Notes: generated by a model not told the origin, from the sequence alone. Counted from the first letter of the stretch, positions 1 through 64,000 are shown. The stretch is DNA of 64,000 bases from an uncultured virus (IMG/VR IMGVR_UViG_3300029922_000018) (IMGVR_UViG_3300029922_000018), one strand, 5' to 3'. Numbers and translations are program-made.

Positions 1-5
1 CTGGT

Positions 6-422
6 ATGTCTGTAATATTGTTTGTAAATTATACGGAAACCATCAACACATTATCCGAAAGATTAAACTCCAGTTGTATTTATTCCGGTCAAGTAAGCAG
101 TTCAGAAAAACAAAAAAATATAGATAATTTTCAGTCTAATAAAGAAAAAATATTTATAGTTCAAGTTAAATCTGGTGGGACCGGCTTAAATTTGGGAGAT
201 ACTGATGGGAATCATCCACGGTGCTCGATAATATCTCCAGATGATTCTGCACGAGATATTAGACAAGCATGTGGTCGGGGTTGGAGAGAAAATAGCAAAA
301 GTAAGTCGATAGTTAAAATACCATTTGCAAATGGAACTATCGAGGCTTCGGTAGTTGATAATATGAATACTAAAACAAACAATATAGATATTATAAATGA
401 TGGAATGCTAAAAATAATATAA
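6..422 (+). CDS. SF2/SNF2-type helicase, C-terminal domain (5' truncated by window)
   Basis: HelicC motifs VILFVNY, IDNFQ, SGGTGLNL, QACGRGWR. Confidence 0.8.
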   Translation: MSVILFVNYTETINTLSERLNSSCIYSGQVSSSEKQKNIDNFQSNKEKIFIVQVKSGGTGLNLGDTDGNHPRCSIISPDDSARDIRQACGRGWRENSKSKSIVKIPFANGTIEASVVDNMNTKTNNIDIINDGMLKII

Positions 423-468
423 AATGTTTCGTCGATTTATGTTTCGACACTATACTTATATAGTATAT

Positions 469-1383
469 ATGAATAATACAACAATCAATAAAAAATTATG
501 GGAAGAAAAAAGCTTAATCGAAGTAAATCCGAACTTGTCGAGCAAAAACGTATCCGAGATGCCCGATACTATACCAAGCATGGAGAACAAATTAAAAAAG
601 AACGAATGCGAAAATACTGGGAAAAGGTGGATAAGAAGTTGTCCAAATTGTAAATCTACTATAACATACAAATCAAAAGAAATTCTTAATAAAGCAATAA
701 AAAACAATTCCCACCACTGTAAAAAATGCAGTAATATTGGCCGCACATCTCCATTTAAAGGAATTAGGAAAACATATATAGGAACTTGTTTAGACTGTGG
801 ATATATAAGAGAACTTCTACACGCATCAAATTATTCTACATCCAAAAAGAAAGGGTTTCGGTGTGAGAAATGTGCGAATAAAAAGAAACAAATAACAATA
901 AATTCACCCACATATATTAAACCAACCATAAAGCATGAAGAATATAATAGATTATGTCCAGACTGCCACGAAGTTGTATATTATACATCAAAAAGAATCC
1001 TAGATAATGCTAAATATAAAAACAGTAAATGTAGAAAATGTGCCGACAAAGAACATCGGTTAAGATGTATAGAAAAAAGACAAAATATATATCCAATATA
1101 TAATAAAATGGCGTGTTGTATATTCGAAGATATAAACAAATCACTAGGTTGGAACTTACAACATGCTACAAACGGAAAAGAATATAAAATAATCGGGTAT
1201 TTTTTAGATGCATATGATAAGGATAGAAATATAGTAGTTGAATACGACGAACCACATCATTATTATAAAGATGGGACTATGCGTAAAAAGGACATTCGAA
1301 GACAGGAAGAAATAACAAAACATTTAAATTGTAAATTTTACAGAATAAAACACAATCAAGACTGGAAAGATGTAATACTATGA
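469..1383 (+). CDS. Zn-ribbon-repeat PD-(D/E)XK (Vsr-like) homing endonuclease; start 469 or 580
   Basis: Multiple CPxC/CxxC repeats; C-terminal YFLDAYD..NIVVEYDEPHH; paralog of 21530..22834. Confidence 0.75.
   Translation: MNNTTINKKLWEEKSLIEVNPNLSSKNVSEMPDTIPSMENKLKKNECENTGKRWIRSCPNCKSTITYKSKEILNKAIKNNSHHCKKCSNIGRTSPFKGIRKTYIGTCLDCGYIRELLHASNYSTSKKKGFRCEKCANKKKQITINSPTYIKPTIKHEEYNRLCPDCHEVVYYTSKRILDNAKYKNSKCRKCADKEHRLRCIEKRQNIYPIYNKMACCIFEDINKSLGWNLQHATNGKEYKIIGYFLDAYDKDRNIVVEYDEPHHYYKDGTMRKKDIRRQEEITKHLNCKFYRIKHNQDWKDVIL
498..653 (+). CDS. MGRKK micro-ORF (51 aa) overlapping the endonuclease in another frame
   Basis: Hand translation MGRKKLNRSKSELVEQKRIRDARYYTKHGEQIKKERMRKYWEKVDKKLSKL*; four similar copies in the window. 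Confidence 0.7.
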   Translation: MGRKKLNRSKSELVEQKRIRDARYYTKHGEQIKKERMRKYWEKVDKKLSKL

Positions 1384-2153
1384 ATTATCCAATTAGCATA
1401 TGCATTCCAACGTTCAAAGAACCGGAATATCTTGACCTTACGATTCAATCTGCAATAGATGGACAGGTAAATAATAACGAATATGTAATTACTATAGATG
1501 GAACATATACCGAAAATAAATGGGTATTAGATAAGTGGAAAAATAAAATAAAACCGGTTATATTCGAACAAATCATGGGGCAATCAGTGGCTACCAACTA
1601 TTCGGTATATAACGCATCAAATGATAATGTATTTATATGCAATGATGACCAAGTTTTTCCAAAGGATTGGGATATTAATCTATTAGATGGATATAATCCG
1701 GCAGTAGATGTAATGACTGCTAATCAAATAGAACCTTATGATTCGATGTTTAACCAATTCATAAAACATGATTTTGGACGAACGGCTGCTACGTTTGATA
1801 TGGAAATGTTTTATAAATTTGAGCCTACATTCAGAAAAAATAAAATTGATGATAGTGGGTCTACATTACCATATTTAATATCTAAAATCAACTACTTGAA
1901 AACCGGTGGATGGTCAGACTTCCCCAGTGGGCATGTGGTTGACTGGGAATGTATGTTAAAATATCAATTATGTGGTTTAAAAATGAAAAGAAACTATATG
2001 TGTAATTTATATCATTTTGTATCTATTGGAACTTCATTGCCCGAAAAAATTAACGAAAAAAAACTAAAAGAACAACAAGGGTTTGAGCATTTTAGGATGA
2101 AATGGGGTAGTTATCCTAAACATGACCCCATCACCAATCTAAAATCATTATAA
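1380..2153 (+). CDS. GT2 family glycosyltransferase
   Basis: ISICIPTF, ITIDG and FICNDD (DxD-type) motifs. Confidence 0.85.
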   Translation: MNYPISICIPTFKEPEYLDLTIQSAIDGQVNNNEYVITIDGTYTENKWVLDKWKNKIKPVIFEQIMGQSVATNYSVYNASNDNVFICNDDQVFPKDWDINLLDGYNPAVDVMTANQIEPYDSMFNQFIKHDFGRTAATFDMEMFYKFEPTFRKNKIDDSGSTLPYLISKINYLKTGGWSDFPSGHVVDWECMLKYQLCGLKMKRNYMCNLYHFVSIGTSLPEKINEKKLKEQQGFEHFRMKWGSYPKHDPITNLKSL

Positions 2154-2241
2154 TCAATCAGTCGACCATAATTTCTATTATTCTAACATAGAAATCATTA
2201 TAATTCTATTCTTCCACTAAAAATCCATTATATTTATAGTT

Positions 2242-2577
2242 ATTAATATCTTAAATATCATACTAGTAATAACTATAATATTACTGATAATATTCAAAAC
2301 TGAAGCGTGGGTTGAGTATTGTAAATTACTTAAACTTGATTTTATATCTAAGTATATCGACTATGAATTGAAAAAGTCAAATGATGTATCTCTCGACTAT
2401 ATACAATACCTCAGACAATATCATAATTGCTTCTTAATACGTCTTATTACTTGCCCCATATGCTTATCAATGTGGCTCGGTATAATTTCAGGAGTAATAC
2501 TGTTATCCCCCTATTCTATCCCCTTGTATATTGTGGGTGGCCTCGTAATATTTCTGGTAATAAATAAACTATTATGA
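2242..2577 (+). CDS. Small membrane protein with CPxCxSxW motif (DUF1360-like); start uncertain
   Basis: LITCPICLSMWLG plus hydrophobic helices; frame is open upstream of the track's TTG start back to 2221. Confidence 0.55.
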   Translation: MNILNIILVITIILLIIFKTEAWVEYCKLLKLDFISKYIDYELKKSNDVSLDYIQYLRQYHNCFLIRLITCPICLSMWLGIISGVILLSPYSIPLYIVGGLVIFLVINKLL

Positions 2578-2864
2578 GAATTAACAATGTAACTGAGTTT
2601 GTGAATTTTTCAAATTCTAATGGACTTGCAGCATTGGATGCTTCATTTGCTCAAATAATTCAATGTATTGAAAAATATAAATATAAATGTAGCTGTTACA
2701 ATAACCAAGATAAGATTAATCAATATAACGAATGTAATAGATTATATTCCAATATAGTATTATCAATACTACCTAGATTTAAATCTCAAATATTTTCAAA
2801 AGTAGGAGACATGCAAATATATTTTCACGATGGAAGTCTCCTAATTGGAATTTTATCTAGATGA
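2574..2864 (+). CDS. Hypothetical protein
   Basis: ORF coupled to the upstream gene by a 4-nt overlap. Confidence 0.6.
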   Translation: MRINNVTEFVNFSNSNGLAALDASFAQIIQCIEKYKYKCSCYNNQDKINQYNECNRLYSNIVLSILPRFKSQIFSKVGDMQIYFHDGSLLIGILSR

Positions 2865-3236
2865 TTTAAATTTTAATTTTTTAATGGTATTCAATTCTTT
2901 TGGAAGTTCTCCATTATCAATCATATGTTCAGTTTCAATTAAACATAGTATATTCCATGCCGCTGCAATCGCATGGTCTTCATCCCTATGACCAGCCATA
3001 AATTTATATAAATGCCGGAAAGCAGAATCTAAATATCGATTCAATGGAATCCCCTTGGTCCAATTAGAATCGCCATATTTTACCGCACCATTTTCAAAAT
3101 GTTTTGCAAGGCGTGACATAGCTTCACATGGAATCAAGTCATATCGTCCCTTTCCTATCTGAATATCTCGCTGTGCGCCCGTTTTAAATTTTTGCCGCTT
3201 ACCTGAATCTTTAACAACAAATTTATTTTTACTCAT
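2853..3236 (-). CDS. dATP/dGTP diphosphohydrolase domain protein (DUF5664-like)
   Basis: TGAQRD..GKGRYDLIP, GAVKYGDSNWTKG, DSAFRHL, EDHAIAAAWN. Confidence 0.8.
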   Translation of the reverse strand: MSKNKFVVKDSGKRQKFKTGAQRDIQIGKGRYDLIPCEAMSRLAKHFENGAVKYGDSNWTKGIPLNRYLDSAFRHLYKFMAGHRDEDHAIAAAWNILCLIETEHMIDNGELPKELNTIKKLKFKSSR

Positions 3237-3729
3237 CTTTTTTATCCTCAAATAATTCGTTAATTTCTTTCTCGTCCAAACCAAATGACTGTAATATCTG
3301 TTCTAATTCCTGCTCTCCTCGCTTTGACTTTAATAGAATATTTATATATTCATTTGATTGGTAGTTTGGTATTTTAAATCGTTTTCCAATATACTCAACC
3401 AACTCTTTCCTAAATTTTATTTTTTTTGACTTTACCCATGGATAAAACCTAGTTGATTTTGGAACTATAGCAATCAATAACTGATAAAATTGCGGAGACG
3501 GTATTTTATCATGTATCTGATACAGTTGAGCCATATCTTCAACGATGGACGCATCCATTGATAATGCTCTAAGTATCATGAAATGATTAAAGGTCTTCTT
3601 ATCAAAATCCGACAATGATTTATAATAATCAACGTCTTGATTTTGCCGGATTTCCTTGACATGGTCAAAGACCGACTTCCGCTTAATCTTCGGAATTGTT
3701 TCTTGACCGAGTTTTTGATTTATAGACAT
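3229..3729 (-). CDS. T4 gp62-like clamp loader small subunit
   Basis: VFDHVKEI, FNHFMILRALSM, IVPKSTRFYPWVKSKK pattern. Confidence 0.65.
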   Translation of the reverse strand: MSINQKLGQETIPKIKRKSVFDHVKEIRQNQDVDYYKSLSDFDKKTFNHFMILRALSMDASIVEDMAQLYQIHDKIPSPQFYQLLIAIVPKSTRFYPWVKSKKIKFRKELVEYIGKRFKIPNYQSNEYINILLKSKRGEQELEQILQSFGLDEKEINELFEDKKDE

Positions 3730-3982
3730 TCGCTTCTTTTTCTATTTTAATTATTCGCTTCGCAATTATCTCAATATTTTTAGCTAGGGAGTCGTCGTTA
3801 TCTCTGGCGGTTTCGGCACACTTTGCCAGAAATGGAACTTCGACTTCGGCGGATTTTATCAGAGGAGGTAAATCTACACGTATCAACTTCAATATTTTCT
3901 TATTTGAAAAATACCAAAGTGTAAATAGTATTATATTAAACAATACTAATACCGATGTAACTATTACCAGTGCTATAATCAT
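3683..3982 (-). CDS. Hypothetical membrane-anchored protein
   Basis: N-terminal hydrophobic helix followed by coiled coil. Confidence 0.6.
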   Translation of the reverse strand: MIIALVIVTSVLVLFNIILFTLWYFSNKKILKLIRVDLPPLIKSAEVEVPFLAKCAETARDNDDSLAKNIEIIAKRIIKIEKEANVYKSKTRSRNNSED

Positions 3983-4128
3983 AATATCTCATTATCATTA
4001 AAAATATCCCATTTCTTTTTGCTAGTTGGAAACGGCTCCTTTTGATGATGTTTATTGGGCTTCTTTTTCTTATTATAAGAGTCGTTAGTCTTATACTTGT
4101 CTCGGTTTTCTTTGTATGATTTCCCCAT
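3979..4128 (-). CDS. Small basic protein (49 aa) missing from ORF track
   Basis: MGKSYKENRDKYK...WDIFNDNEIL*; TGA overlaps the next ATG (ATGA). Confidence 0.55.
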   Translation of the reverse strand: MGKSYKENRDKYKTNDSYNKKKKPNKHHQKEPFPTSKKKWDIFNDNEIL

Positions 4129-4170
4129 ATTATTAATAGTTGATTGTTCTATAATACATACTACAATTTA

Positions 4171-4473
4171 TCAATATCGCCGTATATATTTTCCAATAGT
4201 TTCGATTTGACCTTTGTAAAGGTCAATTTTTTTATATCCATCAGAAGTTAAAATATAACTAATAACAATTACCTGAGAACTAATAGGGACATTCATTATT
4301 TTGTATATATTCTTGAGATTTGTCAACACAATTGCTTTGCTCCCATATATAATTGGGTTTACCATGTCCACATCATAGAGAACCGCCTCTGACATTGAAT
4401 AGTAATAAAGATGAAAGACGTTCCCGTGGATGGAGTCTTTCTTCTCGTGGTTTATTACATTCTTAGCAATCAT
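4171..4473 (-). CDS. Hypothetical protein
   Basis: ORF in co-directional operon. Confidence 0.6.
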   Translation of the reverse strand: MIAKNVINHEKKDSIHGNVFHLYYYSMSEAVLYDVDMVNPIIYGSKAIVLTNLKNIYKIMNVPISSQVIVISYILTSDGYKKIDLYKGQIETIGKYIRRY

Positions 4474-4474
4474 A

Positions 4475-4750
4475 TTAACCGAGAATAGCCTTCTTCAATC
4501 CATCGACTATATTAACCCGATTAGCTTCTGCTTTGGCAATTGTAATTGGCGTAATGGGTGTAAACGCATACAGTTTGGTTGGTCTGCCCATATTTCCGGT
4601 GATAGCCCCTAGCTCGGCAATCTTGCCCGCCTCTTTTTCCTTGGTTATTCTTACCCGCATAGTAATTTCTTTTTCGGTTGGATTTAACGTAAATACTTCT
4701 TTAAGAGTGAAGGTTTGTGTGGATGGCCAGTTTATTTTTTTATTTTTCAT
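4475..4750 (-). CDS. Small winged-helix-like DNA-binding protein
   Basis: FTLKEV...GRPTKLY wing-like motif; consensus promoter upstream. Confidence 0.5.
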   Translation of the reverse strand: MKNKKINWPSTQTFTLKEVFTLNPTEKEITMRVRITKEKEAGKIAELGAITGNMGRPTKLYAFTPITPITIAKAEANRVNIVDGLKKAILG

Positions 4751-4776
4751 AATTATTTTTTGTTTAAGACGAGGCT

Positions 4777-4805
4777 ATTATATCAGAGTTTGTAATAATT
4801 GTCAA
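4777..4805 (-). promoter_or_regulatory. Perfect sigma70 promoter
   Basis: TTGACA-17 nt-TATAAT on the minus strand. Confidence 0.85.
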
Positions 4806-4808
4806 CTG

Positions 4809-5192
4809 TTATTTTAATAAGTCGGAATTTTCTAAAATATTTCCCACTACTTCTGGATTAGTGGCATATACACTTCTCTCTTCATCTGGAATTAGATAAA
4901 ACGGATAAAATCCCCCAACATTTGCATCATAGAAGACTTCTGCCGGTTTAAAAACTCCACATCGAATGATATCACCCTCATAAATCTCTTTTCCATTTAT
5001 ATCCTTAATTCCAATATATTGTTGGATAATTGGGTCAAATCCTTCTAAAGTAAATATTTTATGTATTACAGATTGGTTATCATCTATCTCGACATAGTGA
5101 ATTAACGGAACTCCAGTATCTGCTCCAAATATAATTGAATTTAACCAAGATTTTTTAAGATTACTCCAAACTCTAAATTTTAATTTACGCAT
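4809..5192 (-). CDS. YopX family protein
   Basis: MRKLKFRVW, QYIGIKDINGKEIYEGDII, EVVGNILEN. Confidence 0.9.
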   Translation of the reverse strand: MRKLKFRVWSNLKKSWLNSIIFGADTGVPLIHYVEIDDNQSVIHKIFTLEGFDPIIQQYIGIKDINGKEIYEGDIIRCGVFKPAEVFYDANVGGFYPFYLIPDEERSVYATNPEVVGNILENSDLLK

Positions 5193-5231
5193 GTTAATAT
5201 AATATCATAGTTATTAAAAATGTCAAGGAAA

Positions 5232-5255
5232 TAAAAAATCCCTCCGAAGAGGGAT
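5232..5255 (-). terminator. Rho-independent terminator with UUCG tetraloop
   Basis: ATCCCTC-TTCG-GAGGGAT followed by a T run on the minus strand. Confidence 0.85.
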
Positions 5256-5274
5256 GAGTTATATAAAGATTAGA

Positions 5275-5979
5275 TTATTTTTGTTTGATTGTCAATTTTG
5301 TATCTTTTTGTTTTGGATATTTATAAGTAGGTTTTGTTCCTTTAATGGAATGTTCGTCTTGTTTTTTTGTTTTACCAACTTCTTCCATTGGTTTATTTTG
5401 TGGAGTTGATTTTTCTCCATCTTCATTAAAGTCTTTATTTTTATTTGATGCATCTCCGACTTTTTTATGTTCGGGCTTATCTTTTTGTGGAAGCCCCTTA
5501 TCAGGTGCTTCAATAGATTTTTCTTTTTCATTATCTACCGATTTCTTATATGCCTTTTCGGTGTTGGTCTCATTATTTTTTAGATTTTCTTTAATGAAAG
5601 ATAAAACTTGTTCCAGCGTTTGCCCTACCACTACTATACGGTCTTCATTTTTTGTATATGCTTCAATATTATATGAATTGCTCCATCTAGGAGTTATACG
5701 AATAGAATTTAAATCCCTGACATTTATCATAATGTCATCATGGTCGTCCCATATGACAGTTGAAGATTTATCGGCTTCGGACGCTGCTTTAGTAATAGTA
5801 TCTAAAATTTCTTCTTTGGACTTGGAATCTACCTTGTGGGGAGTAATATCTTTCAGGTCGGCTCCTTTATTGACTTCGGGCAGTCGTTTAAATATTTTCT
5901 TATCAGTTGAAGATTTTTCTATTTCTTCTTTGAGAATGCGTCTAACGACAGATTTAAATTCAGATGGTAAATTACTCAT
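5275..5979 (-). CDS. Hypothetical charged late protein, possibly virion-internal
   Basis: TATTTATA 4 nt upstream of ATG; N-terminal RRILKEE. Confidence 0.6.
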   Translation of the reverse strand: MSNLPSEFKSVVRRILKEEIEKSSTDKKIFKRLPEVNKGADLKDITPHKVDSKSKEEILDTITKAASEADKSSTVIWDDHDDIMINVRDLNSIRITPRWSNSYNIEAYTKNEDRIVVVGQTLEQVLSFIKENLKNNETNTEKAYKKSVDNEKEKSIEAPDKGLPQKDKPEHKKVGDASNKNKDFNEDGEKSTPQNKPMEEVGKTKKQDEHSIKGTKPTYKYPKQKDTKLTIKQK

Positions 5980-5983
5980 ATGA

Positions 5984-5991
5984 TATAAATA
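5984..5991 (-). promoter_or_regulatory. Putative phage late promoter TATTTATA (representative copy)
   Basis: Also at 6703, 17553, 25542, 27919, 29429, 32058, 34920, 39352, 44741, 49233, 58947, 60403, 63755, each upstream of a minus-strand ATG. Confidence 0.75.
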
Positions 5992-6015
5992 TAAAGATAA
6001 ATTGTTAAAAATTGT

Positions 6016-6297
6016 CTATTTTAAAGAATTATTATAAGTAAATACTGGAAGTTCTGGAATGGCTCGGTTAATGACCATTTTCTCCGCTTTTTTCTCATAA
6101 TCAACATAAACCATGTCGAATGGGTGGTTTTGGAGTTTATTTAGGTTAATTGCCTCGAATAATGACGCACTATCTTGGTAAGTTTTAATTGATATATTAT
6201 CATACCATCCACAGATGGTATCCTTCATACGAGACACTTCATCCTTACCATTTCCTAGAATGGCGACATACAACCTTTTATTGAAATAACCTATCAT
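6016..6297 (-). CDS. Receiver (CheY-like) domain-like small protein
   Basis: YVAIL...PFDMVYVD...PELPVF pattern. Confidence 0.45.
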   Translation of the reverse strand: MIGYFNKRLYVAILGNGKDEVSRMKDTICGWYDNISIKTYQDSASLFEAINLNKLQNHPFDMVYVDYEKKAEKMVINRAIPELPVFTYNNSLK

Positions 6298-6303
6298 ATA
6301 CTA

Positions 6304-6693
6304 CTATAAATTCTTCAATTTGTCATTTTCCTCTTTATAAGCAGTCAAACTACGCTGTAATGACGTTATTTCATCTTGTAATGTCGCCGACAATTTACCA
6401 CTTGCAATCAATTGAGCTTCCAAATCTTGAATACTGACTTTTAATTTCACATTTTCAGTGGTTAATTTTTCTACTTCAATCTTTAAACTTTTAATTTCCC
6501 GTAAAAATTCTTCTTTCATGTCCTGAATTACGCCCTTTACAATATCAAGTGCCTTGCCCTGTATTTCGGCCTCAGTCTTTGATTTGGCGATTTTTTCCGC
6601 CATTATATTTTTACGTCGGCCAAGCATATATGCCACTACACCAGTTATTAGTGTAGGAATTGTAGCCGCAAAAATGGGTGTATATTCAATCAT
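6304..6693 (-). CDS. Membrane-anchored coiled-coil protein (possibly holin/spanin-related)
   Basis: One N-terminal TM helix plus long heptad region; TATTTATA upstream. Confidence 0.55.
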   Translation of the reverse strand: MIEYTPIFAATIPTLITGVVAYMLGRRKNIMAEKIAKSKTEAEIQGKALDIVKGVIQDMKEEFLREIKSLKIEVEKLTTENVKLKVSIQDLEAQLIASGKLSATLQDEITSLQRSLTAYKEENDKLKNL

Positions 6694-6755
6694 ATATATA
6701 TATATAAATATAATTGAAAGAAATAGATTTTTGAATTAAAAATCCAATATAATAT

Positions 6756-9344
6756 TTAAGCGCATTTGGAGTGTCCGCAATTTTTACATATTATACACCC
6801 ATTTTCCCGATGCAGCTTGTTTCCACATTCGGGACATTCCTCTCCAGAAACCTCTTTTCCATTGTCAATATATTGTTTCAGAGTTCTAGCCAAACATTTT
6901 GAGAATGAAGTCAAGTCTCCAATTGATTTTTCTAATTGATGCACAACGAACGAAATATCGGAACCATGCCTTAAAGCGCACGACACGAGACGAGTGAGAA
7001 CGTCAGCATTATCATCCGCATGACCATTATTTAGATTATATTCTTCCTTAGTCTTTAAATCTATAAATATATAATCGCTCCTCTTATTCTTGACAATTAC
7101 CCCCTCTTTACATTCTTTTGGAATATACTCCTGCTTTTTGTTATTATTAAATCCCGTGAATATTTCATATGGAACTTTATCCATCAATCCTACCGCCACG
7201 AAATACTTATGACCTCTGAAATTAAAGAAATGTAGACGACCTTCAAGTTTTTTAGGGCGTTTTGGTGCTATTGTTCTGACGATTGCTGGTATAGAGTCAT
7301 CTTTTTTATTTATTAACACTCCACTGCGGCATCCGTCACGATACACTGTAATTCCTTTACATCCACTTTCCCATGCTTGCTGATAGATTTCAGCCACTTT
7401 TTCCTCGGTAACATCAGATGGTAAATTCAAGGTGCTACTAATTGCATGGTCGATATGCTTTTGAGCGGTTGCCTGTAATTTAACCCTCTGCTTCCAATCA
7501 ATGTCAGGAGCACACGAACCATTCCATGGAGATTTTTTCCAGTCAGTTTCTCCCGTCACATCCATCCAAACTTTTAATTTTTGATGTAAAATGTCAAATT
7601 CTTGCCATCGGTCTCCATTTGCATCGGTAAAGTCTGTTCTTGCATTTACATCATTTGGATTTATTTTTTTTCTTCGTTTATATGGAGCGATACTAAATAT
7701 GGGTTCAATACCCGATGTGGTCTGTGTCAATATACTAACAGAACCTGCGGGGGCAATTGTAAGATTTGCAATGTTCCTCCGACCATATTTCTTAATTCTG
7801 TTATACAATGCCTCATCTTCTTTCTTAATTTGTAATAGAAACTCAGAATTTTTTTCAAGCTCCCAATCCCAGATTGGAAATGCTCCAATCTCTTGTGCCA
7901 TTTCACATGAAGAATCGAACGATGCTAGTTTTTGAGTTTTATGAATTGCATCGACTAAGTCGATACTTAGTGGGGAACCATATTTTATGTTTAAAGCTGC
8001 AAATGTATCTCCCTCTGCGGTTATACCAAGTCCAGTGCGGCGACCCGAAACACATTTCTCTTTTATTTTTTCCCACATAACTCTCTCTTCCAACTTTACT
8101 TCGCTAGATTCGGGGTCTTTTTTTATTTTGGAAATTATGGCCTCGATTTTTTCAATCTCCAAGTCAATTAAATCGTCCATTAATCGCTGAGAAATCTTAG
8201 CATGTTTATAGAACAATTCAAAATCAAATTCGGCATTTTTCTGAAATGGATTTTTTACATATGAATATAAATTTTGAATTAACAGCCGACAAGAATCAAA
8301 TATGCACAATGGCAATTCGGAGCATGGATTGGTTGATTCGGTTGAGAACCCAAATTTCCCATAACAATCAACAGCATTATACTTTACAATTAAATCCCAA
8401 AAAAGCAATCCAGGCTCGGCGGATTGCCATGCACAATGTATTATCTTCTTCCATACCTTTCTGGCATCAACCATCTTTGAGATTAGAGAGGGGACTCCTT
8501 TTTCTTTATAATCAACCGGAAAACGCTGTTCAAACTGAGTTCCATTTTTCACCGCAATTAAAAATTCGTCAGTTAATTTTATTGAAATATTGGCTCCTGT
8601 AACTTTTGACCTATTTAGTTTAATAGAACAAAAATCAGGATTATTTTCATCATAATATCTAGAATCCGTCTCAATATCTCGCTCACCCTTCTCTTTGTTT
8701 CCCGTAATTATTATTTTTTTTGGAGTCTTCCATTGTTCATCGTCAATCTTAACCGAGTCGGGGTGATGAACTGATATAGTCTCCATCAATGCTCCCCGTC
8801 TCCCCGCCTGACCTATTTCACGGATAGTATTTGAGAATCTTTCCATAAACGCCGGAACTCCAGTTGATGTTCTTGATGAATTTTTAGTTGGTGTCCCAGA
8901 AGGGCGTAAATTATCCATCGAGGTTCCAGTTCCTCCTCTTCGTTTGCATATTTGTGCCAATTGCTGGTCAGTCTTTAAAATTCCTCCTATACTATCACTA
9001 GGAGACTCTACCACATAACAATTAGATAGAGATATTGTTTGATATGTGTTCCCAATTCCAAACATTGGAGACCCCTGCGGAACCACATACTTAAAATTTT
9101 CAAGTAAAGAAAAAATATAAGCATCGGACATCGGAGACTTAAATTTTTTACGTTCAATTCTTGCAAATTCAGATGCAATTCTGTGGTGCATATCGGCTGG
9201 ATTTTTCTCCAATAAATTTCCCTCGTTGTCTTTAAGAGCATATTTGTCAAGAAATACCTTAGACGCCAAATCATCTCCTCCGAAATATTCGGTCGATGCC
9301 TTTAATGCTTCGTCGAAGCTATACGTTTTCATTTTGTTATTCAT
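6756..9344 (-). CDS. nrdJ: Class II (adenosylcobalamin-dependent) ribonucleotide reductase
   Basis: SLSNCYV, GRRGALM, STNPCSE, TIAPAGSVS, KGITVYRDG, C-terminal CPECG..CKNCG. Confidence 0.93.
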   Translation of the reverse strand: MNNKMKTYSFDEALKASTEYFGGDDLASKVFLDKYALKDNEGNLLEKNPADMHHRIASEFARIERKKFKSPMSDAYIFSLLENFKYVVPQGSPMFGIGNTYQTISLSNCYVVESPSDSIGGILKTDQQLAQICKRRGGTGTSMDNLRPSGTPTKNSSRTSTGVPAFMERFSNTIREIGQAGRRGALMETISVHHPDSVKIDDEQWKTPKKIIITGNKEKGERDIETDSRYYDENNPDFCSIKLNRSKVTGANISIKLTDEFLIAVKNGTQFEQRFPVDYKEKGVPSLISKMVDARKVWKKIIHCAWQSAEPGLLFWDLIVKYNAVDCYGKFGFSTESTNPCSELPLCIFDSCRLLIQNLYSYVKNPFQKNAEFDFELFYKHAKISQRLMDDLIDLEIEKIEAIISKIKKDPESSEVKLEERVMWEKIKEKCVSGRRTGLGITAEGDTFAALNIKYGSPLSIDLVDAIHKTQKLASFDSSCEMAQEIGAFPIWDWELEKNSEFLLQIKKEDEALYNRIKKYGRRNIANLTIAPAGSVSILTQTTSGIEPIFSIAPYKRRKKINPNDVNARTDFTDANGDRWQEFDILHQKLKVWMDVTGETDWKKSPWNGSCAPDIDWKQRVKLQATAQKHIDHAISSTLNLPSDVTEEKVAEIYQQAWESGCKGITVYRDGCRSGVLINKKDDSIPAIVRTIAPKRPKKLEGRLHFFNFRGHKYFVAVGLMDKVPYEIFTGFNNNKKQEYIPKECKEGVIVKNKRSDYIFIDLKTKEEYNLNNGHADDNADVLTRLVSCALRHGSDISFVVHQLEKSIGDLTSFSKCLARTLKQYIDNGKEVSGEECPECGNKLHRENGCIICKNCGHSKCA

Positions 9345-9362
9345 ATTTGTATAAATTATTTG

Positions 9363-10760
9363 TTATTCTCCATCTCCGCCATGTAACTTTTTAAATTTTT
9401 TACGAGCACTATCCTTCATCATTTCGTTCTTACCTTTAATTTTATTGGAAACTGCAATACCCTCAACCGACGAGGCAGAAAACATTTCAAGTTTCCCACA
9501 GTCGGCATTAAAATTACAGGGGAAGTCCATTCCATCATTCCCAAATCTGTTTTTTATAATATGCATCATCGCCGTTCCAGTGGTCTTATTTTCATTGGTT
9601 CTCGCCATGGACGCAACGAAATCACCAGTCATTAATTTTTTATAAGACTCGGAAACGTCATCTCCTTCAATAATATCATTCTGTGCCGCACCACGGTTTG
9701 CTTGTGATACTGTCCAAATTGGAATTTGTAATACACCCGCAACCGACCTAAGTTCTTCATATACCGACCCCATATCTGAATAAGAATTTGAATTTTTATT
9801 GGTTGTTAGTGGTTTTAACAAATCGGCATAATCTACTATCATCATATCAATTTTCTTACCAGTTATCAATTGAATATGTTCGGTATGTGCCTTTAAAGTC
9901 TCGGCAGAAATAGTTTTTAAAGGAAAATATTTTACATATAATGTTCCGGCTCCTTCCGATTTTAATTTCCCAATAGTAAGTTTAACTTTGTCCATGTTAC
10001 TTTTCAATTCTCTAAATTGAATTCCAGTTAGATAAGAGTCATATCTAAACTCAGTATATTTAGCATTCAACTCCATAGTAAAATGGAGGACGTTCTTACC
10101 CTGTTTAAGTGCTTCTGCTCCAAATCCTTGGAGCAACCAACTCTTGCCGCCGCCTGGACTACCACAAAAAAACCCCAATTCTCCCTTACCTAATCCACCG
10201 TCAAGCAACTTGTCCAATTCCGGTAGATTTGTCCGTATAACGTCTCGGACTGCCTCGGAATATCGACTATCAATATTTTCCAAATAATTATCCCCAATGT
10301 CCCTGTCCATTCCGGCTTTTAGAGCATCATCAAATTTAGCCTTGATACCGTCGAAGTTCTTACTCTTTAATAAATCAATCGACTCGGAAATTGCGGCCTT
10401 TATTTTTTGATGTTTGCAAAATTCTAAAAACGTGTTTTTAACATATGTTAAATCGCTGGCGGTTATCTCTTTAAATGATTTTATCGATTGTGATTGTATT
10501 GCGGCTTGCAAGACCTCATCTGATAATTTTCCAGTTTCCACGCCAATAACAGTCATAGAAATTAAGTCTTTATACTGTATAAAATATTCAGTTGATTTTT
10601 TAATCAACCATTTTTGGGCATCTTGTTCAAAAAAATCAGGAGAAAGAATATCATATATTCGTTCTAAAAATGCTCTATCTGATAATAATGCCGCTATTGC
10701 TTTTGTTTGGAATTCTTTGCCGAAGCTCTGTAACGTATCTGTCTTTGTTTCTTCATTCAT
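9363..10760 (-). CDS. dnaB: Replicative DNA helicase (DnaB/T4 gp41-like)
   Basis: Walker A GSPGGGKS, FTMEL, IVDYADL, SQANR, IIKNRFG. Confidence 0.92.
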   Translation of the reverse strand: MNEETKTDTLQSFGKEFQTKAIAALLSDRAFLERIYDILSPDFFEQDAQKWLIKKSTEYFIQYKDLISMTVIGVETGKLSDEVLQAAIQSQSIKSFKEITASDLTYVKNTFLEFCKHQKIKAAISESIDLLKSKNFDGIKAKFDDALKAGMDRDIGDNYLENIDSRYSEAVRDVIRTNLPELDKLLDGGLGKGELGFFCGSPGGGKSWLLQGFGAEALKQGKNVLHFTMELNAKYTEFRYDSYLTGIQFRELKSNMDKVKLTIGKLKSEGAGTLYVKYFPLKTISAETLKAHTEHIQLITGKKIDMMIVDYADLLKPLTTNKNSNSYSDMGSVYEELRSVAGVLQIPIWTVSQANRGAAQNDIIEGDDVSESYKKLMTGDFVASMARTNENKTTGTAMMHIIKNRFGNDGMDFPCNFNADCGKLEMFSASSVEGIAVSNKIKGKNEMMKDSARKKFKKLHGGDGE

Positions 10761-10934
10761 AATTATGTCGCACATTGTATAGTAGAAATAAGTATCGTTC
10801 AACTTTTTTTAACTAGAACATTGTTAATAAATTTTTTAAAATATAATAAGTTGATTTTTTATTCTGGATGATATATATTAACTGTGTTGGTAATAATGCC
10901 AACATTAAAAGTCTCCGAATGGAGCAAACATAAA

Positions 10935-11840
10935 ATGAAAAATAATAACTACGAAGTTGATATTCTTGTCAGCGATAAACCAATCAAGAAATATTCCCAC
11001 CAAGGCAAAACCTACATCGAAGCAAAGGCTGGAGCTTCCTATACCATCCGAATTAAAAATAATTCATGGAATAGAATTCTTGCAGCCGCATCCGTTGATA
11101 GTTTGAGTGTAATCAGCGGAAAACATGAAGAAGTAAGCTCAAGTCCGGGATATGTAATTAATGGATATAACTCAACTAAAATAGATGGATTCAGGATTTC
11201 CGATGAATCAGTTGCAGAGTTTAAATTTGATTATAAAAAAGACTCGTATGCAGCTTCTAAACAAGATAATAGTGACCAAAATGTCGGAGTAATTGGTGTC
11301 CGGATTTTTAATGAGAAAATTAAGCCGACGCCAGTGGCAACCGAAATTCATAACCATTATCATCATGTTGATTGGAATACATATATTCCATATCCACAGA
11401 CGCCAACCTATCCATATCACACTCATCTTCTTATTTGGGGAAGTGATGGAATAATAACGACATTAGGAAATACTTCTACAAATTACAATGGAACATTAAC
11501 ATCGAACGGAACCACTGGACATGGGGAAGTATTTAATTGTTGTCTGAATAATTCAAGTGGTCATTTGGGAGGTGAGATTGTCGCTAATAACTTATCAGTC
11601 AACAGTCCACTAAGAGGATTTGATTTAGGAACTTCTATGGGTAAATCACAGACAAGTAAAGTAGTTGAAGTAGACTTTGAAAGGGGATTATTGGTTGATA
11701 GTATTAATATCTACTATGCTTCTCGTGAGAGTTTATTGGAAATGGGCGTTCCACTAACAAATGATAAGCAAATTAATTTCCCAGAGCCTTTTAAAGACGA
11801 GGGAAAGTATTGTGTTCCACCTAAGAATTGGAAGAAATAG
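10935..11840 (+). CDS. Conserved hypothetical protein (beta-rich)
   Basis: Long ORF with GGAG upstream; YTIRIKN, SVDSLSVISG, GVIGVRIF. Confidence 0.7.
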   Translation: MKNNNYEVDILVSDKPIKKYSHQGKTYIEAKAGASYTIRIKNNSWNRILAAASVDSLSVISGKHEEVSSSPGYVINGYNSTKIDGFRISDESVAEFKFDYKKDSYAASKQDNSDQNVGVIGVRIFNEKIKPTPVATEIHNHYHHVDWNTYIPYPQTPTYPYHTHLLIWGSDGIITTLGNTSTNYNGTLTSNGTTGHGEVFNCCLNNSSGHLGGEIVANNLSVNSPLRGFDLGTSMGKSQTSKVVEVDFERGLLVDSINIYYASRESLLEMGVPLTNDKQINFPEPFKDEGKYCVPPKNWKK

Positions 11841-12198
11841 GTTTAATATTACAAACAATATTATTAATCGTAGAAGACTTCTCATCAATCGAGAAGTCTT
11901 TTATGTATCCAGTATCTTTAAATTTTTGAAGGTATTTCTTTGCAAAATTTATTTCTTCTTCAAGTGTAGTATCAAATACATAACGTCTGCCGATTAAACT
12001 CATTTCATTTGAAATCTTATCTAGTAAATTTTTAACGCTGGTCATATCTACCTCATAAACATCCGATAATATAGCTGTATCATTTCTATGTTTTTTATTT
12101 GCTATTTTTAAGGCATTCTCTTTTGTTTGTGCAGTAACAATTTCTTCCCACCCACACCCCGGACGGTCTACAAATACTTTATATTTTTTATTTTTCAT
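11821..12198 (-). CDS. Hypothetical protein
   Basis: ORF with ATG start in co-directional run. Confidence 0.5.
   Translation of the reverse strand: MKNKKYKVFVDRPGCGWEEIVTAQTKENALKIANKKHRNDTAILSDVYEVDMTSVKNLLDKISNEMSLIGRRYVFDTTLEEEINFAKKYLQKFKDTGYIKDFSIDEKSSTINNIVCNIKPISSNS
11872..11902 (+). terminator. Probable terminator hairpin
   Basis: AGACTTCTC-7 nt-GAGAAGTCT then TTT. Confidence 0.55.
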
Positions 12199-12344
12199 AT
12201 TAATCTAACTTCATAGATTTATTTTTACATCTATCTGGAACTTTCATGATATCCTCTACGAAATTTCTACGTCTCTTTTTAGGTAGCACATATTTAGCTT
12301 TCAAGTGCCAGTCAATTATTCCATTAGGTCTTTTAATCATAAAT

Positions 12345-13433
12345 TTAATTTCCTTCTCTGACTACATTATTCAAATAATCAAAACACTGACCACACCAAT
12401 TCACATAATCCGGCATATTATTAGCTAATTTATCATTCCTAATTAATTTATAAAATGCATTTCTATCAAGTCTTGGAATTTTATTTTCGGCTAATATTTC
12501 TTGAAGATGTAATTGAGCAGTAACTCCCAATGAGGTATCTTTTAATTGCATTAAAGCATAGTTTCTTTCTATTATAGATTTACCACTTGCTATATTTTCA
12601 CACACGACATATTTGTTTCTCATGTCGGTTGCGTGAGTGATAATCTCTTCTATCGTATGAACTTTTTCTTCTTTGAGATATGGAAAATGCTTACAGACTG
12701 TTTTTAATCCGGCTCGCTCTATCCCATTAATATTATCTGACTTATCTCCGTCCATACTCCTGAATAATACATAGTTATTTGGATGAATGTTATATTCGGC
12801 CAATACTTGAGATACGCCATATATTTGTTTCTTGGTAGCTGAATATACTTGGACTCGATTATCAACCAATTGAAGGAAGTCTCGGTCACTTGAGAATATA
12901 GTTACTTTTTTAGATGATTTAAAATAATCAGTTGCGAGATAACTAATAACATCATCTGCTTCTACATAATTTTGACTTACAATATTAACTGGCAAAACCT
13001 GTAGATAATTTATAAATTGAAGATATTGATGCTGTTTATTTTCATCTTCTCCTTGTGGAGTTGAATTCTCTTCATATATTCTATTAAGACGTATTTTATT
13101 AGCTGAATGTGCTTTATAATCTGGATATATACTCTTTCTTTTTTTACTGCCGCCAATTCCATCGAATACCATTATTACTCGTGAGACATTTAGCATTTTT
13201 ATAACACTGCCCAAAGACTTTAACGCATATACTACTCCTCCGGAACTCTCTCCGTTTCCATTCATCGATACAGATGCACAAAATCCTCTTAAAAATAGAT
13301 TATTCCCGTCTACTATTAATATATGACTATTAGTTTTATCTTTCCAGTTTAAATGAGAGTCACTCATTTCTTTTTTTATATTGTTAAAAAAAGAAAACAG
13401 TTTCTTTTTATCTTCATTGTTGATGTCGTTCAT
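12345..13433 (-). CDS. 5'-3' exonuclease / T4 RNase H-like flap nuclease
   Basis: LIVDGNNL, VFDG, YPDYKA, EADDVI, SSDRDFLQL, GDKSDNING. Confidence 0.92.
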   Translation of the reverse strand: MNDINNEDKKKLFSFFNNIKKEMSDSHLNWKDKTNSHILIVDGNNLFLRGFCASVSMNGNGESSGGVVYALKSLGSVIKMLNVSRVIMVFDGIGGSKKRKSIYPDYKAHSANKIRLNRIYEENSTPQGEDENKQHQYLQFINYLQVLPVNIVSQNYVEADDVISYLATDYFKSSKKVTIFSSDRDFLQLVDNRVQVYSATKKQIYGVSQVLAEYNIHPNNYVLFRSMDGDKSDNINGIERAGLKTVCKHFPYLKEEKVHTIEEIITHATDMRNKYVVCENIASGKSIIERNYALMQLKDTSLGVTAQLHLQEILAENKIPRLDRNAFYKLIRNDKLANNMPDYVNWCGQCFDYLNNVVREGN

Positions 13434-14182
13434 ATTTCATAATCTATCAGTAATTCGGATTGTCTCCTGATATTAAACTCTCGAATAGGTTTCATGAGCA
13501 TATAAAATCTGTCATATGGAAGTGAGCGTTTAAGATAATTACACTGCCCACAGCATACTACACAATTATCTTTAGTATATGGCACGTCATTATCTTTTCT
13601 GTCTATGTTATAGACATGCCCTCGGCCAGTTCCATGTTTTAGCCAAATTACATCAGAATTACAGTAATGACAGTTATTTATTTTAGTATACTCCAAAAAC
13701 TCGTCGAAAGTAAGTTTACATTTCTTATTCCCCTTTTTATCGGTATAAGTTCTCCTTTGGATGGAATGATACAGATGTTGATATGGTTCAAGTGAAACTA
13801 CATCGTGGTGGTAACATCCACAACTATTTGTCCTTCCATGTATTAAACTTCTAGACAGCACCGGCAACGTTTCTCCGCAGTCACAATTACACTCCCACAT
13901 AACGTCTTTCTTCTTATTTGACTTTGAAGACCTATTTATGACTATCAATCTACCAAACCGTTTACCTGTTAAATCTATCAAGAAACGTTTACTAGTAGTT
14001 TCTTTCTGTATACATCCACAACTACGAGTGTTTTTCCGTAAACTAGAACCAGCAACTTTAACCACATTACCACAATCACATTGACAATTCCAACGTGAAT
14101 TTCTATTTTTATCGACGTGAGAAAAAGATACAACCAACAATTTTCCAAATTGCATGTTGGTTATATCTTTGATTTTTGCCAC
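13430..14182 (-). CDS. Free-standing HNH-type homing endonuclease
   Basis: Two FGxLxV...WxCxCDCG...SCGC repeats; CHYC..IDRKDN..YTKDNCVVCCGQCNYLK. Confidence 0.8.
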   Translation of the reverse strand: MAKIKDITNMQFGKLLVVSFSHVDKNRNSRWNCQCDCGNVVKVAGSSLRKNTRSCGCIQKETTSKRFLIDLTGKRFGRLIVINRSSKSNKKKDVMWECNCDCGETLPVLSRSLIHGRTNSCGCYHHDVVSLEPYQHLYHSIQRRTYTDKKGNKKCKLTFDEFLEYTKINNCHYCNSDVIWLKHGTGRGHVYNIDRKDNDVPYTKDNCVVCCGQCNYLKRSLPYDRFYMLMKPIREFNIRRQSELLIDYEI

Positions 14183-15348
14183 TATTCTAATGGAGCCGAA
14201 TTTTCTTCTTCTGTAACGGTTTCGGTGTCTTCGATGATTTTCGAAGACGCCTCACGATAACTCATAATCCACACCTTACAAATTTGCTGATAAAATTCTT
14301 CTTTAAGTTTTTCATCGGAATTCATCAACTCTACAAACTTCGCCGTGTTGAATTGTAATTCGTCGCCGCCCTCTCGCTTCCACGTATATTTAGCGGCTGT
14401 TCCGGTTATAATTCCACGAGTTTTCGCAAACTCAAGCCACGATGATAAATTCTGGATTCCAGAGTCATAGTGGATTTCAAATTCTGCCGACCTAAAGTTA
14501 GGTCCACATCTGGTCTTTATGACCGATGCCTTGGCATTCATTCCAATAATCTCATCCCCCTTCTTAATTTTCCCCATTCCTGCGAGGCGCAATCTTACAC
14601 TTGATGCGAATGGCAATGCCATTCCACATGGAGTTGTAAATTTTTCTTGGAAAGGACCTGCATTCAACACCGTTCTCAATTGATTTGTAAAAATAATACA
14701 AATTTTTTGTTGAGCAATCAATCCTGTAATTTTGCGAAGTGCTTTACCAAGAATTAACGATTTTGAAGTATTATACCCAGTTACTCCATGTTCACTTTCA
14801 ATTTCAGTCTCTACGCTTGCCCCTGCAATTGAGTCAACTAAAATAGTTAAAATTTTATCTTTATTGGCTTTTCTAAATTCGCCAATACAAATTTCAATCT
14901 TAGTAAATAGTTCTTCGAGAGTTACAAATGTATTATAATTAGCGGCTCCAACATTGACTCCAAATGATTTCCAGAATTCTCTATCAACGGCAAATTCGCT
15001 GTCAAAATATACTGCCAATCCACCTTTCTTTTGGGTTTCTCTAATTAAGTGAGCACAGATTAAACTTTTACCAGTTCCTTGTAATCCGGACATTTCCGAT
15101 ATTCGGCCTACTGGTATTCCTCCGTGTGGTCGGTTGCTAATTGCAAGATCAAGCAAATCGCTGCCAGTCGATACCCATTCTGTGATTTCGCTCGGATTGT
15201 CTTCGTCAAGGAAGAATGAAGATTTACTTCCATCCTTATTACTTTTATTTAATGCTTTTTGTAGTAATAAAGCTAAATCATCTCGTTCTACATTGGTTTC
15301 AACTTCGACGTGTTTGCTATTTGATTTTGTATTTTTTTCTTTTGCCAT
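14182..15348 (-). CDS. recA: RecA/UvsX recombinase
   Basis: GGIPVGRISE, GLQGTGKS, ILVDSIA, FTNQLR. Confidence 0.93.
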   Translation of the reverse strand: MAKEKNTKSNSKHVEVETNVERDDLALLLQKALNKSNKDGSKSSFFLDEDNPSEITEWVSTGSDLLDLAISNRPHGGIPVGRISEMSGLQGTGKSLICAHLIRETQKKGGLAVYFDSEFAVDREFWKSFGVNVGAANYNTFVTLEELFTKIEICIGEFRKANKDKILTILVDSIAGASVETEIESEHGVTGYNTSKSLILGKALRKITGLIAQQKICIIFTNQLRTVLNAGPFQEKFTTPCGMALPFASSVRLRLAGMGKIKKGDEIIGMNAKASVIKTRCGPNFRSAEFEIHYDSGIQNLSSWLEFAKTRGIITGTAAKYTWKREGGDELQFNTAKFVELMNSDEKLKEEFYQQICKVWIMSYREASSKIIEDTETVTEEENSAPLE

Positions 15349-15375
15349 AAATTATTATTGGTTAATTGTAGGATG

Positions 15376-15404
15376 ATTATATAGTAGATTTAAAATATAA
15401 TCAA
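15376..15404 (-). promoter_or_regulatory. sigma70-type promoter of recA
   Basis: TTGATT-17 nt-TATAAT. Confidence 0.65.
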
Positions 15405-15420
15405 TTTATTTTAATAAATA

Positions 15421-15454
15421 AAATGGGAAGACTATATTTCAAGTCTTCCCATTT
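15421..15454 (-). terminator. Terminator hairpin after SSB gene
   Basis: AAATGGGAAGACT-8 nt-AGTCTTCCCATTT inverted repeat. Confidence 0.8.
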
Positions 15455-15466
15455 AATGTCCGATTA

Positions 15467-16303
15467 TTATTTCTTGGCGAAGAAACGAGCAAACTCGTCC
15501 TCAACTTCGGCTGGAGTAGTTGGGGCTGGAGTTGACACTTCAGACTTTACCTTTGCGGTGGGTGTTAGAGCGTCTGCTGCCGCCGCCGCCTTTTCCTGCT
15601 CGACTTGAGAAGGATTTTCATCTTCTGGGTTTAACCATTTTTCCACGATGGCTTTCAATTCATCGTATGATTTCAACTGGAACACCGTTAAAATATCAAC
15701 CTGATTAAGAATTCCCCGCATAGCTTCCTTATCGGTAGTGGATACTGCCGGAGATTTCTTCAAGACCGGAGTTATTATAGTCTCCGGAAATTTTTCGCCG
15801 GTAGGACTTGTCTTGGCATCTTTCTTGAAGGTAATCTTGATATCATTACCATCCATGAGGGAAGTAATGTCGCCGCCGTCTTGACTGATAAGTTGGAGAA
15901 GTTGCTTGTGAACGAGTGGTCCGAAACCCCAGAAACGGACACCGAGGTTTTCTTCACCACGGACGATGATGGGAACGTAAATTCGGGTCTTGGCCGAATT
16001 TTTCTTTGCCCAATCCTTTTCCAATTGGTCGCCCGACTGGAAACATGCATCCACCATTTCTTGCATCGGGTCTTGTTTGCCGAATGTTGACGGAGCAAGA
16101 TAAGTCTTACCCGCAATTCCATAATAGAATTTCAATTCGGAGAATGGACTATCCTGTTCTACTCCGTTCGGAAAATATGGAACCATTCGGATTTGTGCGG
16201 TTCCCGGTTGCGGTTTCCAGAGTAATTTTGTGAATTCTACGCTCTTTTGTCCTGAGTCGTATTGTTGAAGTCTAGCCTTGAGTTTGTCAATATTAATTGC
16301 CAT
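15467..16303 (-). CDS. T4 gp32-like single-stranded DNA-binding protein
   Basis: LWKP..GTAQIRMVP, IIVRGEE..GVRFWGFG, acidic C-terminus EVEDEFARFF. Confidence 0.85.
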   Translation of the reverse strand: MAINIDKLKARLQQYDSGQKSVEFTKLLWKPQPGTAQIRMVPYFPNGVEQDSPFSELKFYYGIAGKTYLAPSTFGKQDPMQEMVDACFQSGDQLEKDWAKKNSAKTRIYVPIIVRGEENLGVRFWGFGPLVHKQLLQLISQDGGDITSLMDGNDIKITFKKDAKTSPTGEKFPETIITPVLKKSPAVSTTDKEAMRGILNQVDILTVFQLKSYDELKAIVEKWLNPEDENPSQVEQEKAAAAADALTPTAKVKSEVSTPAPTTPAEVEDEFARFFAKK

Positions 16304-16439
16304 AATTTTAATTTGTTAATTTTTTAAGTTTTTAATTATTTGTCAAAATCCGAAACTAACATGTTTCTTCTTTCAACATTTATAACTATCAACAGAATAA
16401 CAAAAAATTGAAAAATACTCAACTTTTTTTAAAATATTT

Positions 16440-16835
16440 TTAGATATGCTCTATCTTGACCAACTTTAATGGGATTATTTTGACTGATATTTCCCCGTTA
16501 ATTATAAGGCAATCCGTATACAAATTCCACTGAACTATATAGGTTTTGTCTAATACTCCACCATTCTCGTCTCGTATAAGCTGGTTTAGACTATTGATTG
16601 TATATAGTGTATTGTAATCCTTTTTTCGATGTATTAAAATCGTATTTGGGAGTTTTTCGATATTATTTACGATATTATAAGTTAGATAAACCTCAAGTGG
16701 ATTATTCACATTTGAAAATATAAAGATTTTATCATTGAAGTCGGTATATGTGTTCCGAATTAATTCTACAGTTTTGCCTATATCCCGAAATTTAGCGAAT
16801 GTGCATAACAATTGTCTATTATTCCATGATGCCAT
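16440..16835 (-). CDS. Conserved phage hypothetical protein
   Basis: QLLCTF, TYN, IHRKKDYNTLYTINSLN. Confidence 0.7.
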   Translation of the reverse strand: MASWNNRQLLCTFAKFRDIGKTVELIRNTYTDFNDKIFIFSNVNNPLEVYLTYNIVNNIEKLPNTILIHRKKDYNTLYTINSLNQLIRDENGGVLDKTYIVQWNLYTDCLIINGEISVKIIPLKLVKIEHI

Positions 16836-16850
16836 AATATTTTGTAAGTG

Positions 16851-17546
16851 TTAGGGTTTTACGTAATGAGTCAAGAATGTAACTGCTTCTCGAAGACCCA
16901 ATTCATCTGCCTTCGTATATAAAATCTTCAATTGGTTTTTACATCCCTCTGTTAGAGTTGGGGTTAAATTTGAGAGGGTGGTATTATCAGTATCAAAAAT
17001 TTGTTTAATATATTCTCTCTCCGCTGCCTTTATTTCCGGAGTTTTCTGGGGCGGCTGTATGGGAGTTGGTTCTGATGGTTGTGCTGGCATATTTCCAGCC
17101 GGCTCCACTTTTAAAGGTTGTTGAGGAGTAAATATATTTGATGTTTTTTCAGTTGGTTCCGGCTCTTGCTTTACTGGCGGGGCAGTTGTCGGCTCTCCGG
17201 TATTGACTATTGGCTTTTCAGTCGGTTCTTGTTGGGTATCTTTTTTAGGATTGGGGTCTTGGTCGGTATACTTACCAGGACTTTCTTTAAAGGCTTTAGC
17301 CTTATATTCTGCCGATGGCCAAGTTACTAATATTCCAGTGTCCTTTTGGAAAGCTTGTCGGTCTGGAAAATTCCCTTCCAACATCTTATTTGTAATCTCA
17401 CGAACATCTGTTTGGGGTATTCCGTGCTCAACTAAATAATCCCGCAGTGCGGACATGTGATTATTGTTTTCCATCCTAAAAATTCCATCCACAACACGCT
17501 CGTCTAGAGATACTTCGGATAATATTTGATTTATAACATCATTCAT
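16851..17546 (-). CDS. Hypothetical late protein with Pro/Thr-rich linker
   Basis: TATTTATA 6 nt upstream; N-terminal QILSE. Confidence 0.6.
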   Translation of the reverse strand: MNDVINQILSEVSLDERVVDGIFRMENNNHMSALRDYLVEHGIPQTDVREITNKMLEGNFPDRQAFQKDTGILVTWPSAEYKAKAFKESPGKYTDQDPNPKKDTQQEPTEKPIVNTGEPTTAPPVKQEPEPTEKTSNIFTPQQPLKVEPAGNMPAQPSEPTPIQPPQKTPEIKAAEREYIKQIFDTDNTTLSNLTPTLTEGCKNQLKILYTKADELGLREAVTFLTHYVKP

Positions 17547-17592
17547 ATATTATATAAATATATGAAAAAAATGCCAAACCAAGCAATATAAC

Positions 17593-18939
17593 TTAATATT
17601 TCAACTGCAATTCCCCATAGGAATTCCCCTCGTAGATTTTCATTGGAAACATATTGTCGAAACTCATTATTTTATAAATTTCATCGATAACATCATATCC
17701 ATCTGGCTTGTAAAAATCTATCAGAATTGAGTCGTAGGTATATAATACCGGCATGGTTTTCTTATCCCTCAAGTATATAAACACATCCTTCATCTTAGAT
17801 ATTGCAATCTCACCCTCAACACTTTGTAAAATGTAATTGAATATTTTTTCTGGATTGGGGTCTTGTATATGGAATGTAGTTATTTTTCTTTTAAACAAAG
17901 GAGTTTCCACGTAATTATTCTTCTTAAAAAATTCCCACTGTTCGTTTATATATCCCGACAAATTTTTAAAATATTTAATATGGGAATATTTTTCCTCAAT
18001 GCCGCCGAATAACTGGCGGAATGTAATTTTCTTTGCTTCTTTAATTTGTTCTAGTGTAGGCATTTCAATCTTAAAGTATAATTTCGCAAGATAAGTATAA
18101 ATATCAGTCCCTTCCGGTAGGAAATACTTTGTTAAATAGCAAATTATATTCGGAAAAAATGCAGTATAGTCAATTAATATCATAGAACCATCCGACCCAT
18201 ATCTGGATTTAAATGCATTTCTAGTTCCATCCGTAGTATTAATTGCTGCATAATTTATCCCGTCAAATGAGTTGGATGGTCTACCCGTAGAAGTTCTTAG
18301 ATTATATTTCGTATAAACAAAATTACCATGTTTGGGAGTCCTCCCATATTTTGCATTAAAAATAATTGGGTCTACATACATCCCATTTCTTTCCAACATG
18401 CTTAACGTCGGTATGATTATATTATTGGATGCCTCATATGCTGAGTCAAGTATACTTTTTTTAATTGTAGATTTAACATCGTCATACAATTCTTCAAATA
18501 CTTCCAAGTGCTTTAACAATGGAACGGAACCATTTAAATCTGAAAAATTTTGTCCTCTATTATATACAAACTCATGTGCCGAAGTTGAATATTCCCCAAC
18601 ATCAATCATCGAGTTGTCGTGTAAATATTTACACAAATTAATATCTTGTAAATTGCTACATGGAAACAACTGTAAAAATAATTTCTTGTCCACTACCCAT
18701 TTTATATTTTTTGAATTTTGTAAAAAATTTATGAATTTGGACTTAGTGATTTCATCTACGATTGAGTCTGGATGATTGAACGAGACCCAGTAAGTTTTTG
18801 ATTTGTGTTTTATAAATAATACACTTATTTTATTACGTGCCGGATGATTTTTTATATCTAGGGGAATTATATGCATAAACATGGAGTCTCCCCCAATGGC
18901 GGATATAAATCCATCTAAATCTTTCGAATTTTCAATCAT
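17593..18939 (-). CDS. Short family A DNA polymerase
   Basis: TSTGRPS, motif A LIDY, motif B KKITFRQLFG, NYILQS, motif C YTYDSIL. Confidence 0.85.
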   Translation of the reverse strand: MIENSKDLDGFISAIGGDSMFMHIIPLDIKNHPARNKISVLFIKHKSKTYWVSFNHPDSIVDEITKSKFINFLQNSKNIKWVVDKKLFLQLFPCSNLQDINLCKYLHDNSMIDVGEYSTSAHEFVYNRGQNFSDLNGSVPLLKHLEVFEELYDDVKSTIKKSILDSAYEASNNIIIPTLSMLERNGMYVDPIIFNAKYGRTPKHGNFVYTKYNLRTSTGRPSNSFDGINYAAINTTDGTRNAFKSRYGSDGSMILIDYTAFFPNIICYLTKYFLPEGTDIYTYLAKLYFKIEMPTLEQIKEAKKITFRQLFGGIEEKYSHIKYFKNLSGYINEQWEFFKKNNYVETPLFKRKITTFHIQDPNPEKIFNYILQSVEGEIAISKMKDVFIYLRDKKTMPVLYTYDSILIDFYKPDGYDVIDEIYKIMSFDNMFPMKIYEGNSYGELQLKY

Positions 18940-18981
18940 TTTCCCGATTATAACATATTATTATTCGAATATCAAGTAGTT

Positions 18982-21540
18982 TTATTTTATTCCGAGCTTT
19001 AGTTTTATTTGATTTCTGAGCGGTATAACGCCAGCCGTAATTTGAGTCGCCCATTTTCCGGCTTCTATAGTTTCCGTCACATCCGTTATTCTAAATACAA
19101 TATTCGTTGACGAGTATGGTTCGGGAAGTCCATCAACTAAAAACATCATAAATGTCCGGAGACCACCAATTCCCTGTAAAGTAAACGATGCTTGAATTCC
19201 TGGCATTATACCAGTATAATTTGTATTGTTATCGTAATCTCCATCATCCAACAACATATTCAATATCTCCACATTGGGGAGAACGAGCCGACGGACTATA
19301 ATATTTCCGGAAGATGTGGTGTAATTTCCTCGCATTCTCCCCGTGGTTATTAGGGTCTTATAGTTATTGGTAGTGGATGTCATCTGGAACATTTCCTTAG
19401 ATGGCTTAACAACTTGCAAATCTTTTAATATCGACAATATATCCAAAGATGTTTTTTGATTTTGAGACGTGTCCGATTCTTTTATTATTTCGCTTAGAAA
19501 TAATCGGTCACGAAATTTATAGTCTAATAATTCACTATTTCCATTGTTTAATTTTCGGTTTGAATTTTTATTGAGAGAGGTTGGGGAATAAATCGCCCGT
19601 ATAGCTTGGGCATTACTTAGGGTTGGTTTAAAATCGATTCCGGTAAGTATGCTCTCATTACTCATATATTTAAACGTATATGGGGCTGTGCTGGTGGGAG
19701 AAATATATTTAAAATCAACTATTTTCATACATGATTGTGATGTTAAATCCGGATTTCCTGCTCCAGCCACCAATCTTAAATCCCAGAAATTTCCACATGC
19801 CGCACTTATACCAGATAATAATTTTTCAATTACATCAGTATAAGTCTTTACGTCTGTGTCGAGCATTATTTTTTCCAAAAATGAAGTGTTAATATATAAA
19901 TTTTTCAAATACCCAGATTGAAGTTTATCAGACACCGATGGAAATTCAAAATTCCCAACAACATTATTTTGTTTTCGATTTGCATTTATTAACTCATCTA
20001 AATCATCCCTATAAATTGAATTTTTAGGCTGTAAACATATTCGATGAAGTCTAGCATCTGCCGGAGAACTATTGGTTGTGAAAGATGATATTATCGGAGT
20101 ATATTCCATTATATCTACGTCGACATTTGATATTCCAGTGGAATTTACCAATCCAAGTCCAACAAAATATTTTGGAGCTTGTTTGTTTGGTATTAACAAC
20201 ACACTCCCATCCGATGATATCATGTTTGCGTGACCCGTTATTTTCACATCATCAATGTCTATCTTGAATATCTCGCCGGTTTGTTTATTGCTAAGTTTTG
20301 ATGTGTGATAGTTTAATATATCGATTACCAGCCCCATGTTTAGCCAGAGATTATCAGTTTCTCCATTCCCATCAAAATCATCATTTACATTCCGGTGTTG
20401 ATATGAATTGATATTGACATCCAATACATCACGACCATGGAATATTCCATATATATATTCTTTCCAATTTTTTCTAGTTCTTTTCAGATATAGTATAAAA
20501 TTAAATATTTTATTTTCTTCATCTGATAATTGGGGGTAATTTGCCGATGAAACTCCCGATGGAGTGTCTAGCAATGATATCACGGTCAATAGATTACTGG
20601 ACTTGGAGGTGGTTGATTTTAATAGGTTTACACTCTTTAAAATAAACTCCGACAAATTTCCAAATGGCAATTTTGGAGGAGATTTTGAGGACTCATCTCC
20701 ACCATCAGATGATATAGAAATTTCCTCGACTGTAGCATCAACTGATAATCCAGCATAAATTCTATCCTTTGATAATATTTCGGTCTGGCATTTAAATTTA
20801 TTACCTTCAACCGACCATGTAAAATTTGTTATTATACCCATCATAACATCATAATTTCCATTTGATTTTAATATGTGATTGGTATATAATGGATATGGGT
20901 TATTCATTAATTTCTTCAAATATGCTTCGTCCGATACATCCAATAAACAGTCGGGATTATAATGGTTCCAGCCCCATTCTAATACACATGAAATGCCGGG
21001 AACCATGAAATATGGAGTCATATATTCCAATTGTTTTTTGGAAAAGCAGACCCAATCAATTATCGCTTTTCGATATAGTTCTTTTTGAATTGTCACCGTT
21101 ATTTTTTCTATTTCCGGCGCCGGGACGTGAATTGGATAATTATCATTTATATCGTTTTCTATAATATGCGGAGTCATTATTCCGTCTGGTTGATATCCGA
21201 TAACTCCACTTGCTTTTTCAGTTGAGGTTTTATCAAACCCATAAGTCTGATAAAAGTCCTTGCCACCGACCAATATAAACCCCGGAGCGAATTGTGGAGG
21301 CATTAGAAAATTCCCCTTGGCATCAATTTCCTGTCCATTTCCATTTGATGTAAATCGCAGCCACGGAGACATCGGTCCTTTATATTGAGTCCATTCGCCC
21401 GTAGAGTCATTCCAAGTTCCTTTAGTATCTACTATATAATTAAATCCCCGATTATTTTCACGTCGAAGTAGCTCGCTTTTTATTTGTGATGGAAAATTAT
21501 TCGGCGTCCAAAATTGTATCGGTGGTATATCAAAAATCAT
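18982..21540 (-). CDS. Putative baseplate hub / tail structural protein
   Basis: Tail module context; YFMVPGISCVLEWGW, GNYDVMMGIITNFTW, FRITDVTETIEAGKW. Confidence 0.6.
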   Translation of the reverse strand: MIFDIPPIQFWTPNNFPSQIKSELLRRENNRGFNYIVDTKGTWNDSTGEWTQYKGPMSPWLRFTSNGNGQEIDAKGNFLMPPQFAPGFILVGGKDFYQTYGFDKTSTEKASGVIGYQPDGIMTPHIIENDINDNYPIHVPAPEIEKITVTIQKELYRKAIIDWVCFSKKQLEYMTPYFMVPGISCVLEWGWNHYNPDCLLDVSDEAYLKKLMNNPYPLYTNHILKSNGNYDVMMGIITNFTWSVEGNKFKCQTEILSKDRIYAGLSVDATVEEISISSDGGDESSKSPPKLPFGNLSEFILKSVNLLKSTTSKSSNLLTVISLLDTPSGVSSANYPQLSDEENKIFNFILYLKRTRKNWKEYIYGIFHGRDVLDVNINSYQHRNVNDDFDGNGETDNLWLNMGLVIDILNYHTSKLSNKQTGEIFKIDIDDVKITGHANMISSDGSVLLIPNKQAPKYFVGLGLVNSTGISNVDVDIMEYTPIISSFTTNSSPADARLHRICLQPKNSIYRDDLDELINANRKQNNVVGNFEFPSVSDKLQSGYLKNLYINTSFLEKIMLDTDVKTYTDVIEKLLSGISAACGNFWDLRLVAGAGNPDLTSQSCMKIVDFKYISPTSTAPYTFKYMSNESILTGIDFKPTLSNAQAIRAIYSPTSLNKNSNRKLNNGNSELLDYKFRDRLFLSEIIKESDTSQNQKTSLDILSILKDLQVVKPSKEMFQMTSTTNNYKTLITTGRMRGNYTTSSGNIIVRRLVLPNVEILNMLLDDGDYDNNTNYTGIMPGIQASFTLQGIGGLRTFMMFLVDGLPEPYSSTNIVFRITDVTETIEAGKWATQITAGVIPLRNQIKLKLGIK

Positions 21541-22834
21541 ATATCAGTTCTTTCTTATTAATTACGTCTGATAAGATACCAGTTCGTTCGTTATATCTCC
21601 AAAATTCAATTGGAGATATTTCTTGTATTATATTATCTTGACGTTTTCTGTCTTTTTCTTTTAGATTATTGGATGTATCATAATGATATTTCTCATCATA
21701 TTCAAATACTATATTTTTCTCTCTATCATATCCATCTAAAAAGTATCCACTTACATTATATTCTCCCCCGTTTGTTGCGTGTTGAAATTTTAAGTTGAAC
21801 TTTTTATTTATATAATCAATAAACTCACATGCTCTTTTATTATATGATATTAGTCCGGATTTCCCATAGTTTTGTTTTAAAAATTGTTGAGTTATGAGTC
21901 TTCTTTTTTTCCTGTATTCATCCGATTCATGAATAAGTTTCATATGGGTAATATGTGATGGGTCTTTCCACATATTACTTGAATTTATTTTATGTTTTTC
22001 CCTGTATTCCGGTGATTTCATTATATCTAACATTTTATTACGAACATGTGGAGTATTCCATTGTTCCTTTGTCTTTTTGCTTGTTTTATTACGATATTCT
22101 TCGGTTTTAAAATACATACGATTTGGTGAATTTTTTAAAGATTTACTCATTTTTTCTCGATATTCATCGGTTATCCAGTGATAATCTTTTTTAGTCGCTG
22201 CCAATTTTGTGCCACAACTTCCACAATCAGAATTTAATTTTATACCCAACAAATATCCTTTCCTAGATTTATATGTAATATCGTTATTACATGTTGGACA
22301 TATTCGTTCCCAATATTTTTCATTGGGGGGTATGATTTTTTTAGTTTTACATTTCGAGCACTTTTTATTGGTTTTTAATGCAGTATTTAACGCACTTTTA
22401 CATGAATATTTTTGTTCAGTCCCACATTCCGGACAGTATTTTACCCACCCAATATCTGGAATTTTTATTTTTCTCACCGATTGACTACATTTATTACACT
22501 TAGCATCCTCTAGAATAGCAGTTATCAATGATTTTTTACACGTATATCGCTGTTCACATCTACATTCAGGACATAATTTTATCCATCCGTTTTCTGGTCT
22601 GGGAACTCTAAGCGAGTTTGCATAGCATTTTTTACATTTATTATTTTCTTTAATAGACCGAGTTAAATTTCCTTCGCTGCTATAATTCATTTCTTCCCCA
22701 CAATTAGGACAGTTTTTAATCCATTGATTTCCAATATCGTTGCATTCGTTTTTGCAAGACTTCTTTTCGATGTCGTTCATAATAGAGTTGGTCGTCTTTT
22801 CGTTTGGCCTCTGTTCGTTGTTTGTCGGTGACAT
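21530..22834 (-). CDS. Zn-ribbon-repeat PD-(D/E)XK homing endonuclease (start may be 22780)
   Basis: Four WxxxCPxC..CxxC repeats; YFLDGYD..NIVFEYDEKYH. Confidence 0.78.
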   Translation of the reverse strand: MSPTNNEQRPNEKTTNSIMNDIEKKSCKNECNDIGNQWIKNCPNCGEEMNYSSEGNLTRSIKENNKCKKCYANSLRVPRPENGWIKLCPECRCEQRYTCKKSLITAILEDAKCNKCSQSVRKIKIPDIGWVKYCPECGTEQKYSCKSALNTALKTNKKCSKCKTKKIIPPNEKYWERICPTCNNDITYKSRKGYLLGIKLNSDCGSCGTKLAATKKDYHWITDEYREKMSKSLKNSPNRMYFKTEEYRNKTSKKTKEQWNTPHVRNKMLDIMKSPEYREKHKINSSNMWKDPSHITHMKLIHESDEYRKKRRLITQQFLKQNYGKSGLISYNKRACEFIDYINKKFNLKFQHATNGGEYNVSGYFLDGYDREKNIVFEYDEKYHYDTSNNLKEKDRKRQDNIIQEISPIEFWRYNERTGILSDVINKKELIYDF

Positions 22835-22853
22835 ATTTTTTCTTTCTTCCCAT
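22716..22853 (-). CDS. MGRKK micro-ORF (45 aa)
   Basis: MGRKKKYVTDKQRTEAKRKDDQLYYERHRKEVLQKRMQRYWKSMD*. Confidence 0.7.
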   Translation of the reverse strand: MGRKKKYVTDKQRTEAKRKDDQLYYERHRKEVLQKRMQRYWKSMD

Positions 22854-22914
22854 AATAGTTGTATAACCTTTCATATTATAACTATATCTCACGGAACAAA
22901 AACACGGAATATTT

Positions 22915-23214
22915 TCAACTATTTAACAATTTGAATTGATTTAAAATTGAATTGACATTGGTTGGTATTCTAAGCTGTGTTCCGGCTGGAATTGAAAGCC
23001 TTCCGTTCCCAAGTCCTGAATTGGCCAGTGCTATAATAAACCAGAGGGAAGTGTCAGAATAATATTTATCGGCCAATGTATCAAGATGCATCGTTTCATC
23101 CGTGATGATTATAATGTCGGTATCTTGAGGAGTTAATACCGGATAGGTGGTTGAGTTATACACTTGTTTCCCATCCCATCTTGTAGTTGTAGGTGTATTT
23201 GAATATCTATTCAT
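22915..23214 (-). CDS. LysM-type baseplate wedge protein (gp53-like)
   Basis: LDTLADKYYSDTSLWFIIALAN...GTQLRIP. Confidence 0.8.
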   Translation of the reverse strand: MNRYSNTPTTTRWDGKQVYNSTTYPVLTPQDTDIIIITDETMHLDTLADKYYSDTSLWFIIALANSGLGNGRLSIPAGTQLRIPTNVNSILNQFKLLNS

Positions 23215-23216
23215 AT

Positions 23217-25535
23217 TTAAAATAATACATTAAGAATTGGGTTGGAAACAGCTTTAGCTTTTAATTCTCCTATTTGGTCATTATAATCTCCGACATTTAC
23301 CACTAACGATTTATTTAATCTATCGGGCTGTTTTCCGTTTGGAATGTTTACATTCCAATCGTTCAACTTGAATATATTCTTTCTAGGAGCATGTCCGAAA
23401 TTAGCACCACCGACAATTGGCTGTTCTTTTTCTAATAGATTCATACTAACATTTATATCAATCGTTCTTGGTAGTTGCCCATATACTGCATTATTATTTG
23501 ATTTTATATAATTTGCCAAATAACTCCATTCACTACTATTATCTTCATTTAATGTTTCCCATGACGCATCATCGGGGATTGATATTCCAACCGTAGTTAA
23601 TACGACTGGCTGGTCTCTATACATATCACCTATATTTAAATATATCATTGGAGGTATCATAAATCTATTTGTTATATTACTTGTAGTAGATGTGCCATTT
23701 CCAGTTGAATTTGATGATACGACATCGGACGTGTAATTGGATGGTTTGATTAAGGTTGATAGATAATTTATTCTTTGCCAAGTCGGAAATAATTCTGATA
23801 TACTAGTAATATTAACTGTAAATTTAAATGATAGAGTTCGTGTAAATCCACTATACGAATATACTTTATCTGCCCTGCCAATAAATGACGTTTCTTCCCA
23901 TCCAGAACTTCCTCCTTCAGTTATTCCAGTTACCGACGCTCTGAACGGAATGTAATTTTGATTTACTATATCATAAAAATAAAATGCGATTTGGTCGTGA
24001 ATATATGGGTTCCATGCCGTGTTGACCCAACCTCTCGATAGTTTCCCTTTATTATTTAAATCAGACGAATTAATTACGGTTAATGTATTTATAGCGTCCC
24101 CTCGATTGGATGATGGCAATCTTAAAGAATTTTGAGGACTTGAAATGTCTTCGTCAACGGTTCTAACTCCACTTTGACGATAACTGGATAATAATCCATT
24201 AGCATAATTAAGTCCGGAATTTGAATCGTTTTTGTTTTTGATATTGAATAATCTATCATATCCATTCTTAACAGTTTCTCCGCTAGATATAATTCTAGAA
24301 TCTGCTGGAACTGTTATGGAATATAATTTATCATTGCTTGAATTTATGTCTTTCAATACTGATTTTAAATTATTATTTAATAAATTAGCTGGACTGTTAT
24401 CTGTAGAAGTGACGTTGAATTTACTTGGGTATTGTGTAGTTGGATTTACATAATCCCCGTATTGTATCAATATGTCCGATGATTCGTAATCATGGTCAAC
24501 ATTATTTCCAACATTGTCACCATATTTAAAATTTCTACCTTGTCCCGAATTTTTATTTACGTCATATCCGATACTTCCAACCCCATCAATATTTAATCCC
24601 GATAAGCTAGAATTTTTTCTTATAACTGGTCTTCCCATATCATTTATAAATGTGCGGCCAGCGTGGATTGGATATTCTCCATTTTTACGCATTATTTTAT
24701 TCCCTGCCACCCACTGCTGTTCAATTGGAATAGTAGTTCCATATGAATCAATATAAGATAATCTGTTGAGCTTATCTGTAAGCATTATTCCATAGGCTCC
24801 TTCGCTACTTTTATATATTATTCCATCTTGAGTTGTTGATTTGAAATTTGAAAATAATGCTCCAAGAAAACTTGGGGAGGTTGATGGTATTCCCCATCTC
24901 GATTGTAAATGGGCAAGACCAGTATTGGCAGTTCCCGAACGAGATAATCCTCTATATTCTGTTGAGATATGCTCTCCATCAGATGATAAAGGACTTCTAT
25001 TCGTAGATATAGAATTTGGAACCGTTCCGGATGGTTGATTTGAATTTTCCTGACCGACTCCGACTAATGATGTTAATATTCCTACCAAACCGCCGCCAGT
25101 AGTGTCTAGTTGCCGAGTTACTCGATTAGTTAACCCAAGCGCACCAGGTCTTGCAGCCGACACTAGAACCTCGGTCGGGGAATATAATCTAGTCTCATTA
25201 AACGAATTCCCCGTCTGCAATAGCAACTGCTTTGCTAAAAATAAAACACCATTTCCGGAAGTTAGAAATTTTGAGATTCGTATTGTGTCTTGAATAGCAG
25301 AAAATACTGGAAATGAACGAGACTCATACTTACCGGAAACATTTGGGAAAGTCGTGGCCTTGTCAATCCACGTATACATGAAAGGTTGCTCCCCAAAATT
25401 TAACAATGAATTCTGGTTATAGTTAGCATATGGACTCAATTTATGATATAAATTCTTATAATCAAGATTTAATGCAGCCTCCAGATTGCCCGGTGGGTGG
25501 AGTGAAATACTTGTTAATTGTTGAATGCTTGCCAT
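23217..25535 (-). CDS. Baseplate / tube-initiator-like structural protein
   Basis: Follows tape measure; PFRAS..GW....IGRADKVYSYSGFTRTLSFKF. Confidence 0.6.
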   Translation of the reverse strand: MASIQQLTSISLHPPGNLEAALNLDYKNLYHKLSPYANYNQNSLLNFGEQPFMYTWIDKATTFPNVSGKYESRSFPVFSAIQDTIRISKFLTSGNGVLFLAKQLLLQTGNSFNETRLYSPTEVLVSAARPGALGLTNRVTRQLDTTGGGLVGILTSLVGVGQENSNQPSGTVPNSISTNRSPLSSDGEHISTEYRGLSRSGTANTGLAHLQSRWGIPSTSPSFLGALFSNFKSTTQDGIIYKSSEGAYGIMLTDKLNRLSYIDSYGTTIPIEQQWVAGNKIMRKNGEYPIHAGRTFINDMGRPVIRKNSSLSGLNIDGVGSIGYDVNKNSGQGRNFKYGDNVGNNVDHDYESSDILIQYGDYVNPTTQYPSKFNVTSTDNSPANLLNNNLKSVLKDINSSNDKLYSITVPADSRIISSGETVKNGYDRLFNIKNKNDSNSGLNYANGLLSSYRQSGVRTVDEDISSPQNSLRLPSSNRGDAINTLTVINSSDLNNKGKLSRGWVNTAWNPYIHDQIAFYFYDIVNQNYIPFRASVTGITEGGSSGWEETSFIGRADKVYSYSGFTRTLSFKFTVNITSISELFPTWQRINYLSTLIKPSNYTSDVVSSNSTGNGTSTTSNITNRFMIPPMIYLNIGDMYRDQPVVLTTVGISIPDDASWETLNEDNSSEWSYLANYIKSNNNAVYGQLPRTIDINVSMNLLEKEQPIVGGANFGHAPRKNIFKLNDWNVNIPNGKQPDRLNKSLVVNVGDYNDQIGELKAKAVSNPILNVLF

Positions 25536-25581
25536 ATAGTATATAAATATAGAGAACTATCAGTTAGTTGGACATTATAAA

Positions 25582-27912
25582 TTAACTATTAGTCCCAAAG
25601 GCTCCACGGAAGTTCAATGTTCTGGCCAGTTGGGTGGACACTAATGAACCATCTAGATTTATCGCAATCTTCCCTTCTTGTAAATTCTTATTTAAATTAT
25701 TAATAGCATCTAATACACCTTGCAATAATTTATTACCTTCGTCATTCTGATTAATTTGTTCTTTAACATTAGTAGTTTGTTCCTTAACATTAGAAGTCAC
25801 ATCGGATGACGTTGCGGTTTTATCTGATGGTTTAATTTCATTGTTTCCGTGTAACAATGGAGAAACTCCATGAGATACAGTTAATAGTCCAGCCGATACT
25901 TTACTCATGCCCGGCACATGACTTAATAATTTGGCAATTACTCCAAGTCCTTTTCTAAATGGCCAAGTTAATGCATCAAATATCATTGCTCCAACTGATA
26001 CTATACCTTTGACTATTGATAATCCTAACTTTGATGGTGAGTGTCCTGCAATTGGACTCTTGGTAAACCAATGCCACAAATCTACAAATGGCTGAATTAG
26101 TACTCTATACGCTACTATTGGAACGAAGAATATACCTTTCAATATTCCTTTTCCAATTCTGCTCCAATCACCACTGGCTATATCAGCTATAATTTCTTTT
26201 ATTAATTTAAACCCTTCCCACACACCCTGCACTGCCATTATTATTTCTCCTAGACCAGGAATTGCCTTTCCAAACATTCCAAATATTTCCACGAATTCCC
26301 CAAGCCCTTCGAAAATAGACGTGACTGGACTTAGCCATTCCCCCAATTTTGCAAATATCTTAAATCCCTCAAGAAACTTGGTAAACCTACTAAACGGAGT
26401 AATTATTTCTTCTAATACGGTTAACCCATCTTCACTATATGCCACTATTTTTTCAACTGATGTTAACCATTTTAATAGAAATCCGGCTCCGACTGATAAC
26501 ACTGGAATAAGAGATATAAAGGGAGGAACAATCGATAATGCAGCATCTGTTAATTTCAATATTGGTGGTAATATTTGAGCGATTAATTGGTTCCATTTCT
26601 GTTGAATTGCAACTATTCTTTCTTGATTAGATTTTTGTTGCATGGATAACAACATAGTAGCACCAGCATCTTTTGCTGCTGCTTGATTTAGATTTCTCAA
26701 TCGTTCATATTCAGTTGCTGCTGCTCTAATTTCAACATTCGTGCTAGATTTAGCATCCCTAAGTTCTTTCTCGGCTTGACACATGGCGGTTAAATCAGAA
26801 ACGGATTTTCCAGTCATCGCCGCAAATGCTTGCTGTTGAAAATAATCCATCTTATCTAGAAAATGGTTTTGCTGTGCCATGTTTAAGATTTCTTTGTTAT
26901 AACCTACAAGGTCTCTTCGATATGATAACTCTCTTGCTTTTTGCATATTGAGTGAATGTCCTAAGAGAACAGAAGCTTCCATTTCCTCGTTTATGCTCTG
27001 TGTGAAATTTAATATATGAGCCGCACCATCAGAAACAGCATCCAGCGATGTTCCTAATTTTCTAAACTCGACGGCTGATTTAATAGAAATAGATGGAATA
27101 CGGCTCATTAACATCAGCGTATTAGCCGATTTACTTGCCAAATCTGCCATCACCTTCCCTAAATTAGTTCCAGCCGCATTTGAAAGAGCAGCCGCATATC
27201 CTGCCATATTTTGCTGACTCTCCATCGAAGTTCCCGAAATCGCTGCCATATTTCGGAAGAACTCGGCAGATGTCTCCTGACTAATTCCAAGTTGGGAGTT
27301 CAATATAGAAATTGTTTTTACTAATTCTTGAGATATATTGTGAATTCCACCGGAAACTTCTCCTAATGCTTCTACCGATTTTAATACAATTCCTATATTA
27401 ACTCCAACATTCATATAATCTATTGCCATTTGACGAGCATATGTTTGTATGTTTTTAGTTGAACTTCGCATCATTCCTAGGGTCATATTAAATTCAACCG
27501 CAGCTTTATCCATAGCCTTGAATAATATCCAAGTCTCCCGCAGTATTAAGAATATAGGAGTAAATCCGGACATGTTTAATACACGCAACATGTTTAATTC
27601 TTTTTGTAGTTCCACTTTACGTTGAGCGATAGACGCCAAAACATTCTTGGCATCTTTTTGTTCTTGTCCAGTGGTTGATTGAACTTTTATTTGAGCCATT
27701 AACAACTCAGACTCCGTCTTTGCGAGTTGTTTAGAGATTTCGCCGTGAACTTGATATGTCTTTTTCCATCCTAAATTTATTTTTTCAGTATAGCTCAATA
27801 TATCAGCCAATGGGTCGGCCTGTTCTTTCAATAACCGATTGGCATCGGCAATTGCCTCCTTTGAATGTTCGAGTTTATCGGATATAAACCCCTGTGCTAT
27901 TTCATTTACCAT
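25582..27912 (-). CDS. Tail tape measure protein
   Basis: Long Ala-rich helical protein with hydrophobic segments, KAIPGLG motif, tail context. Confidence 0.8.
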   Translation of the reverse strand: MVNEIAQGFISDKLEHSKEAIADANRLLKEQADPLADILSYTEKINLGWKKTYQVHGEISKQLAKTESELLMAQIKVQSTTGQEQKDAKNVLASIAQRKVELQKELNMLRVLNMSGFTPIFLILRETWILFKAMDKAAVEFNMTLGMMRSSTKNIQTYARQMAIDYMNVGVNIGIVLKSVEALGEVSGGIHNISQELVKTISILNSQLGISQETSAEFFRNMAAISGTSMESQQNMAGYAAALSNAAGTNLGKVMADLASKSANTLMLMSRIPSISIKSAVEFRKLGTSLDAVSDGAAHILNFTQSINEEMEASVLLGHSLNMQKARELSYRRDLVGYNKEILNMAQQNHFLDKMDYFQQQAFAAMTGKSVSDLTAMCQAEKELRDAKSSTNVEIRAAATEYERLRNLNQAAAKDAGATMLLSMQQKSNQERIVAIQQKWNQLIAQILPPILKLTDAALSIVPPFISLIPVLSVGAGFLLKWLTSVEKIVAYSEDGLTVLEEIITPFSRFTKFLEGFKIFAKLGEWLSPVTSIFEGLGEFVEIFGMFGKAIPGLGEIIMAVQGVWEGFKLIKEIIADIASGDWSRIGKGILKGIFFVPIVAYRVLIQPFVDLWHWFTKSPIAGHSPSKLGLSIVKGIVSVGAMIFDALTWPFRKGLGVIAKLLSHVPGMSKVSAGLLTVSHGVSPLLHGNNEIKPSDKTATSSDVTSNVKEQTTNVKEQINQNDEGNKLLQGVLDAINNLNKNLQEGKIAINLDGSLVSTQLARTLNFRGAFGTNS

Positions 27913-27984
27913 ATACAGTATAAATATATAAAATTCTCAATTATACCACGATTTATCATGGTTCTTTTGATTTGTCGATTTCCC

Positions 27985-28012
27985 TTGACTTTTTATATTT
28001 CTTCCGTATACT
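27985..28012 (+). promoter_or_regulatory. sigma70-type promoter
   Basis: TTGACT-16 nt-TATACT just before 28022. Confidence 0.55.
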
Positions 28013-28021
28013 CGTAGTATT

Positions 28022-28327
28022 ATGAATAATAAATTAGACAATAACCAAGAAACGCTGTTTTCGGCGGTTAAGAACCTCGTGGGGGAATTGATGGGTGTTT
28101 GCTTCTTATTTGTGCTTTTTGTCCCAATTTTGGTCGCTCCGATGTTTGGATACTATGTTCGTGGAAATTTAATGGCCACATATGGTATTTACAATGAAAA
28201 CAACGACGTAATTAAGGCAAAAATGTTGCCGGTTTGGGCGTTTCTATGGGTTGTCGCCCTAATTGGTTGGTCTATTATTGGATATATCGAAATTGATATC
28301 CAATCAGTATGTAACTACACTAAATAG
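28022..28327 (+). CDS. Small two-TM membrane protein
   Basis: Two hydrophobic helices; own promoter; opposite strand to tail genes. Confidence 0.65.
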   Translation: MNNKLDNNQETLFSAVKNLVGELMGVCFLFVLFVPILVAPMFGYYVRGNLMATYGIYNENNDVIKAKMLPVWAFLWVVALIGWSIIGYIEIDIQSVCNYTK

Positions 28328-29303
28328 TAGCAATCTTGGGGAGTTTATCAATTCCTCGTTTAAATTGTTTCCAGTCATATTCCCAGATATATTTCACAGC
28401 ATATCCCATAGATTTTAGAATATTCATCTTCTTAAATGTCAATTCATTTAATTCTTGAAATGTCTTTTTTGCTATTATATTTCTATCCTCCATATTATTT
28501 GTTTTCGGATTTCCATGCCAGTAATTTCCTAAATATTCATAAATCGTATTTGTCTTGTCATCATATCCATCGGGCTTGCAATATTTTAAATCGCTACAAT
28601 CCTTAAACTTAATTAAAAATTGACGATGTTTGGCGTCATCTGGTATACTACAATATTCTAAAAATTCGCATTCACCCTTAGATATTATATTTTTACATTT
28701 TCTACATCCCTTACCGGACAAATGACAATCCGCTCCCTGTGTAAAATCCCCATGTTTTGGACATGTTATTATTATCTTATCTTTTCGAGTTTTATATATA
28801 GCGTTACAATACGTATAATAATTATTATGAATGTTGTTAGAATCAATTATAAATTTTTCCAATAGTTTTGTTCGTGATAATACCCGACGATTAATTCCAC
28901 ATTGTCGGCATCCTCTACCAGTTAAATGGCCGTTTGGTGTTTGATTGAATATTATTCCACAGAGATTGCATTTTATTTTTACGATTTTTTTACTATGAAT
29001 ATAATCTACAAAATCATAATTATATGCAGTATTACCATGTATTTTAATAGCATCTAGTATAAATTTATCTTTAGAAATTTTGTTTTTATTTGCTCTAAAT
29101 TCAATAGAACATTTTGGACAACCTGCTCCATGTAAATGATTCCACTGCAATTGTTCAAATTTAATATTATGTATGTTACAGTTAATTTTAACTTTAGATG
29201 ATTTTTTGTTACAATTTATATCATCGTAGCCATATCTACCAATACCATGAATTTGATTAGCACTTTTTATAAATTCTAATTTTTTAATATTATTTATTGA
29301 CAT
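28320..29303 (-). CDS. DUF723/CapR-like repeat PD-(D/E)XK homing endonuclease
   Basis: Three HG..Y.Y...K..I.C..H..F.Q...HL.G.GC..C repeats; PDGYD..TNTIYEYLGNYWHGNP; YIWEYDW. Confidence 0.8.
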   Translation of the reverse strand: MSINNIKKLEFIKSANQIHGIGRYGYDDINCNKKSSKVKINCNIHNIKFEQLQWNHLHGAGCPKCSIEFRANKNKISKDKFILDAIKIHGNTAYNYDFVDYIHSKKIVKIKCNLCGIIFNQTPNGHLTGRGCRQCGINRRVLSRTKLLEKFIIDSNNIHNNYYTYCNAIYKTRKDKIIITCPKHGDFTQGADCHLSGKGCRKCKNIISKGECEFLEYCSIPDDAKHRQFLIKFKDCSDLKYCKPDGYDDKTNTIYEYLGNYWHGNPKTNNMEDRNIIAKKTFQELNELTFKKMNILKSMGYAVKYIWEYDWKQFKRGIDKLPKIATI

Positions 29304-29424
29304 GGTAATATTCCAGATTTATTTTTCGAATTTTATCCGCATTACGCCAATACCAACGTCGTTTCTTAGCTTTTTCGGCTTCGTGTTTTTCTTCTTGTGT
29401 ATTATATATTTTTTTACGTCCCAT
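29290..29424 (-). CDS. MGRKK micro-ORF (44 aa)
   Basis: MGRKKIYNTQEEKHEAEKAKKRRWYWRNADKIRKINLEYYHVNK*; TATTTATA 4 nt upstream. Confidence 0.75.
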   Translation of the reverse strand: MGRKKIYNTQEEKHEAEKAKKRRWYWRNADKIRKINLEYYHVNK

Positions 29425-29471
29425 ACATTATAAATATACGTCTAAAAAAGAAAACGTCTAAAAATATTTAC

Positions 29472-29693
29472 TCATTTCCCATCTACTCTATTAGATGGTG
29501 GTTTACCGGAAGATACTCCTTGTGATTTTTCCATTTGCTTCTGTTCATCATCCTTCGTTTTTATTAACCGAGAATAATAATAATTACGGAGGGTGACTGG
29601 CATGGAATATAATTCATCATGGTCAAATTTACCAAAATGAACCATATCAAATATTAAATTGTGGACGCCTAAAACGTATTCTTTAGTTAGGAA
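29472..29693 (-). CDS. Tail/baseplate assembly chaperone C-terminal extension, probably reached by frameshift
   Basis: ELYSMPVTLRNYY motif; overlaps the end of the upstream gene in the +1 frame. Confidence 0.55.
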   Translation of the reverse strand, partial: FLTKEYVLGVHNLIFDMVHFGKFDHDELYSMPVTLRNYYYSRLIKTKDDEQKQMEKSQGVSSGKPPSNRVDGK

Positions 29694-30498
29694 AGAGAAA
29701 GGTAATTCCCATGGGGATTTGTTCCTCCTTTCGATACTCACATTCCGAACAACAAAATTCAAACGTGGAATTTAATTCGGGTGATATTTGTTTAATGTGG
29801 CGGCGGAGTTCTAAACTGTCTTTCGAGAGCAATTCGCCATCGACAAATTTTCTAATTCGGGCAGTCGTATTATCACCATCAACTGATGTAATAATATAAT
29901 TTAAACGGGTAGTCATTTCCGTCGATTGTTTGCTTATTTTCTTGAGCGACTCTATTTCTTTATCAATATTATAGATATCCTTACGAGTCAAGAATTTGAA
30001 CGTAATATTTGTCTTTGAATTTGGAAGTTGGAATGAAAAATTATTTTCTCCTTTAGGATATAATGAAAGGTCTAGGTCTTTATTTTTTAAAATAGATAAA
30101 TCTATCTCCACTTGATTTTCTTTACCACACCGCCCACAAGTAACTACGGCGTCATATGTGGTGCCGTAAGCTAATTGTCTTAACGCAAAGATTGCTGCAT
30201 CAAAATCAGTCATCAACAAATCATCAATTTTAATTGTCTTATCGACAATAACTGATTCTAATAATTTATCAAGTAAAGTGCCATTTTTAATCAACGTCTG
30301 ATTGGTCAATAAATTTTCTTCACGGGCAGTCAAATTTTTCATCTCAAGTGTTCCGACGGAAAGGGGGTTGGATGTATCGTATAGAAGTCCTTGTGATGGC
30401 AGTGATATGGTTTCTGTTGGGTATTTTGGCGTCGAATCGGTCTTGGGTTGCTGTTGCATTCCAGCAGATGGGCGAGTGATTGGTATAATATCAGACAT
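29683..30498 (-). CDS. T4 gp26-like baseplate hub / tail assembly chaperone
   Basis: ISLPSQG..Y, LTAREENLL, RQLAYG..Y..CGRCG, IITSVDG. Confidence 0.8.
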   Translation of the reverse strand: MSDIIPITRPSAGMQQQPKTDSTPKYPTETISLPSQGLLYDTSNPLSVGTLEMKNLTAREENLLTNQTLIKNGTLLDKLLESVIVDKTIKIDDLLMTDFDAAIFALRQLAYGTTYDAVVTCGRCGKENQVEIDLSILKNKDLDLSLYPKGENNFSFQLPNSKTNITFKFLTRKDIYNIDKEIESLKKISKQSTEMTTRLNYIITSVDGDNTTARIRKFVDGELLSKDSLELRRHIKQISPELNSTFEFCCSECEYRKEEQIPMGITFLFPN

Positions 30499-30630
30499 AA
30501 TTTATTGTAATCTTGTTAATGTTTCTGAATATACATATACTGAAATTTAAAAATTTATTAATTATATTTGATGTTTAGAGTTTTTTGCTAATAGTTATAT
30601 AATGAAAGGTTACAGGTAAAATACATTATT

Positions 30631-30774
30631 ATGGGAAGAGATAAGAAATATTTAACAAAAGAAGATAAATATCAGGCGGAATTAAAGTGGAAACGAGAAT
30701 GGTATGCTCGAAACAAATCGATATTAAAAGAAAAACGAATGAAGAAATATTATGGCAATAAAATTAACAGTTGA
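30631..30774 (+). CDS. MGR-K micro-ORF (47 aa)
   Basis: MGRDKKYLTKEDKYQAELKWKREWYARNKSILKEKRMKKYYGNKINS*. Confidence 0.75.
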   Translation: MGRDKKYLTKEDKYQAELKWKREWYARNKSILKEKRMKKYYGNKINS

Positions 30775-31694
30775 CGAATTTATTATTAAATCAAAAATCA
30801 TTCATAGCGAAAGATTTGATTATTCCGAATTAAAATTCAAAAACAAAAATCAAACTAAGATGTAATATCTGCGGAAATATATTTTATCAAAATCCATCAA
30901 ATCATCTAAGGGGAAGTGGATGTAAAACATGTGCGAATATAAAACTAAGAGCTGACCGAATTAAACCAGTCGAAACATTTATATCTGAAATAAGTTCTAT
31001 TTATGGTGATTTATACGAATATAAAAAATTAAAATATATTGATACAAATACTCCAGTCACAATAACATGTAAATTACATGGAGATTTCTCAACTATTCCA
31101 GATAATTTATTACATTCCCACGGATGTCCGGTGTGTGGTAGATTAAAATCAGATATAAATAGACGATTAACGGTTGACAAATTTTTGTTGAGGGCTAATA
31201 ATATGCATGGGAATAACTATGATTATTCATATATGAAATACGAGACAACCGAAATTAAAATTAAAATTAAATGTAACACATGTAATAGAATTTTCAACCA
31301 AAGACCAATAAACCATATGCGTGGAGATGGGTGTCCATATTGCTCCTATAACATATCAATCCCCGAAATAGAATTTTTAAATTATTGTAATATACCAAAT
31401 AATAAGGAGCATCGACAAAAGTATATTAAACCATATAAACCAGATGGTTATGACTCATCTACAAACACTATTTGCGAATTTCTTGGTGATTATTGGCATG
31501 GAAATCCGGATAAATTTAAATCAACGTATTTCAACCAACGATGTAAGAAAACTGCGGGAGAATTATATATCGAAACTATAAATAAATTCGATGCCTTAAA
31601 ATCCCTTGGTTACAATATAAAATATATATGGGAAAGCGACTGGAAAAAATTCAAATGTGGAAATGATAAGTTTCCAAATATTATATTATATTAA
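30752..31694 (+). pseudogene. Frameshifted DUF723-repeat homing endonuclease
   Basis: MAIKLTVDEFIIKSKIIHSERFDYS stops at ~30865; homology continues in another frame (KIKLRCNICG...) into track ORF 31131..31694. Confidence 0.75.
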
Positions 31695-32053
31695 TGCATT
31701 TTCAATTGCTGGACTGTTTTTTGCAATTGAGGTATTTGAGAAGTTTGCATCTGCCGTTCATCTTTTTTAGTAAAATCCAATTTCTTTTTAGCAGTATCCA
31801 ATTCCATCTGTTTTTGTTTAAGCTGGTCTTGTTTTTGTTTTTTTTGAATTCTATCAAGTTTCATTTTATCGGCAGTAGACATTGCCCCGACTAGTTGGTT
31901 GTTGGGGTCTGTTATTTGAGCATTGTCGGCTTGGCCACCATTTAATGAAGATGGAGGATTATCTAACACACTAAATTCTTTAATTGATAATGCCTCGTTT
32001 ACCATCTCTCGAACAATGTGCTTAACCAAAATTCTTAATTGTGTCTCATTCAT
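31691..32053 (-). CDS. Hypothetical coiled-coil late protein
   Basis: TATTTATA upstream of ATG at 32053; HIVRE/MVNE/SIKE motifs. Confidence 0.6.
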   Translation of the reverse strand: MNETQLRILVKHIVREMVNEALSIKEFSVLDNPPSSLNGGQADNAQITDPNNQLVGAMSTADKMKLDRIQKKQKQDQLKQKQMELDTAKKKLDFTKKDERQMQTSQIPQLQKTVQQLKMH

Positions 32054-32175
32054 ATCATATAAATATAATATTAATGATGTATTATGCATTTTATAAAAAT
32101 AAATCGAAATAGTTAGAGTATTTTGGCTAGAGTCATATATTTATATAGTGAAAGGTTACAATAAAATAAAGTATT

Positions 32176-32325
32176 ATGGGAAGAAAAAAAGCATATAAAA
32201 CCGAAGAAGAACGAAGAAATGCCGAACTAAAATGGAAGCGAGAATGGTATCATAGAAATGCCGAAAAAACAAATAAATTAAAGATGGAAAAGTATTATGC
32301 CAAGAAAAACTCCAGAAGAACTTAA
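32176..32325 (+). CDS. MGRKK micro-ORF (49 aa)
   Basis: MGRKKAYKTEEERRNAELKWKREWYHRNAEKTNKLKMEKYYAKKNSRRT*. Confidence 0.75.
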   Translation: MGRKKAYKTEEERRNAELKWKREWYHRNAEKTNKLKMEKYYAKKNSRRT

Positions 32326-33430
32326 ATTTGATTTTATTAAAAAAGCTGGAAATATACATAGAGATAAATATGGATATTCTAATATTATATATTCAAATAA
32401 CAAAACGAAAGTAGAGATATATTGTAATATCTGTAAAAAATCGTTCTGGCAAACTCCAAACGACCATATTTCGGGATGTGGCTGTAAAGTATGCGGATAT
32501 GTAACAGCCAAACGAAAAATATCATCTAATAATTCAAAATTTATATCTAAAGCCGAAAAAATCCATGGCGATAGATATGGATATGGACTGGTAGAATATA
32601 CCCAGAATGATGTCAAAGTAAAAATTATATGTAATAGTTGTGGAAAAGTATTCGAACAGACTCCACATTCACATCTCCGTGGTTGTGGATGTCTTGATTG
32701 CTCCGGTATTAAAAAGTCGTCCACCGAGGCATTCTGCATTAAGGCAAATATAGTTCATAACAATATGTTTAAATATGATTTAGTCGACTATGTTAATTGC
32801 GATGTAAAGGTAAAAATCATATGTGATAAAAAGCATATATTTTTACAATCCCCATACAATCATTTACTGGGTCAGGCGTGTCCATACTGTGACGGAAAAT
32901 ACAAAACTACCGAGCAATATATAGAAGAAGTTAATAAAATACATGATAATATATATGATTATTCTCTGTTGATATATTCTGGTTCATCTGAAAAAATTAC
33001 AGTGAAATGCAAAAAATGTAATAATTTATTTTTTCCATCTGCTGGAAATCATCGGCGAGGAACTGGATGTCCTAAATGTTTTGATATTATATCAAAAGAT
33101 GAACTCGAATTCTTGCGGCATTTTAATATTCCAGATACGAGGAATAATAGACAAAAATACATTAAACCATTTAAAGTGGATGGTTACGACGATAAAACCA
33201 ACACAATATATGAGTTTCTTGGAGATTATTGGCACGGCAACCCTTCTAAATATAATTCAAAATATATCAACCAAAGATGTAAGAAAACTGCGAATGAGTT
33301 ATACAATTCTACGTTTGTGCGGCTAAATAAACTAAAGGGTATGGGATATAATCTAAAATATATATGGGAACATGACTGGAAAAATTTCCAATTGGGGGTT
33401 GATAAAGAGCCTAGAATTATTACTATTTAA
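32297..33430 (+). CDS. DUF723-repeat PD-(D/E)XK homing endonuclease
   Basis: Four Zn-binding repeats; VDGYD..TNTIYEFLGDYWHGNP; YIWEHDW. Confidence 0.82.
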   Translation: MPRKTPEELKFDFIKKAGNIHRDKYGYSNIIYSNNKTKVEIYCNICKKSFWQTPNDHISGCGCKVCGYVTAKRKISSNNSKFISKAEKIHGDRYGYGLVEYTQNDVKVKIICNSCGKVFEQTPHSHLRGCGCLDCSGIKKSSTEAFCIKANIVHNNMFKYDLVDYVNCDVKVKIICDKKHIFLQSPYNHLLGQACPYCDGKYKTTEQYIEEVNKIHDNIYDYSLLIYSGSSEKITVKCKKCNNLFFPSAGNHRRGTGCPKCFDIISKDELEFLRHFNIPDTRNNRQKYIKPFKVDGYDDKTNTIYEFLGDYWHGNPSKYNSKYINQRCKKTANELYNSTFVRLNKLKGMGYNLKYIWEHDWKNFQLGVDKEPRIITI

Positions 33431-34908
33431 TCCTGACCAGACGATGAATCGTCGTCGATATCATTATGTGGTTTATCAGCACCAGATAAGTGCTTTCCCC
33501 ACTGTTCATCGTCAGCAGCGTGAGTTATAAATTGATTATCGGTATTAATATCAGATACCTCTTCTCCTTTGATTTTTTCAATGGGTGCCATCTCTTCTTT
33601 TGCGGCGTTTAAATTAGTATTAGCAAATACGAACAATTCATCCGCCTCTTCTGATAGAGTTCCAAGAAAGCAAAATATAGGCTTGCCAGATTTTAAATTT
33701 GTTTTTATAGTTCTCAATGCTGAAATTGAAACTTTAACTTTATTACCCGCTAAATTTGCACCAATGCGATGTAGCACCCGTTCTATATCTCCCTCCGAAG
33801 GGAACATTTTAATGGGAATTGACCGAGTCTGTCCATCAGGAGTTAATAATACGATACCTTGTAATTTTTCTTTTTTCTTAGGAGTTTCTGGTTCGGACGG
33901 TTCATCTTCAATTTCGGGAGGAGTGGTTTCAATATCAACAGACTCTCCACTACCAGTTTGAGGTGCTCCAATAGTATTACTATCTTCCTCGTCTATTTCA
34001 TTCTTGTGTAATTTAGACTCTTCTCTCTCAGAATCCCAATCATAATCGGGGTCATTTCGTTTACTTAATTTCCCTCTGCGGGTGCTACCAGAACCTTTAC
34101 AACTAGAACATTTTAATCCATCAGCCATTCCTTCTCCACTACCATTACAAGTCGGGCAAATATCATTTCCACCCTCGTCTTCGGTTGTTTCTTCTTCAAC
34201 ATTGTCGGCATGGATATCGCCAGATTTAAATCTCTTTGCTAGAGCTTTCTTCTTAGGTGTGCAAGTTGACTTTGACATTGGGGTGCAATCTCCTTTATGT
34301 GCCGGATTAACTGCTTTCTGTATCCATTTATCTTTTCCTTCACTAGTTAGTCCTGCTTCCTCTAAACATTTTTTACATTGGTTAGCACCAAGAATTAACT
34401 CGGTTCCACATTTGCATTTTTTTGCCTTTTTGCCTTCGGTTAATTGTGACAATACTTCTTTGGCACACACACGGATAAGGGACTCTAAAAGTTGTTGTTT
34501 TATTTTCATAGGTTTTGTATTTAAATTTTCAAACTGTGGTTCTACTGGGTCTGCCCCATTAACTTCGTAACTTCCAATCGCTTGGTCGTCTTCGTATGGG
34601 TCACGGAATTTCTTATATCCTTCAATTGGTTGAACAATATAAAAATGATATCCCCCATGTGCAATATCTTCGGCTAATCTATCAATATCAGTCTCATCTT
34701 CTAATTCCTTCACGTCAGTTCCTGTGCCATTCACATAATATGTTATTTCTGCGCCGGAATGCTGGCATTCAACTGCTATCCAATCGAAACTATGTCCGGT
34801 ATTATTATCAAATGAGAAGAATATACTCGTTCCTTCTTTCAATGTATGAATTAGCCTTGCTATAGAATTAGCATCTTGAGACAAAGGAATAAATGTAGAG
34901 TCACTCAT
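33427..34908 (-). CDS. Multidomain late protein with DnaJ-type Zn finger
   Basis: CPTCNGSG..CSSCKGSG; acidic linkers; LLE/LTE motifs; TATTTATA upstream. Confidence 0.6.
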   Translation of the reverse strand: MSDSTFIPLSQDANSIARLIHTLKEGTSIFFSFDNNTGHSFDWIAVECQHSGAEITYYVNGTGTDVKELEDETDIDRLAEDIAHGGYHFYIVQPIEGYKKFRDPYEDDQAIGSYEVNGADPVEPQFENLNTKPMKIKQQLLESLIRVCAKEVLSQLTEGKKAKKCKCGTELILGANQCKKCLEEAGLTSEGKDKWIQKAVNPAHKGDCTPMSKSTCTPKKKALAKRFKSGDIHADNVEEETTEDEGGNDICPTCNGSGEGMADGLKCSSCKGSGSTRRGKLSKRNDPDYDWDSEREESKLHKNEIDEEDSNTIGAPQTGSGESVDIETTPPEIEDEPSEPETPKKKEKLQGIVLLTPDGQTRSIPIKMFPSEGDIERVLHRIGANLAGNKVKVSISALRTIKTNLKSGKPIFCFLGTLSEEADELFVFANTNLNAAKEEMAPIEKIKGEEVSDINTDNQFITHAADDEQWGKHLSGADKPHNDIDDDSSSGQD

Positions 34909-34952
34909 AAATCGTTAAATATAAATATAAACGACATATGATAAACACAAAT

Positions 34953-34979
34953 AAAAAAGCACCAAATTAATGGTGCTTT
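34953..34979 (-). terminator. Terminator after Hsp20 gene
   Basis: AAAGCACCA/TGGTGCTTT hairpin with T run on the minus strand. Confidence 0.75.
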
Positions 34980-34997
34980 ATATGTTATCATATTTTA

Positions 34998-35495
34998 TTA
35001 TTTAATGGGAATTTTTTTAATTTCTTCCTTTTTTGGAGTCGGAATTATTTTTGTCAATGTAACTTCAAGAATTCCGTTGTTAAATTTGGCATCAATAGTG
35101 TCTTTATTATAGTTTTCTCCGATTGAAAAACTTCGGCTAAAAGAAGATTTTTTTAATTCTTTGTGAATATACCGAGAACCAGTGGAATTATCCGTTTTTT
35201 CTTGTTTTTCTCCCCGAATACTCAAAACACCATCTTTAATCTCGACGGAAACTTGATCCTTATTTAAACCCGGAATTTCCGCCTCAATCACAGTTGTAGT
35301 TTCAGTGTCTTTAATATCAACTTTGGGATAGGTATTTTTTCCATAAAAATCAATGCCAAAATCATTAAACAAATCCGGAAATCCAGAATTGAAAAGTTCA
35401 TCAAACATATGACTGAATGGAGTTAGAAATTCATCACGATTGGAAAAAAGTGATGGATTGTTGTTGTAACGTGTTAATTTATTTGCAGTATTCAT
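34998..35495 (-). CDS. Small heat shock protein (Hsp20/alpha-crystallin)
   Basis: PKVDI, EAEIPG, LSIRGEK, SFSRSF, AKFNNGILEVTL. Confidence 0.93.
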   Translation of the reverse strand: MNTANKLTRYNNNPSLFSNRDEFLTPFSHMFDELFNSGFPDLFNDFGIDFYGKNTYPKVDIKDTETTTVIEAEIPGLNKDQVSVEIKDGVLSIRGEKQEKTDNSTGSRYIHKELKKSSFSRSFSIGENYNKDTIDAKFNNGILEVTLTKIIPTPKKEEIKKIPIK

Positions 35496-35610
35496 AATAA
35501 TATTTTTTATCTATTAGTTTATTTTGTTTATGCCATCCTACACAAGTAGCAATGACAATAATACATATATCACAAACTGAAAATATAGTCAAGAAAAATT
35601 ATTAAATTTT

Positions 35611-37566
35611 TTAACTTTTATTCCATTCAAATTTCATATTTCCACAATCCCAAATCCTATCATACCCGTTTAATTGCATATTTTCCCATTCAGTTAATGA
35701 GGGGTCAAATATAGGAAGTTTTTTGGGTAATTGGTCTTTTCTGAAATTAAATCGATGCCAGCGTCTATCCTCACCAACTTTAAAATACCAATAGTTTGGG
35801 ACGGAATTATGGATAAATGTAAATCCTATTTTCTCATATAAGTTACCAATACTCCAACGTCTGTCGGCATATGTGATGATTTTTGTTGGGTTATAATTAG
35901 TTATAAAATATGATAATAATTTTCCAGATATTCCGACCACTCTTTTAGATGTTGAAAATCTTAATAATTCATATTCTCCAACCCCACTTGTTTTTTTACC
36001 CATTGCCACTCGTCTATTTCCAAACGTCATTGCGGCAACTAGTTCATTATTATAAAATGCTCCAATCTTAATAGAAGAAGGACTATTTCCCTGTATATGA
36101 GTAGTGTCTAATAATTCTTTACAATCATCTATAACTTTAATTTCACATTTTCGAGCATATATACTTTTCTCACTGGTATTTTCTGATAAAATATGTTTCA
36201 ACTTATTCTTAACTATTTCTTTCTTATATCTCCACTCATCTTCAAATATATGAATAAGACGTATCCCTTTCTGGGTGCATAATTCTAATTTATTTAAATG
36301 ATATTTTCGGTCTTTCCCACCCTTATGTTCACTGTGCCAAAATAAACCATTATATTCAATAGCAATATTTTTTGATGGAATATAAATATCAAGTTCAAGT
36401 CCTCCAATTATACTCCGACTATTCTCTATAACTTTATCGTCTCCTACTAGTGATTTAACATAGTCACTAATATCTCGTTCATCCAAACTAAATCCGGCAA
36501 TAAAAGGATTACAAATTAAACATCTCGGAAAATGACCACCATCAATATGGTCTAGAAATTCTATATTACATTTTTTACATTTAAATTTGTATTTATTATC
36601 TCGGTATGTATTAATATATTCATCTAAAGTAAATAACGGCGTTATATCATTTCCACATTTTTCATTTAATCTGTTTATAATGGATGAATAAATAGTTTTC
36701 CTAAATGTCTTTAGCATTTTAGCCTTCAATTCTACTCCATTAACCGGTATTTTAGCTCCATATTTTATCATATTTCTTTCATATATTTTATCCATAGTTT
36801 CTTTATGCTGGAAGACATTATCAACCCCATAATGTTTATTAAAAGTAGATTTTATTAGTTCTCGTATCTCGGATGATTGTGAAGGATTCTCTGCGCCATA
36901 TCGTTCCAAATTGGTTAATTTAATTTTTTCCTTGATAATGGGAGATTGGAAAGTCCATTCAACTCCATAAGTTTTTAAATTCATACTTTTTATTCTGTTT
37001 TTTATAATTTCTGATTTTGATGGATTGTCGACTCCATATCTTTCCAAGCACGTTACTCGTGCTTTGTCCGGATTAACATAAGTTGCCGCTCCATATCTCT
37101 CCAATTTTGTTGCTTTAATCTTTTCAATCCTATTTGGTATTTTAGAAACATATATACCCGAACATTTTCCTGAACAACATTTTTGTTCTCTATATTTTAA
37201 TGCCTCAAACTCTTTTCCACAGACAACACAATCAATTTTCTCGTAATAATCATAATGCTTTCTGGCATTTGTCTCTCTGAGAGTTACACTTCTAATACTA
37301 GCACTTGATTGATTGGCACATTTAGCCGAACAATATTCTCTATATCCATTGTCAATATCCATGAATTTAGTAATCGAACTACATTCTTTACACCTACCTA
37401 CTATTCTATCGGAATTTAGCCATCGATATACCTTTTCTGAGAAACGACCATCCTCATAAAATTTATTAATCACATCATATGTTTCTTTATGACGTGCTCT
37501 TAATATTTGAGGATAAGAACTTTTTGAGTTCTTTATGATTTCGATTACTTGTTCTTTATTTAACAT
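35611..37566 (-). CDS. Hef-like homing endonuclease with YGVxN repeats and C-terminal GNAT/Mom-like domain
   Basis: ERYGVDNPSKS repeats; ELDIYIP..IAIEYNGLFWHS; IFEDEW; YELLRF, TYADRRW, RIWDCG. Confidence 0.78.
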   Translation of the reverse strand: MLNKEQVIEIIKNSKSSYPQILRARHKETYDVINKFYEDGRFSEKVYRWLNSDRIVGRCKECSSITKFMDIDNGYREYCSAKCANQSSASIRSVTLRETNARKHYDYYEKIDCVVCGKEFEALKYREQKCCSGKCSGIYVSKIPNRIEKIKATKLERYGAATYVNPDKARVTCLERYGVDNPSKSEIIKNRIKSMNLKTYGVEWTFQSPIIKEKIKLTNLERYGAENPSQSSEIRELIKSTFNKHYGVDNVFQHKETMDKIYERNMIKYGAKIPVNGVELKAKMLKTFRKTIYSSIINRLNEKCGNDITPLFTLDEYINTYRDNKYKFKCKKCNIEFLDHIDGGHFPRCLICNPFIAGFSLDERDISDYVKSLVGDDKVIENSRSIIGGLELDIYIPSKNIAIEYNGLFWHSEHKGGKDRKYHLNKLELCTQKGIRLIHIFEDEWRYKKEIVKNKLKHILSENTSEKSIYARKCEIKVIDDCKELLDTTHIQGNSPSSIKIGAFYNNELVAAMTFGNRRVAMGKKTSGVGEYELLRFSTSKRVVGISGKLLSYFITNYNPTKIITYADRRWSIGNLYEKIGFTFIHNSVPNYWYFKVGEDRRWHRFNFRKDQLPKKLPIFDPSLTEWENMQLNGYDRIWDCGNMKFEWNKS

Positions 37567-38726
37567 AATTTCAGTTTTAAATTTAAAGTCCCACAATCCC
37601 ATACATTCGTAGGTAATAATTTTGGCATATCTTCCGATATAAGTTCATAATTGGGAGGGATATAACATTTATTATATATTCGTCTATTTAATATTAAAGT
37701 ATTATTTAATGATACATAATACTCATTATAATTAATTGGAAGTTTACCACGTAACCACTCAGATGTCAATAATTTAAATTCTGGACTATTCCACTCATCT
37801 TCAAATATATGAATAAGTTTAATTCCTCGCTTTTCACACGCCTTTGTTTTATTTAGATGATATGTCTTGCTCTTTCTTTTATTTGAATGCCAATATAACC
37901 CATTACATTCAATCGCAATATTTAAGGCGTGAATATAGATGTCGAGTTCTTTATACGGTATGATATTTATTATATTTCGTTTTATTTGGCTACTATCTAA
38001 TTTGAGAGTTGACATTACAAATTCATAGACAGATTGCTCAAATTTTGAAGTTGGATTACAAATCCTACATGTAGGAATAGTTCCCCACTGTAAATGATGG
38101 GTGAATTGAGAATTGCATTTATTACATCTAAATTTTAGAGTTTCATCTTTAATATTAGTAAATGAATCAACATTAAACATCGGAGTTAATTTTCCATCGA
38201 ACCGGTCTCCGGACATACAATCGTCGATAAATGCCTTTCGTTTTCCTATATTTAAATTTTTTAATATAACATCTTTATCAGAATTAAAATATTCCTTCCA
38301 TTTCCGGCAGCGATTTCCAATTGCTGCGGGAGTTAGCACTCCAGACGGAACACCGAAATTTTTCAAGGTGGTATTCTTCTTTTTATCTTTTATAATTTCT
38401 AATTGACTTATATTGTCAACTCCATATTTTTCTCTATACGTTTTAATTATTCTATCCCTAATAAGATTGCTTTTATTTAAGCAATTTAACGAACAAAATT
38501 CACGATATCCCATGTTAATGTCAACGAAATTAGTTGGTTTATGACATTCTAAACAACTTCCGGATTTATTATATAAATATTTATATAGTTTTTCTGAAAA
38601 TTTATTACCGCTCAATTTTAAGACTTCATTATAAATTTCGAGGTGGTTGTATTTTAAAATCTTCCAATAATTGCTTTTATTGTTTTTTATAATTTCTAAT
38701 ATTTGTTCTGTATTTTTAACATTCAC
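37560..38726 (-). CDS. Hef-like homing endonuclease, shorter paralog (GTG start)
   Basis: KYGVDNISQ; ELDIYI..IAIECNGLYWHS; IFEDEW; VWDCG. Confidence 0.75.
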   Translation of the reverse strand: MNVKNTEQILEIIKNNKSNYWKILKYNHLEIYNEVLKLSGNKFSEKLYKYLYNKSGSCLECHKPTNFVDINMGYREFCSLNCLNKSNLIRDRIIKTYREKYGVDNISQLEIIKDKKKNTTLKNFGVPSGVLTPAAIGNRCRKWKEYFNSDKDVILKNLNIGKRKAFIDDCMSGDRFDGKLTPMFNVDSFTNIKDETLKFRCNKCNSQFTHHLQWGTIPTCRICNPTSKFEQSVYEFVMSTLKLDSSQIKRNIINIIPYKELDIYIHALNIAIECNGLYWHSNKRKSKTYHLNKTKACEKRGIKLIHIFEDEWNSPEFKLLTSEWLRGKLPINYNEYYVSLNNTLILNRRIYNKCYIPPNYELISEDMPKLLPTNVWDCGTLNLKLKLC

Positions 38727-38771
38727 ATATATAAGTATATATCAACGGAGTAAAATGTCAATTAATTATAT

Positions 38772-38798
38772 AAAAAATCCCACAATTAAGTGGGATTT
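38772..38798 (-). terminator. Terminator after tail tube gene
   Basis: AAATCCCAC/GTGGGATTT hairpin plus T run. Confidence 0.8.
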
Positions 38799-38829
38799 AA
38801 TAAGTGAGTGGTTTATACTGACGTATGAA

Positions 38830-39321
38830 TTAATACTGTAAAATTGCATAATCATACGACAAATTTAAATTAATAGTAAGAGGTTCGCCGCTGTCAGTCC
38901 ATTCAAGCGTTCCGCCATCAAATGAAGTTGGGAAAGCACCTTTAAGTGTCCATTCTTCTACCTTGTCTCCAACAGGGCCTAATACGTTAATAGTAATATC
39001 TTTTTTGTAGAAATCTGCATATCCATCTCTTCCAGTGACCGATTCGTGAGCCAACCTGAACCATTCAAATGCAGCTTGTGCAGCAGAAGGAACAATTGGG
39101 TCATAAAGTTCAATGGAAATTTCTTCCCATGTGGTTTTGCCCTTATAGAACCATTGGAGATTGATATAATCAATCGTCTTACGGTCTTGTTTCCATTTCG
39201 GTCTATCACATTTCTTAATCACATATGATGGTATTCCATCAATATACATGATAAAACGATTTTTTGTTTTTGTTTCGAATTGGCTACTGAATATTTCCTG
39301 GTTAGTTAATAAATCTGGCAT
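38830..39321 (-). CDS. Tail tube protein (T4 gp19-like)
   Basis: NRFIMYIDG, KGKTTWEEISIELYDP, EEWTLKGAFP, LSYDYA. Confidence 0.9.
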   Translation of the reverse strand: MPDLLTNQEIFSSQFETKTKNRFIMYIDGIPSYVIKKCDRPKWKQDRKTIDYINLQWFYKGKTTWEEISIELYDPIVPSAAQAAFEWFRLAHESVTGRDGYADFYKKDITINVLGPVGDKVEEWTLKGAFPTSFDGGTLEWTDSGEPLTINLNLSYDYAILQY

Positions 39322-39382
39322 AATTTTATATATTGATTGTTCGGTCTTATATATAAATATATTGATAAATAGAATTTGTATA

Positions 39383-42300
39383 TTATTTTTTACTTTCTTT
39401 CATCAAAGGAGTTTTATCGGCACTCTTATATTTTACAGTCCATCTAGCATCTTTAACATATGCCGCATCAGTCTCTGGATTGCCACCAAATCCTTCATCC
39501 ATATGTTTAAACTTATTGGCTGCAACTGGCTTCAAATTCTGTAATTTAGATAATTCTCTTATTATTTTCTTCTGTTCTAAATTTAGCTTCAATCCTTCTA
39601 CTTCCAATATTCCTTGAGTTGGATGGGTTCTCAATCTTATCCAGCCATTTTTCAGTGCCTCTTCTCTTGCAGGAACATAGTCTAAGTCAGGATATAAATA
39701 TTCTTTTGCAAACCATGAATGACTTTCACCAGCATCGTATACTTTATTATTAGGCGATATCCAATATGGATTTGATGCAAATGTTTCAACTTGTAATTTT
39801 GTATAGTCTATATTCCACGGTAATGATTTCTTAATTCCTTCTTTAACTATACTAGAATGTTTATGACTATATGTTCCAACGTTACCGATTGCAGATTTTA
39901 TTTGAGTAGGTTTAAATACGATATAATGAGTCGATAAAGGTAATGGGTCATTTACATTTTTTAATATTAATCCATCATTTCCATTTTTTACTGCACCATC
40001 AATTAACCCTGCCGTTTTATTATTAAAATCAGCCTTCCCTTCAAAATCATAAACTAAAGGATTTTCTATTTTAAGAAATACTGGGAGTATATTTTGTCCG
40101 GTCTCGTCATCTTCCCGTGATGTTCCGATATCGTAATTTTCATATTCTTCCATTGCTTTTTCGTATGGCGTCCAGTTTCCGGTTGCTTGGGCATGAGCTT
40201 CCAACCTCTCTACCTTTTTTTGTAATTCTTTTATCTTTTTCTCGTAATCAGAAATTCCTGACCGGACAGTTCTTCCTGCTTTAGCTGCATATTCAGCAGC
40301 AACTTCAGAGCTATCAGTAAAAAAATATGCTTTCTTAGAACTTTGAGATTGGGTGGATATTCCCAATCTTTTTTTACTAAACGCTGAAATTGGTTGATTA
40401 GTTCCATGATACACTACTGAGGGATTCCCATGTTTATCTACTACCTTACTATTACCAAACCATTTTTTAAACTCTGGTGATTGTGGATGTGTTATTGCTT
40501 CATTTATTAATGATTCTCTAAATTCTCTATTCATCTGTCCATATTCATATCCGGCATTATATCCTCCTTGATTTGCTATTTGAGTTAATGTAGTCTGTCC
40601 TCCTTCAACAAACATTGCTGCCAAATCATTTCTCTGATGAACTACATTTAATGCTTTATCACAAGCATATAATTTTGCTTCTGGGGTTTCTGCATTGAAT
40701 ATTAAAGAATATATATTCTGCAACGGTTTTATACCACAATCGCTTATATAAGCTCTTCCGTTCTTATCTTCAAATCTATTACATACCTCTTCCCATTCTT
40801 CATCGGTAAATTGTATATCCCACATTTCATCTATTTCTTCTCTTAAATGATAATTTTCGGAATGTCCCGTAAATTCATTTGCTAATGTTAATCTAGCTAT
40901 ATTTGTTAATAACTGGTCGGCTATTTTATCAATGGCATTTTCATTTACTTTATTATATTTTCCAAATAATAACCATGTCTTTTTTAATAAAGTTGCCGAG
41001 ATTGTTTTCCATGGAATATTTCCGGTTGCGTGAGTTTTTAAAAAAGTGGCAATCTCATATAACGATTGGTCTTTACGTTCCAAAAAATCAACATGAGCGT
41101 TATATTCAACATCAACAGCTTCATTGATTGGTCTATTAATAATTTCAAGTCTTCTCTTTATTTCATCTCGATATAAAACAAAATCCTTCGTTGCTTGCAC
41201 TCTAGAACCATAAGGGTCTTCTATCTTTAATTTTTTATCAGTGGCAATTCTGACTGCTTTATCTCTGAGTGCTTTTAAATTTTGTAAAGATAGTTGTTTT
41301 AAATCTGTAGAAGCATACGACGGTAATTTTGAATTAATATCAGATTGAGTTACTTCTTTTATGTCGGATTGAACATACCACTGCTCTAAATCATCCAACA
41401 GCCCCCGCAATGTCGGATATGATGTTTTCCATTCTGGAAGTTTTAATCGAAATGCTCCCTCATGTCGATTTAAAATCCACTCTCCCTCTTTTAAATTCCC
41501 AGTTCCGAATCCAACGGGTAGTTGATATGAGTTGGCAAACCATTCACCGTTTAATAATATTTTAGCAGTGTTTTTTGACAGTCCCAACTCTCCAAATTTA
41601 ACATTGAAATGTTTGGTTTTAGCTTTGGATTCTATTTCAATTGAATTACTATTTGCCTCATTTAGTTTTCCTCTAAACAAATCGTCCGGATATATATTAG
41701 AATAATAATCGGAATACGTAGTGGACCATACTTTTATGGATATGGTATTCTTTTTTTTCAACAAATATTCGACTACCCTATGATAACCATCAGTAACAAT
41801 AAATTGCTTATTTTCTATATTAAACATCACTTCTATAGGTGCGTCAGTTTTACTTTTGGCTCCTTTTTTAATATCTATCAATGCCTTTGACAATCCATTC
41901 TTAGATAAAGATAAATCTTTGATTTTAAAATTAGGTATTAACATGGCATCATCTAAATCTACTCCTCGATTTAAAGTTTCAATGTCGTGTGCGGATATTC
42001 CTACATTAATATTTTCATCAATACTCAATTGTTTATCATGTAAATTAGTTATGGCATCTTTTAATTTTTGAATTATTCCTTTGGTTCGTAATAGTTTATA
42101 CGTTATATTTTCAACGCTTAATTCGCCACCATTATCCAGCCCATATTGGCGGAATGCGTCCAGATAATCCTTGACCTCTTTTAATTTTTCAAGGTCTTGA
42201 GTTGTGATTGTATCAAGTATATATTTTTTCATCCCATTATATTTAACTTGTATATTAGGAGTATTGATGGAATTTGAATTTTGCTTGGATGGTCTTTTTA

Positions 42301-42703
42301 TCCATTGGTTTTTAATTAATGAATAAATTCCATTGACATAAGGTTTTTCAGCAGTAATACTCTGAATATTCATTTCAACCTTGTGTTTTTTTATTATAAT
42401 TTCATGTTCGGAATTCCACTGGGAACCAACCAATTTTGCCATTTTTTCCGCAGTTTCGGTCGGCATTTTTAAATTTTCCAAATCAATCACGACATGAACA
42501 TCAATGTCACTTTCGGCATTCCAGTTGAAGGATGCCAGTGACCCCATAAAATATATGTCCAGAATAGGAGCTTCAAATTTTGTTTTCTTATAAAATTCTT
42601 TTGCGATTTTTAGGAGGGTCAGCCGAATTTCGGGGGTTAATTGATAATACTCATCCCATATATCAGGACAAAGGCTATTGTGATATATTACTACTTTACT
42701 CAT
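39383..42703 (-). CDS. Polyvalent protein: Pol-beta nucleotidyltransferase, ParB-like, ADP-ribosyltransferase-like and unknown domains
   Basis: GSLASFNW..SDIDVHV; VTDGYHRV; FKKWFGNSKVVD..VYHGT..YFFTDS. Confidence 0.75.
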   Translation of the reverse strand: MSKVVIYHNSLCPDIWDEYYQLTPEIRLTLLKIAKEFYKKTKFEAPILDIYFMGSLASFNWNAESDIDVHVVIDLENLKMPTETAEKMAKLVGSQWNSEHEIIIKKHKVEMNIQSITAEKPYVNGIYSLIKNQWIKRPSKQNSNSINTPNIQVKYNGMKKYILDTITTQDLEKLKEVKDYLDAFRQYGLDNGGELSVENITYKLLRTKGIIQKLKDAITNLHDKQLSIDENINVGISAHDIETLNRGVDLDDAMLIPNFKIKDLSLSKNGLSKALIDIKKGAKSKTDAPIEVMFNIENKQFIVTDGYHRVVEYLLKKKNTISIKVWSTTYSDYYSNIYPDDLFRGKLNEANSNSIEIESKAKTKHFNVKFGELGLSKNTAKILLNGEWFANSYQLPVGFGTGNLKEGEWILNRHEGAFRLKLPEWKTSYPTLRGLLDDLEQWYVQSDIKEVTQSDINSKLPSYASTDLKQLSLQNLKALRDKAVRIATDKKLKIEDPYGSRVQATKDFVLYRDEIKRRLEIINRPINEAVDVEYNAHVDFLERKDQSLYEIATFLKTHATGNIPWKTISATLLKKTWLLFGKYNKVNENAIDKIADQLLTNIARLTLANEFTGHSENYHLREEIDEMWDIQFTDEEWEEVCNRFEDKNGRAYISDCGIKPLQNIYSLIFNAETPEAKLYACDKALNVVHQRNDLAAMFVEGGQTTLTQIANQGGYNAGYEYGQMNREFRESLINEAITHPQSPEFKKWFGNSKVVDKHGNPSVVYHGTNQPISAFSKKRLGISTQSQSSKKAYFFTDSSEVAAEYAAKAGRTVRSGISDYEKKIKELQKKVERLEAHAQATGNWTPYEKAMEEYENYDIGTSREDDETGQNILPVFLKIENPLVYDFEGKADFNNKTAGLIDGAVKNGNDGLILKNVNDPLPLSTHYIVFKPTQIKSAIGNVGTYSHKHSSIVKEGIKKSLPWNIDYTKLQVETFASNPYWISPNNKVYDAGESHSWFAKEYLYPDLDYVPAREEALKNGWIRLRTHPTQGILEVEGLKLNLEQKKIIRELSKLQNLKPVAANKFKHMDEGFGGNPETDAAYVKDARWTVKYKSADKTPLMKESKK

Positions 42704-42707
42704 TTGG

Positions 42708-43262
42708 TTAGGAGTTTTGGACTTTTATAATAAAAGCATCCGCAGTATCAACATTTATTTTCAATATGCTAAATTTTAATGGAAGATTTGAAAGATTTAT
42801 AACTCTTACTTGACCATCAAACATTTTCTGAGTATCCATTGAATTCACCAAGAGTTCTTCGTTTGACTCAGTTTGATGTTCTTCTAAATTAACTGCTGCC
42901 ATTTGACCACCGGGTTCTTGTGTTGAATATTTTTCTTCTCCAGATATAGGAAGATGTCCGTCAATTGTGTCCGACTCTTTTAATTTATTTTGGTTAACTG
43001 ATGATTGCAACCAATTTGGAATTTTATCACCAGTTTCTGGATATTCAATTACATTACCACAATCGCTATGTTTAAATGTTTTCCCGCCGTCTTCGGAGAA
43101 GGTATGTTTTTCATATATTTCATCCTTACAATGTGGGCAGATATCAAACTCTTGAGGTCGGCTTCCTTCTTGGATTAAATTTGATTGTTCGGCTATAACC
43201 TTTGAAATAGTCTCGGTTATTAAATTCTGCGTATCTACGTCGATATGGTTTATAGTTGGCAT
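42708..43262 (-). CDS. Hypothetical Zn-ribbon late protein; target gene of the TnpB insertion, with recoded N-terminus
   Basis: Starts MPTINHIDVDTQNLITE; CPHC..HSDCG. Confidence 0.65.
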   Translation of the reverse strand: MPTINHIDVDTQNLITETISKVIAEQSNLIQEGSRPQEFDICPHCKDEIYEKHTFSEDGGKTFKHSDCGNVIEYPETGDKIPNWLQSSVNQNKLKESDTIDGHLPISGEEKYSTQEPGGQMAAVNLEEHQTESNEELLVNSMDTQKMFDGQVRVINLSNLPLKFSILKINVDTADAFIIKVQNS

Positions 43263-44700
43263 AATTAGAAATGTCTTAATTGCTATTAGATAAATAGCAT
43301 TAACTTTCTGTAATATACAATTCAATTTACAACTAAAAATAATTGAAAATAAAATCGATTTTACTCAAAGTCACATATAGTTATATCTATAGACAATTGA
43401 TATGATAAGCCTAAAATTGAAAATAAAGAATGAATATGATGTAAATTCATATATTAATTCGTATTCTAAATTAAAAAGAATCGCTTATAATTTGTTGGTA
43501 GATGGGAAATCATTGACCGAGACTCAGAAATATATTAAGTCTAATATCCAACACGGTTTAGATGCTTCTTTTGTTGAGTGGGCATCATTAGATGCCGAAC
43601 AACTTAAAAACTCTCAGAAAGAATTAAAAATTCCCAAAATTGTTTTTGGCGGTAAGAAGAATCTCATTAAGTTAAATAAAAAACAAATTACTACCGACGA
43701 ATGGAAATCGCTTAGGAATCCAAACATATATTGTATAGGCAGATCTAATGAGAAGTATGGCAATCGTAAATTTAAAACAGACATTAAAAATAATACAATT
43801 TATTTCTGTCCTAGTCGAAGAATTAAAATTAAATTGGAATTCTGTGCTTCTAAAAAACAATTAGAAATGTTAACTAAAATTGAGGGGTTAGCGACAAATT
43901 ATAAAATGGCTATCACATATAAGTTAACAAGAACTCATATCATTTTATCAATCGACGAGAATAAATTAGCCAAACAATCATATATTCCTATTAAAAATAT
44001 AATATTGTCATTAGATATGAACCCCAATTCTATTGGTCTTGTTGTATCTGGGTTCGATAAAAACAGTAAACAAGAAGTAATTCATAAGCAAATATTTAAT
44101 TTAAAAGAGTTAAATAAAAAGACCAAGAATAAGAAACATTACGAGAATTTTCAAATGGTCAAATCAATTATCAAACTCTGCGAATATTATAAAGTCGAAT
44201 CGGTTGGAATTGAGAAACTAGAGATACAATCAAAAGATAATAAAAAAGGAAAAGTATTTAATAAAACAATTAACAATGACTGGCTAAGAACTAAATTTAT
44301 TAATAATTTAAAAAAGCATTGTAATTTAAACAATATTAAAATTTATGATATTGCCGCTGCTTATAGTTCTTTTGTTGGATGTATATTAAATGAGAATGAA
44401 GTTGATAGCATTGCTGCGGCCATTGAAATTGGGAGAAGAACTTATTTATTCACCAACATTTTTATAACAAACAATTTACCAAGAAACACTAAAATTATTT
44501 TTCCCGAATGGAATATTAATCTAATGAACCGATGGAAGGAAGAGTTAGATTATAGTAATATTACAGACTGGAAAGGTATGTTCGATTGGTTTAAAAAGAA
44601 CCCGACGTTGAGTTATCGGCATCTTTTGAGTGAAATTAAACCTTCACATTTTCTTAGACATAAACATAGGAAGAGTAAAGTCTTTCTATATTTAGGTTAA
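43210..44700 (+). mobile_element. Transposase-less TnpB cassette carrying a replacement 5' end for the disrupted gene
   Basis: Diverged 35-nt duplication 43210-43244 / 44701-44735 brackets tnpB. Confidence 0.7.
43402..44700 (+). CDS. tnpB: TnpB-like RuvC nuclease (IS200/IS605 accessory type)
   Basis: IVFGGK, GNRKF; RuvC-I LSLDMNP, RuvC-II VGIEKL, AAYSS, RuvC-III VDSIAAAIEIGRR. Confidence 0.82.
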   Translation: MISLKLKIKNEYDVNSYINSYSKLKRIAYNLLVDGKSLTETQKYIKSNIQHGLDASFVEWASLDAEQLKNSQKELKIPKIVFGGKKNLIKLNKKQITTDEWKSLRNPNIYCIGRSNEKYGNRKFKTDIKNNTIYFCPSRRIKIKLEFCASKKQLEMLTKIEGLATNYKMAITYKLTRTHIILSIDENKLAKQSYIPIKNIILSLDMNPNSIGLVVSGFDKNSKQEVIHKQIFNLKELNKKTKNKKHYENFQMVKSIIKLCEYYKVESVGIEKLEIQSKDNKKGKVFNKTINNDWLRTKFINNLKKHCNLNNIKIYDIAAAYSSFVGCILNENEVDSIAAAIEIGRRTYLFTNIFITNNLPRNTKIIFPEWNINLMNRWKEELDYSNITDWKGMFDWFKKNPTLSYRHLLSEIKPSHFLRHKHRKSKVFLYLG

Positions 44701-44735
44701 CTCTCATCTATTAGTTTTTGAGTGTCATTATCCAT
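44697..44735 (-). pseudogene. Orphaned original 5' end (MDNDTQKLIDES*) of gene 42708..43262
   Basis: TATTTATA 5 nt upstream; 7/12 aa identical to IDVDTQNLITET. Confidence 0.75.
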
Positions 44736-44768
44736 ATTCATATAAATATCATTGAGTTCTAGTAGATA

Positions 44769-45305
44769 TCATAATTTTACTTGTTTAATGAGAGACAACA
44801 ACTTGAGTTCCTCTATTGTTTCTTGATAATTGTCCGAATTGTGAAGTATTCCTATTCCTCCAAGACTATTCCAACTATTAACCGTATCCACCATATCATC
44901 TACTAATATTGAATTAGGAGTGGAATGTTCCTGTTTACGATGTCTTCCTCTAACTACAAATATGTTTTCCGATGGAATTGATGGAATATGAGTCTTAAGC
45001 CAATTTCTTTTACCAGTCTCGACAACTTTCGATTTCAATTCGTCCGAAGTTCCCGTTGAAGATAATATAAAGACCTGTTTAAATAAATCAGATGTAACAT
45101 TAAACAGTTCCTTACCGCCACTTATCCATTCCAAATCTTCCCAGAATTTAGGACCGGCATTAAAAAATATTTCTTTTGCAGGTTGCTTACCATATAATTT
45201 GGCATATTCCCCAAGTGAAATATCATTTGATAATTTTTTGTAACCTTTATCAAAATTTACTAGGACACCATCTAAATCAAGATATATTTTATTTGTTTCA
45301 TTCAT
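44769..45305 (-). CDS. HAD-family 5'(3')-deoxyribonucleotidase
   Basis: IYLDLDGVLVNF, ILSS, K..WL, ILVDD, GGIGILH. Confidence 0.85.
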   Translation of the reverse strand: MNETNKIYLDLDGVLVNFDKGYKKLSNDISLGEYAKLYGKQPAKEIFFNAGPKFWEDLEWISGGKELFNVTSDLFKQVFILSSTGTSDELKSKVVETGKRNWLKTHIPSIPSENIFVVRGRHRKQEHSTPNSILVDDMVDTVNSWNSLGGIGILHNSDNYQETIEELKLLSLIKQVKL

Positions 45306-45490
45306 ATTTTTTCCTCTTTAACTGTGCGTTTTATTATTCTAAATCGTTCATTGGGAAATGAGTCTTTTCTTTTTTTCATATCATCCAATGCATATTCCAA
45401 ATTCGCATATGAGTCGACATCTTTCCAAATAGACAATGTTCCGCTATAACCATGGATTTGAAGTAAGATTTGAGTGTAACTATTCAACAT
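45302..45490 (-). CDS. Hypothetical protein
   Basis: Short ORF with ATGA coupling. Confidence 0.55.
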   Translation of the reverse strand: MLNSYTQILLQIHGYSGTLSIWKDVDSYANLEYALDDMKKRKDSFPNERFRIIKRTVKEEKI

Positions 45491-45494
45491 AATA

Positions 45495-46068
45495 TTATCG
45501 ATTTAGATATAATATCTGTTTAATTGCATTTATACCATTTTCACTTATATCACGAGTTCCTATACCGGCAAAATTATAAGTTAATTTCGGTATTAAATCT
45601 CCAATAGATTCAAATTTATTAGTTGTATATTCATAATTATACCACATTCCCGATGGTTGGTCAAATGTGAATATAGGTTTATTATTATCTACTGCCATTT
45701 GAATTGCCCATCCTGTTCCTCCATCTACTATCGTTTTATTTATATCTTTAAATTTTTTTACTTATGGCGAATATAGCATCGGAATTCTTAACTTGAAACC
45801 AATTCCTTGCTAGAAGATTTTTAGTATAATTACCTTGAGTTTCCGGTGATAATTTTAACGTTTTTGCGGCAATCATTACATTTTTAAATCCTTCATTTAA
45901 TTCATCAACAGTTAATATTTTTTGGTTGGTGGAATCTTGAACGTGATTGTAAAAGGAATATGCTACAGTTTTAACGCCGTATTTATTACCTTCATTTTCC
46001 CATGTCATATCAGCACCGGCACAACCACCACTATGACAAGTATAATTTATAAGTTTAGTTTTATTCAT
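45495..46068 (-). pseudogene. SLOG-fold-like protein split by a 1-nt frameshift in an A7 run
   Basis: HSGGCAGAD..LLARN..SDAIFAI then VDGGTGWAIQMA..FAGIGTR in another frame. Confidence 0.65.
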
Positions 46069-46070
46069 AT

Positions 46071-46559
46071 TTATGTCAATGATTTAAATTGTTCTATAGT
46101 AAGTTCGGCATTTGAATATTTTATTACTTCTCCTCGTTTTTCTTTGAATATTATTTTATATTTGTTATTATGGTCTATTATAATATAATAATAGTCATAA
46201 TCTCCGATTATGCCACCTATCTTGTTGTAAGACCGCTGTTCTTTTATAATATTAGAAGTTTTTAATATATCTTCGTAATCATCATTGGTAATAATTTGAT
46301 TATAAATTTCACATGAGGTATCGTGTTTTAATATTTGAAGATTGGCCAGTTCTTTAATATCGTTTAAATCTTCAACTGAAGTATATAATAGAAATTTTTT
46401 AGAACAATTGGAATTTTCACATTGATGTAACATCCCAACCCATCCCTTATAGAAACGTATTAAAAATCCACAATAAGGACATTTGATAACATTTCTCTCC
46501 ATAACCTGTTCATTGGTTAAATTATTAGATTCATTTAATCTGATTTTATTCATAGTCAT
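46071..46559 (-). CDS. Hypothetical Zn-ribbon protein
   Basis: CPYCG..CENSNC. Confidence 0.55.
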   Translation of the reverse strand: MTMNKIRLNESNNLTNEQVMERNVIKCPYCGFLIRFYKGWVGMLHQCENSNCSKKFLLYTSVEDLNDIKELANLQILKHDTSCEIYNQIITNDDYEDILKTSNIIKEQRSYNKIGGIIGDYDYYYIIIDHNNKYKIIFKEKRGEVIKYSNAELTIEQFKSLT

Positions 46560-46720
46560 GAAAATAACATAAAACTTGAAAGCAGTCTACTTATTATATG
46601 AACTTTCAATATCTTCTTAAAATAATTCTGTGTAACTAGTTGAAATGTAACAGTTTATAATAATTCAATAATTATGTTTATTATTTCCAGAAACTTAAAA
46701 TAACTCGATTTGCTGATGTT

Positions 46721-47389
46721 TTAATGTTTACTATCGTGATATGTTACAATATTTCGACATGCAGAAATAAACTGATTATACCCCAAATTGGATTTCATTT
46801 TATTAATAAACGCACAACATAATACAACATTCTCTATTGTATACCCTTTATCAGAGTCTATACGTTCTAATGATATCGTGTTTTCCTTTTTATGTTCTAA
46901 TGTTAGTGGAACGCCTGTATAATGACAAATCAACGGTAGTGATTCAATGTATTCGATAGTTAATGTAAATGGTATATTTCGCCGTTCCGCACTTTTACCC
47001 CAATGATAAAATCGCCTTTTATATGTTCTAACATATCCGTTTATAGTTTCTTTATTCTTATCATAATAATCTCTGTGTAAACTATTAATTTTATCTTTAT
47101 TTTTTATATACCACGATCTTTTAGAATCCTTTATATCTAATTTATTATTTTTATAATATTCACTATTATCAATTGATATTTTATCCTTGTTCTGAATTCT
47201 ATATTTCTGGTCTCTAATTTTCCTTTTTGGTTTATTTGCATCGTAATATGCTTTATTCTTTTTTTTAATTATTTCTTTGTTATTTTGGTAATATTTTTTA
47301 GTTGCTTTCTGATGTAACATTTTTAGTTTTAATTCGTATTCTGATTCGGTTAATTGGGCTATATCAGATTTTGATGGTTTATTAGTCAT
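46721..47389 (-). CDS. HNH-like endonuclease with basic YYxxNK repeats
   Basis: CHYTG..SLERIDSDKGYTIENVVLCC..INKMK. Confidence 0.75.
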   Translation of the reverse strand: MTNKPSKSDIAQLTESEYELKLKMLHQKATKKYYQNNKEIIKKKNKAYYDANKPKRKIRDQKYRIQNKDKISIDNSEYYKNNKLDIKDSKRSWYIKNKDKINSLHRDYYDKNKETINGYVRTYKRRFYHWGKSAERRNIPFTLTIEYIESLPLICHYTGVPLTLEHKKENTISLERIDSDKGYTIENVVLCCAFINKMKSNLGYNQFISACRNIVTYHDSKH

Positions 47390-47513
47390 ATATTATAACT
47401 ATCAATAAATAATAAAACTTGACAGGTTATTTATATTATTTGACATAAAAAAGTAAAATAACTTGACAGAGTATTTATATTCTGATATACTACTAATAGT
47501 TAAATAAAAATAA

Positions 47514-49226
47514 TTACTGATTAATAATGTTTCTTAGTTTATATTCTTTTATATTTTGTGATGTTAATTTATCAAATTTATCTTGAATATATTTATTATT
47601 AATTTTTTGTTCTGGACTAGAATGTTTTAGTAATTTTTTAATTAGTGCTTTAATACTGCTCTCATCAACTCCACGCTTCAATGCTGACGAAGCAGCCATT
47701 GCCCAATGAGGATACTTTTCTTTCCACCCTACTTGTGATTTAATTGCATTTCCCAACGGAGTAGGACTGGTAGCTGTAGGAGTTGCTGCGGCGGTTGAGG
47801 GAGTTGGGGTTGGTTTCTTATTTGGAGCAAGTGCCTTCTGAACATATAAATCAGTTGCCTTATCATTTCCAATAACACTTACCACTCCTTTAATTGTGTT
47901 GGTTGCTTTTTCATTTGACCATCCCAATGTAGTCAGTGCCTTGACGGCATCTGCAATGTTAGGATTTTCAGACCCAGAAATGTCCCCATTAAATATTTTT
48001 TTAGCATCCTCACTTTTCAAGTATTCCGCCTTAAATCCGGTGGATTTAAGTTTCTCAATAAAGTCGGTAAAACTTAAGCCGGTGTTTATAAAGTCGGCAG
48101 AGGTAGACTCTTCTCCTCCAAGAACGATTGACTCTATAATTGCTGGATTAATAGTATGTAATTCTCCATCAATCCCGGTGTATTTAATATTTCCCTTACT
48201 ATCAAGTTTAAAATTAACATCTGATGGATTAACTTTATGTCCTTTAAATTCTTTCCACTTTTGCTGTATCACGTGATACAGTGCAGATATTAATTTTGGA
48301 CTCTTGGCTTCCAATCTTTTATCTTTCAATATTTTATCAATTATTTTACTATATCGATTTGCTTGATGTAGCAATAGTCCTATAGTCGGAGGATTTGACG
48401 CATCGAACGATGGGCTTTTCGGATTTAATTGGTCATCATAAAATTTGAAAAGTATTATTTCACTGCGTGTTTTATTTTCTGGTTGATTGCCCTCTGTTTC
48501 GGATATGGGAGATGTTGGAGCCGCTTTAAATCCTTGAAATTTATCGGGCGATGTTCCAAATTTAATATTTTTATCATTTTGCTTTATATAGTCTTCATTT
48601 GATACGTCCTCATATTCAACTAAAATTTTATTTTCGTGGTTGTTATTTGCCCATTTAACACTTATTCTTTTAATTTTTCCATTGGACATTTTTAACGTTT
48701 TAGATTCTGCCTCTTTAGTAAAACTTATCCCGAATTTAACTGATTTTCTATATTGTCCACGGAACCAATTTAACCAGCCACCGGCTTTATCTTCGGTATC
48801 GGCAACGTAAAGTTTAGTGGTTGATTTTCCATCGGAAGTTTCCATGTCATCAATATCCACTTTTTCGGTTATTGATGTCTTATTACCGGTCATTGATGCT
48901 CTGTAGTTTTTATCAATATCTATAGATGGAGTTGGTTTCGGCTGGTTTGGTTCCGTTGGCGTTTCATCTATATCATGGTTAACTTTTAAATCTTTATTTA
49001 TTTTATCAACCAATATATCACATACGGTCTCAACAATCTTAACAAAATCATTTTCTTGAGGGGTTAGTCCCGATGTATTTAGTTGTGTGGGAGCCGCTGC
49101 TGGACTGCCTCTAAACTTGTTAATAAAATTGGAACCCGCAGTTTTTATCTTTTTAAGATAATCCATTCCCGACTCATTTATATACGGGGAACCTTTTAAA
49201 TTATCTAAATATTGATTGTCTGACAT
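47514..49226 (-). CDS. Hypothetical late protein with RuvA-C-terminal-like motif
   Basis: TATTTATA upstream; DAVKALTTLGWSNEKA..YVQKAL. Confidence 0.6.
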   Translation of the reverse strand: MSDNQYLDNLKGSPYINESGMDYLKKIKTAGSNFINKFRGSPAAAPTQLNTSGLTPQENDFVKIVETVCDILVDKINKDLKVNHDIDETPTEPNQPKPTPSIDIDKNYRASMTGNKTSITEKVDIDDMETSDGKSTTKLYVADTEDKAGGWLNWFRGQYRKSVKFGISFTKEAESKTLKMSNGKIKRISVKWANNNHENKILVEYEDVSNEDYIKQNDKNIKFGTSPDKFQGFKAAPTSPISETEGNQPENKTRSEIILFKFYDDQLNPKSPSFDASNPPTIGLLLHQANRYSKIIDKILKDKRLEAKSPKLISALYHVIQQKWKEFKGHKVNPSDVNFKLDSKGNIKYTGIDGELHTINPAIIESIVLGGEESTSADFINTGLSFTDFIEKLKSTGFKAEYLKSEDAKKIFNGDISGSENPNIADAVKALTTLGWSNEKATNTIKGVVSVIGNDKATDLYVQKALAPNKKPTPTPSTAAATPTATSPTPLGNAIKSQVGWKEKYPHWAMAASSALKRGVDESSIKALIKKLLKHSSPEQKINNKYIQDKFDKLTSQNIKEYKLRNIINQ

Positions 49227-49249
49227 ATACAGTATAAATATAGTTTAAA

Positions 49250-50761
49250 TTAAGTAATATTAGGATTATTCCATGTATATTTTAACATCCCACAGTCCCA
49301 TATTCTATTATAGCCATTTAGTTGCATATTCTCCCATTCAGTTAATGATGGGTCAAATGTTGATAATTTATCCTTCAACTTATGTTTTTGGAATTGTAAT
49401 CTATTAAGTGGTATTCCTTTATTATTATGGAAATAATGATAACTTATTGGCGTAATTGCATTTAGAGACATTCCCATCTTACTATATGATTTTCCAGTAA
49501 AATAACGTCTATCGCAATATGATACGATAGAACGTGGAGAATATGTTCTAATGAAATATGTAAATAATTTAGATGCTCCACCAATCACCGATATTCCTAT
49601 TTTAGTGCATAATCTAGATAATTCATATTGATATTTTTTATCAAATCTCGACTTTGAGAATGTCATAACGGATACCAATTCATCATTATAATATAATCCA
49701 ATTCTAATTGAGCTTTTATCATCTCCTTGAATATGATTATCAGTTATAAACTCGGATTTTACAATATTACTTATTTCTCGTATTTCGCATTTTCCGGCAT
49801 ATATAAATTTATTTTTATGTATTTTACTGAGAATAATTCCCTTAACTATTTCTTTTTTATTTAACCACTCCCAATCCCATATATGTAGTAATTCTATTCC
49901 TTTTTTAGATGCTTCTTCCGTTTTAGTTATATGATAATTTTTAGGTTTTCCCGATAATTCTGAATGCCAATATATACCATCATATTCTATTCCCAATTTA
50001 AATTCTGATATTAGAATATCAATCTCATTTCCGACCAGTATAGTTCGGTCATGATGTTTCGTGGTTATATTGTATGAATGTAAATATTCCAATATCTCAT
50101 CTTCCATAGCAGATTTAAATCTATTTAAGGGAAAGCATGTTAAACAACGTGGAATATTTCCGGAATATAATATATCTTCAAATTCAGTATTGCATGTATT
50201 ACATTTAAATTTATATAAGGTGTTATATTCACTATCAATATATTCATTTTCGGAAAATAATGGAGTAACGATATTTTTTAATCTATTTCCAAAGAATAAA
50301 TGTTTAATGACTTTATCTCGTATTGCTAATTTGTTTTTATCTTTAACTGCTTGAATTTGAGATACATTTGATACATTTTCACTTTCTAAAAACTCTTTAT
50401 ATTTTAAAGATTTGAATCCCACCTCCCCACTATTACTTCGTCGAATTATTGATTTAAGTGATTTAGGAGATACTTTACTACCGTATTTGTCAATTGTTGT
50501 TTGTATCATTTTTTCTCGATTATTATAATTTTCGTCCCCATATTTTTCCAATTTAGTTTTTTTTCCTTTTTCTTTATTGTTATAATTTTCACTCCCATGC
50601 CGTAGTATATTCGTCTGTTTTATCTTTGATACCATATTTTCATACGAACCACTCAATCTTTTTTGTTTTATCTTTTCTTTAACAGATGGAAGTTGCGATG
50701 GATGGTCTACGCCGTATTTTTTACGGAAAGTTTCTCGTATTTTTAATCCTCGGTCGGTCAT
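49250..50761 (-). CDS. Hef-like homing endonuclease with C-terminal GNAT/Mom-like domain
   Basis: KYGVDHPSQ; EIDI..GIEYDGIYWHS; HIQG, YELSRL, SYCDRRY, RIWDCG. Confidence 0.78.
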   Translation of the reverse strand: MTDRGLKIRETFRKKYGVDHPSQLPSVKEKIKQKRLSGSYENMVSKIKQTNILRHGSENYNNKEKGKKTKLEKYGDENYNNREKMIQTTIDKYGSKVSPKSLKSIIRRSNSGEVGFKSLKYKEFLESENVSNVSQIQAVKDKNKLAIRDKVIKHLFFGNRLKNIVTPLFSENEYIDSEYNTLYKFKCNTCNTEFEDILYSGNIPRCLTCFPLNRFKSAMEDEILEYLHSYNITTKHHDRTILVGNEIDILISEFKLGIEYDGIYWHSELSGKPKNYHITKTEEASKKGIELLHIWDWEWLNKKEIVKGIILSKIHKNKFIYAGKCEIREISNIVKSEFITDNHIQGDDKSSIRIGLYYNDELVSVMTFSKSRFDKKYQYELSRLCTKIGISVIGGASKLFTYFIRTYSPRSIVSYCDRRYFTGKSYSKMGMSLNAITPISYHYFHNNKGIPLNRLQFQKHKLKDKLSTFDPSLTEWENMQLNGYNRIWDCGMLKYTWNNPNIT

Positions 50762-50835
50762 ATAATACTCCAGATGTTATTGTTCATACTCATAAATATA
50801 TCACTAAAGTAGAAACATACAACTTATTTTAAAAT

Positions 50836-50870
50836 AAAAATAAACCCCTCGATTTGAGGGGTTTATTTTT
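50836..50870. terminator. Bidirectional terminator after tail sheath
   Basis: AAAAATAAACCCCTC-GATTT-GAGGGGTTTATTTTT perfect inverted repeat. Confidence 0.85.
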
Positions 50871-50883
50871 GAGTTTTTAATTA

Positions 50884-53800
50884 TTAGAAACTTGCACCCG
50901 TGCTCATTACTGTGAATGGCAGGTATATATTTTCAGCAGTTCTTGTTGGTTGAATTGCAATCTGTCCAATTAAAACATTCTGGTCAATTACATCTGATGT
51001 ATTATTAGTATCATCCATAATTACTTGGAATGCATATAATCCACTACGTTGCTGAACACTTTCCAAATATGGGTTCACAATGGACAAGAACTTATTACGA
51101 GTTGATGCCGTGTTTTGTTCGAACACCAAATACTTCGATATGCTTGCGATATATTTCTTAATAGCAATCAACAATCGTTGAACGTTAATTCTATTCAGTG
51201 CACTATCTTCAACTTGAAGCGTCTTTTGTCCCCACACTACGATACCCTGTCCTGGGAATGCTACAATAGGATTTACTTTTCCTTCGTATAGCGAGTCACG
51301 CTCAGATTGGGTTGCTCGGTCAGTGACTGATACAGCCGATGGAATTCCACCACGGTTTAATCCGGCAGGGGCCCACCATTCACCAGCAATGTTGTCGTTC
51401 GCAGCATATATGGATGGCATGACAACTGACGGCGGAATTGTTACGATTTGATTGATATTAGTATCGAGGATTTTAATCCATGGATAATATGCCGCAGCAT
51501 AGCTAGTGTCCAATTGAGCAGCCAATCCGATAACTTCGTCGACTTGACCAGTTGCCGGATTTCCACCATCTTCATATAAATCAGCCACATAGAAACAATC
51601 ACCATTTCTAACACGTTCACACATGTCGATTACCAAGCTGGTTACATAAGAATGTAAGGAATAGATTACTCCCGGAGTTGAAATCAAATTGATATCAAAT
51701 TGGTCGGCATTTCCAAGTGCGCCAATACATTGACTGTAGGCAACAGAACCAGCCGTGGTGCTATTTGCACAGTTTAATCCTTGAGTGTTTCCAGCAACAA
51801 TGGCGTCTCCCACATTAACTGGAATAGCCGGTGATTGTCCATCAAATCCACCTTGAAAACCAAATACGAAATTTCTCATTTTTACATATGTAGTTTCATT
51901 TACAGCGTCATAAGTAGAAGGAACTGCATTGCTTCCACTTATATAAGAGCCGGATGATACTCCGTTATTTATAGTATTGTCATCCAATGCGAATGCAATG
52001 TTTTGTCCAGCCGTAGAACCCAATGGCAACGGTGCAAAATATTGTAAGTTATCATTGTATGATACTCCGCCAACTGAAGAAGTAGGATATAATCCAACCA
52101 ATTCCGAGTCGGCTCCTGTTGGAGCACCATTGAAGTCTATTCCGGATGGATACTTACCAGGAAATAATCCATAGACGGATGCTTTTGTGTAGGCAACTGG
52201 AGCAACCCAATAACCCATAGCCCCGTCAATCGGAGTGGAAAGTGCAGTAAAACCAAACGGAACCGCATTCACTGGATAATTAACATCGGATATAATTATT
52301 CGGATATATTTACTGTTATTGGAGTAATTTCCAAACTGAGTAACTTTTCCATTTGAGTTGATATATTCGTATTGGTCTCCGATTATTCTGCTTATGAAAT
52401 TAGGAGAAGTTGGGTCTAACGTTAAGTTATTAAATTGCTCCAAAACTACAGGCTTTCTATCCGTGTCTGAGAAATTTCTAACTGTCAAATTAAACGTTCC
52501 CCAGTCACTTCCCTGAACAGTTCCTGCCAATTTAACATTTGAAATTTGAATCTTATAAGACGTATTGGCATACGTCCCGTCCGACAACGTAGCAACTTGA
52601 AACAAATTAAAACGGGTCGGAGTTCCGTTGTTCCACGGCGAAATCTTCTGTGAAACCACCCAAGGAGTATAAGCATTTGTCAATGCAAATTGGGAGTCTC
52701 CAGTCGTCGGAGCAAGTGAATATGCGTCAACAAAACTTAACGGTTCGTTTAAAAACGAGCCAGACGGAATTGCATTTATGCTAACTTTCCAATTTGTTGG
52801 ATTTGCAATTACAGATGCAATACTGTCGGGATATAGATTGTAGAGATAAGCCGCTTCAATTTTAGTTCCAGCCGCATAAGTAGCCGGATTTCCTGCGGTT
52901 GGGTCATTTCCAAATACACTTGTAATGTAATGCGGGTCGCTTTCATCCAATGAGAAATTATAAACTCCATATCCACTTCCCAACGAAGAACTTAAGTATA
53001 AGTCAAATTCATTGATGATTTGGTTTGAACCACTTGGTCCAAACGTGCCACCAGTCAAGTCGTGATATGATGCAGAAGAACCCAAAAATCCAGGGGCTTC
53101 TAAGTTATTGTTAATTCCGCCCCATTGAGTATCGGCCAATACTGCCAACACCATCGCATTTGTTCCGTTATTGACCCACTGATTTGAGCATGTATTATAT
53201 GTCAAATTTCCAGACGTAAACTTCCCATCAAAATAGCCAAGCGAACCACTCAACCATCCATTTAATGAAAATGAACCAACTCCACAACTATTTAAACTCT
53301 GAGTAATTGATGATGATACGATATAAGGTTCTCCATCAGTAAACGTAGACGATATAAATTCTACGTTTGCTGTATTATCAGCACCGATTAATTTTCCAGT
53401 AAATTGGTTATAAGAATTGAACAATATCTGGCTCAATACACTTGAAGTCGTTGCCGAAGCGGAAATTTGCAATACTCCCTTAAACTGAAATGATGAACTT
53501 AGAATTGTTCCGGCAATAGTCGTTCCGGCATAGACATTACTTCCACTGTTGTTAGTAATCCCAACCTGACCAGTTCCTTGTCCACTTACAAGGGTTACGC
53601 TCACTGGTTGATTTGTAAATATTACAGACGCAGTTACTGCGCTTGCAGTTCCAACCGGAGAAACGGTTAGGGATGACAAATTTATAGTGGATGGAACAAC
53701 TCCATTGGGAATTATAACATTGGAAACAGTTGACAACACTCCAATATCACCAGCACGTTCCCAGACTCCTTGTTCTGCCCATATAACCAGAGGATATTTC

Positions 53801-54081
53801 TGATGATATCCAGTTAAAGCACCAACACGGCACACCGTCACAAACCCCTTTTCTTGGAGATATTGGGCGGCGGCATAAGGACCATAATACGTTCCATCTG
53901 GAATTCCAAAATTGGTCTGTAAGTCATTTAAACTCGTGCAAATTGTTGGTGAAAATCCAGGACCTTTAGGAAATGGAGCAACTACTACTGCCCCGATGTC
54001 GGCTACTCCTTGAGCAACTCCGCTCTGGTCGATTTGCTGGGTGAAAACCCCCGGACTCATGAAATTTGGTAAATTTGACAT
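50884..54081 (-). CDS. Tail sheath protein (T4 gp18-like)
   Basis: SPGVFTQQID, YYPWIKI, WWAPAGLNRG, VWGQKTLQ, LNRINVQRL, FEQN. Confidence 0.95.
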   Translation of the reverse strand: MSNLPNFMSPGVFTQQIDQSGVAQGVADIGAVVVAPFPKGPGFSPTICTSLNDLQTNFGIPDGTYYGPYAAAQYLQEKGFVTVCRVGALTGYHQKYPLVIWAEQGVWERAGDIGVLSTVSNVIIPNGVVPSTINLSSLTVSPVGTASAVTASVIFTNQPVSVTLVSGQGTGQVGITNNSGSNVYAGTTIAGTILSSSFQFKGVLQISASATTSSVLSQILFNSYNQFTGKLIGADNTANVEFISSTFTDGEPYIVSSSITQSLNSCGVGSFSLNGWLSGSLGYFDGKFTSGNLTYNTCSNQWVNNGTNAMVLAVLADTQWGGINNNLEAPGFLGSSASYHDLTGGTFGPSGSNQIINEFDLYLSSSLGSGYGVYNFSLDESDPHYITSVFGNDPTAGNPATYAAGTKIEAAYLYNLYPDSIASVIANPTNWKVSINAIPSGSFLNEPLSFVDAYSLAPTTGDSQFALTNAYTPWVVSQKISPWNNGTPTRFNLFQVATLSDGTYANTSYKIQISNVKLAGTVQGSDWGTFNLTVRNFSDTDRKPVVLEQFNNLTLDPTSPNFISRIIGDQYEYINSNGKVTQFGNYSNNSKYIRIIISDVNYPVNAVPFGFTALSTPIDGAMGYWVAPVAYTKASVYGLFPGKYPSGIDFNGAPTGADSELVGLYPTSSVGGVSYNDNLQYFAPLPLGSTAGQNIAFALDDNTINNGVSSGSYISGSNAVPSTYDAVNETTYVKMRNFVFGFQGGFDGQSPAIPVNVGDAIVAGNTQGLNCANSTTAGSVAYSQCIGALGNADQFDINLISTPGVIYSLHSYVTSLVIDMCERVRNGDCFYVADLYEDGGNPATGQVDEVIGLAAQLDTSYAAAYYPWIKILDTNINQIVTIPPSVVMPSIYAANDNIAGEWWAPAGLNRGGIPSAVSVTDRATQSERDSLYEGKVNPIVAFPGQGIVVWGQKTLQVEDSALNRINVQRLLIAIKKYIASISKYLVFEQNTASTRNKFLSIVNPYLESVQQRSGLYAFQVIMDDTNNTSDVIDQNVLIGQIAIQPTRTAENIYLPFTVMSTGASF

Positions 54082-54202
54082 ATATTTTTTATTTCCTTCG
54101 TGTTATTATTTTATTCGTTGTTCTATTAAATAAAATAGACATTGAAACTATTAACTATAAATATAAGTCAAAATTTCGAAACGATAATTAAATATAAAAA
54201 AC

Positions 54203-54493
54203 TTATGTAGTTTTAGCCGTAGAAGTGAAAGTTCCGTTGGTAAGTGAGAGGTTTCCTTCACCATATGCCGACAATATCTTATCCAATACCTCTTTTTCAT
54301 TTTTTTGGAGGGATGTCCATTCTTCCTTGAGAAGTTTGTCCTTGGCGATATACGCAGCAACGGCATTGTCAAGTGCCATCTTTTCAATTTGCAAGTCGCC
54401 GAGCTTAAGTCGGATAGTCTGAAATTTTACCTGCAAGTCTTTTATTTCAGTTATTTCGGTATCTTTTAGTTTTGTAACGATTGGTTCATTCAT
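54203..54493 (-). CDS. Small coiled-coil protein upstream of sheath
   Basis: Heptad pattern; C-terminal YGEGNLSLTNGTF. Confidence 0.7.
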   Translation of the reverse strand: MNEPIVTKLKDTEITEIKDLQVKFQTIRLKLGDLQIEKMALDNAVAAYIAKDKLLKEEWTSLQKNEKEVLDKILSAYGEGNLSLTNGTFTSTAKTT

Positions 54494-54538
54494 ATGATTA
54501 TAACTATAATCGAACAATAAAATTTTACTTATTATATT

Positions 54539-55039
54539 TTAAGAATTGAGAGTTTCTTTTAGTCTTGTCCCCAAGTCTTTGATATCGACGTAATCATAAT
54601 TACCATCGGAGAAAGTCTTAAATTTCTCCCATACCTTATTAGCATCGTTACTTCTATGTAAGGTTGTTGATATCAACCCTTTAAATTTATGTTGTTGGGC
54701 ATATTTTAATGCTGCCTTATATAATAGATATCCATATCCTTGAGATTTCACATTTGAAACTATACTATCAACAAATAGATATCCCTGCCTTCTTGGGATT
54801 TTATTGTCTAAATCTTCTACGGGAACCCTATCCAACAATACAATTTGACCCATCATATGTTCATAGTCTTGGTCTTGAGTATATGCCCCACTCGTGTTTG
54901 AAAAGTCAGAAACATACATCCATATTTTAGCCCGACCCGACGATATATATTTATCATCGATTCTATAAGAAATTTTACCTTCCTTCTCTTTTTGAAAGGC
55001 TTCTTTTTCTTCGGTTAATAAATTTTTCAGTTTAATCAT
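54539..55039 (-). CDS. GNAT-like protein with MIKLK leader
   Basis: MIKLKNLLTE; KSQGYGYLLY..AL; ANKVWEK. Confidence 0.6.
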   Translation of the reverse strand: MIKLKNLLTEEKEAFQKEKEGKISYRIDDKYISSGRAKIWMYVSDFSNTSGAYTQDQDYEHMMGQIVLLDRVPVEDLDNKIPRRQGYLFVDSIVSNVKSQGYGYLLYKAALKYAQQHKFKGLISTTLHRSNDANKVWEKFKTFSDGNYDYVDIKDLGTRLKETLNS

Positions 55040-55123
55040 ATTACTCCAACGGTCTATGTTTAAATATAAACCATAATAAAAATTTTATTCCATCAGTAAA
55101 AAATGTAATTGATTTATATAATT

Positions 55124-55510
55124 TCATTTTGGCAATCGATACATGGACATATCATCAAATTCATCTCTCAAATACATCCCACTATTTTCAACAAACCCAA
55201 ATTGTTTATAAAATCTAATTAATCTACGAAGACCACTTGGATTTATACTGTCAGTTGCCGGTATTAAAGCCACCGGCATTTTTTTATTGTCGGCGAACTG
55301 GCATATCTCAGACATTATTTTTGTTCCCCAACCTTTTCCCTTGAATTGAGGCTTCATATATATGTCGGATATAAATATAGACTTGTTTTTGTCATCATAA
55401 TAGAAATATAAATCCTCAACATATTGTTTATATTTAGAATGTAATTGTCGCTCGAAACTTGAAATCTCTTGTCCGGTATTTTCAATTAATATAAATTTTA
55501 ATTTAATCAT
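55124..55510 (-). CDS. GNAT acetyltransferase with MIKLK leader
   Basis: MIKLKFILIE; PQFKGKGWGTKIM; RFYKQFGF. Confidence 0.8.
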   Translation of the reverse strand: MIKLKFILIENTGQEISSFERQLHSKYKQYVEDLYFYYDDKNKSIFISDIYMKPQFKGKGWGTKIMSEICQFADNKKMPVALIPATDSINPSGLRRLIRFYKQFGFVENSGMYLRDEFDDMSMYRLPK

Positions 55511-55511
55511 A

Positions 55512-57791
55512 TTACTTTACGTTTGATTTTGAAAACCATCCAGTTCCATGTTTTTTAGACATATTATCATAATATTTCTTCGTCATACCAACTCCATCAT
55601 CGGTCATCTGTCCAATTTTTGCTTTTCCAGATTTAACGTCGGGTCTTTGTTCGATGTGTTTTTCCAATAGTGCCACGCCTATTCCTCGTTTTTGGTAAGG
55701 CTCTTCCACCCATACACCAACTGCTCCAAATTCATTAGATGCCAATCCTATCGGCGTATTATCAATGAAGGCGGCAATTGATGTATCCTGCATAGGAAGA
55801 TTAGATTCCAGTTTTTCTGCATCGGTCATCATTATAACATTTCCACCGGAGTCTCTTTTTATTTCCCCACTTTCATCATAAGCAACATACTCGTTTTTCT
55901 CACCACGCTGTCGAAATTCAACTTTAAATTCACCATATTGACCAACATCTAATAATACTGGCCATCGGGAGACATCCCCCAACCATTTTAATCCGCCCGC
56001 TTTTCTGTATTGTTTATAGGCAGTTGATGGTATATGACCAGTATAGTGATGTTTCATGAATTTATCCTTGTCAATTTCATGCGGTGATTTTTCCTTTTCC
56101 TTTTTTATTTCGTCGGCTAATTCTACAATTCTCTTTTCCAATCGACGTTTAATATATCCATCCGGTTCTTTATCCCACTCGTCTATTAAATCATTCTTTT
56201 CTTTTCTTAATTTGGACAGTATTTCATCATTTTCACATATTAAAAAATAATTTCGAATATCCTTATGCTCTTCTAAGAAGGTGAGTTTTCCTATGGTTCT
56301 TAAAAAATTATTTATAATATCCCAAGCCGCCGCTTCATGTCCAGTTTCCAATAAATCATCAACTTCTAACTGAGTATTTAAATTTGCGTTATCATAGAAT
56401 AAAGTCAATTCGTGGATGCCAACCATATCACTGGACATTACTTCATCCATTTCTATATTTTCAAACAATAAAGATTTTAATTTAATATGTCGCATTTTAT
56501 TTTCTTTTATACCTATTAAAGTTTCCAAATATCCAGCGACATTTTCATGTCCGGTTCTTTTTAATACAAATATAATATCATTTATGTTTCTAATCTGGAC
56601 GGATTCTTTAGATGTTGCAAATATTTGTTGTTGTTGGGAATTCAACATTTTATTATACTTGGTTATAGCATCAAATATTTCTTCATCAATCGTTCCATTG
56701 TTATACAACCGAGTATATTCTTGCGGTGGAATTGCTTGTTGTAAAATTTCTAATACTCCATCTATATTTCGTTGATTATGAGCGTAGTCGACATCGATTT
56801 GCTCTAATGTATCTTTAATTTTAGGTTCATTTCCCATATCATTTAAAGATCGTCTTAAATCTTCATTATCTCGAAAATATCCCAAATCATCAACGTCACC
56901 ACCACTTATTAATTGTTCCCATACGAATGATTTAGCCAATTCATCTAGTTTGTCGGTATCTAGTCCATATCCATTAGCAATAACTTTAAAATCATTCAGT
57001 GAACTTACACTATCTTCCAATTTATATTCTCGGTTAAGGTTATCAACATATGATTTCCAAATTGAGTCGGTTCCTTCATTTTTTACAAATTCGTCTATCA
57101 ACATTGCGTCATATTTATTTTTTCTTGATTCAGGATCATCTGATGACATATAATTTTCAATGGCTTCTTGAACGTATTCAGGCCACTGATATTCTCCATC
57201 ACCAATCATATTACTATAACTTATGGTATTATCATTTTTTTCATAAACGGTATAATCGCCGTTAGAATCTCCAGTTATAGCATATTTTTGATTATCTCGT
57301 TTATCCAGTAATATTATAATGGTTTCTTTATAGTAATAATTATTCCACCACTTTTCACTGGCAACAATACACCACTTCGTATTATTTCCGTAATAGGCAC
57401 AGGACTCATGAGTTGTTGGAGCGACAATTAGGAATTCCTCATCGTCAAGTATCATATTAGCCCCTTCACGAGTTTTTTCTTTATTGCTCTTTACACGAGT
57501 TGATAAGGCAAGTTTTAAATCATTATATGATTTTAATTTGTAAATATCCCTAAGAGAGGCTTGATATTTATCAAATTGATTAACATCTTTTAATAAATCT
57601 TCTATATCGGTATTTGGTTCTGAACTAGCAATTTTTCCTATCCAGTCTATATACTTTTTATTTGAAGATGGGTCATTTAGAATAATTCTTCTTCGTAATT
57701 CCGGTTGCAACATTTCATATTTCTTATTGAAATCTTCTATACGACCTTCTAATAGAATGTCTTCTAATAATAATGTTTTTAATTTAATCAT
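55512..57791 (-). CDS. Multidomain protein (PcfJ-like region plus C-terminal GNAT) with MIKLK leader
   Basis: IVAPTT..SCAYYG..TKWCI; VWVEEPYQKRGIG; internal IKLKSLLFE. Confidence 0.65.
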   Translation of the reverse strand: MIKLKTLLLEDILLEGRIEDFNKKYEMLQPELRRRIILNDPSSNKKYIDWIGKIASSEPNTDIEDLLKDVNQFDKYQASLRDIYKLKSYNDLKLALSTRVKSNKEKTREGANMILDDEEFLIVAPTTHESCAYYGNNTKWCIVASEKWWNNYYYKETIIILLDKRDNQKYAITGDSNGDYTVYEKNDNTISYSNMIGDGEYQWPEYVQEAIENYMSSDDPESRKNKYDAMLIDEFVKNEGTDSIWKSYVDNLNREYKLEDSVSSLNDFKVIANGYGLDTDKLDELAKSFVWEQLISGGDVDDLGYFRDNEDLRRSLNDMGNEPKIKDTLEQIDVDYAHNQRNIDGVLEILQQAIPPQEYTRLYNNGTIDEEIFDAITKYNKMLNSQQQQIFATSKESVQIRNINDIIFVLKRTGHENVAGYLETLIGIKENKMRHIKLKSLLFENIEMDEVMSSDMVGIHELTLFYDNANLNTQLEVDDLLETGHEAAAWDIINNFLRTIGKLTFLEEHKDIRNYFLICENDEILSKLRKEKNDLIDEWDKEPDGYIKRRLEKRIVELADEIKKEKEKSPHEIDKDKFMKHHYTGHIPSTAYKQYRKAGGLKWLGDVSRWPVLLDVGQYGEFKVEFRQRGEKNEYVAYDESGEIKRDSGGNVIMMTDAEKLESNLPMQDTSIAAFIDNTPIGLASNEFGAVGVWVEEPYQKRGIGVALLEKHIEQRPDVKSGKAKIGQMTDDGVGMTKKYYDNMSKKHGTGWFSKSNVK

Positions 57792-58192
57792 TGATAATCC
57801 TTTATATCAATAAATGTAGAAGAAGGGATTATTCCCTTATATATAAAAGGTCTAAAATCTTCATCCTCATGAGCAATAACATTGGGGTCAACATCAAATT
57901 TAGAAATATCTAATTTTGAAGTATCAATCGAAATAATAACAATTTCATCAAACCAATGTTCTGGAATTTTAGGGTTTTCACTTACCTCAATAAATGAACC
58001 AGCCGCATTCTCATCTTCAGCAAGATAAACTCCTGACTCGATACCTTCGAAATTATGTAGAATTTCATCATCTTTTGGAAGCAATCCAAGTTTTTGTATT
58101 CTTGGTATTAACGCATTAAACGTGGCATGATACAATACCGGAGGAATTGGTTTATGTAGTGCTTCTGTTAATAATGATTTTAAAAGTATCAT
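57788..58192 (-). CDS. ADP-ribosyltransferase-fold protein with leader
   Basis: MILLKSLLTE; LYHAT..IQKLGL, GVYLA, YKGIIP. Confidence 0.65.
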   Translation of the reverse strand: MILLKSLLTEALHKPIPPVLYHATFNALIPRIQKLGLLPKDDEILHNFEGIESGVYLAEDENAAGSFIEVSENPKIPEHWFDEIVIISIDTSKLDISKFDVDPNVIAHEDEDFRPFIYKGIIPSSTFIDIKDYQ

Positions 58193-58941
58193 AGCGTAAA
58201 AAAGTAATGAATATCTGAGATAGTATCATAGGCAAATATAAATCTAGACCCTTCTCCAAATTCAAAGTCATCTGGATTTCTTGATAAATGAACTCTAAAC
58301 AACTTGTATTGTTTAGGAATACTATTTTCCATTATCTTATCGATAAATTCTAATTTAGTAAGGGGAGTGCTATTTTCAATTGCCTGTGCCATTTCAGTGG
58401 CATCACTAAATAATTGACCGCTATCCAATATAGTTCGACAATCCCCACAAAAAAAATACTTTTCATTAAATCCAGTTTCTTCCGATAATTCATTGCCCGT
58501 TTCACTTTCCGGATAAAAAAGAGTGATGGGGCGAATAGGACCAAATTTTGAACTTACCCATCTCTGCCAAATTATACTTTTGCTTTTATCTTCTAATACT
58601 TGTTTTTGTGCCTTGGTTGGCTCATTCCCTTCGACAAAAATCTTATTATTCCAAGGAACTTTTACAACTCGCATCCATCCCTTTGCGAATGCTTGTTCAC
58701 ACATTGCGGCGGATGCTTCATCGAAATCAAAACTTTTATCTGTATTCGCATTCTTAAAAACCTGTTTTACTAAAGCATTATTTACCCCGAAAAGCGAGTT
58801 GTTATCGGCAACATATAACCCATGCTGTGTATCGTTAGTGTCATATACTGTCCCATCTTTATCCAACCAAATCAAAATTGCATTAATTTGAGTTACATTT
58901 TTTAATGTATTTTCAGTTAATAATGATTTAAGTTTAATCAT
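58189..58941 (-). CDS. Two-domain hypothetical protein with MIKLK leader
   Basis: MIKLKSLLTE; W..DG..Y..H..KGWMRV domain also found in 39383..42703. Confidence 0.6.
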   Translation of the reverse strand: MIKLKSLLTENTLKNVTQINAILIWLDKDGTVYDTNDTQHGLYVADNNSLFGVNNALVKQVFKNANTDKSFDFDEASAAMCEQAFAKGWMRVVKVPWNNKIFVEGNEPTKAQKQVLEDKSKSIIWQRWVSSKFGPIRPITLFYPESETGNELSEETGFNEKYFFCGDCRTILDSGQLFSDATEMAQAIENSTPLTKLEFIDKIMENSIPKQYKLFRVHLSRNPDDFEFGEGSRFIFAYDTISDIHYFFTL

Positions 58942-58954
58942 ATTATTATAAATA

Positions 58955-60397
58955 TCAAGTCTTTGAAGCTAAATGCGCCTTAATTAAATCTAAATATTCC
59001 TCTTTAGTAGTATTGGGATTTTCAAGTTGTTGGTCTTTAACCAAATCCAATAGTTCTTTGAATAAAGGGCCTTGCTTCAATCCCAAATCCATTAAATCTT
59101 TCCCCGTCACTGGCAACTTAGCATTTTTTGCTGGAATGGTATTTTTTAACTTTTCTATACGAGAACGTATATTAGGTATTTGGTTTGGCATGGTATGACT
59201 TCCCTCGTGCGAAGCATTGTCAGCCTCCATGACATCAAGCATAGTTTCTAAATGGTCTCCTAAATCAACTGAAAATTTTCTAAGTGTTTTGTCCGTGGCG
59301 ACCTCACCATCATCACCCGCTCGTTTCAATCTCATATGATTAGCAATCCCGACAACTACTGCATCAATAATATCAGTTGGGTATTTTAATCGGGTTAATA
59401 TATCTTTCGCCATTTCACTTCCAACTTTCTCATGTGCGTAAAAATGAACTTCCCCATCGATGACAGTTTTTGTCTTCGTTTTTCCGATATCATGTAGGAG
59501 CGAAGTCAGCCTATTTAATAATTCTGGCTTTGTTTTTTTCATTACCTCAATAGAATGCATCCATACATCAGATTTATGATATTTATTTTGCCCTAGTTTA
59601 TATGCCGCTTTAAATTCTGGTATTATATAATCCAATAGTCCCACTATCTTTAATAATTTTAATGCCTTTTCTGGTCGAGTAGTAACCAACATTTTATTTA
59701 ATTCCGATTGAATTCGTTCTGCCGATATATTTTTTAGTTCCCCCGCATTTCTTTTTAATGATTTTATTATGTATAGCGGAATTTCATGTCCATATTTTGC
59801 ATAAAATCTTACAATTCTCAGTTGTCTAAGCGGGTCATCTTTGAAAGTTTTATCGGGGTCTATTGGAGTTCTTATTATTCCATTTTTTAAATCGTCCATT
59901 CCCTTCCCCGTCAAATCTAATATTTCTCCGGTAGATATATTTTTATATAATGAATTGTAGGTTATGTCTCTTCTCTCCGCATCTCCTTTTAATGTAGTCG
60001 ATTGAACTTCTGGATGTCTAGACCCAACCGTGTATTTTTCAGACCGAGGCATAACCGCCTCAATCTCAAATCCGTTTAAATTTATTCCATTATGCGTTAT
60101 TCCATTTAAATTAAATTTACTAGTTCCAAATTTTTCAAATGTAACTGGGTTTGAATGTTCTTTATAATTTCCGATTTTTTTCGTAATCCAATTGGAAAAT
60201 AATATTCCTCCATTTTCTTTATCGATAACTATATCCAAGTCCTTGGCATCCCGGCCTGAAATTTGGTCTCTGACGTATCCTCCACAAGCATAAACGAGTC
60301 CATCCCACTCAGTTCCTTTTATAATTTGCTTTATAAAATCTTCGGCGGTTTCTTCTAATTTCCCTTCCAAAAGGATTGATTTCAAACTTATTCTCAT
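58955..60397 (-). CDS. cca: CCA-adding tRNA nucleotidyltransferase with HD domain
   Basis: GGYVRD..DLD, DAERRDITYN, DDPLRQLRIVRF, ISAERI, LLHDIGK. Confidence 0.92.
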   Translation of the reverse strand: MRISLKSILLEGKLEETAEDFIKQIIKGTEWDGLVYACGGYVRDQISGRDAKDLDIVIDKENGGILFSNWITKKIGNYKEHSNPVTFEKFGTSKFNLNGITHNGINLNGFEIEAVMPRSEKYTVGSRHPEVQSTTLKGDAERRDITYNSLYKNISTGEILDLTGKGMDDLKNGIIRTPIDPDKTFKDDPLRQLRIVRFYAKYGHEIPLYIIKSLKRNAGELKNISAERIQSELNKMLVTTRPEKALKLLKIVGLLDYIIPEFKAAYKLGQNKYHKSDVWMHSIEVMKKTKPELLNRLTSLLHDIGKTKTKTVIDGEVHFYAHEKVGSEMAKDILTRLKYPTDIIDAVVVGIANHMRLKRAGDDGEVATDKTLRKFSVDLGDHLETMLDVMEADNASHEGSHTMPNQIPNIRSRIEKLKNTIPAKNAKLPVTGKDLMDLGLKQGPLFKELLDLVKDQQLENPNTTKEEYLDLIKAHLASKT

Positions 60398-60410
60398 ATT
60401 CTTATAAATA

Positions 60411-60960
60411 TTAAGATTTGGAGGATAAATAAGATTTTATTATATCTAAATATTGTTCTTTACTTGTATTTTGATTTTCAAGTTTTATGTTTACAATCAT
60501 ATTTAATATATAAATACAATCAATAGATGATAAATTATATGGGATATCTGATATTGTGAGTGGAAATGTTACTTTACCGCCTCGCCCAATGTTAAACCTG
60601 CGGTCATTATCAATATATACTCCGGCTTCTTTCAATACTCTTTGTATAGGATAGGAAGATAATTTATAAATGCCAAATCCTGATAGGACTAACGCTATAG
60701 ATTCTGGAGTTATTATTTTATATAAATTACATATTACGTCAATAACCTCGCTTGATAGTTTTATTTTCATCTTTTCCGACTCCTCCGGACACTTCCTTCC
60801 TCGGTTCCACGCAGGTCTCCCTTTACTGGATGCTGAAAGATTTCGTTTGTGTTCTTCGGTAAATATACATCCCAACTTTGCTTTGCTTATTTTACGTCCC
60901 GCTAATCGAAGTATTTCTGGGTTATTTTTTATAGTAATTGTTCTAGATTTTATGACTTTA
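60411..60960 (-). pseudogene. Startless remnant: NUMOD3-like segment fused to a degenerate copy of the CCA enzyme C-terminus
   Basis: TEEHKRNLS..KGRPAWNRG; ends LENQNTSKEQYLDIIKSYLSSKS; no upstream ATG in frame. Confidence 0.55.
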
Positions 60961-61344
60961 TCATAAATTTTCTACGGTTCCGGTTAATGATATACCATTT
61001 TCGACTGGTTGCCAATTTATTATATTATTGCTATCAACGGCCTTGGCTCCCGCAGATTTGTTAATTGCTAGTGTAATATGTGGTATTTTATTGGTAGAAT
61101 GGTATCCTTCAACTTTAACGGCAAATGCCTTATCATCTTTTCCAATTGCCACCACTTTTAATGTGACTGGAGTTCCTGTATTATCTACTAATTTCCCAAA
61201 AGATATCGTCATGTGATGAGCAATTACAAACCATCCATCAGGTATTTCTGATTTATAGGTTTCCAATAATAAATTTCTAGATTTATCATCTAACAATACT
61301 GCCGAATATGTTGGCTTTTTGAGTAATTCTTTTAATTTTATCAT
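60961..61344 (-). CDS. 2H phosphoesterase (cyclic phosphodiesterase-like) with MIKLK leader
   Basis: Two HxT motifs: HHMTI and PHITLA. Confidence 0.75.
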   Translation of the reverse strand: MIKLKELLKKPTYSAVLLDDKSRNLLLETYKSEIPDGWFVIAHHMTISFGKLVDNTGTPVTLKVVAIGKDDKAFAVKVEGYHSTNKIPHITLAINKSAGAKAVDSNNIINWQPVENGISLTGTVENL

Positions 61345-61670
61345 AACGTTTCTTCAAATTTTATAACTCTCGTAGAATATATATCGCTCATAATAAAATC
61401 AATTGCATCCAACGGCAACCAAACTTTCAATACTGCAACTTTATCTTCTGGAGTATTGTGATATGTTGATGCTATTTGCTTAGAATATTCAGGTCTAAGC
61501 GAAAAATAAGTTTTAGACTTAAATCCATTTAATTTTATAGATTTTAAGTTTTTGATGGGAGTTCCGTGATATGCCAAGAGTCTATTATGTTCGACAATTC
61601 CTTTATGTCTAGAAATCCAGTCGGCTCTATATTCTTCAGCAGACTCTAATAATGTCATTAATTTAATCAT
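61341..61670 (-). CDS. ADP-ribosyltransferase-fold small protein with leader
   Basis: MIKLMTLLE; AYHGT..IKLNGF..YFS. Confidence 0.6.
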   Translation of the reverse strand: MIKLMTLLESAEEYRADWISRHKGIVEHNRLLAYHGTPIKNLKSIKLNGFKSKTYFSLRPEYSKQIASTYHNTPEDKVAVLKVWLPLDAIDFIMSDIYSTRVIKFEETL

Positions 61671-62809
61671 AACTGTTTTATATATTTTATTGGTATAGTG
61701 TGGTTTATTATCAATGTATAGGGCGACATATCCGACGGTATTTCCGCATTAAAATCAATTTCTAAAGTCGACCCAATATATTCATGTATTAAATACTCCG
61801 AAACCTCTGGTTCATATTCGGCGTTTAATTCCGGTATATTATTTTCCAGTTTAAATCTCGGCAAGTCTATCTCTAAACAAACGTCACCATAAGTTCCATC
61901 TTGATATTCTTCTACGTTTACAGTTGTAAATATTCCATATGCGCCTCGGTTATTAATTCCAGTTCCATAACTACCAACCATTTTGCCAGAGGTCTTAATC
62001 AATTCTAATTTTTCAGGTGTTGTATAGTGATATACCTTAATTGGGTTATTTTTAAAATCCTTTAGAGTTGACTCTAAAACCCTACTGTAAATAATGTCGA
62101 CATCAACTTCCAATTCCTGCTCGGCTCTGTCATATATCCACTGATGTATATCTTTTATAACATCGAAAGTTTCATTTTCTTTATTGTGAATTAACCATAC
62201 CGTATTTTTATCATCCGTTAACTTTACAATTTTTTCCTCGAAATACGTATCATATTGTAAATCAAATCTCTTAATCAATTTTGAAAGTTCTAACTTTAAA
62301 CATTCATAATCGAAATGGTCTATATATTCTTGCCAATCATCCCATTTATCAGAGTCTTCCGGATACATTTCTTCACGTTCTTGGTCAGTTATTTCGGATA
62401 TTTTCTTAGGTAATACCAACTTATTTTTAACAACATCACCCGGAGCATTTTCAATTTTTTCCGCTTTTAACATCTTTATTTGTTTTGGAGACATCACGAA
62501 ACAATCAAATCCTCTATCATTGGGTAATATTGCGCCATCATACCCTTCTCGCTCTAATTCCCAAAGTCCAAGAGAAGAATACTCTCTCCAACCGGCCGGT
62601 TTATTAAATGTTATTTCAGCCGTAATTATAATTCCCTTTCCAGCAGCACCAACGTCTCCATTTACAATATTTTCTTTTTTTGAAGTAAACCAAATAAGTC
62701 CCTGAACAGATTTTTTTAAACTAAACTTCCTAAACTTTATATTAGTTCCATGATACACCACAAGTTTAGTAGGAGTAACATTTTCCAATAATGACTTTAA
62801 TTTAATCAT
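61667..62809 (-). CDS. Double ADP-ribosyltransferase-fold protein with leader
   Basis: MIKLKSLLE; VYHGT..IWFTS..GYDG; second VYHYT..GIFTT..YG. Confidence 0.65.
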   Translation of the reverse strand: MIKLKSLLENVTPTKLVVYHGTNIKFRKFSLKKSVQGLIWFTSKKENIVNGDVGAAGKGIIITAEITFNKPAGWREYSSLGLWELEREGYDGAILPNDRGFDCFVMSPKQIKMLKAEKIENAPGDVVKNKLVLPKKISEITDQEREEMYPEDSDKWDDWQEYIDHFDYECLKLELSKLIKRFDLQYDTYFEEKIVKLTDDKNTVWLIHNKENETFDVIKDIHQWIYDRAEQELEVDVDIIYSRVLESTLKDFKNNPIKVYHYTTPEKLELIKTSGKMVGSYGTGINNRGAYGIFTTVNVEEYQDGTYGDVCLEIDLPRFKLENNIPELNAEYEPEVSEYLIHEYIGSTLEIDFNAEIPSDMSPYTLIINHTIPIKYIKQL

Positions 62810-63176
62810 ATATAGATACGTCTTCTATGTTGATGTCGTATAAATTATTAAATTTAATATAATGTTTCAATGTTCCTTTTGAAAATTCATAAGGAATTCC
62901 ATTCAAACTTACCCAATGATGAGTCATCACATCAATTACTTCTTCATCTTCACTGCTATAAAATGGTTCATCTGTTTTAATATGTCCGAAATGTTTTTTA
63001 AATTGTGGAAATTCCGATATTATTGATGAGACTATACCCTGACAATCACCCAACCTCTGATGGTCTATAAACTCATTCCACGACGAATATCCCTCATATT
63101 CATATAATGAGTATTTCACTCTTTCCAACAAATCCGGAATAGGCTGCTCCGTTAATAATGATTTTAATTTAATCAT
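62802..63176 (-). CDS. Hypothetical protein with leader (possible Cys-His catalytic pair)
   Basis: MIKLKSLLTE; GDCQ..THHWV. Confidence 0.55.
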   Translation of the reverse strand: MIKLKSLLTEQPIPDLLERVKYSLYEYEGYSSWNEFIDHQRLGDCQGIVSSIISEFPQFKKHFGHIKTDEPFYSSEDEEVIDVMTHHWVSLNGIPYEFSKGTLKHYIKFNNLYDINIEDVSIYD

Positions 63177-63745
63177 TTTAAATGTGGCTGAATAAAGGTT
63201 TTAAAGAATATTTTATTTCTTCCCAAATCAATTTTATGTCCGGCCCCAGTTGTAACTGTTCTTTTATATTCTTTAGACACGGTTTTCCAGTCATTTGTTA
63301 ATACGGCTCTGACAAAATGTGGAAATTTATGTAAAGATCCAAGATTAAACGCAAAATCAATCAACATCTCCTCCTTGTCCTGTTCTAACTGTGGAATCTG
63401 AACTTTAAACATACTCTTAATATCATGATAGACAATCTGTTTAGCAATTCCCAAATCATTAATTAACAACTGTTCAGCTTCCTTGTCGGTTAATCCATTA
63501 CTATAATTACCACCCCGTCCCCCAATTTTATGTCCATATCCTACAGTTGGAGACCCACCTTCTACTGATGGATATGGATAAAATTTTCCATTTTTATATC
63601 CGGTATGATTGTTATTTTCAACTTGCTTCATATAATTAATGAGGGTTGACGAAAAATGTCCTCTAGATTGATGTTGAATATGTGCCGGTGGAACGTCTAA
63701 TGCCTCAAGCATAATGATTTTATAAGTTAATTTATCAATTTCCAT
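63173..63745 (-). CDS. Phage lysozyme (GH24-like)
   Basis: VE...PTVGYGHK, LIDFAFNLG; TATTTATA 9 nt upstream of ATG 63745. Confidence 0.8.
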   Translation of the reverse strand: MEIDKLTYKIIMLEALDVPPAHIQHQSRGHFSSTLINYMKQVENNNHTGYKNGKFYPYPSVEGGSPTVGYGHKIGGRGGNYSNGLTDKEAEQLLINDLGIAKQIVYHDIKSMFKVQIPQLEQDKEEMLIDFAFNLGSLHKFPHFVRAVLTNDWKTVSKEYKRTVTTGAGHKIDLGRNKIFFKTFIQPHLK

Positions 63746-63851
63746 AGTATAAGGTATAAATATATTGATGTCAACCAATTATTTAAATTAAAATAAGTTG
63801 ATGTTTTGTTGTTTCTTGATATATTTATATATGATAACCATATAACAAATT

Positions 63852-64000
63852 ATGAATGATACATTAAAAAAAGCCCAAAAAAAATATATGAATAAAAAAA
63901 TGATGGAGGGCTGGCGGCATGTTCGGGTATTTATTCCAGTCGAATTAAAATTTAAATTATTGAAGTTCAAAAATGATATGATGAAAGAATATTATGAGAA
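63852..64000 (+). CDS. Small basic protein, runs off the window
   Basis: MNDTLKKAQKKYMNKK..VRVFIPVEL..EYYE; TATTTATA upstream. Confidence 0.5.
   Translation, partial: MNDTLKKAQKKYMNKKMMEGWRHVRVFIPVELKFKLLKFKNDMMKEYYE

Follow-up and report, generated by a model that had tools for sequence, protein, structure and literature searches.

The uncultured peat phage from which the analysed stretch of 64,000 nucleotides (the window) derives has five homing-endonuclease cassettes, each of which carries a real, conserved micro-ORF gene that overlaps the nuclease gene in another frame. They belong to a large family that has so far no annotation and is under purifying selection, which marks them as real genes. 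The family proteins are basic, of about 45-60 residues, with an extended Arg/Lys N-terminal arm and then two helices in the predicted fold, and are probably small DNA-binding regulators. The reading that we prefer, to which we give an even chance, is that nuclease and micro-ORF form a two-gene cassette which the micro-ORF protein controls in the manner of a C protein, while the overlap limits nuclease translation.

The five micro-ORFs lie where the sequence-only reading had placed them and each starts with an ATG, as seen in an ORF listing and by inspection of the sequence (Table 1). Their peptides align without internal gaps and share six invariant positions (M1, G2, R3, K5, Y25 and Y40) at pairwise identities of 23-38% within one genome. 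The start pattern ATGGGNMGNRAYAAR, allowing at most one mismatch, occurs seven times in the window against 1.57 expected, and five of these seven are the micro-ORFs. Relative to the micro-ORF, the nuclease is read in the +1 frame in all five cassettes, and in three of the five the nuclease ATG (29303, 30752 and 32297) lies exactly 121 nt downstream of the micro-ORF ATG, both as first proposed. In micro-ORF 2 an in-frame ATG at 22874 would give seven extra residues. The micro-ORF 3 protein has an identical entry in the public protein set (P0001), and micro-ORF 4 is identical in a related record (L001 in G001).

The nucleases of the window belong to two families, as had been noted: nucleases 1 and 2 are homologous (BLASTP E 4e-22), whereas nucleases 3-5 contain DUF4379 treble-clef repeats and a ...EFLGDYWHGNP... 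C-terminus and match phrog_559/681. The likeness of cassettes 1 and 2 in both frames (RMxxYW / KNEC..G..WI..CPNC) is real, and is that of one DNA in two reading frames. The nuclease 1 ORF is open from 424, with 469 as the first ATG past the box and further ATGs at 559 and 580; nuclease 2 has ATGs at 22834 (+19) and 22780 (+73) from the micro-ORF 2 ATG. The overlap is 14 nt in cassette 3 and 29 nt in cassette 5. Nuclease 4 loses its frame near 30850-30865, its C-terminal part being in the ORF at 31131-31694, and at 30850 contigs from three other runs diverge into sequence that reads as an intact module. Contigs in peat runs diverge at 32096, 22839, 22886, 21543, 28774 and 30850, points that lie either at the edge of a cassette or within one; the point at 32096 is just 5' of the first repeat copy of cassette 5. 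A check for presence/absence polymorphism at the insertion sites found no empty-site joint in four peat runs.

Table 1. Cassette features and the 222-aa putative nuclease, numbered from the first nucleotide of the window
Feature	Position	Strand	Remarks
Cassette 1 direct repeat ATGTTTCG	424-431, 439-446 (span 424..446)	+	spacing 15; script search
Cassette 1 promoter-like box TATACTTATA	451..460	+	next ATG 469, nuclease frame
Nuclease 1	469..1383	+	Zn-ribbon repeats and PD-(D/E)xK-like C-terminus; start inferred
Micro-ORF 1	498..653	+	51 aa; embedded entirely in nuclease 1 ORF; profile match
Nuclease 2	21530..22834	-	nuclease 1 homologue
Micro-ORF 2	22716..22853	-	45 aa; ATG 22853
Cassette 2 box TATAGTTATA	22886-22877	-	within 22877..22909
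Cassette 2 direct repeat TTCCGTG	22909-22903, 22896-22890	-	spacing 13
Nuclease 3	28320..29303	-	DUF4379-type repeats and WHGNP C-terminus; ATG at +121
Micro-ORF 3	29290..29424	-	44 aa; ATG 29424
Cassette 3 box TATATTTATA	29438-29429	-	ends 4 nt 5' of micro-ORF 3 ATG
Cassette 3 direct repeat TTTTTAGACGT	29464-29454, 29448-29438	-	spacing 16
Cassette 4 imperfect repeat TTTAGAG / CTAATAG	30574-30580, 30588-30594	+	read by eye
Cassette 4 box-like TTATATAAT	30595-30603	+	read by eye
Micro-ORF 4	30631..30774	+	47 aa; intact beside broken nuclease
Nuclease 4, broken	30752..31694	+	ATG at +121; pieces 30752-30865, then 31131-31694
Cassette 5 direct repeat TAGAGT	32114-32119, 32128-32133	+	spacing 14
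Cassette 5 box TATATTTATA	32136-32145	+	span with repeat 32114..32145
Micro-ORF 5	32176..32325	+	49 aa
Nuclease 5	32297..33430	+	four DUF4379 modules and WHGNP C-terminus; ATG at +121
Putative nuclease, 222 aa	46721..47389	-	four in-frame (Y/W)YxxNKxxI motifs at N-terminus
Upstream of 46721..47389			CTGTCAAGTT twice, ATGTCAAAT once

Outside the window, 13 stand-alone homologues of 44-57 aa were found and 355 cluster representatives match the family at E<=1e-3. Nearly all of the 150 representatives listed among these 355 are 44-64 aa long, as are 116 of 120 non-redundant viral-contig copies. Longer proteins can also contain the family, either in tandem repeats or as a fused module. Entropy in the micro-ORF frame is highest at codon position 3 and lowest at position 2 in every class, and dN/dS, taken over codons 2-32 of loci with a closed +1 frame, has a median of 0.23 and is below 1 in 182 of 182 pairs. 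Across the family, M1, G2, R3, Y25 and Y40 are invariant or nearly so. The AlphaFold2 model of micro-ORF 5 (mean pLDDT 94.2) has residues 1-9 extended, and helices at 10-27 and 29-48. Pfam, at E<=1, gave no family for four of the five window peptides and, for the remaining one, DUF4638 at a level expected by chance (E 0.17); an NCBIfam scan likewise gave none, and no HTH or other DNA-binding family was detected in the peptides by Pfam, phrog and NCBIfam searches.

The sequence-only reading had also linked the peptides to the YYxxNK helices of the 222-aa protein at 46721..47389, which is without a match to any library family and is a putative nuclease from the reading of its C-terminus. The likeness is weak and at the level of the motif: hhalign gives a probability of 6.9% (E 0.005), a deeper profile (A5) yields four matches, all partial, at 13.9 bits and with strong compositional bias (43.7), and the orthologue in G001 has E 0.009 against the micro-ORF family. 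A relation between these repeats and the family is at most weakly indicated.

The pairing of small protein and nuclease extends beyond the window: 101 of the 120 non-redundant copies are accompanied in the +1 frame by an ORF of 80 aa or more. Three of the remaining 19 have their downstream ORF in +2, three in frame 0, and 13 are without a downstream ORF of at least 80 aa, mostly having broken or cut +1 nucleases; the offset is +1 in 101 of the 107 loci that have a downstream ORF. Among 81 downstream ORFs scanned with Pfam (86 were eligible and five near-duplicates were dropped), GIY-YIG is found in 31 and NUMOD3 in many, the further types being Vsr/DUF559-like, DUF4379/DUF723, HNH and TnsA-like; no methylase is present among their Pfam domains. 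By these assignments the nuclease partners carry homing-endonuclease families with modular DNA-binding repeats, and the view of the window cassettes as two-component units of small protein and nuclease is supported. In addition, the small gene is paired with a methylase alone at two loci, and a 59-60 aa subfamily that has neither box nor repeats precedes genes for DnaB-like helicases and DNA methylases. A role in nuclease control alone would therefore not cover the whole family.

This breadth bears on the possibility that the target of the peptide is the nuclease protein, which it might inhibit in the way of an antitoxin or immunity factor, or join in trans as a DNA-binding subunit that aids target recognition. 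Each nuclease gene in the genome does have its own diverged copy of the peptide, and the rare in-frame fusions suggest joint action of both products. However, the partners of this one peptide family include five or more unrelated catalytic folds as well as helicase and methylase genes, which disfavours a specific protein-protein interface such as that of an active-site inhibitor, and near-alike peptides precede different nuclease families. We regard nuclease binding as unlikely, though it is the best placed of the alternatives.

The nuclease forms a cistron of its own, beginning at an ATG distinct from that of the micro-ORF, and three layouts are seen. The small gene may come first with the nuclease ATG at +121, or first with the nuclease ATG at about +31, +40 or +73, or the nuclease ATG may lie a few to tens of nucleotides 5' so that the small gene is embedded. 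In the first of these layouts the overlaps measure 8-71 nt, with a median of 26. These overlaps, the promoter-proximal position of the small cistron and the very short leaders suggested by box-to-ATG distances would suit a purely translational leader cistron (acting by coupling, re-initiation or start competition) with a functionless peptide, and similar overlaps of T4 endonuclease genes are viewed as a coupling that limits the nuclease (PMC2988022). Against this, amino acids are conserved across deep divergence at the low dN/dS given above, the fold is confidently predicted by AlphaFold2, the family recurs as repeats and fused modules in longer proteins, and micro-ORF 4 is intact while its nuclease is broken. 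A functionless peptide is therefore improbable.

Still less probable is programmed +1 frameshifting, or a comparable recoding, by which the nuclease would gain the peptide as a DNA-binding arm and the free peptide would be the unshifted product, as with OrfA and OrfAB of IS elements; an arm added by a +1 shift was among the ideas of the sequence-only reading. The near-constant +1 offset would agree with it, as would in-frame fusions at the expected joint (P0014, ...RMERYWEK/WERICPTC...; L021, ...YWKK/WTKKCPDC...), the ...YWEK/WIRSCPNC... that would be obtained in cassette 1 if one base were skipped after AAG, and the family-B fusions L066/L069 (351 aa) and P0084, the L069 model keeping the module fold with a lower-confidence linker as the join. 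No frameshift is needed, however, as the nucleases have ATGs of their own. In 38 loci the upstream +1 frame is closed, and the nuclease ATG is conserved at +121 in 27 of these, with +1-frame stops just 5' of it; the remaining 63 have no +1 stop along the micro-ORF, and every one of them has an ATG in that frame, which in 38 lies 5' of the micro-ORF ATG, with the small gene entirely embedded. Moreover, 53 of the 101 loci are open in +1 over codons 1-40, far 5' of any plausible shift site, where 9.0 would be expected (synonymous resampling with codon usage from nuclease bodies, related loci being counted as independent), and a shift near the YW codons needs no such opening. The micro-ORF stop lies at a variable distance past the YW/YY codons, no shared slippery motif was seen at the joints by eye, and fusions make up three of the 120 viral-contig copies, representing two genes, one of them a decayed nuclease. 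The fusions P0014, P0084, L021 and L066/L069 do show that the peptide can form an N-terminal module of the nuclease.

The constancy of the +1 offset is largely explained by the A-rich codons of the peptide, which leave the +2 frame never open (0 of 101 loci). Given the peptide's A-rich Lys/Arg/Glu/Tyr codons, the nuclease overlap would sit in +1 as the sole stop-free frame, and NAT/G codon pairs, such as Tyr-Gly/Ala/Glu, could easily create an ATG there. Rare codons keep the +1 frame open: of the 42 Leu codons at position 6 in class i-a, 34 are CTT or CTC.

The upstream regions bear on the controller reading. Each window cassette has a promoter-like TATATTTATA box 0-8 nt ahead of its first ATG, the repeat and box of cassette 4 being weaker than those of the other four. 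Of 98 non-redundant upstream regions, 81 have a TATATTTATA-like box in the last 70 nt and 17 do not, and in 71 of the 81 the first ATG is -1 to 8 nt from the box end. Many large genes of the window are preceded by the same kind of box, and its position suggests a promoter giving near-leaderless transcripts. Direct repeats 6 nt or longer, with a spacing of 10-17 (mode 15), occur in 60 of the 98 regions against 42 of 405 control windows, and are lacking in 38 of the 98. The repeat word varies by cassette, also among the five in one genome; TTCAC accompanies GIY-YIG, Zn-ribbon and DUF4379 nuclease types, and CTAATG accompanies Zn-ribbon and GIY-YIG nucleases. Similarity of the repeat words best tracks peptide residues 17-24 (r 0.32; none of 500 label permutations reaches the regression coefficient), an association with which physical linkage and common descent are confounded, since phylogeny is not removed by the permutations.

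In the controller reading, the small gene would be the promoter-proximal partner in a two-gene homing-endonuclease cassette. Its product would bind in a sequence-specific manner to the cassette-specific direct repeats at its own promoter box and, once bound, would autoregulate the cassette as C proteins do on restriction endonuclease operons, while the overlap and start-codon competition would hold nuclease translation low. We infer DNA binding, autoregulation, near-leaderless transcripts and translational coupling from sequence. The earlier ideas of a repressor and of translational coupling fit the promoter-proximal cistron, its short overlaps and the promoter repeats. More tentatively, the MGRKK proteins may be a new class of DNA readers of about 45 residues that bind paired 5-11-bp promoter direct repeats sequence-specifically, with helix 1 residues ~17-24 setting the specificity and co-evolving with the repeat word. 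If so, they would be portable controllers by which homing endonucleases of any catalytic family enter new phage genomes with self-limiting expression, and the same module could also be fused to a nuclease as a DNA-binding arm.

The cassettes resemble several known arrangements in part. In IS3/IS1-type OrfA-OrfAB and in prfB, the catalytic ORF comes after a small, basic N-terminal ORF and is out of frame with it, and variants fused in frame exist. Here, by contrast, the offset is +1 and not the -1 of OrfA-OrfAB, the downstream frames have their own starts (27 of 38 at +121; 63 of 63 long-overlap loci), and a conserved slippery site or shift-prone stop was not seen in joints inspected by eye. 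Rz1, an overprinted phage gene, is embedded inside Rz in the +1 frame. Similarly, the small gene is wholly inside the larger one in 38 of the 63 long-overlap loci, with both frames maintained, but its functional class is different, and at other loci the same gene overlaps the larger one without being embedded in it.

The T4 seg and mob genes form cassettes with middle or late promoters. As described in PMC2988022, five of twelve free-standing T4 endonuclease genes overlap an upstream ORF by 1-24 nt, which is interpreted as a means, by coupling or scanning, of holding nuclease levels down, and I-TevI is an autorepressor whose operator overlaps its own late promoter. The T4 nuclease is thus its own repressor, and the ORF upstream of it belongs to the host phage, whereas the present cassettes carry their own dedicated upstream cistron, conserved across nuclease families.

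C proteins (C.PvuII, C.AhdI, C.Esp1396I) have an Xre-type HTH, palindromic C-boxes and restriction-modification partners that include a methyltransferase. The present proteins, in contrast, have 44-64 residues with no HTH detected, the model consisting of an arm and two helices only, together with direct, cassette-specific repeats and phage homing endonuclease partners; no partner methyltransferase was found in the Pfam scan, which covered the partner ORFs. The likeness lies in the organization. According to PMC2632904 and PMC2997769, C genes lie directly upstream of R genes, partly overlapping them in one operon, with two binding sites at their own promoter; their transcripts often lack a leader, and the spacer is 17-18 nt. 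Overlap alone is no proof of coupling, because direct tests on pvuIIC/pvuIIR gave no translational coupling despite the overlap (PMC2997769). The same gene order is found in 5 of 5 window cassettes and 101 of 120 copies elsewhere. The paired direct repeats beside the box in 60 of 98 upstream regions are candidate binding sites, and the short site-to-ATG distance suggests leaderless transcripts here as well. C-protein systems limit or delay a toxic nuclease in a mobile unit (PMC2632904, PMC2997769), and the micro-ORF proteins may do likewise for phage homing endonucleases.

The five MGRKK-type micro-ORFs that the sequence-only reading had described are all found in the ORF listing and in the sequence, and in each cassette the nuclease lies in the +1 frame relative to the micro-ORF, as had been claimed. 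The 121-nt distance between the two ATGs, reported for three cassettes, is exact in cassettes 3, 4 and 5. The peptides align without internal gaps and share invariant M1, G2, R3, K5, Y25 and Y40. The division into two nuclease subfamilies also stands: nucleases 1 and 2 are a homologous pair (BLASTP E 4e-22) in which Zn-ribbon repeats precede a C-terminus of the type ...GYFLDxYD...NIVxEYDE..H..., and nucleases 3 to 5 contain DUF4379 treble-clef repeats followed by an ...EFLGDYWHGNP... C-terminus and match phrog_559/681. Nuclease 4 is broken near 30850-30865, and the related viral record G001 carries the identical break. The similarity seen in both frames of cassettes 1 and 2 proved to be one DNA read twice, as RMxxYW and as its KNEC..G..W shadow. 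Since this shadow recurs elsewhere ahead of GIY-YIG domains, the micro-ORF frame is the constrained frame there.

Coordinates of the micro-ORFs and of promoter-region features in the window
Feature	Coordinates	Strand	Nuclease frame	Nuclease ATG	Repeat word	(A/G)TGAAAGGTTA(C/T)A site
Micro-ORF 1	498-653	+	+1		ATGTTTCG
Micro-ORF 2	22853-22716	-	+1		TTCCGTG	22861-22876
Micro-ORF 3	29424-29290	-	+1	29303	TTTTTAGACGT
Micro-ORF 4	30631-30774	+	+1	30752		30603-30616
Micro-ORF 5	32176-32325	+	+1	32297	TAGAGT	32147-32160
Box, 132-aa gene	32101-32092	-
Box, cassette 5 side	32136-32145	+
Box, large gene	17553-17562	-
Box, large gene	25542-25551	-
Box, large gene	27919-27928	-
Box, large gene	34920-34929	-
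Box, large gene	49233-49242	-
Repeat region, 222-aa putative nuclease	47390-47480	-

The micro-ORFs belong to a large family. Thirteen stand-alone proteins of 44-57 aa match a profile built from the five peptides, and a wider profile, at a cut-off of E<=1e-3, reaches 355 cluster representatives, 23 of which also pass E<=1e-10; among the 150 representatives listed, nearly all are 44-64 aa. Five longer proteins among the matches of the wider profile (P0026, P0111, P0136, P0159 and P0162; 100-270 aa) carry two tandem motif copies at the N-terminus, have a composition that does not look viral and lack a Pfam family. A frame-wise profile search of 161 loci, taken from three viral-contig scans and G001, gave 126 non-redundant matches, six of which lacked an ATG close to where the model begins (most are cut by a locus end) and were left out. 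Among the 120 remaining copies, 116 are 44-64 aa, three are longer and one is cut by the locus end. The micro-ORFs, proposed from the sequence alone, are under purifying selection: variability in their frame is highest at codon position 3 and lowest at position 2 in every class, and median dN/dS is 0.23 over codons 2-32 where the +1 frame is closed (below 1 in 182 of 182 pairs) and 0.24 where it is open (below 1 in 942 of 946), ratios that are rough, dS being close to saturated (about 1.4). The peptides have no significant match in Pfam, PHROGs or NCBIfam, a deeper family profile has none among PDB sequences at E<=1, and tblastn with peptide 5 finds none in GenBank phages; titles and abstract openings in the literature contained no description of such a micro-ORF. 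ESM Atlas matches are unnamed viral clusters only, and in a scan of 185,579 bacterial and archaeal species, one genome per species, matches were confined to two small MAG contigs. The family looks essentially viral.

The frame offset is also predominantly +1 in the homologues found with the family profile. Of the 120 copies, 101 are accompanied by an ORF of 80 aa or more in the +1 frame, three by one in the +2 frame and three by one in frame 0 after the stop; 13 have none. Most of these 13, together with one of the +2 cases, are cut or broken +1 nucleases, and genuine exceptions are rare (locus L083, the second copy in L107, and the L098/L100/L111 group of loci). A Pfam search covered 81 of 86 eligible downstream ORFs, five near-duplicates being left out: GIY-YIG-type domains occur in 31 and NUMOD3 in many, and the others include Vsr/DUF559, DUF4379/DUF723, HNH and TnsA-like domains. 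A subfamily of 59-60 aa, ending in ...LYGE/LYGDQ, adjoins the 5' side of genes for DnaB-like helicases (L098, L106, L110, L132, L143, L144) and N6/N4 DNA methylases (L136, L146); it mostly keeps the +1 relation and has neither box nor direct repeats upstream. The constant offset is largely due to the peptide's A-rich Lys, Arg, Glu and Tyr codons, which block the +2 frame (none of the 101 loci has it open, and it contains 4.3 stops on average), and the +1-frame ATG arises from NAT|G codon pairs.

Taken together, the micro-ORF is very probably a real gene, and it and the nuclease gene overlapping cistrons with separate starts. In 38 of the 101 loci stops interrupt the +1 frame up to a point just ahead of an ATG, which lies at +121 from the micro-ORF ATG in 27; across these 38 loci the two genes overlap by 8-71 nt (median 26). 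The +121 ATG is formed by a conserved Tyr or His codon and the next G, and is common to Zn-ribbon, GIY-YIG, HNH and DUF4379-type nucleases. The remaining 63 loci keep the +1 frame open throughout the micro-ORF, and by raw count all 63 contain a +1-frame ATG. In 38 of the 63 this ATG comes before that of the micro-ORF, often at -17, -20, -23 or -8, so that the nuclease gene contains the whole small gene. Openness of the +1 frame is selected: over codons 1-40 it is observed in 53 of 101 loci, compared with 9.0 expected when amino acids are fixed and codons resampled. It is achieved through rare codons, as at Leu6: CTT or CTC accounts for 34 of the 42 leucine codons of the embedded class, whereas loci with a +1 frame closed at this position use TTA in 11 of 14.

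The sequence-only reading had offered +1 frameshifting as a way of adding the peptide to the nuclease as a DNA-binding arm. In-frame fusions are rare but real. They include P0014 (237 aa, joint ...RMERYWEK|WERICPTC...), L021 (114 aa, with the same joint and a decayed nuclease), and L066/L069 (351 aa) and P0084, where the peptide is joined to DUF4379-type nucleases. In the AlphaFold2 model of L069 (mean pLDDT 92.4) the peptide module retains helices 10-27 and 29-46, and a linker of lower confidence separates it from the repeat modules. These fusions indicate that the module tolerates the position of an N-terminal arm. However, frameshifting is not supported: the nucleases have ATGs of their own in both classes of loci, and although some low-level +1 shifting may occur, nothing requires it. 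Transcriptional slippage at the A-run of MGRKK was rejected, as cassette 4 lacks the run and the conserved peptide is located downstream of it.

If one mismatch is accepted, the window contains 89 occurrences of the motif TATATTTATA, where 43.5 are expected; the motif precedes many large genes, with the ATG 1-13 nt further on. Its position suggests that it is a phage promoter box that may give leaderless or very-short-leader mRNAs. Of the 98 non-redundant regions upstream of cassettes, 81 have a box with at most two mismatches no more than 70 nt away, and in 71 of these 81 the first ATG lies -1 to 8 nt past its end; across the 81, the first ATG is that of the micro-ORF in 41, an upstream +1-frame ATG in 28 and another in 12. 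Direct repeats of at least 6 nt, spaced by 10-17 (mostly 15, 14 or 11), occur upstream of the box in 60 of the 98 regions, compared with 42 of 405 control windows, and few box-preceded genes outside the cassettes have one. The repeat words are cassette-specific even within this single genome, and one word can accompany different nuclease families. Word similarity is best tracked by peptide residues 17-24 (r 0.32; the regression coefficient is reached in 0 of 500 permutations), more so than by segments closer in the DNA, a correlation in which linkage and descent are still present, so that it is no more than suggestive.

Several other features were seen in these regions. The sequence (A/G)TGAAAGGTTA(C/T)A is shared by cassettes 2, 4 and 5, between box and micro-ORF ATG; in cassette 2 it contains an in-frame ATG that would add seven residues. 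The cassette 5 repeats sit between divergent boxes, and a factor bound at 32092-32145 could affect both. The DNA in front of the 222-aa putative nuclease contains two copies of CTGTCAAGTT, separated by 45 nt, and ATGTCAAAT lies between them; this repeat-bearing promoter region has no separate micro-ORF, and the protein itself has in-frame YYxxNK motifs.

The sequencing runs that contain the stretch are DNA runs labelled peat metagenome. When contigs of four of them were compared with the window, no empty-site joint was found for any cassette. Contigs diverge at 32096, directly upstream of the first cassette 5 repeat, and at 22886, 21543 and 28774; one diverging at 22839 shares the promoter and first 15 nt (MGRKK) of micro-ORF 2 and then encodes a different peptide. 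In three other peat runs, the loose sequence of a divergence at 30850, at the nuclease 4 break, reads as an intact DUF4379-type module. These points fit cassette turnover. Cassette 2 is also polymorphic between its box and the ATG, where one T is inserted behind 22861.

AlphaFold2 predicts peptide 5 (127 sequences, mean pLDDT 94.2) as a basic extended arm (residues 1-9) followed by helices 10-27 and 29-48. Foldseek finds no match for this fold in the PDB, and a wide fold search with VIA-align gives generic helical matches only (Z<5). A complex prediction for peptide 5 and nuclease 5 gave a score of 0.00, no answer, and weighs neither way. The unit is best read as a nuclease cassette of two cistrons, the first of which codes for a new small basic protein; tentatively, and at somewhat less than even odds, this protein is a DNA-binding controller of the cassette.

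Homing endonucleases shape phage genomes and, to our knowledge, the self-control of their toxicity is understood in a few T4 cases only. That hundreds of uncultured phages carry a conserved, unannotated small gene beside nucleases from five or more catalytic families points to a control module which is shared and portable. If the proposed function is true, the cassettes match short DNA words to very small proteins in a way that can be tested, and may provide a minimal DNA-recognition scaffold. On the same condition they are also a clear natural case of dual coding, with a 50-codon gene lying inside a larger one or overlapping it and with measurable stop avoidance; and, for annotation, such genes of 44-64 codons and the true nuclease starts are easily missed or miscalled.

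Among known systems, the C-protein operons have a small regulator gene 5' of, and overlapping, the endonuclease gene, and two sites at the promoter; their transcripts, with a spacer of 17-18 nt, are frequently leaderless (PMC2632904, PMC2997769). The anatomy is alike in the overlapping upstream small gene, and the paired direct repeats and short distances from box to ATG may be counterparts of the two promoter sites and the leaderless transcripts. In contrast, the micro-ORF cassettes have no detected HTH, use direct repeats and lack a restriction-modification context, which places the peptide outside the C-protein family. The anatomy likewise matches those free-standing endonuclease genes of T4 whose starts lie 1-24 nt inside the preceding ORF, and the autorepression of I-TevI (PMC2988022).
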